Part shown: in pieces, positions 1 through 39,719 of the stretch
Numbering within the stretch: position 1 is the stretch's first letter
How the letters are laid out: every line of letters begins with the position of its first letter
NCBI GenBank assembly: GCA_012036375.1
Contig: JAAUOI010000001.1
Location: 1-39,719, forward strand
Reading direction: 5' to 3'
Length of the DNA: 39,719 nt
DNA from: Brachymonas sp.
Lineage (GTDB): Bacteria > Pseudomonadota > Gammaproteobacteria > Burkholderiales > Burkholderiaceae_C
Notes under the pieces: generated by a model
Database searches by the model: none
What the model saw: the letters and a program-made list of their open reading frames with translations, nothing else
What the model was told of the DNA's origin: nothing
Translations under genes and position numbers: made by a program

Positions 1-592
1 CGGATCGTCAACGACCGGGGCGTCGGTAGGCGTCGCAGCCGGAAGAGCGGTCGCCGAGGTGATCCCTGGGATCGCGACTCCCTCGCGGAGGACGTCGTCG
101 AAGACGCGGAACACGGCGGGGTCGAACTGACGGCCCACATCGCGTCGCATCGCGTCGAGCGCTTCTCGCGCGAGAGGACGTGCTTGAAGGGGCGGCGCGA
201 GACCAGGGCGTCGTAGACGTCGGCCACGCAGAAGATGCGCGCCGCCGATCGGGATCTCCTGGCCGGCAGTCCGTGCGGATAGCCCGACCCGTCCCAACAT
301 TCGTGGTGGGACTCGACGATCGGGCGCACTTCCCACGGGAAGTCGGCGTCGCGCAGCATCTCTCCCGCGGTGCTGCGATCGCCGGCCGCGAGACCGACCG
401 CCGGCTACTGCTGGAGGTGCCGCTGCTCGCGGGCGAGACCGTGCATCTGAGAATGTGGGGCGGAGGGCGAGGCAAGCGGCGCAATCGCCCTCGTCGAAGG
501 CGGCGAGACGGAAGGCGTGCTGCTCTCCGGTCCCGTCCCCCGCCGAAGCGGTCTTCACCGCGCCCTATGACGGGCTTTACGGCTTCGAGTTC

Positions 593-746
593 CGCGCGGA
601 CGATCGGGCCCGCCACCAGTTGCGGGAAGAAGCTCACGAAGAGGGCGAAATCCAGCAGGCTGCGGGCCGGCTTCAGTTCACCCCGGTAGATATCGATGGT
701 GTAACTCAACGTCTGAAACGTGTAGAAACTAATTCCGATCGGCAAA
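593..746 (-). other. Isolated MBOAT O-acyltransferase (AlgI/DltB-type) fragment, probably chimeric sequence
   Basis: [51 protein letters not shown] is the hallmark AlgI/DltB segment. Only about 50 codons are present, fused in frame to PilY1 and followed by unrelated high-GC DNA. Confidence 0.8.
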
Positions 747-1132
747 TAGACTTCGATTTTCGAGTCGCTGTCGATGCTGGCATTTGATCGGAGTGCACCA
801 GAGTCATCTCTGCCGATGCGATAACGCTTTCTTGGATCGTAGTATAGAAGATTAACAAAGGGCGAAGAGTCTCTAATTTCATCATCTCCGCAAGCGTCTG
901 TTGCTGCTCGAAAAGCTTGCGAGTAAACGAAGCTTTCCCCCATTGAGCCTGATGTATCTAGAATGAACAGAAGATTCGGCTCAACGGGAGTCGATCGCGT
1001 CAGCAAGGGTTCGTTGGCTGGTTGAGCAAAAAGTGTGCTGACCGCCAAGAGGCTGAATAAGCCCCCGATGAGTCGCGTTCGCAGAGACTGCGTAACTAAG
1101 AAAAGCTGTGAATTGATAAAAGAGCGATTCAT
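740..1132 (-). CDS. pilY1: PilY1/PilC type IV pilus tip adhesin, N-terminal part only (cut by chimeric join)
   Basis: Signal peptide, then [24 protein letters not shown] (vWA/MIDAS DxSxS) and [11 protein letters not shown]; directly downstream of pilX. Confidence 0.8.
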
Positions 1133-1168
1133 GCTGAATCTCCGTTCATGAATGGATGTCTGCAAAAT

Positions 1169-1798
1169 TTAGGGTGTGACGGACACTTGGATGACTGATT
1201 GAAGCCAAACTTCTGAACCATTGGGTCTGCCTCTGCCTGACACCACTTCAGGGCCAAATCCTCGTGCGGTGATCACAGCACGGTTGTTCGCACCTGGCTC
1301 ATACATTTGAACCACGCACTCTGGCGCACGTTGGTAGGCTGAGAAAATATTGGTGGTGGAGGTATTGATGACTGTGAGAGGTACGACTGTAACCACAGTG
1401 CTGCTAGTGGAATCCCAAACAGTGGACAAATTGGACCATTGGTATACGTAGTTCAAGGTGCTGCTCGGGGTGGGCGCATCTTGGATATCGAAAGGCACAG
1501 TCGGGGTGGTGGCGGTACTAAATAGCGTAGTGGCTACCAATGCTTCAAGATAAGTTCTGGTTTGCCGCTCACAAAAGAGCAGCGCAGCCTCGGCAGCTTG
1601 CATCGCTAATTGTTGGGTGCGGCTGTTATTCGTAACGGCTTCTGAGCTTTCTGAGCCACGGATGGCGCTGACGGACGCCACTGACACAAGCAACAGCATC
1701 ACCATAGTGATGATCAAGATCACGCCCTGTTGCTGATTTGGACGGTGCTTATGAAAGCGAAGGTGCTTGTAACGAAGGTGAAAAATGTTGTTTGGCAT
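1169..1798 (-). CDS. pilX: Type IV pilus minor pilin PilX
   Basis: QQG|VILIITMVMLLLVS prepilin motif lacking Glu5; AMQAAEAAL; C-terminal ITARGFG..VWLQS. Confidence 0.9.
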   Translation of the reverse strand: MPNNIFHLRYKHLRFHKHRPNQQQGVILIITMVMLLLVSVASVSAIRGSESSEAVTNNSRTQQLAMQAAEAALLFCERQTRTYLEALVATTLFSTATTPTVPFDIQDAPTPSSTLNYVYQWSNLSTVWDSTSSTVVTVVPLTVINTSTTNIFSAYQRAPECVVQMYEPGANNRAVITARGFGPEVVSGRGRPNGSEVWLQSVIQVSVTP

Positions 1799-1809
1799 AG
1801 GACACTCGA

Positions 1810-2791
1810 TCAGCGGCTGTTGCGCAGGTTAACGGTACTGATAAAGGCGCGCCGTGCAAAGCGATCTGTCGGCACGATGACTCCCGCCGTAGCATCGCAG
1901 CCATAGTAGGCGCAGGGTCAGCCAAGATTTCGCGATTGCTTCGCATCAAGACACAAATGACCACAGTGGAGATTTTGTCCCAGCGATTGGTTGCATCATA
2001 GGTTTGCAGATTGACATTCGCAGTGGCATCCACGCCGCTAGAACTGCCGATTTGGGCGGCATCAAGGTAACCAACAGGGATGGTAATGATGTTGGTCGTG
2101 GTGGGCATCATCACGCCAAATTGAAAATTGAGTTGCTCGATGTTGGCAATCAGGGGTTGCGTGGGCGGCGCATACACCGTTCCTCCGCCATTGCCAGTGC
2201 AAAAAAGAGAGTTGTTTTTCACATAGAAACGATTTTCGACATAGTAATAGTTGTGTGGTCTTCCTGGAACTGTCATGGTTGTTTGCATGGGTAAACTAGA
2301 TCCTGTGCAATCAGTCGGAAGAGCTGGAGCAGCTGTAGGCTCTGTGTTGTAAATGTCTGCCTCGTAAGTGACTGCGATCGCGTGTGACGTGGTGTTGGTG
2401 GTGCTACAAGTTAGGGCAGAAATCGAGATGCCGGTAAAGGTGGCGGTATTTTCTGCATTGGCGAATCCGCTGCTACAGGCGAAGATAGGTAGAGTGCTCG
2501 TGCCCCAGGGCGCTGGATTTCGCAGTGGCTCGTTGCTAGGGGAAGCTGTAAGACGACCAGGCTGAACGGGATTGAAGCCTGCCAAGCGCAGTTGCTGCCC
2601 TAAAATACGCAAGGCATACAGCCCGTCTTCCATTCATTTCAGCCAAAGGCTTGAGATTGGGCTCTCGCGCTAGAGGTGTTGGTGTACAGGGCAACAACAG
2701 TGCCAATAACCAATGCGCCCAAGGTCATGGCCACGAGCAATTCAATGAGGGTTACACCAGTTTGCTTGATACGACGACGAAGGGATGTCAT
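1810..2791 (-). CDS. pilW: Type IV pilus minor pilin PilW (apparent frameshifts near 2640 and 1910)
   Basis: ATG at 2791 overlaps the pilV stop and gives MTSLRRRIKQTG|VTLIELLVAMTLG. The body is ORF 1749..2633. The typical end TDRFARRAFISTVNLRNSR* lies in another frame with the stop at 1810. Confidence 0.85.
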
Positions 2792-3392
2792 ATGGAAACC
2801 CTCATGTAGTAGCAACGAGGACGAACATCAGCGGCCAAGGAGCGAATGCCAGATGGACAGTTGTCTGAGTTTTGTTCGGTATCGCTGCTGCTGACTACGC
2901 TTGAGCTCTCCATCCAATAGATCCATAGGTCAAATTGAGTATTGCTTACCTTAATTACTTCGTACTCGCCTGCCGGAAGCGCCGCGCGAGCCGACGCTGG
3001 AAAAAAGCAACATCCAAAGTGGCCAAGGTATTGCTTGTGCAATTGGGATAAGTACATAAGCCCGAGGGAAGATTAGGCACATTGCGGCTGGCTGCATCTG
3101 CGATGTCTGTGTAGGTCGGGGCTCTGAGATACACCGGTGTGGCCGCAGTCATTTCGGTAGAGTTACTTCTGACAAGTTCGGCATATTCATTGGCCATCAT
3201 GGTAGCTAAGGCTCGATTGGAAGCGTTTGTGTTGGCGTTCAGGCTGTAGTTGATCATGTTGGCCATAGCAGCCAAACCTACAGCGATCAGCAGCAAAGAG
3301 ACCAAAACTTCGATCAATGAAAAGCCACGGTTTTTGATGTGCACCAATCCGTGATGACTAAGACGGCATCGCATATATCGGTTTAGCTGCAT
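2788..3392 (-). CDS. pilV: Type IV pilus modification protein PilV (apparent frameshift near 2990)
   Basis: RG|FSLIEVLVSLLLIAVG; A..MANEYAELVRSN; C...CTSNTLATLD; continues in ORF 2788..3057 (AALPAG..LWIYW..RCYYMRVSI). Confidence 0.88.
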
Positions 3393-3994
3393 GCTGTCAC
3401 TCCTGCATTGGTCACTCTTATCCGGCCAGTGGTTGATAGACAAATAGCTCGATCTAATTCTGTTTGGCTGGTTCGTGACTTGAAAATAAAGCTGCTTTGC
3501 AAACCAGTGGTTCTACCTTCACGATTGAAGCGAAAGCTGCTAGGCGGCTGACCAGAGCTGCCACCGGTGCCTGTATCGATTCCGCCAGAATCGCTGCTCG
3601 TATCTTCTTGTCTGCGCAGCAATTCTTCCGTTGAATCAAATTGGTTGTCGTTGTCGTTGTCTATAAAAATGATCCACCCTGTTGCCCAATTCGGATTGGA
3701 TGTCGTGCAGGTAGGGGTGGCATCTGTGGGATTTGCGCTGGCGCAGATGTTGACGCTTAAACCCCTGCGCAATGCCATGCTTCGCGCATATCGCATGTCA
3801 GTCATCAGAGCATCTGTTTGCTGCCGAAGATTTGCCTCGGCCAATACGCCTTGAATGCCCGGTACAGCGAAAGTGGCCAAAATTCCCACAATCGCGATAA
3901 CCACCAGAAGTTCAGCCAGCGTAAAGCCAAATTGCCGGGCGCGATTGATCGGCGCACTGCAATTATGCTGCTGTTGACTTGTAAGGTTTAACAT
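3383..3994 (-). CDS. fimT: GspH/FimT-FimU family minor pilin
   Basis: FG|FTLAELLVVIAIVGILATFAVPG; ARSMALRRG..V.IC; WATGWIIFIDND; terminal disulfide ICLSTTGRIR..C. Confidence 0.9.
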   Translation of the reverse strand: MLNLTSQQQHNCSAPINRARQFGFTLAELLVVIAIVGILATFAVPGIQGVLAEANLRQQTDALMTDMRYARSMALRRGLSVNICASANPTDATPTCTTSNPNWATGWIIFIDNDNDNQFDSTEELLRRQEDTSSDSGGIDTGTGGSSGQPPSSFRFNREGRTTGLQSSFIFKSRTSQTELDRAICLSTTGRIRVTNAGVTACS

Positions 3995-4093
3995 GATGGC
4001 AGTATCCTTTCTTGCGAGATATCGTGCAAACTGATCCTGATATGAGGTGAAGCCGGTGCGATAAACGGCGAGATTTGTTGCAGTGATTGCTCC

Positions 4094-4543
4094 TCACTTC
4101 CTCACCTCATCCACCAATGCCCGAAACTCATCGATATCCTCAAAGCTTCGGTAGACGCTGGCGAAGCGGATGTAGGCTACTTTGTCGAGGCGTTTGAGTT
4201 CGCGCATGACGAGTTCGCCGATTCGGCTGCTTTGGACTTCTCGGGTGGGGGTGGCGAGGAGTTTTTCTTCGATGCGGTCGATGGCGCTGTCGATTTGTTC
4301 AGTGCTGACGGGGCGTTTGCGCAGGGCGAGGTTGAGGCTGGCGCGGAGTTTGGCCGATTCATACTCGATGCGGCGGCCATCTTTTTTGACGACGGCGGGA
4401 AAGCTGACTTCGGCGCGCTCGTAGGTGGTGAAGCGTTTTTCGCAGCTGGCGCATTGGCGGCGGCGGCGGATGAAGGCGGCGTCTTCAGAAATGCGCGTTT
4501 CCACCACTTGGGTGTCGGGGTGGGAGCAAAAGGGGCAGCGCAT
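4094..4543 (-). CDS. nrdR: Transcriptional repressor NrdR
   Basis: [23 protein letters not shown] zinc ribbon plus ATP cone; [12 protein letters not shown]. Confidence 0.98.
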
Positions 4544-4580
4544 GGGCTATTGTAGGCGGATGGGTGCTTTAGTGGGGCTG

Positions 4581-4646
4581 TTTTTGAAGCGTTTTTGGCA
4601 CTTTGCCGGCATGGAATGTGCGCGGAGTGCTATTGTATTGATAGTA
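4581..4646 (+). repeat. 66-bp dispersed element, copy 1 (glyA-nrdR intergenic)
   Basis: TTTTTGAAGCGTTTTTGGCACTTTGCCGGCATGGAATGTGCGCGGAGTGCTATTGTATTGATAGTA; aligns without gaps to 9 other copies. Confidence 0.9.
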
Positions 4647-4673
4647 AATTGATGGCCAGTTGTGGGCTGAGGC

Positions 4674-4714
4674 TCTCGCCTTAGCCCTCTCCCGCAGGCA
4701 CAGGGGAGAGGGGA
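4674..4714. repeat. REP-like CCCTCTCCC...GGGAGAGGG palindrome downstream of glyA
   Basis: CCCTCTCCC (4685-4693) / GGGAGAGGG (4704-4712) perfect 9-bp inverted repeat, preceded by CTCTCGCCTTAG. Resembles the widespread proteobacterial CCCTCTCCC extragenic palindromes. Confidence 0.6.
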
Positions 4715-4735
4715 TCAGACCATCAAGACTGAGTG

Positions 4736-5980
4736 TCAGCCATACACCGGGAAGCGGCTGGTCAGTGCCACCACTTTGGCGCGCACGGCTTCGATGTTGG
4801 CCGCATCGCGCGGGTTGTCGAGCACATCAGCAATCAAATTGGCCGTGAAACGAGCTTCTTCGTCTTTGAAGCCGCGCGTGGTCATGGCGGGGGTGCCGAT
4901 GCGCACGCCGCTGGTGACCATGGGTTTTTCGGGATCGTTGGGGATGCCGTTTTTGTTGATGGTCATGTAGGCATCGCCCAAAATCGCCTCGGCTTCTTTG
5001 CCGGTGATGTGTTTGTTGCGCAGATCAACCAGCATGACGTGGCTTTCGGTGCGGCCGCTGACGATGCGCAGGCCGCGCTGCACCAAAGTTTCGGCAATCA
5101 CTTGCGCATTTTTGGCCACTTGGGCTTGATAAACCTTGAAGCTCGGATCGAGCGCCTCTTTGAAGGCGATGGCTTTGGCCGCGATGACGTGCATGAGCGG
5201 GCCCCCTTGCAGGCCGGGGAAGACTGCGCTGTTGATGGCTTTTTCGTGTTCAGCTTTCATCAAAATAATGCCGCCGCGTGGGCCGCGCAGGCTCTTGTGG
5301 GTGGTGGAGGTGACGACATCGGCGTGGGGCACGGGGTTGGGGTACACGCCTGCGGCGATCAAGCCGGCGTAATGCGCCATATCGACCATGAAAATTGCGC
5401 CGACTGCTTTTGCGACTTTGGCAAAACGCTCGAAATCAATTTTGAGCGCGTAGGCGGATGCGCCGGCGATGATGAGCTTGGGGCGCTTCTCGTGCGCGAG
5501 GCGCTCCATCGCGTCGTAATCGATCTCTTCTTTGGCGTTCAGGCCATAGGAGACGACGTTGAACCATTTGCCGCTCATATTCAGAGGCATGCCGTGCGTC
5601 AAATGCCCGCCTTCAGCGAGGCTCATGCCCATGATGGTGTCGCCGGGTTTCAAAAAGGCGAGGAAGACGGCTTGGTTGGCTGAAGCGCCGCAGTGGGGCT
5701 GGACGTTGGCACAATCTGCGCCGAATAGTTGCTTGACGCGGTTAATCGCCAGTGTTTCAGCCACGTCGACATTCACGCAGCCGCCGTAGTAGCGCTTGCC
5801 GGGGTAGCCCTCAGCATACTTGTTGGTCAGTTGCGTGCCTTGCGCTGCCATGACAGCAGGGGAGGCGTAGTTTTCGCTGGCGATCAACTCGATGTGATGT
5901 TCTTGGCGGGCGTTTTCTGCTTGAATGGCGGCAAAAAGCTCGGGATCGGTTTGTTCGATGAGGATGTTTCTGTTGAACAT
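4736..5980 (-). CDS. glyA: Serine hydroxymethyltransferase
   Basis: [38 protein letters not shown] (PLP lysine), FPGLQGGP. Confidence 0.99.
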
Positions 5981-6037
5981 GATTGGCAGTTCTGAGGAAG
6001 GTCAGTGATCCCGCGACAGATACAAACACGGAGGCGG

Positions 6038-6150
6038 GCTGCCCAGGCGAACGGCTGAACGCAGAACCTGTCATAAGACAGAGTGGTCTGCGGTGCGCTT
6101 CCCAGTGGTGTCCCACGTCGGTCTATTGACCTATCGCCAGTTGCGCACAC
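6038..6150 (-). ncRNA. ZMP/ZTP (pfl) riboswitch in the glyA leader
   Basis: Minus strand: GUGCGCAACUGGCGA...GUGGGACACCACUGGGAAGCGCAC...GCCGUUCGCCUGGGCAG. It has P1, P2, the GGCG/CGCC pseudoknot and P3 GCC..CGCCUGGGC, and sits upstream of a folate one-carbon gene. Confidence 0.92.
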
Positions 6151-6245
6151 AAGGAGTTTATCACTGGATGTTTGCGCGATGCCATGAGTAGGGCGCTCTA
6201 CCAGTTCGCCACGCAGTCAAGCGGTGACCAAAGAAGCCATCAAGG

Positions 6246-6311
6246 CGCTACAAATACAATAGCGCTTCGCACAATAACCACGCCGGCGATTAACTCAAAA
6301 TGCCTAAACCG
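6246..6311 (-). repeat. 66-bp dispersed element, copy 2 (alkA-glyA intergenic)
   Basis: Reverse complement CGGTTTAGGCATTTTGAGTTAATCGCCGGCGTGGTTATTGTGCGAAGCGCTATTGTATTTGTAGCG. Confidence 0.85.
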
Positions 6312-6349
6312 CGATAGTCCCACGCCCTCATGGACAATCTCGGTTAAAA

Positions 6350-7018
6350 TCAATACGCCACTGGCAATGGATCGAGCGAGCGCCAGAGATACCAAGTCGC
6401 CACACTGCGATAGGGCGTCCAGTTAGCTGCCACTTCTTTGGCCTCGCTGCGGCTGACTGATTCGCCGGAGAAATAATTTTCACTGATGCCGCGCAACATG
6501 CCGATGTCGTCCAGCGGGAGCACGTTGGGGCGCATCAGATGGAAGATCAGGAACATCTCGGCTGTCCAACGGCCAATGCCGCGAATGGCAACCAGCTCGG
6601 TGATGATGGCTTCGTCGTCCATACCGTCCCACTGTTTGACGCTCAGAGCGCCGCTGTCAAAGTGCAGGGCGAGATCGACAAGGTATTCGATTTTCCGAGC
6701 CGAGAGGCCGCAGGCGCGCATGTCGTCCACCTTGAGCTTGAGCACCTTGGCTGGCGTGAGTTTAGGCTTGGCAAGTATCGCGAAACGATCCCAAATCGTT
6801 TGCGCCGCTTGCACACTGATTTGCTGACCCACCACGGAGCGCGCCAGTGTGATGAACGCCTCGCCACGGCTTTGCAGGCATGCGTCGCCAAACTGCGGAA
6901 TCAGCTTGCGCATGACCCGATCTTTTTTCATCAGATGAGCACAAGCTTCAGCCCAATAAGCAGGAGTCGCCACTGAGGGAGCAACAGATTTGGTGATCTG
7001 AACCGCTTCTTTTTTCAT
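6350..7018 (-). CDS. alkA: DNA-3-methyladenine glycosylase II (AlkA/HhH-GPD family)
   Basis: LARSVVGQQIS, HhH motif IRGIGRWTAEMFLIFHLMRPNVLPLDD, WTPYRSVATWYLWRSL. Likely start is ATG 7018 after GGAG. Confidence 0.9.
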   Translation of the reverse strand: MKKEAVQITKSVAPSVATPAYWAEACAHLMKKDRVMRKLIPQFGDACLQSRGEAFITLARSVVGQQISVQAAQTIWDRFAILAKPKLTPAKVLKLKVDDMRACGLSARKIEYLVDLALHFDSGALSVKQWDGMDDEAIITELVAIRGIGRWTAEMFLIFHLMRPNVLPLDDIGMLRGISENYFSGESVSRSEAKEVAANWTPYRSVATWYLWRSLDPLPVAY

Positions 7019-7069
7019 AGCACTCCGCGCATATTCCATGCCGTGTAAATGCCGAAAAGGCTTAAAAAA
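7004..7069 (-). repeat. 66-bp dispersed element, copy 3 (overlaps the alkA start)
   Basis: Reverse complement TTTTTTAAGCCTTTTCGGCATTTACACGGCATGGAATATGCGCGGAGTGCTATGAAAAAAGAAGCG. Confidence 0.9.
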
Positions 7070-7082
7070 TGAGCCTTTGATC

Positions 7083-8504
7083 TCATGCTGCAGCCTCCCA
7101 GGTCGTACCCTGCGGACTGTCTTTGAGCACAATGCCTTGCGCAGCTAAATCCTTGCGGATTTGATCGGCCATTGCAAAATTCTTGGCGACTTTGGCGGCT
7201 GCGCGTTCAGCGATTTTTGACTGAATCGCTGCATCGTCCAGCGTTGCGCCTGATTGCAAAAATGCCTGCGGATCGCTCTGCAAAATACCGAGCAAACTGC
7301 CCAGGGCTTTGAGCTGTGCGGCCAGCGCCATTGATTTGCTGCGATTGACCTCGGCCGCCAAATCAAAGAGCACGGCCACCGCTTCAGAGGTGGCAAAGTC
7401 ATTGTCCATCGCAGCTTTGAAGCGAGCAGGGTGCTCGGCAGTCCAATCTATGTTTTTAATGCCAAATGTGCTGTTGGCCGGCATAGAATCTGCGCTAAGT
7501 GCTATGATTTCAGGAGCTATTGACAAGGCGGTGTACAAGCGTTTGAGTGAGGCTCTGGCATCTTCCAAATGCACATCCGAGTAGTTCAAACCACTGCGAT
7601 AATGGCTGCGCAGGATGAAAAAGCGAATCGTCTGGGCATCAAACTTTTGCAGCACGTCGCGGATCGTGAAAAAGTTGCCCAGCGATTTGGACATTTTTTC
7701 ATTGTCGATATTGACGAACCCGTTGTGCATCCAGTACTTGGCCATGGGTTTTGTGGACGCGCCTTCGCTCTGCGCGATTTCGTTTTCATGGTGGGGAAAC
7801 TGCAAATCCGCGCCGCCGCCGTGAATATCAAAGCTCTCGCCCAGCAAGGCGCAGCTCATGGCCGAGCATTCAATATGCCAGCCGGGGCGGCCTGCGCCGT
7901 AAGCGCTGTCCCACTTGGCCTCAGCGGGTTCGTCTGCTTTGGCAGATTTCCAGAGCACGAAATCCAGCGGATCTTCCTTGCCATCGAGCACAGCCACGCG
8001 CTCGCCCGCATGCAGCTCATCGAGCGATTTGCCGCTTAATTTGCCGTAACCGGGAAATTTGCGCACCGAAAAATTCACATCGCCGCTGGGGGCGCGGTAA
8101 GCAAGGCCGTTTTGCTCGAGCTGGCTCACGATGGACAGCATCTGCGGCACGTAATCGGTGGCGCGTGGGTCGTGATCGGGGCGTTCGATACCTAAAGCAT
8201 CAAAGTCACGGTACATTTCGGCGACCATGCGCTGGGTGAGTTGGCTCATGGTTTCGCCATTTTTGACAGCCCGCTGGATGATTTTGTCATCAATATCGGT
8301 GATGTTTTTGACATAAGTCACGGCATAGCCAGTGGCGCGCAGCCAGCGCTGAATCACATCAAACGCAATCGCCGAGCGGGCATGGCCGATGTGGCACAGG
8401 TCATATACCGTGATGCCGCAGACATACATGCGCACTTTGCCGGTTTCAAGGGGAACAAAATCCTCCACGCGACGCGAGAGCGTGTTGTAAATTTTCAATG
8501 CCAT
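7083..8504 (-). CDS. cysS: Cysteine--tRNA ligase
   Basis: [48 protein letters not shown]. Confidence 0.99.
7453..7518 (+). repeat. 66-bp dispersed element, copy 4 (in frame inside cysS)
   Basis: TTTTTAATGCCAAATGTGCTGTTGGCCGGCATAGAATCTGCGCTAAGTGCTATGATTTCAGGAGCT; encodes [22 protein letters not shown]. Confidence 0.88.
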
Positions 8505-8609
8505 GGTGTGTGTGAGTTGGGGGCGTGCGGTTAGGAGAAAACCAAAGCCTAGCCGCTACAATCGCAGCAGTATATCGCCCAAAATCTGGGCGCGTCTGAG
8601 AGAGAAAAT

Positions 8610-9632
8610 ATGCGCAAACCATTTTTTGCAGTTCCGTCTTTGTCGGCCGCTTTGGCATTGGCTCTCGGCTTGTGCCTGAGTACAGCTGCTTTTGCCGATT
8701 ACGCTGAAGTCAACCGTTTGATGCGTGCTGGCCAATTGGCCGAGGCCACCGCCAAGGCCGATCAATTCTTGGCTGGCAAACCCAAAGATCCGCAAATGCG
8801 CTTTTTGAAAGGCGTGATCCTGACCGAGCAGGGCAAACCACAAGATGCGATTACCCAGTTTACCAAGCTGATTGAAGACTACCCTGAGCTGCCCGAGCCC
8901 TACAACAACCTAGCCGTGTTGCACGCAGGCCAAGGCCAGTTTGACCGAGCCCGCGCTGCGCTCGAAATGGCGATTCGCACCAACCCCAGCTATGCCACCG
9001 CGCATGAGAATTTAGGCGATGTCTATGCCAAACTTGCCAGTCAGGCCTATAGCAAAGCGCTGCAATTGGACGGCACCAATACCGGTGTGCAGCCCAAACT
9101 GAGTTTGATTCGCGACTTGTTTGCACCTGGCGCGAAAGGCCAGCGCCCCACTTCCTCCAGCGCAGCTGCTGCCAAGCCAGCAACTGCCGTTGCCACCGCG
9201 CCTGTAGCGCCTGCCGCACCCGTTGCGCCTACAGCATCCGCTGGGCCTAAACCCGCCGCTACGCCCGCCGCTCCAGCAGTGCCTGCCGCAACCGCTGAAG
9301 GCAATTCAGACGAAGTCAAAGTCGCCGTGCAAGCTTGGGCCAACGCTTGGAGCCGCAAAGACATGAGCGGCTATCTGGGTGCTTACGGTAAAGACTTTGC
9401 AGCACCTGGTGGTCGCAAAACTTGGGAAGAAGAGCGCCGCAAGCGCATCGTCGGTAAAAACAAAATCAGTGTTCAGATCAGCAATTTGGATATCAAAGTC
9501 ACAGGCAACACCGCGCAGGCACGCTTTAAGCAAGACTATGACGCTGACAGTCTGTCGGTGAACAGCCGCAAAACCTTGGACATGGTGCGTGAAGGCAATC
9601 GCTGGGTGATCGTGCGCGAGTCCACGGGTTAA
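8610..9632 (+). CDS. Exported TPR protein with Ala/Pro linker and C-terminal NTF2-like (Csd6-type) domain
   Basis: Signal peptide; YPELPEPYNNLAVL / AHENLGDVY TPR motifs; AP-rich linker; VQAWANAWSRKD..YL..Y ... F.Q.Y ... K.L..W.I..E. Confidence 0.85.
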   Translation: MRKPFFAVPSLSAALALALGLCLSTAAFADYAEVNRLMRAGQLAEATAKADQFLAGKPKDPQMRFLKGVILTEQGKPQDAITQFTKLIEDYPELPEPYNNLAVLHAGQGQFDRARAALEMAIRTNPSYATAHENLGDVYAKLASQAYSKALQLDGTNTGVQPKLSLIRDLFAPGAKGQRPTSSSAAAAKPATAVATAPVAPAAPVAPTASAGPKPAATPAAPAVPAATAEGNSDEVKVAVQAWANAWSRKDMSGYLGAYGKDFAAPGGRKTWEEERRKRIVGKNKISVQISNLDIKVTGNTAQARFKQDYDADSLSVNSRKTLDMVREGNRWVIVRESTG

Positions 9633-9649
9633 CAGAAACAGTCTAGGTA

Positions 9650-9678
9650 GGAACTTCGTGGGCTGCGCCATGCTCTGC
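9650..9678 (+). promoter_or_regulatory. Possible sigmaE-type promoter for the L,D-transpeptidase/ppiA operon
   Basis: GGAACTT-N17-TCTGC in the intergenic gap; resembles the GAACTT-N16/17-TCTGA consensus. Confidence 0.3.
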
Positions 9679-9735
9679 GCGGTGTTTTGGATAACGTTGT
9701 TAAAGTCTTGAAGCCGCCTTGGCGCGGCATAACTC

Positions 9736-11073
9736 GTGGTGCATCGATTCTTTTTGTTTTCTCGTTGGTTCGTGGTGGCTGTGTTGATGGCAGCGCTGGG
9801 CCTGTCGTCTGCTTCGGCACAGCAGTCCAAAAAGAAACAAAAGCCACGCGCTGTCGCCAGTGTCGTCACGGTTGCAGCGGTATCGGCTGCGGCAGCAGCC
9901 CAAGCGTCTTCCCGCCGTGGTTCAAAAAAATCTGTGCCAGCCGCCTCCGCGCAAGGCTTGCAAGCTGAAGCGCGGCTGCTGCGCATTTACCAGCAAATTG
10001 GCCAAGGCCAAGGCCGTGCCGCTTTGACGACTGCCCAACAGCTGGTAGACGATCACCCCAACTTTGCACTGGCGCAGCTCGTGCTCGGCGATTTGCTTAT
10101 GACGCAAAGCCAAGGCATTCGCGCCTTAGGCGATGTGCCCGAAGCCACCGTGCGAGCGGCGCCTGGCGTCTTGACGGATTTGCGCGAAGAATCGCTCATG
10201 CGCATGCGCGCCCTGCGCGAGCGGCCAGCGCCGGGGCTCATTCCCGCGAACTTTGCGCGACTGTCACCGCGCAACCGCCATGCGATTGCTGTGGATGCCA
10301 GCCGAGCGCGTTTGTATTTGTTTGAAAACACGCCCCAAGGCATCCGGCTTGTGGCCGACTACTACGCCTCAGTGGGCAAGCTCGGCATAGAGAAAAATAT
10401 TGAAGGCGATTTGAAAACGCCGCTGGGCATTTATTATGTGACCAACACGCTCGACCCCAATTCCTTGCAAGACCTGTACGGCGCGGGCGCACTGCCAATC
10501 AACTATCCCAATCCCTACGATCTGCGGCGCGGCAAAACGGGCAGCGGCATTTGGCTGCACGGTGTGCCACAGGGGCAGTTTGCCCGCGCACCCAAAGCCA
10601 CAGATGGCTGCGTGGCCATTTCCAACCCCGATTTGCAAGAGGTGTTAAAGCGCATCGAGATTCGCACCACGCCTGTGGTGATCCTGCCCAAAATTGAATG
10701 GATCAACCCGGCGCAAAGCGGAGCCGATGTTGCGGCGTTTGACCGCGCTTTTGCCGCTTGGCGGCAAGCCAAGGCAGCGGGCCATTTGGAGCTGACCTTG
10801 TCGTCCTACACGGCAGATTTCAACAGTTACGGTAAAACCTTGGCTGATTGGCGCGGCATACTTGGCAATGAGTTAGCCAAAAAACGCAGCTCAGAATTGA
10901 AAGATCAAACCGTTTTGCATTGGGCAGAGAGTGCGCAAAGTGCTACGATGGTGGTCACGTTCTCAGAAGTCCCCACGGGCGCAGTCACAGGCCCGACCAA
11001 ACGGCAGTATTGGCTGCGTTCACCCGCCACGGGCAATCAATGGAAAATCTTTTTTGAAGGAATCATCGGATGA
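9736..11073 (+). CDS. L,D-transpeptidase family (YkuD) protein with C-terminal NTF2-like domain (Csd6/Pgp2-like architecture)
   Basis: EGDLKTPLGIY, INYPNPYD..GKTGSGIWLHG...TDGCVAISN catalytic H/C motif; signal peptide. Confidence 0.9.
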   Translation: MVHRFFLFSRWFVVAVLMAALGLSSASAQQSKKKQKPRAVASVVTVAAVSAAAAAQASSRRGSKKSVPAASAQGLQAEARLLRIYQQIGQGQGRAALTTAQQLVDDHPNFALAQLVLGDLLMTQSQGIRALGDVPEATVRAAPGVLTDLREESLMRMRALRERPAPGLIPANFARLSPRNRHAIAVDASRARLYLFENTPQGIRLVADYYASVGKLGIEKNIEGDLKTPLGIYYVTNTLDPNSLQDLYGAGALPINYPNPYDLRRGKTGSGIWLHGVPQGQFARAPKATDGCVAISNPDLQEVLKRIEIRTTPVVILPKIEWINPAQSGADVAAFDRAFAAWRQAKAAGHLELTLSSYTADFNSYGKTLADWRGILGNELAKKRSSELKDQTVLHWAESAQSATMVVTFSEVPTGAVTGPTKRQYWLRSPATGNQWKIFFEGIIG

Positions 11074-11728
11074 TGTTGAATCGTTTGTTGGGCTTAAATT
11101 TAAAGCCAAATCGTCGTTTAGCCGGCATGTTAATTGCGTCGAGTGCTATTCTTTTAGGAGTTTCTGGTGTGAGCGCACAGTCCACATCAGCCGCTTCCGC
11201 GCCAGCAGCAGCACCCGCCGCAGCCAAATCTACAGCTCCTAAAGTCAAGATCGTCACCTCCATGGGCGACATCGTGATCGAGCTCAATCCAGACAAAGCG
11301 CCCAAGACGGTGGAAAACTTTCTGCAGTATGTGAAAGACAAGCATTACGACGGCACGATCTTTCACCGCGTGATGGATGGCTTCATGATCCAAGGCGGCG
11401 GCTTCAACGCCGATATGCAGCAAAAACCTGTGCGGCCGCCAATTCCACTGGAATCGAGCAATGGTCTCAAAAATGATCGCGGCAGCATTGCCATGGCGCG
11501 CACCAATGTGCCCAACTCGGCCACCGCACAATTTTTCATCAATGTCGTGAACAACAACAACCTCAACGCTCCTTTACCTGACGGCTACGGCTATGCGGTT
11601 TTCGGCAAAGTCATTTCCGGTATGGAGACGGTAGACAAAATTCGCCAAGTGGCCACCGGTAACAAAGGTCCGCATGGCAATGTGCCTCAAACCCCGATCA
11701 CCATTACTTCAGCAACTTTGGAAAATAA
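11070..11728 (+). CDS. ppiA: Periplasmic cyclophilin-type peptidyl-prolyl isomerase (stop lost by a 1-base homopolymer error near 11725)
   Basis: Signal peptide; [43 protein letters not shown] with one more A gives EK*, just before the ppiB ATG. Confidence 0.9.
11097..11162 (+). repeat. 66-bp dispersed element, copy 5 (encodes most of the ppiA signal peptide)
   Basis: AATTTAAAGCCAAATCGTCGTTTAGCCGGCATGTTAATTGCGTCGAGTGCTATTCTTTTAGGAGTT = [22 protein letters not shown]. Confidence 0.85.
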
Positions 11729-11730
11729 TC

Positions 11731-12237
11731 ATGGCCAACCCCCAAGTCCAACTCGACATCACCGGCTACGGCTCGCTCACCATCGAGCTTGACGAGGCCA
11801 AAGCGCCCAAGTGCGCCGCCAACTTTCTGGCTTATGTTAACAAAGGTCATTACGATGGCACGATCTTTCATCGCGTGATTGACGGCTTCATGATCCAAGG
11901 CGGCGGCTTTGAACCTGGCATGACGCAAAAAGCTGTGGACAAGCCGATCAACAATGAAGCCGACAACGGCCTCAAAAACAACAAATACACCCTCGCCATG
12001 GCTCGCACAAACGACCCGCACTCTGCCACCGCGCAGTTTTTTATTAACGTGGCAGACAACGATTTTCTCAATTTCAAATCGCCCACCGCATCCGGCTGGG
12101 GCTATGCTGTGTTTGGCAAAGTCGTAGCCGGCATGGACATCGTGGACAAAATCCGCAGCGTCAAAACAGGCCGCAAAGGGTTTCATGACGACGTGCCCAT
12201 GCAAGACGTGGTGTTGGCTAAAGCCTCGGCACTTTAA
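11731..12237 (+). CDS. ppiB: Cytoplasmic cyclophilin-type peptidyl-prolyl isomerase
   Basis: [45 protein letters not shown]; conserved cysS/ppiB/lpxH neighbourhood. Confidence 0.95.
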
Positions 12238-12264
12238 GCTGCCAACACGTAAGCGAGGGCGCGC

Positions 12265-13141
12265 ATGAGTTTCGATGAAATCCAAGCGCCACGGCAGTGG
12301 CGCTGCGTGGATTTCATCTCCGACTTGCATTTGCAAGAATCAGAGCCCGCCCACATTTTTTGGCTTGGCGTGGCTATTTGGAACGCGACGCCTGCTGGAT
12401 GCAATTTTTATTCTGGGCGATTTATTTGAGCTGTGGGTGGGCGACGATGTACTCAGCGGCCCAGTCGATGCGAATTTGATCGCTCGCCACGAAGGCTTGC
12501 ACTTTGAAGACCGATGCACGCGCGTGCTGCATTTTGCGGCACAACAAAAGGCCATCTATTTCCTGCATGGCAATCGCGATTTTTTGATTGGCGAGCACTT
12601 TTTAGCCAGCAGTGGTGTGCAGTTGCTCAGTGATCCCAGCGTGTTGATCTTTGGCGAGCAGCGCTATTTGCTCAGTCATGGCGATGCGCTGTGTTTGTCC
12701 GATGACGATTATCAACAGTTTCGCATCAAGGTGCGCAGCAGCGAATGGCAGCAAAGCTTTTTGGCCACGCCCTTGCAAGAACGCTTGCAGCAAGCGCGAC
12801 AAATGCGCACCCAAAGCGAAGCGCGCAAGCAGAGCCAACAAGCCGCGCAGCAGCCCTTTAGCGATGTAGATGCAGCAGTGGCTGTGCAATGGATGGATGC
12901 CACCCGCAGTTCGCATTTCATTCACGGTCATACACACGAAGGCGTGGATCACCCGTTGGAGTCGGCCCAAGGCGTGGGTGTGCGCCATGTGTTGCCTGAT
13001 TGGCATGCCACTGGCCGCCAGCCGCGCGGGCATGCGCTGCGATTGAGCTTGGACACGCGCATGAGCGACGAGTCTGCGGGTGATGTTGATCTCGTCAAGA
13101 CTAAGGTGCAGACCGTGGTGCAACGCGTCAGCACGGTTTAA
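12265..13141 (+). CDS. lpxH: UDP-2,3-diacylglucosamine hydrolase (apparent frameshifts at about 12350-12400)
   Basis: ATG 12265 gives MSFDEIQAPRQWRCVDFISDLHL; then ILGDLFELWVGDD, HGNRDFL, SHGDALC, IHGHTH. Confidence 0.92.
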
Positions 13142-13164
13142 TCACATCAGCAACCGATCTGTCG

Positions 13165-14076
13165 ATGTGGCATGCATTACAACAATGGTGGGGACAGCGG
13201 CGGCTATCGGCCAGCAGCCAACGCATTGCAGCGATTGTGCAGCGCCGCCCGGTGCAAGAAGACTTGTGGCACAGCACGGTAATCGCCTTGCCCTTCATCG
13301 CTCATTTAACAGCCCAGGAGCTGGCCAGACTGCGCGTGATGGTGAGCTTGTTTTTAGACAGCAAGGAATTTTCTGGCGCTCAAGGCCTGCAGGTGAGCGA
13401 TGCGCAAGCGGTGATGGTGGCTTGCCAAGCGTGCTTGCCCATACTGCACATTGCGCCACCGCATCGGCCTGATTTGGCGCTGGCATGGTATGACGGTTTT
13501 GTTGGCATCGTGCTACATCCCGCCGCTGTGCGAGCGCGGCGCGAGTGGGTTGATGAGGACGGCGTGGCGCATTCGGGCAGCGAAGAGCTGACTGGCGAAA
13601 TTCTTGAAGGCGGGCCGCTGATGCTGGCTTGGAGCGATGTGGACGCTGCTGGCGAGACGGCGAACGAGGCATACAACGTGGTCATTCATGAATTCATCCA
13701 TGTGATGGATGTGCGCGATGGCGCAGCCGATGGTTGCCCGCCTATGCCCGCCGAAAAGCGCCAGATGTGGCTGCGCGTGCTGCATGCCGACTATTCAGCA
13801 TTTTGCGAAGCCTGCGAAATTTGGCAGCGCTTTGGCAGTTTGTCGACAAATTCGTCGGCTTATTCCAAGAGTGACTCGTCAACCAGCTCGTCAACCGAGT
13901 CGCCCGGCGCAGACGCTTTCGATAAGCCACTGTTGGACACCTACGGTGCGAGCAGCGTCGATGAATTTTTTGCGGTAGCCTGCGAAGCGTATTTTGTACA
14001 GCGCCTGCGTTTTGCCAAGCGCTACCCCATGCTCACGGCGCAGTTCGATGCGTTTTTCAAGCCTGCTTCGCACTGA
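13165..14076 (+). CDS. Zinc-dependent peptidase, M90/MtfA family
   Basis: FLDSKEFSGAQGL, NVVIHEFIHVMD (HExxH), YGASSVDEFFAVACEAYF. Confidence 0.9.
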   Translation: MWHALQQWWGQRRLSASSQRIAAIVQRRPVQEDLWHSTVIALPFIAHLTAQELARLRVMVSLFLDSKEFSGAQGLQVSDAQAVMVACQACLPILHIAPPHRPDLALAWYDGFVGIVLHPAAVRARREWVDEDGVAHSGSEELTGEILEGGPLMLAWSDVDAAGETANEAYNVVIHEFIHVMDVRDGAADGCPPMPAEKRQMWLRVLHADYSAFCEACEIWQRFGSLSTNSSAYSKSDSSTSSSTESPGADAFDKPLLDTYGASSVDEFFAVACEAYFVQRLRFAKRYPMLTAQFDAFFKPASH

Positions 14077-14473
14077 CTTCAAGCTTTGATTTCAAGCGCA
14101 GCCGCACGTGCAAAGCGCAGGCGGCAAACAGCAGCACGCACAATACCACCTCAATCATTGCCAAATAACTGCTCGGTGCACGGTCTGACGTAGCGCGGGT
14201 GATGCCCTCGGCAAAGTAAATCCAAACCATCAGGCTCACCCAGCGGTAGGTATACATGCGGTTTTTTAAGAGTCCCGCCAGCGGAATGCACAGAGGCAAC
14301 ACTTTCAGTGCCAGCCAACTGCCGCCTGGGCGAATTGGCGCCAGCCATAGCTCCCAAGCCAAGCCAAGCGTGATCAAGCCGAGCAGACTGCCGACGGCAA
14401 GCCATTGAATTTGCTGTAAGCGCGCAGCATGCGCGTTGGAGGAAATTTGTGAAGAGTGCGAGCTTGTCTGCAT
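14057..14473 (-). CDS. DUF2069 family membrane protein
   Basis: WELWLAPIRPGGSWLALKVLPL..YTYRW..YFAEG; divergent from yihY as is usual in Betaproteobacteria. Confidence 0.85.
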   Translation of the reverse strand: MQTSSHSSQISSNAHAARLQQIQWLAVGSLLGLITLGLAWELWLAPIRPGGSWLALKVLPLCIPLAGLLKNRMYTYRWVSLMVWIYFAEGITRATSDRAPSSYLAMIEVVLCVLLFAACALHVRLRLKSKLEVSAKQA

Positions 14474-14497
14474 GGTCAGCATGGCATGATACCGGCT

Positions 14498-15724
14498 ATG
14501 AGTTGGATTGATCGCGTTCGCGCCGAAATACCCGTTTTGATTGAGACTTTGCGCACCTTTCCTTGGCGCAATACCGCCGCTGTGCTGCGTCTGCGGTTTC
14601 GGGAAGACCGCCTAGGGCTGACCGCTTCGAGCCTGACGTTTACCACTGTGATCGCACTGGTGCCCTTGTTCACGCTGATTCTTGCCGTATTCACCGCTTT
14701 TCCCATGTTTTCTACCATGCAGACCACGCTACAAACATGGCTGGTACAAAGCTTGGTGCCCGATAACATTGCCCGAAATGTGCTGGGTTATTTGACGCAG
14801 TTTGCCGCCAAAGCATCGCGCTTGGGCGTGGTCGGCTTGATCGCTTTTGTGGTGACGGCTCTGGCACTGATATTCACCGTGGACCGAACCTTCAACAGCA
14901 TTTGGCGTGTGCGGCAGACGCGCCCGTTTGCCCAGCGCTTGCTGGTGTATTGGGCGGTGCTCACGCTCGGACCAGTGCTGCTGGCTGCTAGCTTGACACT
15001 CACCTCGTATGCGATTTCGGCCTCACGCGGTGTGGTCAGTACGATGCCCGGTGGATTGAAATTCTTACTCAACAGCTTGGAGTTTGTGCTGTTGGCAAGC
15101 GCCATGGCTGGCTTGTATCGTTTTGTGCCCAACACGCGGGTCAAGTGGGCGCATGCTTGGGCGGGCGCAATATTTGTGGCGATTGGCTTTGAGGTGGCCA
15201 AAAGTTTGCTCACGTGGTATTTGCGCAGCGTGCCGACGTTCTCTGCGGTGTATGGTGCATTTGCCACCGTGCCGATTTTGCTGCTGTGGTTTTACATCGC
15301 ATGGTTGATCGTGCTGTTTGGCGCGGTGATCGCAGCGTATTTACCGAGTTTGCTCTCGGGCGTTGCACGCAGAGGTGGTACTCCGGGCTGGAATTTCCAA
15401 TTGGCTTTTGAAACGATTCAAGCCCTAGATGCCGCCAGCGGCACACCAGGAAAGGGGCTCACGCAGCAGCAACTGGCGGTGCAATTGCAGGTTGATGATT
15501 TGCAATTAACGAGGCCACTAGAAGCTTTACGCCAGCTCGATTGGGTTGGCTTATTGGACAGCGATGATGCAGATGCCCAGCGCTTGGTCTTGATCGCTGA
15601 CCCTGAAAGAACCGCCTTGCTACCCTTGGCACATGCCTTGCTGTTACCTGCTTCCAGTATTGCTTTTTGGAGCCAAAATGGCCTATCGCCAGCGCAAAAT
15701 ATGCGCGGAATGCTATTAAAATAA
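14498..15724 (+). CDS. YihY/BrkB family inner membrane protein
   Basis: ASSLTFTTVIALVP, FNSIWRV, YWAVLTLGP, VYGAFATVPILLLW; multiple TM segments. Confidence 0.93.
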   Translation: MSWIDRVRAEIPVLIETLRTFPWRNTAAVLRLRFREDRLGLTASSLTFTTVIALVPLFTLILAVFTAFPMFSTMQTTLQTWLVQSLVPDNIARNVLGYLTQFAAKASRLGVVGLIAFVVTALALIFTVDRTFNSIWRVRQTRPFAQRLLVYWAVLTLGPVLLAASLTLTSYAISASRGVVSTMPGGLKFLLNSLEFVLLASAMAGLYRFVPNTRVKWAHAWAGAIFVAIGFEVAKSLLTWYLRSVPTFSAVYGAFATVPILLLWFYIAWLIVLFGAVIAAYLPSLLSGVARRGGTPGWNFQLAFETIQALDAASGTPGKGLTQQQLAVQLQVDDLQLTRPLEALRQLDWVGLLDSDDADAQRLVLIADPERTALLPLAHALLLPASSIAFWSQNGLSPAQNMRGMLLK

Positions 15725-15729
15725 TAGCA
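15664..15729 (+). repeat. 66-bp dispersed element, copy 6 (supplies the yihY C-terminus and stop)
   Basis: TTTTTGGAGCCAAAATGGCCTATCGCCAGCGCAAAATATGCGCGGAATGCTATTAAAATAATAGCA; perfect TGCTAT-N7-ATAGCA. Confidence 0.92.
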
Positions 15730-15750
15730 TTTACCACACACAGAAGGGGT

Positions 15751-16859
15751 CTAAGCGAACGCACCGAGGCGTTCAAAAAACCAGTAGCTCGACAACACGA
15801 CCAATAGGACAGAGCCGTATTGAACAATCCAACGCTGATAGCCAGACCAGCTGTTGAGTGCAAAATAAATCAGACTCCATGCGCCGATGATGGCGAGTTG
15901 CCCGATTTCGACACCCATGTTGAAGCCGGCCAGCGCCCAAGGCAGCACAGAGGGCGCAACTTGTGCTTCTTGCATCGCGCCTGAAAAACCGAGGCCGTGA
16001 ACCAAACCAAAGCTGGCAGCCACGGCGATTTTGAGTGTCACAGATTCCGTCCAACTGACTGTGCGCTTGAACAGGTTCAAAGCGGCAGTCACCGCGATGG
16101 AGGCCGCAATCGCGGGCTCGACCCAAGCCGGGGAGCCGACCCAACCGAGCGTGGCAGCAATCAAGGTGATGGAATGGCCTAAAGTGAAAGCTGTGATGGT
16201 GATCAGTAAAGTTTTCCAACTTTGAGCCAAGGCAATACCGAGCACAAGGCAAATCACAAACGCAATGTGATCAGCGCCAGAGCCAATGTGCTCGATACCG
16301 AGACGGATGAAGCTCAAGAGCATCTGAGCGCCGGAATCAGGCTTTGGCATCAGTGCTTGCCAATCGTTTGATGGCGCGAGTACGCGGCTGCTTTGCACTT
16401 GCCCGCTCTGGGCGTGGCTAAAGCGTGTGCTCAGAATCGCCCGATGATCCGCATCCACAAGCTGCAGCAATTGATAGCGCAACTGTATTTTTGCAGGTCG
16501 CAGGCTGGCGCAGTGCTGCTGAGAGACAAGAAAGTGCCATCGCTACGTGACTCGAAGCCATCGATGCCAAAAGTCAAAGTGCTTTCTTGAGCGTCGCAAC
16601 GCCATGCAATGCTTTGCTGCGCCAGCGCTGTGATTTGCTGCGCACTGGCTTTGACTTCGCCAGCAGTGATTTGCCGATCATTGTCTGCATCGAGTGTGTC
16701 CAGAGCACGGTCTAGATCACGCAGCGCAACAGACAGTTGCAGCTTGGCAGACGAATTTGCAGGGAGCTGCTCCAAACGCAGGTAAGCATCGCTGGCTTTA
16801 TGCGCTTGGGCACTGCCCAGAAGTGCCCAACCCAAGAGTAGCATCAACATATGTTTCAT
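15751..16859 (-). CDS. HupE/UreJ family protein with N-terminal periplasmic domain (frameshift at T5 run, about 16490)
   Basis: Signal peptide AQA|HKASDAYL; DADNDRQIT..E; GIEHI..GADHIAF, TAFTLGHSITL, FGLVHGLGF, FNMGVEIGQ. Confidence 0.9.
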
Positions 16860-17971
16860 TTGAGCCTGACATCCTTAAGGCCGGTCTTGGCAGCGGCTTG
16901 CAGGATCTGTGCTTTTTCTCGTGGCTTACCAGCGCGTTCAGCGCTTTGCACGGCGATCAGCCAATCTACGGGTTCGCGCTGTAGTTCTAAATTGGTTTTT
17001 GCTAAAACCAGTGCGGCATGTGGATCACCTTGCACATAGAGCGCGTACATCGCTTGCTCACGCGCGTGGCCGGCGTTGTCTTGGCGTTGCGTTGATGAGG
17101 CCAGACGTGAATTCAGGGTGTCTTGCAGTGCGGGCAGGCGCGCATCACTGAGTTGCGCCAACGCTTGAGCGCGGCGGATCAATACGGCATCACTGTCCGG
17201 CTGATTGGCCAACAGGGCAAGCACCGCGCCGGCTTGCTGCGCGGTCAACAATTCATCGGCGTAAGCGAGGGCGGTGTAGCCGTCGTTGTCGAGCGCGAGG
17301 CTACGGGCAAACAGGCGCAAGGCTGCAGCGGATTGACCCGCACGCTGCTCATTTTCTGCCATGAGCGAATACAGCCATGCTTGCTGCACCGGAGCGCTCA
17401 CAGAATTGAGCAGTTGTTGATAGCCCGATCTGGCGGTATCCGATTGACCTTGCAGTGATTGGGTTTCGAGCAGGCAGGCATTGGCGTAAAGCTGTGCGCT
17501 AGCCTCTTGGATGCTTTGACAAGCTTGGGTGGCGGCGGCGTAGTGACCTTGCACGCGCTCGATGGTGGCGAGCGTCAGCAAGGCTTGCGCATATGAGGGT
17601 GCAAGACTTTTCAGAGCCAGTTGCAAAGTTTTGCGAGCTTGCGCAAACTCGTGACGGCTTTGTTCAATGGTGGCTTGCAGGGTGAGCAAATCATAGCCCG
17701 CATCCGGTTGGCCCCAGCGCTGGCCGATCAAGGCTTGCGCTTGGCCGAGATAGCGAGGGTCAGCTTGTTGCCTCGCCAAGGAAATCGCTTGACGAATGGC
17801 GGGAATCAGATCTGCGCTTGCAACGGGTGGGCGCAGGCGCGGGCCGAGTTTTTCTAAGACAGTGGAGTCGGGTACGGCTTGTATTGATTTGACTTGCGCC
17901 AACGCGAAACCGCTCATACTGATGGCCATAGCCCAGCCAATGATTTTGATATGCATGCTGCTTTTACGCAT
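16856..17971 (-). CDS. Exported TPR-like helical-repeat protein
   Basis: Signal peptide; DPRYLGQAQA, QSRHEFAQA, REQA, N...QREP.D; typical companion of DUF4331. Start chosen to avoid overlap with the upstream gene. Confidence 0.75.
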   Translation of the reverse strand: MRKSSMHIKIIGWAMAISMSGFALAQVKSIQAVPDSTVLEKLGPRLRPPVASADLIPAIRQAISLARQQADPRYLGQAQALIGQRWGQPDAGYDLLTLQATIEQSRHEFAQARKTLQLALKSLAPSYAQALLTLATIERVQGHYAAATQACQSIQEASAQLYANACLLETQSLQGQSDTARSGYQQLLNSVSAPVQQAWLYSLMAENEQRAGQSAAALRLFARSLALDNDGYTALAYADELLTAQQAGAVLALLANQPDSDAVLIRRAQALAQLSDARLPALQDTLNSRLASSTQRQDNAGHAREQAMYALYVQGDPHAALVLAKTNLELQREPVDWLIAVQSAERAGKPREKAQILQAAAKTGLKDVRLK

Positions 17972-18029
17972 GAAAAAGCGCTGTGGATGCAGAGCACCCA
18001 CAGCGCTTGAAGCTTGCAGCAAACCCTGT

Positions 18030-18317
18030 TTAAGCTGCAATGATACTGACGGGATCATCAATATCGGAGAAGGCCAAGAGGGCATCGCCCAAGACAAGAG
18101 GGTCTTGCGTATTGGCTTCACCTAGCGCCACAACTTGCGACACGAAGTCAATGGCAGCGGCGGAGCTTTGTGTGGCAGAGATGGGCACATCGGTGCCTGG
18201 CACAAGCGCCACACCGGGCACTACGTTAGGTGGGCTTTCTGTGGTGTTGTTACCGCTGCCGCAGGCAGCAAGTACAACGCTGGCTGATAGGGCGAGCATG
18301 AGATGAGAGAATTTCAT
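18030..18317 (-). CDS. Small lipoprotein of unknown function
   Basis: MKFSHLMLALSASVVLAA|C lipobox; AGGAGA RBS; sits inside the operon. Confidence 0.8.
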   Translation of the reverse strand: MKFSHLMLALSASVVLAACGSGNNTTESPPNVVPGVALVPGTDVPISATQSSAAAIDFVSQVVALGEANTQDPLVLGDALLAFSDIDDPVSIIAA

Positions 18318-18350
18318 CAGGGTCTCCTTGGAAGGGTGACTTTGAACGAT

Positions 18351-19991
18351 TTACTGCGAACCAGCCAATGGCGTGTTCAAGTAAGGAAAGCGCGTGAGGA
18401 AAGGCACGACGGCTTGATCCACACCATCGTGCACTGCGGCAGATGTTGCACCGAGTGGCACGCTGGCGGGGGCGCAGACCGAGGTGAGCGATGGCACGCC
18501 GGGCACGCCATTTAAACCCAACCCATTGTTTGCGCCATTGATCACGCAAAGACCGCCGAGCATGGCCACCAGAGCAATGTCTACCACGTCGTCTTTAGGG
18601 CGACGGCCGTTGGGGAAACCCGCCAAATCGACTGCGTTACCCAAATTGGCCAAGCCGCCGACACGCAAGACCTCACCAGCCACACCCAAGCGATTTTGCT
18701 GGGCAAACGCAACAGGTGCGATACCCGTGTTCAAACGCAGCATTTCTGAGGGTGTAGCCGTGGTAGGTTTGTTAACGCCGTTAATGCCGGTCAGGAAGGT
18801 GGTGATCAAATCCGTGCGCGGCAAGTTGGTGGGAGCCAATGCTGCTGCATTACCGTCGGCCAGCACCAAGCCCAACAAGGCGGGCAAGGTGGGGTTGCTG
18901 ACATAGCTTAAGAACTGCGTATCGCCGCTCGGATGTGAGCCGTTGAATTTGTCTTTGTCGCGTAGTCCAATCACTACTTCATTGACCAGCGGGTTACCTA
19001 GGCGTGAGACCTGCACCCAAGCCCCGCCGGTTTTCTCCGTGGTTTGATGGCCAGATGCGGGCGTGTTGGAGAGCAATCGGCCTTGGCGTAGGCTAGCTGT
19101 TGTCCAGCCGCCAATCACAGGATCACCCGTGCCGTTGCCAGCAGTCAAGCAATCTTTGTGAATTTCAATGGCCATCGTGGTGACGTTCTTGTCTTGGATG
19201 CCAAAGCCGTTGCCGGCGAAGGCGTTGATCAGTGTGGGATCAGTGATTTGCGCAGCAGTGGCATTGACCAGGTCAAAGATGGGCCCAAGGTTCACAGCAA
19301 AACCCTCTTGGCGTTGGCCGACAAACACTTTGCCTGCGGATTTACCGGCAGGACAGCCTGGGAAATTCACCGTGTGCACATGCTGGTTGGCATAGGTCTC
19401 GTAAGCGGCGCTGTTACCTAAGGTTTTTACGCCGATGTAGTCGACTGGCTTGTCAAAAGTGGTGCCACCGGCTGCTCGCGGTATGGCTGCTACTGTGCCT
19501 TTTCGACGATCACCGCGCACCATGTTGACGGTGAAAGTTTCGCGCACGTTGGAGGCGGGGCTGTTCACGCTATTGATTGGACCAGCTTGCGTGAGTGGTA
19601 TTGCGACCGTTTGGTTGCCAATGGGCAACTCAACGCCACGGCCGCCATTGGCCAAGGTGTTATTAAAGCGGAATTGGAAAGTGATGTCTTCGCGTGCATC
19701 GCCATTGTTGTCTACATGGATTTCATACAGCGCGTTCGGATCCATCTTGAAGTAATTCGGGCCGCCGTAGGCATCTTGCAGCGGCAAGTAGTTGGAGATC
19801 AGCGTCACATAGTCTGTGCGGCCACTTTCGTAGCTGCGGAACATATAAAAATCGGTGTTGTCGACCTTGGGCGCGGTGGTGATGAAGGGCGCTTCGCGAT
19901 GGCTAGAGGCGAAGCTGGGGGCGATAAATGCGGCGCTTGCGCACAAAGCTGAAATGGCCGCCGTGTGCAAGGCGGTTTTGACGAGTTGCAT
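18351..19991 (-). CDS. DUF4331 domain exported protein
   Basis: Signal peptide then SSHREAP..D.TD.YMFRS; GGPNYF..DPNALYEIHVDN.GDA; QVSRLGNPLVNEV; GFPNGRRP.DDVVDI; FPYL.TP; AGGAG RBS. Confidence 0.9.
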   Translation of the reverse strand: MQLVKTALHTAAISALCASAAFIAPSFASSHREAPFITTAPKVDNTDFYMFRSYESGRTDYVTLISNYLPLQDAYGGPNYFKMDPNALYEIHVDNNGDAREDITFQFRFNNTLANGGRGVELPIGNQTVAIPLTQAGPINSVNSPASNVRETFTVNMVRGDRRKGTVAAIPRAAGGTTFDKPVDYIGVKTLGNSAAYETYANQHVHTVNFPGCPAGKSAGKVFVGQRQEGFAVNLGPIFDLVNATAAQITDPTLINAFAGNGFGIQDKNVTTMAIEIHKDCLTAGNGTGDPVIGGWTTASLRQGRLLSNTPASGHQTTEKTGGAWVQVSRLGNPLVNEVVIGLRDKDKFNGSHPSGDTQFLSYVSNPTLPALLGLVLADGNAAALAPTNLPRTDLITTFLTGINGVNKPTTATPSEMLRLNTGIAPVAFAQQNRLGVAGEVLRVGGLANLGNAVDLAGFPNGRRPKDDVVDIALVAMLGGLCVINGANNGLGLNGVPGVPSLTSVCAPASVPLGATSAAVHDGVDQAVVPFLTRFPYLNTPLAGSQ

Positions 19992-20036
19992 GAAATGCTC
20001 CTAAAAAGTTGAGGGTGGCTATGATCCCAACTGCAA

Positions 20037-20063
20037 TACGCGGCCTTCTTCTCAATGGATTTG
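20037..20063 (-). promoter_or_regulatory. ECF sigma (SigK/ECF18-19-like) promoter of the DUF4331 operon
   Basis: Minus strand CAAATCC-N16-CGTA, about 45 nt upstream of the ATG; matches the ATCC-N16-CGTA type consensus. Confidence 0.6.
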
Positions 20064-20161
20064 GAAAAGTGTAAAAAAACGTGTTCGCCTTGCACGGCGC
20101 GTTGTGTCCGCTCGATAAGCGTTGATCTGCATGGCTTTTTGCGGTCTTTTATGATGAACGC

Positions 20162-21748
20162 ATGCACACCGTGGTTTGGTTTAAAAAAGATCTTCGTTTG
20201 AGTGATCACGCGCCCTTGACTTGGGCCAGGCAGCAAGCCACTGCCGAGGGCGGAGCGGTGTTGCCTCTGTGGGTTGATGAACCTGCGATGTGGCGGCAGG
20301 CAGACATGTCAGCGCGGCATTTTGGGTTTGCACAAGAGTGTGTGCAATCGCTGTCGCAGGCCATCGCGAGTCAAGGCGGGCAACTGCTGCGTATGCAAGC
20401 CGATATGCCGCAGGCGCTTGAAGTATTGCGCTTGCGTATCGGCGCATTTGCTTTGGTGAGCTTTGAAGAAACAGGCAATGGCTGGAGCTATGCGCGTGAT
20501 CTGGAGGTGGCTGCTTGGTGCAAAGCGCAAGGTATTGAGTGGCGCGAATTTCCAAGCAACGGCGTGGTGCGGCGCTTGCTTTCGCACGGTGGCGGTCGCA
20601 ATCGCTGGAGCTTGCATTGGAATCTGCGTATGAATGAGCCGCCACTGGGTACGGCGGCGCAAGTTCCATGGGCACGATTGCCTTTGGATTGCAGCCCTGC
20701 GCCTACGGCAGCTGGCATGGGTTTGAAGGATGCCGATGCGCCTGTGCGCCAGCGCGGGGGCAGGGCGCATGCAGAGGATGCTTTGTTTTCATTCCTAGCA
20801 GAGCGTGGCCAGCATTACCGCAGCGCGATGAGCAGCCCGGTGAGTGGCGAAGAAGCTTGCTCGCGCATTTCGCCGCATTTGGCTTGGGGCACGTTGTCCA
20901 TTCGCGAGGTGCTGCATGCGACTTGGGCGCGGCGCTCGCACTTATTGGCTCTGCCCGTGCCAGAGCGCCCGCCGGGCTACTTGCAAAGTCTCAAAAGCTT
21001 TGAAAGCCGCTTGCACTGGCATTGCCATTTCATCCAAAAACTAGAAAGCGAGCCGGCAATTGAATGGCGCAACGTGAATCGTGGTTTTGATGGGTTACGC
21101 AATGAAGATGAGCTTGCATCGGAGGAGTTACGACGCTTGCAAGCTTGGCAAGAGGGGTGCACGGGCTTTCCCTTCGTGGATGCTTGCATGCGCAGCTTGG
21201 CCGCTACAGGCTGGATCAACTTTCGCATGCGCGCGATGCTGATGAGCTTTGCAAGCTACCACCTGTGGCTGCATTGGCGGCATTCAGGGCTTTATTTGGC
21301 TAAGCTATTTACCGATTACGAGCCGGGCATTCACTGGAGTCAATGCCAGATGCAAAGCGGCGTGACCGGGGATCAATACCGTGCGGATTTACAACCCCGT
21401 CAAGCAAAGCAAGGATCAAGACCCGGCAGGCCAATTCATTCGCCGCTGGGTGCCCGAGCTGGCCGATCTGCCCGATGCTTGGCTGCATGAGCCTTGGTTA
21501 GCACCAAGGCGCCCGAGGGCTATCCCGCGCCGATTGTGGATCTGGCGCAGGCCGCGCGCGAGGCCAAAGAAAAAATTTACAGTAAAAAGGCCGAAAGCAC
21601 TGTGAAAGATGAGGCCACGAAGGTCTATGCCAAACACGGCTCGCGCCATCCTTCGCGTGAAGGTGTGCGCAGGCGGGCGGGCGCAAAGCCTGTGGCTAAG
21701 AAAACAAATGCAGTCGTCGACGATTTACAACTGGGATTTCAGTTTTGA
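20162..21748 (+). CDS. Photolyase/cryptochrome family protein (frameshifts near 21370 and 21505)
   Basis: [76 protein letters not shown]; continues [25 protein letters not shown] and YPAPIVD..KHGSR. Confidence 0.92.
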
Positions 21749-21759
21749 AAAGCACGCCA

Positions 21760-21927
21760 ATGACTTCGCTTGCAGACAAGCAAGTGCTGACAGCGGGCGA
21801 TATTTCTCGCATGATCGAAATAGCTTGGGAAGACCGCACACCTTTAGAAGCTATCAAAGCACAATTTGGACTGAAAGAATCTGCGGTAATCCGGCTTAAA
21901 TCGCACCTGCGCCTAGCAGGCAACTGA
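21760..21927 (+). pseudogene. TIGR03643/DUF2805 family gene, apparently 3'-truncated
   Basis: ISRMIEIAWEDRTPLEAIKAQFGLKESAVIRL matches the family N-half. The expected LKxSSFxxWRKRV tail is missing where the convergent gene's stop begins (about 21896). Confidence 0.7.
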
Positions 21928-22350
21928 GCGCAGCCACCACCGTCAGTCGCAGCCTCAGCGGCAGCCAAGGTGCCCAACCCGCATGCGGATAGCTCTTTCG
22001 ATCCACCCCATAGCAGGTGATCAGTAAAGCTGCCATGAGCGGCAACCCGGCGTAGGCGGGCATGATGGAGCCAATCCAAGCCACGATGCTGGGCACCACG
22101 CCCCAGATCAGGTGAAAATTTCGCTTCTCAGCAGGTATCTGCGCCGCAATACCCCAATGAATTCCACCTAAAAACGACGCAATGATGGCTGCATAAGCCG
22201 TCAAACCAATCGCCAGCCAGTTGCGCAAATCTGGTTCCACGGTCCACAGCAGCAGCGCAGGCAACACAAAGGAACCCAACCTGCATAGCCCAATGTGCGG
22301 GCTAGCAGGCTGGGGGAGCTGAGGTGTTCAGAGTTGTAATTGGAGGCCAT
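21896..22350 (-). CDS. DUF3429 family membrane protein (frameshift near 22275)
   Basis: ATG 22350: MASNYNSEHLSSPSLLARTLGYAG; then FVLPALL..YAAIIASFLGGIHWG..LRLRLT. Confidence 0.85.
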
Positions 22351-22415
22351 TTTTTAAGCGATTTCGGGTTCTAGCCGGGATTTTATATGCGCCGAGTGCT
22401 CATTTGTTGATAGCA
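22350..22415 (+). repeat. 66-bp dispersed element, copy 7 (abuts the DUF3429 start codon)
   Basis: TTTTTTAAGCGATTTCGGGTTCTAGCCGGGATTTTATATGCGCCGAGTGCTCATTTGTTGATAGCA. Confidence 0.88.
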
Positions 22416-22694
22416 AAAAAATGCATAGGCATGTGGAGCAATTGCTGAAAATCGCGCTCCAGCTTCTGCGCTTGCGAGGCGTATTTCGCCCCATTCTCAG
22501 TGCTGAACAAGTCGGGCTTGCTTGAAAAACTGCTTGCCACCTATTGCCAGCTCAAATGGTTGCTGGGCAGATCGTCACCAAGCTGATGAGCAACCAGCCA
22601 ATCAGCGCCAGCTCGCCAATGTACTTTTCGCAAATGCACGCAGTAGCTCGCAAGCCACATGCGCCCATTGTGCGGACACAAAAATCTGCTTGTG

Positions 22695-22723
22695 TTGCTG
22701 CAGACCATCGGCAGGGTTACACT
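22695..22723 (+). promoter_or_regulatory. Sigma70-type promoter of pssA, likely leaderless
   Basis: TTGCTG-N17-TACACT; ATG 6 nt after the -10 box; no SD. Confidence 0.55.
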
Positions 22724-22729
22724 TAGTGA

Positions 22730-23569
22730 ATGCATGACGGAAACGACACACATCCTGCGGAGCTTGTGCCTATCAAGCCACGCCGCAAAGGCATTTATAT
22801 TCTGCCCAACTTGTTTACGCTTGCTGCTTTGTTTGGCGGCTTCTATGGCATTGTTATGGCAATGAATGGGCGCTTTCATGAAGCGGCTATCGGTATTTTC
22901 TGCGCGATGGTGCTCGATAGCCTAGATGGCCGCGTCGCTCGTATGACGAACACGCAGTCAGCTTTTGGCGAGCAAATGGATTCGCTCTCCGATATGGTGA
23001 GCTTTGGCGCAGCGCCGGCGCTGATTGCCTATGAATGGGCCCTCAAAGACATTGGGCGCTGGGGCTGGATTGCAGCCTTCGTATATGTCTCTTGCGCGGC
23101 CTTGCGCTTGGCTCGCTTCAATGTGAACACCGCTGTAGTGGATAAGCGTTATTTTCAAGGTCTACCAAGCCCAGCGGCTGCGGCCTTGGTGATGGGTTTC
23201 ATTTGGGTGCTGACCGATTTACAAATCGCTGGGCAAGATACCTTAGTCGTGCTGGGATTTTTGGAAATGAAAGTGCGTTGGGTGATATTTGCTTTAGCGT
23301 TGTATGCGGGTCTGACCATGGTGACCAATGTGCCGTTTTATAGCTTCAAAGATGTGAACATGAAGCGCAGCGTGCCGTTTGCTGTGATCGTGCTGCTTGC
23401 TTTGGGCATTGCCGCGATCAATATTGATCCGCCGACAGTGCTCTTTGGAATTTTTGTGTCCTATGGTTTGTCGGGCTACGTGATTTACGCGATGCGAAAA
23501 GCCAAAGGACAACACACCAGTGTGATCGCCACCAGCAAAGACGAGCCTGACGAGCGCGGGCTGCATTAG
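22730..23569 (+). CDS. pssA: CDP-diacylglycerol--serine O-phosphatidyltransferase
   Basis: GIYILPNLFT, DSLDGRVAR...FGEQMDSLSDMVSFGAAP CDP-alcohol phosphotransferase motif, RLARFN. Confidence 0.97.
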   Translation: MHDGNDTHPAELVPIKPRRKGIYILPNLFTLAALFGGFYGIVMAMNGRFHEAAIGIFCAMVLDSLDGRVARMTNTQSAFGEQMDSLSDMVSFGAAPALIAYEWALKDIGRWGWIAAFVYVSCAALRLARFNVNTAVVDKRYFQGLPSPAAAALVMGFIWVLTDLQIAGQDTLVVLGFLEMKVRWVIFALALYAGLTMVTNVPFYSFKDVNMKRSVPFAVIVLLALGIAAINIDPPTVLFGIFVSYGLSGYVIYAMRKAKGQHTSVIATSKDEPDERGLH

Positions 23570-23660
23570 CTTGACTGAATGCGAGCAGACTCTATGGCAT
23601 TCGCCGTAAGCTTGGCTCCAGTTTTAAGGTCTGATGCCGAATTATTTTTTTAGATTTTTT

Positions 23661-24497
23661 ATGTCGTCCCCCGATCAATACGCCGTCATTGGCAACCCGA
23701 TTGCCCAATCCAAATCGCCCATCATTCATGCCTTGTTTGCTAAAGCCACCGGCCAGCACATGGAATACACGCGCGTGGAAGGCCGCATTGGCGGTTTTGC
23801 CCAGCAGCTCGATGAGCTTCGCGCCGCAGGCATGCGCGGCATGAATGTGACAGCGCCTTTCAAACTCGAAGCCTTTGCCTACGCCACGCACCGCAGCCAA
23901 GCGGCAGAGCTTGCTGGCGCAGTGAATGCGCTGAAATTTATCAGTAACGAAGTGCATGCTGAGAATTTTGATGGTGTCGGGCTGGTCAATGACATACAGC
24001 GCAACCACGCGACACTTCTTCGCGGCAAGCGTGTGCTCTTGCTCGGAGCGGGTGGCGCGGTGCGCGGCGCATTGCTGCCTTTTGCCAAGGCAGAGCCCGC
24101 CCTCTTGGTTGTGGCGAACCGGACAGTGGCCAAGGCGCAAGAGCTGGTGGCGATGTTAGACAAGCAAATGGCGGTGAGTGCTAAGGCTTGTTCCTTTGAG
24201 ACACTTGAAGGCGAATTTGATGTGGTGGTCAACGGCACATCAGCGGCTTTGTTTGACCAAGCGCCTGCGGTGCCAGTCAGTGCATTTGCGCCTGGCTGCT
24301 TGGCCTATGAAATGGCCTATGGCAAAGGCATGACCCCGTTTTTACAGCTTGCTCGCCAAGCAGACAAATCGGGCGATGTGCGTTGTGTCGATGGCGTGGG
24401 CATGCTGGTGGAGCAGGCTGCGCTGGCCTTTGAGTGGTGGCGCGGCGTGCGTCCAGAGACGCTTGAGGCGATTTCTGAGTTAACTGTGCCCTTGTGA
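23661..24497 (+). CDS. aroE: Shikimate dehydrogenase
   Basis: YAVIGNPIAQSKSP.IH, G.NVTAPFK, AGAVN, NFDG.G, LLGAGGA, ANRT, DG.GMLVEQAA. Confidence 0.95.
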   Translation: MSSPDQYAVIGNPIAQSKSPIIHALFAKATGQHMEYTRVEGRIGGFAQQLDELRAAGMRGMNVTAPFKLEAFAYATHRSQAAELAGAVNALKFISNEVHAENFDGVGLVNDIQRNHATLLRGKRVLLLGAGGAVRGALLPFAKAEPALLVVANRTVAKAQELVAMLDKQMAVSAKACSFETLEGEFDVVVNGTSAALFDQAPAVPVSAFAPGCLAYEMAYGKGMTPFLQLARQADKSGDVRCVDGVGMLVEQAALAFEWWRGVRPETLEAISELTVPL

Positions 24498-24599
24498 TTG
24501 GTGAGTACAAGCACGAACTGCGTGCGAGCGGTAAATGGGGGAGTCTGAGCCAGAAACAAAGGCTTGGGGTATTGCGCATTTCCAGCTGAAGGCTACCAA

Positions 24600-24834
24600 G
24601 GGTCAGACCGCTATCGCGCGGGGCATGCTGGTGAAACAAGATCATCCCGTGGCCAGCATGGTCACACGGCTCAATGTGCCGTTTCATTTTTCTGGCTTGG
24701 GTGCGACGATCAAAATGCCTGCACCGCTGCTGGGAGAACACAACAAAGAGATTGCACGCGATCTCGGTTTTTCAGAAGCTGAGGTTCAAGCGATGCAAGG
24801 TGAAGGCGTGTTGTACGCTGAACCTAGTGCCTGA
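24600..24834 (+). pseudogene. C-terminal remnant of a CaiB/BaiF (family III) CoA-transferase
   Basis: RGMLVKQDHP...VPFHFSG....PAPLLGEHNKEIARDLGFSEAEVQAMQGEGVL is the typical tail; the ~320 aa N-terminal part is absent. Confidence 0.8.
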
Positions 24835-24912
24835 AATCATCAGCGGAGTCAGTGCTGCGTAATCGCGTCACAATCTAGGTATTCCAGTGCATATTCCCAT
24901 GAAAGCAAGCTT

Positions 24913-25350
24913 ATGAAGATTTTGGTTTTGAACGGCATCAATCTCAATATGTTTGGCAAGCGCGATGCGGCCACCTATGGCACGGCGACGCTTGATGACA
25001 TCAACGCCGCCTGCGTTGCTCTAGGCAAAGAACTGGGCGCTGAAATCAGTTGTATGCAGACCAATTTTGAAGGCGAAATGGTGCAACGCATTCATGCCGC
25101 GCATGGCGATGGCACGACGGCTGTCGTCATCAACGCTGGCGCATGGACGCATTACAGCTATGGCATTCGCGATGCATTGGCGATCTTGAAATGCCCGATC
25201 ATTGAAGTGCACATGAGCAATATCCACGCACGCGAGGAGTTTCGCCATCATTCTGTGATTGCATCCATTGCCAAAGGGCAAATCGCGGGCTTTGGAATGG
25301 AAAGTTATCTGTTGGGTATCCGTGCGGCGATGTCGGCAGTGAAAACTTAA
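24913..25350 (+). CDS. aroQ: Type II 3-dehydroquinate dehydratase
   Basis: LNGINLNMFGKRD..YG, INAGAWTHYS..IRDA, EVHMSNIHAREEFRHHS. Confidence 0.96.
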   Translation: MKILVLNGINLNMFGKRDAATYGTATLDDINAACVALGKELGAEISCMQTNFEGEMVQRIHAAHGDGTTAVVINAGAWTHYSYGIRDALAILKCPIIEVHMSNIHAREEFRHHSVIASIAKGQIAGFGMESYLLGIRAAMSAVKT

Positions 25351-25360
25351 AACTCTTTAT

Positions 25361-25426
25361 TACTATTATTTTAATAGCATCCCGCGCATATTTTATGCCG
25401 GCTACCACCCCAAAACACTCAAAACT
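25361..25426 (-). repeat. 66-bp dispersed element, copy 8 (fills the gap between convergent aroQ and mlaB)
   Basis: Reverse complement AGTTTTGAGTGTTTTGGGGTGGTAGCCGGCATAAAATATGCGCGGGATGCTATTAAAATAATAGTA. Confidence 0.9.
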
Positions 25427-25700
25427 AAGGCGCAGCAGGCAGCAACTGCGCCACGCCGTACAGCGCGGCCAAATTGCGCAGCCGCTCGGGCAGGCCGCGC
25501 ACTGAAAAGCTCTTGCCTTGGATCTGCGCCTCACGCCGGCATTCAAGCAGTACGGCGAGGGCGGATGAATCGAATTTCTGCAAGGCCGATGCATCTGCCA
25601 CCACGGTGTGCTCTTGGCTGCGCAAAGCCTGCGCCAACATGCGTGCGCAAGTGCGGGCGCTGGCGTGGGTGATCTCGGCGGGCAAGACAAGCATCGCCAA
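25425..25700 (-). CDS. mlaB: STAS-domain protein MlaB
   Basis: DASALQKFDSSALAVLL; last gene of the mla operon. Confidence 0.9.
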   Translation of the reverse strand: MAMLVLPAEITHASARTCARMLAQALRSQEHTVVADASALQKFDSSALAVLLECRREAQIQGKSFSVRGLPERLRNLAALYGVAQLLPAAP

Positions 25701-25703
25701 TCC

Positions 25704-26336
25704 TCAAGCCTTGCGACCTTTGTTGCGCTCGGCCAGCTTGTTGATCAAGCCGTCAATGCCATTGGCGTTGATTTCTTGTGCAAACTGGGTGCGGTAGGTT
25801 TGAATCAGCCAGACACTGGCGACGTTGATGTCGTAAATTCTCCAAGAACTGCCTGCTTTTTCTACGCGGTAGTCCAGTGCAATCGGGTCGCCCCGGCCTT
25901 TGATTTCGGTGCGAACCGTCACTTCTGTGTCGCCTTCAGTCATGCGCAGGGGGCGCATCGCAATGGTTTGATCCTTGACTTCGGATAGAGCACCCGAGTA
26001 AGTGCGCATCAGCAATGTCTTGAACTCTTCTTGCAGCCGTTTTTGTTGCTCGGGTGTGGCGCTGCGCCAAGCGCGGCCCACCGCAGAGGCCGTCATGCGC
26101 TGGAAATTCACATTGGGCAAGATCTTGGTATTCACCAAGGCCGCAATTTTGCTCACATCACCCGCTTGAATCGCTTTGTCGGCTTTGATGGTGTCGAGCA
26201 CATCGACCGACAGGCGGCGAATGAAGGCATCAGGGGTTTCGGCGCTTTGGGCAGCAACAGGCAGACTCAGCGCCAAGAAACTAAAGCCTGCCAGGCTGGT
26301 GCGGGAGATAGCGGCGAGAAGCCAACGTCGGTTCAT
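25704..26336 (-). CDS. mlaC: Phospholipid shuttle MlaC/Ttg2D
   Basis: NFQRMTASAVGRAW, EFKTLLMRTYSGAL, WRIYDINV..WL..YR.QF. Confidence 0.93.
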   Translation of the reverse strand: MNRRWLLAAISRTSLAGFSFLALSLPVAAQSAETPDAFIRRLSVDVLDTIKADKAIQAGDVSKIAALVNTKILPNVNFQRMTASAVGRAWRSATPEQQKRLQEEFKTLLMRTYSGALSEVKDQTIAMRPLRMTEGDTEVTVRTEIKGRGDPIALDYRVEKAGSSWRIYDINVASVWLIQTYRTQFAQEINANGIDGLINKLAERNKGRKA

Positions 26337-26474
26337 ACAGATCCTTTCAATTGCTGGGTACATGCCAGCTGTGGGGAATAACGGTTGGAGTGCCCAAGCG
26401 GCAGACAAAGTTGCGCATCTGAGGCTCACAAAGCGTAATATTTCACTTGCAGGTGTGGAATTTGCCGCGCAGTG

Positions 26475-27235
26475 TTATTTTTTGTCTTCTGCATCGGGTT
26501 TGTAGTTGTCTTCTTCTTGCCCTGGGCGGAAAATTTCTGCGCGGCGGTTTTGTAAGAAGGCATCGCGGGTGAAACTGTATTTGTCCAGCGCAGCCTCATC
26601 GAGCAATGTGCCCAAACGCAGCAAGCCAGTTCGCGTATCTACGATGCGCAGCACATTCGTGGCATTGCGTGTACGTACATGGTCGATTTGTGCCACAGGG
26701 TCGTAGCGATTTTCAAGTGTGATCGTGGTGGCATCGCGCACCGTGCTCGGGCCAAAGAGCGGCATCACCACATAAGGGCCAGAGGGCATTCCCCAGCGGC
26801 CGAGCGTCTTGCCTAGATCTTCGTTGTTTCGCTCCAGCCCCATTCGCTGGCGATATCGAGCACGCCACCGAACCCGATTATTGTGTTCACACCAAATCGC
26901 ATGAAGTCCTCAGCTGCGACTTTCGGGCGCAACTGCAGGACACCGTTCAGGCCGGACCACAGATCTTCCAGATTGTTGAAAAAATTCGTCACGCCTGCGC
27001 GCAAGGGCTGTGGTGTCACGGCACGGTAGCCTTGCGCAACAGGCTTGAGCACCGCTTTGTCTAAGCCTTCGTTGAAGCTGAACATGCTGCGGTTAAAAGG
27101 CTCGAATGGATCCGTAGGGTTACGCGCAGGACCAGAGGCGCAGCCTGCGAGAAAAGTGGCAAAAATAAGGCAAATAATGGTTCTAGCCGGCGTATTTGCT
27201 GCGCAGAGTGCTATTGATTTCGTAGTGTATTGCAT
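26475..27235 (-). CDS. mlaA: VacJ/MlaA lipoprotein (frameshift near 26843)
   Basis: LAG|C lipobox, DPFEPFNRSMFSFNE, RFGVNT..GFGGVLD; second ORF EDLGKTLG.WG..SGPYVVMPLFGPSTVRD. Confidence 0.93.
27162..27227 (+). repeat. 66-bp dispersed element, copy 9 (in frame in the mlaA signal peptide)
   Basis: AAAATAAGGCAAATAATGGTTCTAGCCGGCGTATTTGCTGCGCAGAGTGCTATTGATTTCGTAGTG; encodes TTKSIALCAANTPARTIICLIF. Confidence 0.83.
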
Positions 27236-27241
27236 GTGTAG

Positions 27242-27733
27242 TTATTTCTTCCCATTGGTATTGGAGGTACTTTGGCCGCCTTCTGAGGCTTTGTTGAATA
27301 AGAATTGAGAGATCAAGTTCTCCAAAATTACCGCCGATTGGGTGGATTTGATCGTGTCACCCGGGCTCAAATTTTTTTCTTCAGCCCCTGCCTCCATGCC
27401 CACATACTGCTCGCCCAAAAGGCCGCTGGTCAGAATTTTAAGTGAACTGTCTTGAGGAAAAACATACCGGCTTTGCAGCGCCAGCGTGGCGCGGGCTTGG
27501 TAGGTTTTGTCATCAAAAGTGATGGACTCCACTCGCCCCACTACCACGCCAGCGCTTTTCACCGCCGCGCCATTTTTGAGCCCGCCAATGTTGTCAAACT
27601 TAGCAGTGACGCGATAGGTCGAATCAAAATTAAACGACAGCAGATTCGCTGATTTCAAGGCTAAAAACAGCACTGCTATTGCGCCAAACAGCACAAACAA
27701 GCCAACCCAGAGGTCATTTTTTGAGCGTTGCAT
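27242..27733 (-). CDS. mlaD: MCE protein MlaD
   Basis: WVGLFVL, FDNIGGLK..V..AGVVVGRV, ILTSGLLGEQY. Confidence 0.96.
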   Translation of the reverse strand: MQRSKNDLWVGLFVLFGAIAVLFLALKSANLLSFNFDSTYRVTAKFDNIGGLKNGAAVKSAGVVVGRVESITFDDKTYQARATLALQSRYVFPQDSSLKILTSGLLGEQYVGMEAGAEEKNLSPGDTIKSTQSAVILENLISQFLFNKASEGGQSTSNTNGKK

Positions 27734-27746
27734 GAATGGCTCTCCT

Positions 27747-28529
27747 TTAAATTGAAAACATCATGGCCGTGAGCAGGAAATCGAGCGCCAGCACCGTGAA
27801 GCTGCCTACCACCACGGTGCGCGTGGTGGCGCGCGAGACGCCCTCGGGTGTGGGCTGCGCCTCAAAGCCTTGCAAGAGCGCAATAAATGTGACCGCCAAG
27901 CCAAACACCACGCTTTTCACGATGCCATTGCCCACATCGCGCCACACATCCACACCGCCTTGCATCTGACTCCAAAACGCAGCGCCATCAATCCCGATCA
28001 TCAACACGCCCACCACATAGCCACCCAAGATGCCCACCGCAGAAAATACCGCCGCCAAAATCGGCATCGCAATCACGCCGCCCCAAAAGCGCGGCGCAAG
28101 AATGCGGCGCATTGGGTCAATCGCGCTGATTTCCATGTACATCAAGACCTCATCGCGCTTCATCAGACCCACTTCCGCCGTGAGCGCCGTGCCCGCGCGG
28201 CCTGCAAAGAGCAGAGCAGTCACCACGGGTCCGAGTTCCCGCACCAAGCTCAGCGCCACCAAGAGCCCGAGCGATTCAGTCGCGCCGTAGCGCTGCAAAG
28301 TGTAGTAGCCCTGCAAGCCGAGTACAAAGCCGACGAACAGGCCGCTGACCGTGATGATGGCCAGTGAATGGTTGCCCAAGAAATGAATTTGATCGCGCAC
28401 CAAACCAAAGCGCTTAAAAGTAGCCGCGCCCAGTGTGAGCAAGCGCATGAAGAGCCTTGCGCCATAGCCCCAATTGGCCAGCATGCTGCGCGTGGCAAAG
28501 CCAATATCGCGCGGGTTAAGCCAACTCAT
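27747..28529 (-). CDS. mlaE: Permease MlaE
   Basis: RELGPVVTALLFAGRAGTALTAE, EGVSRATTRTVV. Confidence 0.96.
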   Translation of the reverse strand: MSWLNPRDIGFATRSMLANWGYGARLFMRLLTLGAATFKRFGLVRDQIHFLGNHSLAIITVSGLFVGFVLGLQGYYTLQRYGATESLGLLVALSLVRELGPVVTALLFAGRAGTALTAEVGLMKRDEVLMYMEISAIDPMRRILAPRFWGGVIAMPILAAVFSAVGILGGYVVGVLMIGIDGAAFWSQMQGGVDVWRDVGNGIVKSVVFGLAVTFIALLQGFEAQPTPEGVSRATTRTVVVGSFTVLALDFLLTAMMFSI

Positions 28530-29392
28530 GGCTGGCCTCCTTGTGAAGCCTTAAAGGCAATGGCGCTGCCGAAGTCTTGCTCCAGACTCTGGTGCGGATA
28601 ATGAAATTTTACCGGGCCATCCGACAAAGCATTGACGAATTGATGCACCAAAGGATCGGCGCTGTGGCGCACTTCATCGGGCGTACCTTGTGCGGCGATT
28701 TTTCCGTTGGCCAAAATAATGACCTTGTCTGCGATTTTGAAAGTCTCTTCCAAATCATGCGAGACGATGATGCTCGTCAAGCCCAGTGCATCGTTGAGCT
28801 GGCGAATAAGCTGCGCAGAAGTGCCCAGCGAAATCGGGTCGAGGCCAGCGAAGGGTTCATCAAACATCACCAGCTCGGGATCCAGCGCAATTGCGCGAGC
28901 CAGCGCCACGCGCCGCGCCATGCCGCCGGATAGCTCGCTTGGCATCAAATCCCGCGCCCCGCGCAGGCCCACCGCATTGAGCTTCATCAGCACGATGTCG
29001 CGAATTAAGCTTTCTTGCAAATCAGTCAACTCACGCAGCGGGAAAGCCACGTTATCAAAAGTGCTCAAATCGGTGAACAAAGCGCCAAACTGAAACAGCA
29101 TGCCCATGCGCTTGCGGGCTGCATACAAAGCCGCTTGATCCATCGCACCCACATCGCCGCCATCAAACAAAACTTGCCCGCGCTGGGCTTTGACGAGGCC
29201 GCCGAGCAAACGCAGCACCGTGGTTTTACCGCCGCCCGACGCGCCCATCAACGCCGTGACTTTGCCGCGCTCGATGCTCAGGCTCACGCCATCCAAAATC
29301 TTGCGTCCGCCACCATAGCCGAACTCCACATCACGGAATTCGATCCAAGGCGTTGCGTTTGGAGGCTTTGGTTTGGAATCGGGTGTCATCAA
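28526..29392 (-). CDS. mlaF: ABC ATPase MlaF
   Basis: GASGGGKT, GMLFQFGALF, LSGGMARRVALARA, FDEPFAGLDP, IVSHD. Confidence 0.96.
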   Translation of the reverse strand: MMTPDSKPKPPNATPWIEFRDVEFGYGGGRKILDGVSLSIERGKVTALMGASGGGKTTVLRLLGGLVKAQRGQVLFDGGDVGAMDQAALYAARKRMGMLFQFGALFTDLSTFDNVAFPLRELTDLQESLIRDIVLMKLNAVGLRGARDLMPSELSGGMARRVALARAIALDPELVMFDEPFAGLDPISLGTSAQLIRQLNDALGLTSIIVSHDLEETFKIADKVIILANGKIAAQGTPDEVRHSADPLVHQFVNALSDGPVKFHYPHQSLEQDFGSAIAFKASQGGQP

Positions 29393-29393
29393 G

Positions 29394-29425
29394 AAATAAA
29401 AATGCCTTGTCTAAAAACAAGGCAA
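29394..29425 (-). terminator. Terminator-like hairpin with U-tract directly upstream of the mlaF start
   Basis: Minus strand TGCCTTGT-TTTTAG-ACAAGGCA followed by TTTTTATTTC, then TTGATG. Confidence 0.45.
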
Positions 29426-29656
29426 TCAATACCAGGACACTCATCATAAGTCGGCTTGGCGATGTGCGTATCCCGCATTCAGGGGAGAACTTGTAAAGAT
29501 GTGGAAAAGAACACAGTTTCTTGTTGCCAAAATGCTGCGCCAGCGAGGCATGTTAGGTGAATTCACGTATCCAAGGCATCGAACAACGAAATCAAGTAAG
29601 CTATAAATTGTCATTTATTCGGCTTTGTGAAGTCAATTCAATCGAAAGTTACGCTC

Positions 29657-30850
29657 ATGCAAGACCCCATCGTCATCGTCTCCGCCGCCCGCACGCCCAT
29701 GGGCGCTTTTCAGGGCGATTTCGCATCGCTGGCTGCACATGATTTAGGTGGCGCGGCGATCAAAGCGGCTGTGGAGCGCGCTGGCCAAAACTCAAAATTT
29801 ACGCCCGATGTGGTCAATGAAGTCTTGTTTGGCAATTGCCTGATGGCAGGGCAAGGCCAAGCGCCGGCGCGGCAAGCGGCGTTCAAAGGTGGTTTACCCA
29901 AAGGCGCAGGCGCTGTCACGCTTTCCAAAATGTGCGGCTCAGGCATGCGAGCAGCCATGTTTGCTCACGATATGCTGGCTGTAGGCTCGGTGGATGTGAT
30001 AGTGGCTGGCGGCATGGAGAGCATGACGAATGCACCACATCTTTTGCTCAAAGGCAGAAGCGGCATCCGCATTGGGCATGATCGTGTGTATGACCACATG
30101 ATGCTCGATGGCTTGGAAGATGCTTATGAGCCTGGCCGCGCCATGGGCACGTTTGGCGAAGAGTGTGCCGACAAATACAAATTCACCCGTGAAGCGCAAG
30201 ATACATTCGCCATCGAAAGCGTCAAGCGTGCGCAAGCCGCTACGAATTCAGGAGCATTCGCCGCAGAAATTACGCCGGTCACAGTCAAAAATCGCTCCGG
30301 AGAAGTGCAAATCAGCGTCGATGAAGGCCCGCTCAAAGCCAAGCTCGACAAGATTGCCACGCTCAAGCCCGCCTTCAAGAAAGATGGCACGATCACCGCA
30401 GCATCCAGCTCCTCCATCAACGATGGCGCAGCCGCTTTGGTGATGATGCGGGAGAGTACGGCTGCCAAGCTCGGCTGCAAGCCCTTGGCAAAAATCGTGA
30501 GCCACGCGATGCATGCGCAAGAACCCAATTGGTTCACCACCGCGCCTGTGGGCGCAACGCAAAAAGCCTTGGCCAAAGCCGGCTGGAGCGTGAGCGATGT
30601 GCAGCTTTGGGAAGTCAACGAAGCCTTCGCCGTCGTGCCGATGGCGCTGATGGCCGAGCTCAAAGTCGATCACAGCATCGTCAACGTCAATGGCGGTGCA
30701 TGTGCGCTCGGCCATCCGATCGGCGCAAGTGGTGCAAGGATCATGGTTACGCTCATACACGCCTTGAAAGCACGAGGCCTAAAAAATGGTGTGGCGACAC
30801 TATGCATCGGCGGTGGTGAGGGAACGGCGGTTTGCTTGGAAATGGTTTAA
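29657..30850 (+). CDS. Acetyl-CoA C-acyltransferase (thiolase)
   Basis: ARTPMG, KMCGSG, AGGMESM, EVNEAFA, GHPIGASG, CIGGGEG. Confidence 0.97.
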   Translation: MQDPIVIVSAARTPMGAFQGDFASLAAHDLGGAAIKAAVERAGQNSKFTPDVVNEVLFGNCLMAGQGQAPARQAAFKGGLPKGAGAVTLSKMCGSGMRAAMFAHDMLAVGSVDVIVAGGMESMTNAPHLLLKGRSGIRIGHDRVYDHMMLDGLEDAYEPGRAMGTFGEECADKYKFTREAQDTFAIESVKRAQAATNSGAFAAEITPVTVKNRSGEVQISVDEGPLKAKLDKIATLKPAFKKDGTITAASSSSINDGAAALVMMRESTAAKLGCKPLAKIVSHAMHAQEPNWFTTAPVGATQKALAKAGWSVSDVQLWEVNEAFAVVPMALMAELKVDHSIVNVNGGACALGHPIGASGARIMVTLIHALKARGLKNGVATLCIGGGEGTAVCLEMV

Positions 30851-30857
30851 TCCATCT

Positions 30858-31731
30858 ATGACCAAACAACAGCCACTTGCAGAAGTCTTTGGATACCCGC
30901 TAGCTGATCAAAGCATTAGGGCTGTAGCGGCTCGTAAAAATCGACTGTGCCCATTCAACAACAAAGTCCCTAATTGCACCAAAGATAAGGCAAAGAATCC
31001 GCTGGGCGTTTGTAGTGTGTACCACGACAACGCGCCAGTGATCACATGCCCGATTCGCTTCAGGGAGGATTGGCAGATAACCGCTGATGCTGCTATTTTT
31101 TTCTTTGGCGCAGATGTAGCTTGGAGTTCGTTGACGGAAATCAGGCTAAATGATGCCTATGGCAAGTCGGCGGGCAACATTGATGTCGTGCTGGTTGCTT
31201 ATGACGACAAGGATCGCGTGATCGACTTCGGCGCGCTTGAGATTCAAGCTGTTTACATTTCAGGAAATGTGAGAGAGCCCTTCGAGCAATTCATGCTCAA
31301 CCCAAAGAAAAATTCTGAGATGGATTGGTCAAAAGAAGCCAATTACCCGCGCCCAGATTATTTGTCGTCCTCCAGAAAACGACTTGCCCCGCAATTGCTT
31401 TTTAAAGGTGGAATCTTTAAATCTTGGGGCAAGAAGTCTGCGGTTGCTCTCAACAGTTCCTTCTTCAACACTTTCGCCCGCGCTCAAGCGCGTGAAGGCA
31501 GAGCAAGCAGATATTGCATGGTTGATTTATGACTTGATCCTCAATCAAGCGACGGGCAGATATGAGTTGACCAAGGTGGACGAGGTATTCACGTTGTTCG
31601 ACGAAGCTCTACGCCAGATCACAACAACACAGGCCGGTTCCATCGAAAATTTCAAACAGCTTTTACAAAGCAAATTGGATGAGCAGCTCGAATCCGCGCC
31701 AATTACCCGCAGTTTGGATTCGCCGTTTTAA
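30858..31731 (+). CDS. NotI-family restriction endonuclease (frameshift near 31475)
   Basis: EVFG; Cys4 pattern CPF..C.K...GVCS...CPIRF; GNIDVVL...ALEIQAVYISG PD-(E)xQ core; RPDYLSSSRKRLAPQL..KG. Continues in ORF 31384..31731; lower GC than the flanks. Confidence 0.82.
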
Positions 31732-31733
31732 AG

Positions 31734-32622
31734 ATGCAGCAAGACTTTTTTGAAATTTCCAACGCAGACACCCTGCGTTCGCTTAAAACAGTGAACGTGG
31801 CATCTGTGCCTCAGCGCAGTCCGTTTCGTTATCCCGGTGGTAAAAACTTGGTTTGTTCCTGTATTTCGCCGATGGATGCAAAGCCTGAGCAGTAAACCCA
31901 AGCTCTTGATCGAACCCTTCGCTGGCGGAGCAACCATTGCACTGACTGCTGTTTGCGAAAACTGGGTGGATCATGCCTTGATCATTGAACTTGACCCCGA
32001 TGTTGCTGCCGTTTGGCAAGTGGTTGAGGCGGGTGATGCTCTTGCCCTAGCAGATTGCATCTTGACGTTTGATTTAACTTATGACAACGTGCAATCAGAG
32101 CTAGCCAAAGAGGCGAAAACAACGCTTGAGCGTGCATTCAGAACAATTTTGAAGAATCGTACATTTCATGGCGGTATCTTAGCGCCAGGTTCGGGACTGA
32201 TCAAAGCTGGCGAAGCAGGCAAAGGTTTAGCTTCGCGTTGGTATCCAGAAACTCTGGCAAAGAGGTTCACTGCTTTACATCAGGTGCGTCATCGCTTGAC
32301 CATCGAATGTCGTGATTGCATGCCAGTTTTAGAGCGTTACAAAGACGACGCACAAGCAGTGTTTTTTGTTGATCCGCCTTACACAGCAGGCGGCAAAAGC
32401 GCAGGTAAACGCTTATACGCATATTTTGAATTGAATCACAATAATTTGTTTGAGGCTTGCTCACAATTGACTGGTGATTTTCTGATGACATACGACGATG
32501 CCGATGAGGTACATGATTTTGTACATCAGTATTCCTTGATGAGCAAGCTAGTGCCTATGAAAAACACGCATCACGCACCGATGACTGAGTTGGTGATAGG
32601 CCGAGATTTGACTTGGCTGTGA
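31734..32622 (+). CDS. D12-class (Dam-like) N6-adenine DNA methyltransferase (extra A at about 31845)
   Basis: ATG 31734; NVASVPQRSPFRYPGGKTW, IEPFAGG (motif I), FVDPPY (motif IV), LMTYD. Confidence 0.9.
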
Positions 32623-32640
32623 ACTAGATAGGTTGTTCGC

Positions 32641-33306
32641 ATGAATATCCTCATCATCGGCGCATCCCGTGGCATCGGCCTCGAATTCGCGCGCCAATAC
32701 ACTCAATCAGGCCATCGAGTGATTGCCACGGTTCGTAGTGATGAAGGCTTGCAGAAGATCACTGCTCTCGGTGCGAAAGCGCTCAAGCTCGATGTCGCCA
32801 AACCAGAAAGCGTGAGCAGTCTTGCTTGGCAGCTCGATGGTGAGAAGATTGATATTGCGATCTATGTTGCAGGCATCTTCGGCCCGCGTCTCGCGCCGCT
32901 TGCCCCGCCAACGCAAGACGATTTCGATGCTGTGATGCGCGCCAATGTGCTCGGTGCAATGCAGGTGATTCCGCAGTTGGTGGATGTGCTTGCGTTAGAG
33001 GCCAAGCTCGCTGTAATTTCATCGCGCATGGGCTCGATCGGCTTGCGCGAGAGTGCGGGGGCATCGCTGTATCGTGCGTCCAAGGCCGCGCTCAATTCAG
33101 TGCTCAAAGATACATCGCTCGCTATGCAAGGCAAAGCCATATGCGTGAGCTTTCATCCCGGCTGGGTGCGCACCGAAATGGGTGGCGAAGGTGCAGATAT
33201 TTCAGTGGAAGAATCTGTTCGCGGCATGCGGCAAGTGATGGATCAACTGCAATCCAAAGACAACGGCAGCTTCATCAATTACGATGGCCAGCGCTTGGTT
33301 TGGTAA
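32641..33306 (+). CDS. Short-chain dehydrogenase/reductase (CsgA-like)
   Basis: IIGASRGIG, ISSRMGSI, YRASKAALN, HPGWVRTEMGG. Confidence 0.93.
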   Translation: MNILIIGASRGIGLEFARQYTQSGHRVIATVRSDEGLQKITALGAKALKLDVAKPESVSSLAWQLDGEKIDIAIYVAGIFGPRLAPLAPPTQDDFDAVMRANVLGAMQVIPQLVDVLALEAKLAVISSRMGSIGLRESAGASLYRASKAALNSVLKDTSLAMQGKAICVSFHPGWVRTEMGGEGADISVEESVRGMRQVMDQLQSKDNGSFINYDGQRLVW

Positions 33307-33335
33307 TCACAATATTTTCAAAGAGCAGTGTTCCC

Positions 33336-34466
33336 ATGATCCTTTCCGAAGACCACATCGCCGTTCAAGATGCCGTTCGCGCTTATGTGCAAACTGAAAT
33401 CGCGCCCCATTCCGCTGCGTGGGACAAATCACACCATTTCCCCAAAGCGCAATTGCGCGGCTTGGCGGATTTAGGCTGCTACGGCGTGGCTGTGCCTGAA
33501 GCGTACGGCGGCGCGGGCTTGGATTATTTGAGTCTTGCCTTGATCTTGGAAGAGATTGCGGCAGGTGATGGCGCAACGTCAACCATTGTGAGTGTCACCA
33601 ATTGCCCCGTTAACTCCATCTTCATGGCCTGGGCCAATGAAGCGCAGAAGCAAAAGTATTTGAAGCCACTCGCTCGCGGCGATATGCTCGGCGCTTTTTG
33701 CCTCACCGAGCCGCATGTGGGCTCGCAAGCCGATGGCCTCAAGACGACAGCTGTGCGCAACGGCGATCATTACCTGATCAACGGCGTGAAGCAATTCATC
33801 ACGAGTGGCAAGAACGGCGATGTGGCTATCGTCATGGCTGTCACGGATAAAGCTGCTGGCAAAAAAGGCATCAGCGCCTTCATCGTCGAGACCAACGCAC
33901 CGGGCTATGAAGTCGCGCGGCTAGAAGACAAACTCGGCCAACACGCCAGCGACACCGCGCAAATTCGCTTTGAGAATTGCCGCGTGCCCGCAGAGAATTT
34001 AATCGGCGAAGAAGGCCAAGGCCTCAAGATTGCATTGAGTGGCTTAGAAGGCGGCCGCATCGGCATAGCCGCGCAATCACTAGGCATGGCGCGTGCCGCA
34101 TTCGAGGCCGCGCTCACCTACAGCAAACAACGCGAGAGCTTCGGCCAGCCGATTTTTCAGCACCAAGCGGTGCAATTCAAGCTCGCGGATATGGCCACCC
34201 AAATCGAAGCAGCTCGTGCCTTGATTCATCACGCTGCAGCTCTCAAAGATACAGGCAAACCCTGCCTAAAAGAAGCCGCGATGGCCAAGCTCTTTGCCAG
34301 CGAGATGGCCGAAAAAGTCTGCTCCGATGCCATCCAAGTGCATGGTGGCTATGGTTACGTCAGCGATTTCCCCGTCGAGCGGATTTACCGCGATGTGCGC
34401 GTTTGCCAAATTTATGAAGGCACGAGTGACGTGCAGAAGATTTTGATTGGCCGCGCGTTGGCTTGA
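33336..34466 (+). CDS. Acyl-CoA dehydrogenase
   Basis: [49 protein letters not shown]. Confidence 0.96.
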
Positions 34467-34562
34467 GGTGGCAGCGTTTCGCGGCGCTTAGATGGCGTTT
34501 CATCGCATCGCCTTGGCATATGTGGCAAGCTTCGGTGACACTTGTGTCATTAGGAGTCCGTC

Positions 34563-35012
34563 ATGTCGCTTGATTTCATATTGGCCAGTGGCCATCACAT
34601 TGCACTGTTCTTAATGATCGCCGTGCTCGGCGGTGAAGCCTTGCTGCTGCGGCATGCGCCTAGCGCGGAGGTGTTGAAATCGCTGGGACGTTTGGATGCG
34701 CTCTATGGTTTGAGTGCGGTGGCTTTGCTGCTGATAGGCAGTGCGCGCCTGAGTTTGGGCGCGAAAGGGATTGAGTTTTATAGCAGCAACCCGGTGTTTT
34801 GGCTCAAGATCGCGCTTTTTGCAGTGATCGGGCTGATCTCCATCTGGCCGACCATGCGCTTTATTCGTTGGCGCAAAGCCTTTGCAGCGACTGGCGCATT
34901 GCCTGATGCAGTAGCGTGGGTGAGTACGCGCAAATTGGCGATGGCGCAACTTCATCTTCTGCCATTCGTGGCGATTTGCGCTGCGGCGATGGCGCGAGGC
35001 TTGGGGCATTGA
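34563..35012 (+). CDS. DUF2214 family membrane protein
   Basis: D.LYG.SA, KG.EFYSSNPVFWLKI, SIWPTMRFIRWR, AAAMARGLG; AGGAG RBS. Confidence 0.85.
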   Translation: MSLDFILASGHHIALFLMIAVLGGEALLLRHAPSAEVLKSLGRLDALYGLSAVALLLIGSARLSLGAKGIEFYSSNPVFWLKIALFAVIGLISIWPTMRFIRWRKAFAATGALPDAVAWVSTRKLAMAQLHLLPFVAICAAAMARGLGH

Positions 35013-35056
35013 CGTAGCTGCATTCAAGTGCTGCTGATTTCTTGCATACTAGAGGC

Positions 35057-36175
35057 ATGCAAAACACTTCTTCTCAAAAAATTTCCCCTGAAAAACGTGC
35101 GCTTGGCCAATCTGGCTTAAAGGTGCATCCGATTTGCCTCGGCACAATGACTTTTGGTGAGCAGGTCAATGAAAAAGACTCTCATGCCATTCTGGCGCAC
35201 AGCTTGGAGCGTGGCGTGGATTTCATGGACACGGCGGAGATGTATCCCGTGCCGCCCACGGCTGAAAAATACACGGTGACTGAGACCATCATTGGTAATT
35301 ATTTCAAGGCCAATCCAGGTGCACGCAGCAAGTGGACAGTGGCCACCAAGGTGGCCGGGCCAGCGCGGGGCATGGATTGGGTGCGTGGTGGGAGTTTGGA
35401 TGTGTCGCCTGCGGCTATCCAAGAAGCATGCGAGTGCAGCCTGCGCCGCTTGCAAACCGATGTGATTGATCTGTATCAAATCCATTGGCCGGTGAGGCAT
35501 GTGCCGGCGTTTGGTATTCCGTATTTTGTGCCAGAGCTGGACAAAGAGCGCGCCAGCAGCACGCCGATTCATGGGCAGTTAGAGGCGCTCTCCAAACTGG
35601 TCAAGCAAGGCAAGGTACGGACGATTGGCTTGTCGAATGAGTCGCCGTATGGCGTGATGGAATTTGTGCGGCTGGCGCAGCAGCATGGCCTAGAGCGTAT
35701 CGTGAGCGTGCAAAACCCGTATTGCCTGACCAACCGCATCGTAGACAACGGCTTGGATGAGGTGATGTATCGCACGAACGTGAGCTTGCTGGCTTATTCG
35801 CCGCTAGGCTTTGGCGTGCTCACGGGCAAATACGATGCGATGGCGAGCTTGACAGATGCCAACGCATCCGCAGAGGCGAAAGCGGGGCGCATGGCGATTT
35901 ATGAACGCTTTCAGCAGCAGCGCTGGGGTCGTCCAGAGCATTTGGCCGCAGCGCGGCGCTACAACGCGCTGGCTCAAGCGCATGGAATGACACCCACTCA
36001 GCTCGCTTTAGCTTTTTGCTACCAAAATTGGCGTGTCGCCAGCACGATCATTGGCGTGACATCGCTCCAACAACTCGACGAATGCTTGGATGCGTGGCAT
36101 ACGCCCCCACTGTCCCAAGAGCTGCTTGCCCAGATCGATAGCATTCGCTGGGAAATCCGTGATCCGGCGCTATGA
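35057..36175 (+). CDS. tas: Aldo/keto reductase (Tas-like)
   Basis: ICLGTMTFGEQ, DTAEMYPVPP, SLRRLQTDVIDLYQIHWP.R, IGLSNE, LAYSPL. Confidence 0.9.
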   Translation: MQNTSSQKISPEKRALGQSGLKVHPICLGTMTFGEQVNEKDSHAILAHSLERGVDFMDTAEMYPVPPTAEKYTVTETIIGNYFKANPGARSKWTVATKVAGPARGMDWVRGGSLDVSPAAIQEACECSLRRLQTDVIDLYQIHWPVRHVPAFGIPYFVPELDKERASSTPIHGQLEALSKLVKQGKVRTIGLSNESPYGVMEFVRLAQQHGLERIVSVQNPYCLTNRIVDNGLDEVMYRTNVSLLAYSPLGFGVLTGKYDAMASLTDANASAEAKAGRMAIYERFQQQRWGRPEHLAAARRYNALAQAHGMTPTQLALAFCYQNWRVASTIIGVTSLQQLDECLDAWHTPPLSQELLAQIDSIRWEIRDPAL

Positions 36176-36200
36176 AAATCGACGTATAATTGGAGGCTTC

Positions 36201-36275
36201 GGGCGATTAGCTCAGCGGTAGAGCACTGCATTCACACTGCAGGGGTCACATGTTCGATCCATGTATCGCCCACCA
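36201..36275 (+). tRNA. tRNA-Val (anticodon CAC)
   Basis: GGGCGAT/ATCGCCC acceptor stem + ACCA; D-arm GCTC..GAGC; anticodon arm CTGCA-TTCACAC-TGCAG; T-arm ACATG-TTCGATC-CATGT; TATAAT at 36185-36190. Confidence 0.97.
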
Positions 36276-36294
36276 GATTTTTCTGAACCCGAAT

Positions 36295-36326
36295 AAGCCT
36301 TGTGTTGAAAGACGCAAGGCTTTTTT
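36295..36326 (+). terminator. Intrinsic terminator after tRNA-Val
   Basis: AAGCCTTGTGTT-GAAA-GACGCAAGGCTT followed by TTTT. Confidence 0.85.
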
Positions 36327-36341
36327 CATGCGTGCGGAGAT

Positions 36342-36851
36342 TCAGACAGGCTTCGCGGGAGCCGGCAAGATGAGCTGCGCTTCTTGCACCACACGCAGAC
36401 AATCTTTGATGTGCTGCTCGCCGAGCCAGCGCACAGCGGTGTAGTTCAAACCTGCGGAGAGCAGGGTGCCGGCGATTGGGACGAATTTGGCAGCTTGAGC
36501 GGCTGTGAGGCGCATACCGACTGCTTTGGCTGTGACGATGATCAATTCTTTGGTGAGGAATTTGCCGACCAGCGTGCCGCCGATCAGACTGATAGCGATT
36601 TGTACGCGCTCACGTTGTTTGGGCGAAAGTTGCGCGATTTGTGTGGGCAGGAGGCCAAATTCTTCGCTGATTTGTGGCAGGAGCTTGGAGAGCAAAGCAG
36701 CATCGACTGCCCAATCCAAGCCCGGCACAGGCACTGCGCCCGCAGCGGCAGCTACGAGCGCACGGCGCGAGAGTAGCTTGCGAGCCCGCTCGCGCGCGAG
36801 GGTCTGCGCGGGCGTGAGATCAACCGAAGATTTATGTGGCACTGCCGCCAT
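36342..36851 (-). CDS. Hypothetical protein (DUF697-like)
   Basis: AAAGAVPVPGLD.AVD, AAKFVPIAG; translationally coupled to the upstream gene. Confidence 0.75.
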   Translation of the reverse strand: MAAVPHKSSVDLTPAQTLARERARKLLSRRALVAAAAGAVPVPGLDWAVDAALLSKLLPQISEEFGLLPTQIAQLSPKQRERVQIAISLIGGTLVGKFLTKELIIVTAKAVGMRLTAAQAAKFVPIAGTLLSAGLNYTAVRWLGEQHIKDCLRVVQEAQLILPAPAKPV

Positions 36852-37113
36852 CTGAACCGCCGCCAGACTTCTTGGTGACCAAGCCGTAGATCACGAGCAA
36901 GATGATCGCGCCGACCACGGAGGCAATGAAACCAGCAGCATCACCTTGCTTGTACAAGCCGAGAGCAGCGCCTGCATAGGTGGCGATGAATGAGCCGGCG
37001 ATACCGAGCACGGCGGTCATGATCAGGCCGAGTTTGTCATCGCCGGGTTTGAGGGCGCGGGCAATCAAGCCGACGCTGAAGCCAATAACGATGGTTCCGA
37101 TGATGCTCATCAT
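36832..37113 (-). CDS. GlsB/YeaQ/YmgE (transglycosylase-associated) membrane protein
   Basis: IVIGFSVGLIARALKPG...LGIAGS...FIASVVGAIILLVIY; AGGAGA RBS. Confidence 0.9.
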   Translation of the reverse strand: MMSIIGTIVIGFSVGLIARALKPGDDKLGLIMTAVLGIAGSFIATYAGAALGLYKQGDAAGFIASVVGAIILLVIYGLVTKKSGGGSDGGSAT

Positions 37114-37191
37114 GATGATTTCTCCTGTTGTGATGCGTGTGCCCGAATCGGGCATGCATCACTTTACACCAAGGATGCCTCACTGCGAGCT

Positions 37192-39215
37192 TCAAGCAGC
37201 CATCAGGCCATCAATGCGCTCGGAGAGCTCGAGCCATTTCCATTCTGCATCTTCAATTTCTGCATCAACAGCAGCCAAGCGCTTGTTGGATTCGATCAAC
37301 TCGGCGCTGGGCAAGGGTTGGATCAACTTCTCATGCAGCGCGGCTTGCTCGGCTTTAAGCGCTGCGATACTTTCTTCCAGTTGCTTGAGGCGGTTTTTCA
37401 AAGGTTTGGCTTTTTCTGCCAGCGCCATGCGCTGACGCGCTTCTTCTTGCTTTTGCTCTTTACTCTTGAAAGTGCTAGGAGGCTCATTTTTTAAGCCTTT
37501 TTGGGCATTGGTCGTTATGGAATGTGCGCCGAGTGCTATTGTTTTAATAGTATCTAGAACATCACCTTGAGCGACTTGACTCAAGCTTTCGCGGCGTAAC
37601 TTGGCTTGCTCCAGCAAGTATTTTTGGTAGTCGTCCAAATCGCCATCAAAAGGTTTCACGCCACCGTCTGCCACCAACCAGAACTCATCGCAGACACTTC
37701 GCAGCATCGCGCGGTCATGGCTGACGAGCATCACCGTGCCTTCAAACTCATTGAGCGCCATTTGCAACGCTTCGCGCGTGGTCAGATCCAAATGGTTGGT
37801 CGGCTCATCAAGCAACAATAAATTCGGTTTTTGCCAAACGACCATCGCCAGCACGAGCCGGGCTTTTTCGCCGCCGCTCATGCTGCCCACCGCTTGGCTC
37901 ACCATCTCGCCAGTGAACAAGAAGCCGCCTAGAAAATTGCGCAGCTCTTGCTCACGCCCGGGTGGGCCCACATCTTTGGCGAGGCGAATCATGTGCTCCA
38001 GCGGCGAGCTGTTTCGTGCAACACATCCAATTCTTGTTGCGCAAAATAACCAATGGAGAGCCCTTTGCCTTCCGTGATCTTGCCGCCCAATGGGGCGAGC
38101 TGCCGCGCGACGGTTTTGACGAAAGTGGATTTGCCTTGACCGTTCGCGCCGAGAATGCCAATGCGCTGTCCAGCCATCACGGAACGGCTCACGCCATTCA
38201 AAATTTTGATGCCGCCGTTGTCATTGGCATAACCTAGATCAGCCGCTTGAATTGAGAGCATCGGGTTGGGAATGCTGGTGGGCTCTTTGAATTCAAACTG
38301 AAAATCAGCGGCGGTGAGAACGGGTGCAATCCTCTCCATGCGCTCCAGCGCTTTGACACGGCTTTGCGCTTGTTTGGCTTTGCTGGCCTTGGCTTTGAAG
38401 CGATCAATGAAGTGCTGCAAGTGCGCAATTTTTTCTTGCTGCTTGGCAAACGAGGCTTGCTGCTGCACGATGCGCAGAGCGCGTTGCTCTTCAAAGAAGC
38501 TGTAGTTACCGCCAAAGCGCGTGATCTGACCTTGCTCGATGTGCACAGTGACGCGGGTGACGGCATCCAAAAACTCACGGTCGTGGCTGATGATCACTAA
38601 AGTGCCAGCAAATCGGGTGAGCCAACTCTCTAGCCAGACGAGTGCATCCAAATCGAGGTGATTGGTCGGCTCATCCAGCAGCAGCAAATCGGCAGGGCAC
38701 ATGAGCGCACGCGCCAGCTGTAAGCGCATACGCCAGCCGCCAGAAAAGCTATTGACCGGCTTTTCAAGCTCGTCAATACGAAAGCCCAAGCCGAGAATCA
38801 AGGCTTGTGCGCGAGAGCGGGCATCGTGTGCTCCGGCATCGTGCAACTGGCTGTGCAGTTCAGCGATCTCTAGACCTGTGGCCTCTGTGTGCGCGGTTTC
38901 GTCGGCCAGCTCTGCACGATGGAGTTGCTCCTGCAATTCGAGCAATCGTGTATCGCCGGTTAAGACGAAATTCGTGGCGCTGTCTTCTGTCTCGGGCATG
39001 TGCTGCAAGACCTGTGCGATGCGCCAGCCGCTGGGCATGAAAAATTCGCCGCCGTCTTCGTGCAGTTGCCCGGTAAGCAAGGCGAACAAGCTGGATTTGC
39101 CCGCGCCGTTGCGGCCAACAAGTCCCACTTTTTCACCCGGCTGAATGGTGCTGCTGCAATCTTGCAGTAGCACTTTGGCTGCGCGACGCAGGGTGATATT
39201 TTTGAGTGAAATCAT
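37192..39215 (-). CDS. ABC-F family ATPase, YheS-like (frameshift near 38012)
   Basis: Two ABC domains: GRNGAGKS / FSGGWRMRL / LLDEPTNHLD and GANGQGKS / MSGGEKARL / LLDEPTNHLD; KAKQAQSR linker; coiled-coil C-terminal domain; no TM segments. Confidence 0.94.
37487..37552 (+). repeat. 66-bp dispersed element, copy 10 (in frame in the ABC-F linker)
   Basis: TTTTTTAAGCCTTTTTGGGCATTGGTCGTTATGGAATGTGCGCCGAGTGCTATTGTTTTAATAGTA (54/66 identical to copy 1); encodes TIKTIALGAHSITTNAQKGLKN. Confidence 0.92.
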
Positions 39216-39267
39216 AGACAAGACTGACGAATGCGCCTAGCAGGACGCAACAAAATTCGCCGAAAAC

Positions 39268-39435
39268 TCAATTGGATTGGCTGTTGCGCCGGCGCTCTTC
39301 CATCTCGCGGCGCTCCACGCAGATGGGATGGTTGCGGAAGACTGCTCGCTCGCATTGCTCGGCCATGCAGAACTGAAAACCCAGCAAGACTCGGTTTTCG
39401 CAGGCATCGCGCGGGCTGCCGGTGCGAGCGGCGAT
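39268..39435 (-). CDS. 3' end of a gene with a four-Cys C-terminal module (partial, not in the ORF track)
   Basis: Open frame ...TGSPRDACENRVLLGFQFCMAEQCERAVFRNHPICVERREMEERRRNSQSN* (TGA at 39268). It resembles C-terminal modules I recall from Comamonadaceae kinases and hypothetical proteins. Confidence 0.5.
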   Translation of the reverse strand: MAARTGSPRDACENRVLLGFQFCMAEQCERAVFRNHPICVERREMEERRRNSQSN

Positions 39436-39478
39436 CCCGAGGGAGTTTGCGCCAAGGTGCGCATGGAAATCAGCCAGG

Positions 39479-39570
39479 ACGTGACGATGACGCGCGCGCC
39501 CGCGTCGCAGATGCGGTCGGATAAGGTCTTGTCGCTGAAGCCGCCGAACACCGCCGTGTAGACGATGCCG
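39479..39570 (-). other. Acetyl-CoA synthetase fragment (about 30 codons), probably chimeric
   Basis: GIVYTAVFGGFSDKTLSDRICDAGARVIVT matches the Acs VFGGFS...L..RI.D motif. Confidence 0.75.
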
Positions 39571-39654
39571 CCCGGTTCAAGCGACTGCTTGCCGTGGGGC
39601 TGGCTGCCGCGGTTGGTGGGGTCGGTCACCCGCACCACAAGCGTTTGCGGGCCC
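39550..39654 (-). other. Glycoside hydrolase family 2-like fragment, probably chimeric
   Basis: GPQTLVVRVTDPTNRGSQPHGKQSLEPGGIVYTAV resembles the GH2 sugar-binding-domain segment V.DP....QP.GKQ...PGGI.YT. Confidence 0.6.
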
Positions 39655-39719
39655 TTCCTCAGTGAGGGCCTTGGTGATATCGAACGGAGAACGGGTCGTA
39701 GCCGCCCGTGCTGCTCGCC

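Follow-up and report, generated by a model that had tools for sequence, protein, structure and literature searches.

A dispersed 66-bp DNA element of fixed geometry in Comamonadaceae chromosomes, a possible self-DNA uptake signal

The window, a stretch of 39,719 nucleotides at the start of a Brachymonas sp. contig, carries among other genes glyA with its ZTP riboswitch, nrdR, cysS, aroQ and mlaA, and genes for an HhH-GPD glycosylase, an L,D-transpeptidase, a BrkB/YihY-family protein, a thiolase and an ABC-F ATPase. Dispersed among them are eleven copies of a 66-bp element. The initial annotation had listed ten, and every coordinate and strand that it gave was correct, as was its gapless alignment; the columns it described as invariant (TG at 39-40, G42, GCT at 49-51, AG at 63-64) hold in all ten copies, and T5, G9, T23 and C27 are likewise invariant across these ten. 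The eleventh, weaker copy was absent from that list. The copies, and two parts of the element as exemplified by the first copy, are the following.

4581..4646, plus strand: element copy between glyA (upstream, minus strand) and nrdR; 80 bits
4605..4627, plus strand: lineage-specific centre, element positions 25-47 (first copy)
4628..4646, plus strand: right dyad, constant in the family, element positions 48-66, GCTAY-N7-RTAGY (first copy)
6246..6311, minus strand: element copy 3' of the HhH-GPD glycosylase gene and 5' of the glyA ZTP riboswitch; 38 bits after iteration
7004..7069, minus strand: element copy at the cysS/glycosylase junction, covering the predicted start codon
7453..7518, plus strand: element copy within cysS, antisense, in the linker preceding the DALR domain
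11097..11162, plus strand: element copy directly 3' of the L,D-transpeptidase stop
15664..15729, plus strand: element copy spanning the final codons and stop of the BrkB/YihY-family gene, at a convergent junction
22350..22415, plus strand: element copy in a long divergent spacer
25361..25426, minus strand: element copy directly past the aroQ stop
27162..27227, plus strand: element copy in the 5' coding part of mlaA, antisense
30238..30303, minus strand: eleventh element copy, within the thiolase gene; 39 bits; the congener G014 has a weak version of equal length
37487..37552, plus strand: element copy within the ABC-F ATPase gene, antisense, between the ATPase and C-terminal domains

The intragenic position of four copies (cysS 7453, mlaA 27162, thiolase 30238, ABC-F 37487) had been overlooked in the initial annotation. 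No transposase was found among the 46 ORFs scanned in the window, as had been reported before, and an Rfam search of the window returned tRNA and the ZTP riboswitch only, with no match for the element. Contigs from other sequencing runs (two studies) cover the region, and the best-matching run is possibly the source sample; one X3 contig covers 5783-16492, where it differs at 120 letters and has 21 gaps, and no indel among those listed is as large as the element. Among 80 metagenome loci no conspecific contig was present (best GlyA identity 90%), and none of the matches listed for the region was an RNA dataset.

A profile built from the ten copies gave 827 matches of at least 20 bits genome-wide and none in block shuffles; after iteration 822 matches reached 20 bits and 796 reached 30 bits, again with none in the shuffles. 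The expectation of hundreds of copies per genome was thus borne out, with 822 copies in 2.98 Mb. The length of the element is also invariant genome-wide: when the profile was split at position 35, 709 matches had zero offset and three an offset of ±1, and a split at position 45 gave 724 versus two. Splits within the left third were too weak to inform. The proposed selection on spacing agrees with this fixed spacing and with the orthologous sites, where the invariant columns are kept and the variable ones are near saturation.

The A/T tracts recur with a period of 10.8 bp, and this phasing continues into the flanks for about 100-150 bp outward each way (about -120 to +160), a signal past the 66 bases that had earlier been overlooked. 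The flank phasing exceeds jittered nulls, on the right side also control A-tract anchors, and is alike in coding and non-coding copies; a single mirror centre was not found. Copies avoid one another within 450 bp and are randomly spaced beyond; only three of 501 gaps are shorter than 200 bp, eight of 1568 spacers hold two copies, and tandem clusters are absent. The information content is 65-69 bits, of which about 13 would suffice to locate 822 sites. The only covariation is of the AAA/TTT shape type. Variation in the right dyad that would be compatible with G-T pairs hinted at a hairpin or single-stranded structure, but pairing at positions 52-62 was as expected (511 observed, 510.9 expected) and folding was weak (mean z -0.4 and -0.7). 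Inversion of the spacer between the dyad arms was rejected, as most top spacers lack their reverse complement, and so was a structured RNA, given the missing Rfam match, covariation and transcription strand bias. We conclude that the element is a double-stranded DNA signature of fixed geometry, which is likely wrapped by a protein.

According to our own gene calls, 322 of the 822 copies (39%) lie wholly within coding sequence, 171 of them in sense and 151 in antisense orientation, and copies in tandem spacers are split 147/147 by orientation. Copies also adjoin stop codons, in either orientation. Occupancy was 0.29-0.50 for convergent, 0.18-0.26 for tandem and 0-0.15 for divergent spacers, short divergent spacers being nearly empty (0/40 and 3/81). 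Convergent-spacer occupancy did not rise with upstream codon adaptation (0.43, 0.54, 0.49, 0.34), and the top codon-adaptation decile of genes holds 0.005 copies per kb. The orientation check recommended earlier showed no replichore polarity: counts were 183 versus 169 in one G-rich 1.2-Mb stretch of G014, 51 versus 55 and mixed along the length in the closed G021 chromosome, and weakly uneven in G000 (333 versus 281). A plus-strand excess in closed-genome listings was a listing artefact. Confinement to the origin or terminus was not found.

Among the families searched, the element is limited to one, the Comamonadaceae, in agreement with the initial annotation, which placed similar sequences there. 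Its constant frame, an A/T tract and GCTAY-N7-RTAGY, was matched in 53 of 200 family genomes; Acidovorax sp. Leaf78 has 316 matches, Comamonas avium 12 and Variovorax N23 one. Such pattern counts are lower bounds, and a zero does not show absence. The centre switches genome-wide between genus dialects while the frame stays constant, and low counts with our first patterns arose because dialects were missed, not because the element was lost. Old orthologous sites bear each genus's own dialect. For example, the junction at 7004-7069 is matched at the corresponding position across many genera, in the dialect particular to each genus, and the cysS copy at 7453-7518 is present in most congeners examined, where conserved residues encode the right dyad. 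G021 could not serve as an outgroup, since these sites carry a dialect of its own there; a CysS tree, a single-gene tree with many weak forks, served placement only.

To follow the origin of coding copies, we compared 43 of them with the element-free genome G018. The net indel was 0 aa in 11, at most 4 aa in 24 and at least 21 aa in three, and identity was 23% within the element and 59% overall. The three copies with 21-31 extra residues could be full-length insertions, and the highest-scoring coding copies often add residues; the positive net-indel skew in genes was discarded as a sign of insertion, because low-identity control windows were skewed alike. Judged from these alignments, most coding copies appear to have arisen without a 22-codon insertion, at poorly conserved residues. 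The suggested search for empty orthologous sites showed that the element is shared with G014 at 148 of 164 and at 157 of 167 placeable sites (90-94%), although four-fold sites are near saturation (51% identical, random 31%). At several sites the G014 version is weak and equal in length. Nine intergenic comparisons with G014 differ by 45-122 bp; one such site, traced across the genus, is best read as a loss in two of 12 genomes, and a second adjoins a different repeat, so that the direction of change could not be polarised.

Temperate-type phages have copies, and on phage contigs full copies lie within the phages' genes, with roughly one per 38 kb in addition to the matched copy; flank phasing in 73 phage copies was not above the null, with low power. 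Five plasmids gave 12 matches versus eight in controls, large plasmids being nearly devoid of the element, and low-GC contigs had no copies. A blastn search of plasmids with one copy found a single chance match, and no comamonad chromosome was among the best 30 of 217 matches in a glyA plasmid search.

We tentatively propose, with a probability of roughly 0.4, that the element is a giant analogue of DNA uptake sequences, a self-DNA tag for natural transformation kept by drive. A conserved factor would read the constant right dyad and the A/T tracts, and a lineage-specific factor the centre. DNA with a better site would be taken up and recombined more often, so that weak proto-sites would be improved by substitution wherever this is tolerated, and a change of the reader would cause hundreds of old sites to be rewritten in place. 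An information content in excess of that needed for location would be expected under such drive. The population-genetic hallmarks of the element match those of the DUS and USS uptake sequences (PMC2817400, PMC2397512, PMC3630211). The copies written over coding sequence, the sites shared with G014, the dialects at old orthologous sites, the random spacing beyond 450 bp and the scarcity in low-GC contigs, plasmids and the genes of highest codon adaptation speak for this reading. Natural transformability is known for Acidovorax temperans and A. facilis (PMC4212676). ComEC is present in 196 of 201 family genomes, and DprA and PilQ in all five tested; such genes occur almost throughout the family, so that neither their presence nor ComEC profiling discriminates. 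In G087, with 164 matches, comEC was recovered only as its 5' 194 codons, which lie at the end of a contig.

Other results speak against an uptake tag. A gonococcal DUS control (339 in 400 kb) had neither an exclusion zone nor phased near flanks, the opposite of the element: observed/expected was 0.73-0.89 at 70-450 bp, and many pairs were close, with 69 gaps below 30 bp. The FimT/PilV/PilW/PilE-like pilins, compared for dialect tracking, are hypervariable within one dialect; as the FimT/PilV/PilW cluster diverges strongly between Brachymonas genomes of one dialect and also occurs in element-free genomes, no ComP/PpdA-like reader is evident. Searches for ComP_DUS, FimT and tyrosine recombinases yielded no candidate reader. 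For Verminephrobacter eiseniae, a comamonad with indirect evidence of selective uptake, the 2017 table (PMC5217627) has a single, unrelated motif pair.

It is only slightly less probable that the element is instead an intracellular DNA-wrapping site for chromosome topology, with each site under ordinary selection. The constant dyad would be bound by a sequence-specific nucleoid protein, or by gyrase and a helper, which would bend about 300 bp and pin loops or relieve positive supercoils behind genes. The arms of the gyrase motif have a period of 10.75 bp (PMC6379681), close to that of the A/T tracts, the phasing exceeds nulls in coding and non-coding copies, and the exclusion zone is similar in size to the phased footprint. 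The occupancy gradient from convergent to divergent spacers, the purely shape-type covariation and the full copies in phage genes also fit, but promoter avoidance explains the gradient equally well. The flat response to codon adaptation, the random spacing at the kb scale, the near-empty large plasmids and the few matches in Variovorax N23 and Comamonas avium argue against wrapping, as does the degenerate, symmetric form of the gyrase motif. Site-by-site selection would also explain intragenic, genome-wide dialect switching less easily.

It is unlikely that the element was once a mobile repeat of the REP/MITE type, dispersed long ago by a transposase or recombinase and then frozen and domesticated, partly overwriting its targets. 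The context at gene 3' ends is REP-like, nearest-neighbour identity slightly exceeds a star-phylogeny simulation (95th percentile 59 versus 54-56 of 66), and the coding copies with extra residues and the nine intergenic length differences are in line with such an origin. However, the dyad shows no compensatory pairing, the top pairs of similar copies share flanks instead of being identical copies on different flanks, the length-difference sites that we followed were one loss and one of unclear direction, and several congener sites are weak yet of the same length. Tyrosine recombinases, listed genome-wide, occur in carriers and non-carriers alike. The earlier view that this is not a decaying MITE holds, in that there is no pairing selection and no TIR or hairpin signal while spacing is fixed and 90-94% of sites are shared; current mobility is largely refuted.

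T51-N11-A63 with CTAY-N7-RTAG has the format of a LysR-type site, and the dyad centres are 21-24 bp apart, as a tetramer might read; an operator of such a global transcription factor is nevertheless very improbable, given the nearly empty short divergent spacers, the position at stops in either orientation and the 39% of copies inside genes. A LysR-type protein regex found only two proteins and was dropped. Tong et al. 2017 argued likewise against an operator role of their fragments (PMC5217627).

On balance, Comamonadaceae chromosomes probably carry a kind of site not described elsewhere: a two-reader 66-bp signature wrapping about 300 bp, written de novo into hundreds of genes, rewritten genome-wide into genus dialects and picked up by phages of the family. 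The site would then be either a self-DNA uptake signal of a third class, much larger than the others and setting species barriers, or a sequence-encoded chromosome-folding grid. New relative to the initial annotation are the copies written over coding sequence and the genus dialects. Sequence-specific self-DNA uptake is described for two bacterial families in the studies cited here, and the element is possibly the first such tag outside them. A third uptake system, built on a multipartite signal of 66 bases with dialects, would account for species barriers in a large family of freshwater, soil and wastewater bacteria and offer a simple means to raise transformation in Comamonadaceae; a role in supercoiling would make the element an unusual chromosome-architecture signal, whose strength sufficed for some 300 proteins to be rewritten. 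Either reading is directly testable with a short oligonucleotide and a cultured, naturally transformable Acidovorax.

The initial annotation knew of no assigned function or cognate protein, and we found no cognate protein either. Fragments had already been listed as unexplained motif pairs by Tong et al. 2017 (PMC5217627). In the parts of that study compared here, the pairs GCTTAT-N5-AAGCG (Acidovorax ebreus) and ATAGCT-N22-CAAAAG (Polaromonas naphthalenivorans) are element fragments in other dialects with the same convergent-spacer bias, and two of the 140 pairs of Rhodoferax ferrireducens were compared and both fit; these parts contain no full element, family survey, dialects, coding overwrite, phasing or function. 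REP/BIME and MITE repeats and the BRE of Betaproteobacteria (PMC3110155) also occur in hundreds near gene 3' ends and favour convergent spacers. BRE was rejected as a match, being a G+C-rich, tandem-forming repeat of 75-91 bp whose sequences, in supplement list S1 of that paper, are by eye unrelated to the element. Unlike REP/BIME and MITE, the element lacks hairpin covariation, clusters and recent mobility, is often intragenic, and yielded neither filled/empty orthologous sites with target duplication nor near-identical young copies. The gyrase motif (PMC6379681) shares the ~10.8-bp phased A/T versus G/C arms and the enrichment downstream of genes, but is degenerate, 130 bp long and symmetric about the cleavage site. 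Near-invariant bases, an asymmetric core and phasing over a greater length set the element apart from it. Chi, KOPS, matS and parS are polar or region-bound chromosome sites, whereas the element has no replichore polarity or origin/terminus confinement. HIP1 of cyanobacteria is, like the element, abundant, selected, lineage-variant and found in and outside genes, with debated roles in transformation or the chromosome; it is an 8-bp palindrome linked to methyltransferases, and the element a 66-bp multipartite site. DUS (~13 bp) and full-length USS (31 bp) are short motifs (~10-32 bp) read by a ComP/PpdA-like protein, none of which emerged for the element in the pilin comparison, whereas the element has 66 bp plus flanks, ~300 bp of phasing and an exclusion zone below 450 bp (the control being DUS only) and lacks the frequent inverted terminator pairs of DUS. 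In other respects DUS of Neisseriaceae and USS of Pasteurellaceae resemble it: they occur in hundreds of copies on both strands, lie within genes at poorly conserved residues and arise without insertion, are scarce in foreign DNA, and form lineage dialects around a constant core, with spaced A/T tracts in USS (PMC2817400, PMC2397512, PMC3630211, PMC7811141).

All ten gap-free copies of a 66-bp element that the initial annotation had described in the window were confirmed, and an eleventh copy was found at 30238-30303(-). No contig in the assembly of G000 (2.98 Mb, 76% complete) is longer than the window. The CysS tree groups G000 with two named records, one of Brachymonas and one of Comamonadaceae (100/100 support). 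The hundreds of copies per genome predicted from the density in the window are indeed present: the profile detected 822 copies in G000 at a threshold of at least 20 bits versus none in block shuffles, and few scores lay between 10 and 30 bits. The fixed spacing, proposed to be under selection, holds genome-wide (zero offset versus an offset of plus or minus 1 in split profiles: 709 versus 3 and 724 versus 2). We conclude that the element is a real, family-wide and strongly constrained multipartite DNA site.

Strong columns of the element (element positions)
2-5, 12-15, 33-37 and 56-59: A/T tracts
25-27: GCC
39-42: TGCG
49-51: GCT
63-64: AG

The information content is 65 bits for coding and 69 bits for intergenic copies; by arithmetic, about 13 bits are enough to locate 822 sites. 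The right dyad (positions 48-66, GCTAY-N7-RTAGY) is also over-represented without a full copy (49 versus 3 at 18 bits), which suggests partial or decayed sites. On one contig (G000:C53), near-identical copies lie within repeated segments of a single gene.

Several other features of the window were recorded.

Other features of the window
8-1165, minus: PilY1-like ORF, passing into unrelated, G+C-richer sequence near the left end of the contig (1 to about 600)
3383-3994, minus: FimT with a C-terminal GRIR form of GRxR, the motif of DNA-binding FimT proteins
6034-6154, minus: ordinary ZMP/ZTP riboswitch upstream of glyA
12352-12397: single-base indels disturbing ORF 12275-13141
26842: single-base indel splitting mlaA
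30786-32622: genes for a NotI-family endonuclease and a D12-class adenine methyltransferase, of lower G+C and free of the element
38010: single-base indel splitting an ABC-F gene

The region is covered by contigs of runs labelled stromatolite metagenome from two studies, the best of which may be the source sample. Positions 1 to about 600 are barely covered by other runs and are likely a chimeric assembly end. The single-base indels are not shared with other-run contigs and are likely assembly errors rather than pseudogenes; pilV and pilW also appear frameshifted. The segment 30786-32622 is likely an acquired restriction-modification island. Among the indels listed between the window and contigs of other runs, none was element-sized.

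Covariation within the element is confined to local AAA-or-TTT alternation, compensatory pairing is absent from every dyad, and folding is weak. From the missing pairing and the weak folding we infer that the element is recognised as double-stranded DNA. Its A/T tracts have a period of 10.8 bp, and this phasing persists in the flanks between about -120 and +160, where it exceeds jittered nulls and makes a half-turn jump near -30. The phase is equal whether copies are sense, antisense, tandem or convergent, and it is the same in the congener G014, where the sites are mostly orthologous and hence not independent. Right-flank phasing is stronger than at control A-tract anchors, while on the left, at -44 and -66, these anchors are equally strong in another phase; away from elements, G000 has a general 11.3-bp periodicity.

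Our own gene calls (3258 genes) place 322 of the 822 copies, 171 sense and 151 antisense, entirely within coding sequence, versus about 616 expected; tandem-spacer copies divide 147/147 by orientation. Occupancy is highest in convergent spacers (0.29-0.50), followed by tandem (0.18-0.26) and divergent ones (0-0.15), and genes in the top codon-adaptation decile hold almost no element. Depletion of pairs is confined to distances under about 450 bp (0.09-0.52 of two nulls); at longer range spacing is near random, except for 0.8 at 1000-1500 bp. No replichore polarity was found in G014 (183 versus 169 over 1.2 Mb, positive skew throughout), and orientations are mixed along the closed chromosome of G021 (51 versus 55) and weakly biased in G000 (333 versus 281).

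Matches on five plasmids numbered 12, of which two or three are clear, versus 8 in controls. On viral contigs there were at least 121, with 9 additional copies per 338 kb. At 79 of 80 viral loci the neighbours of the element have no close homologue in G000, and of 115 neighbours, the 77 compared with Pfam include genes for terminase, portal, tail tube, antirepressor and methylase. On several phage contigs (L551, L560, L581, L608, L611, L614, L616 and L619), a lambda-type terminase large-subunit gene has the element close to its 3' end, possibly as one inherited site.

Two readings of the element fit the data, an uptake tag and an intracellular DNA-wrapping site. The wrapping site would account for the period of 10.8 bp, for phasing over so long a range, for the exclusion zone and for the preference for convergent spacers. 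It leaves unexplained why spacing is random, why there is no link to expression and why plasmids are near-empty; we regard it as possible, and as almost as probable as the uptake tag.

The element is not currently mobile. In 1.2 Mb of G014, positions were assigned to 164 of the 796 G000 copies, and 148 of these were common to both genomes; conversely, 167 of 333 G014 copies were placed and 157 were common. Four-fold sites of the two genomes are 51% identical. GCT at 49-51 was unchanged in 61/61 orthologous pairs and variable columns were near the non-orthologue level, in pairs picked by score with only 2/63 failures. Unshared sites include same-length weak versions. Nine intergenic sites differ in length by 45-122 bp; at one, traced across the genus, 2 of the 12 congeners with a match lack the element, for which loss is the best explanation, and a second, which adjoins another repeat, could not be polarised. 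One spacer (G000:C323:1074, G014:C1:448769) carries the element in opposite orientations in the two species, through inversion or independent rebirth. The genus has another repeat family, 300-480 bp long with short terminal hairpin words and partly BRE-like by eye (L536 and L537 in G001 and G009, L535 in G003), which shares a convergent junction with one element copy.

The comparison genome G018 has no copy in 694 kb with the Brachymonas profile. Against it, 43 coding copies showed a net indel of 0 in 11 cases and of at least 21 aa in 3, resembling low-identity control windows, and in cysS the residues coding the right dyad are homologous to outgroup residues. Therefore, most coding copies replaced pre-existing sequence, and some added residues. 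The cysS of G005 (L008) has tandem 24-bp duplications of the element's right part. Descent of the element from an ancient domesticated repeat appears unlikely. A role as operator is highly improbable.

Across genomes the frame is constant and the centre (positions 25-47) variable.

Centres by genome, with counts where available
G000 (Brachymonas): GCCGGCA-N7-TGCG
G021: GCGCYY-N7-RRGCGC
G202: GGCR-N7-TGCC (445)
G095 and G087: GGYCAY-type
G206: GTCC-N9-GGNC (279)
G053: GTCAGCGCC

A free-centre pattern had at least 30 matches in 53 of 200 family genomes (controls at most 13), and matches in named genomes ranged from 316 (Acidovorax sp. Leaf78) and 235 (Paracidovorax konjaci) to 12 (Comamonas avium), 1 (Variovorax N23) and 0 (Roseateles noduli). 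The site after cysS is present in many genera of the CysS tree, each with its own dialect, and missing in others. In other families of the order (245 genomes searched), no listed genome exceeded 4 with the fixed-centre pattern, which detects a single centre; three genuine-looking copies in a genome of another family (G262:C65 and C86) reflect contamination or transfer.

Our tentative main reading, with a probability of about 0.4, is that the element is an uptake tag kept by drive, like the DUS of Neisseriaceae and the USS of Pasteurellaceae. Such drive would explain why copies overwrite coding sequence, carry excess information, switch dialect, are scarce in foreign DNA and are randomly spaced at the kb scale. 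However, no reader protein was found in searches for ComP_DUS, FimT and tyrosine recombinases or by comparing tip pilins, which appear not to follow the dialect, and G087 has comEC only in part, at a contig end. The pilin cluster type varies among Brachymonas congeners. Acidovorax species are naturally transformable, according to PMC4212676. Verminephrobacter eiseniae is unflagged for this motif in the 2017 table (PMC5217627). The latter study, by Tong et al., lists element fragments as potential novel motifs, and its remaining supplement rows may hold more. Neither the full element nor a function for it was found described in the literature searched, mostly outside subscription journals (including parts of PMC3110155, PMC7811141, PMC6379681, PMC12616744 and PMC2755013). 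Earlier work had noticed the element only as fragments, and there is a real chance that it is a new kind of site.

The traits that such drive would explain are likewise described for DUS and USS (PMC2817400, PMC2397512 and PMC3630211), but a gonococcal DUS control had neither flank phasing nor exclusion. Although it departs from DUS/USS membership in two tested features, the element appears, in its population genetics, to work like an uptake sequence.
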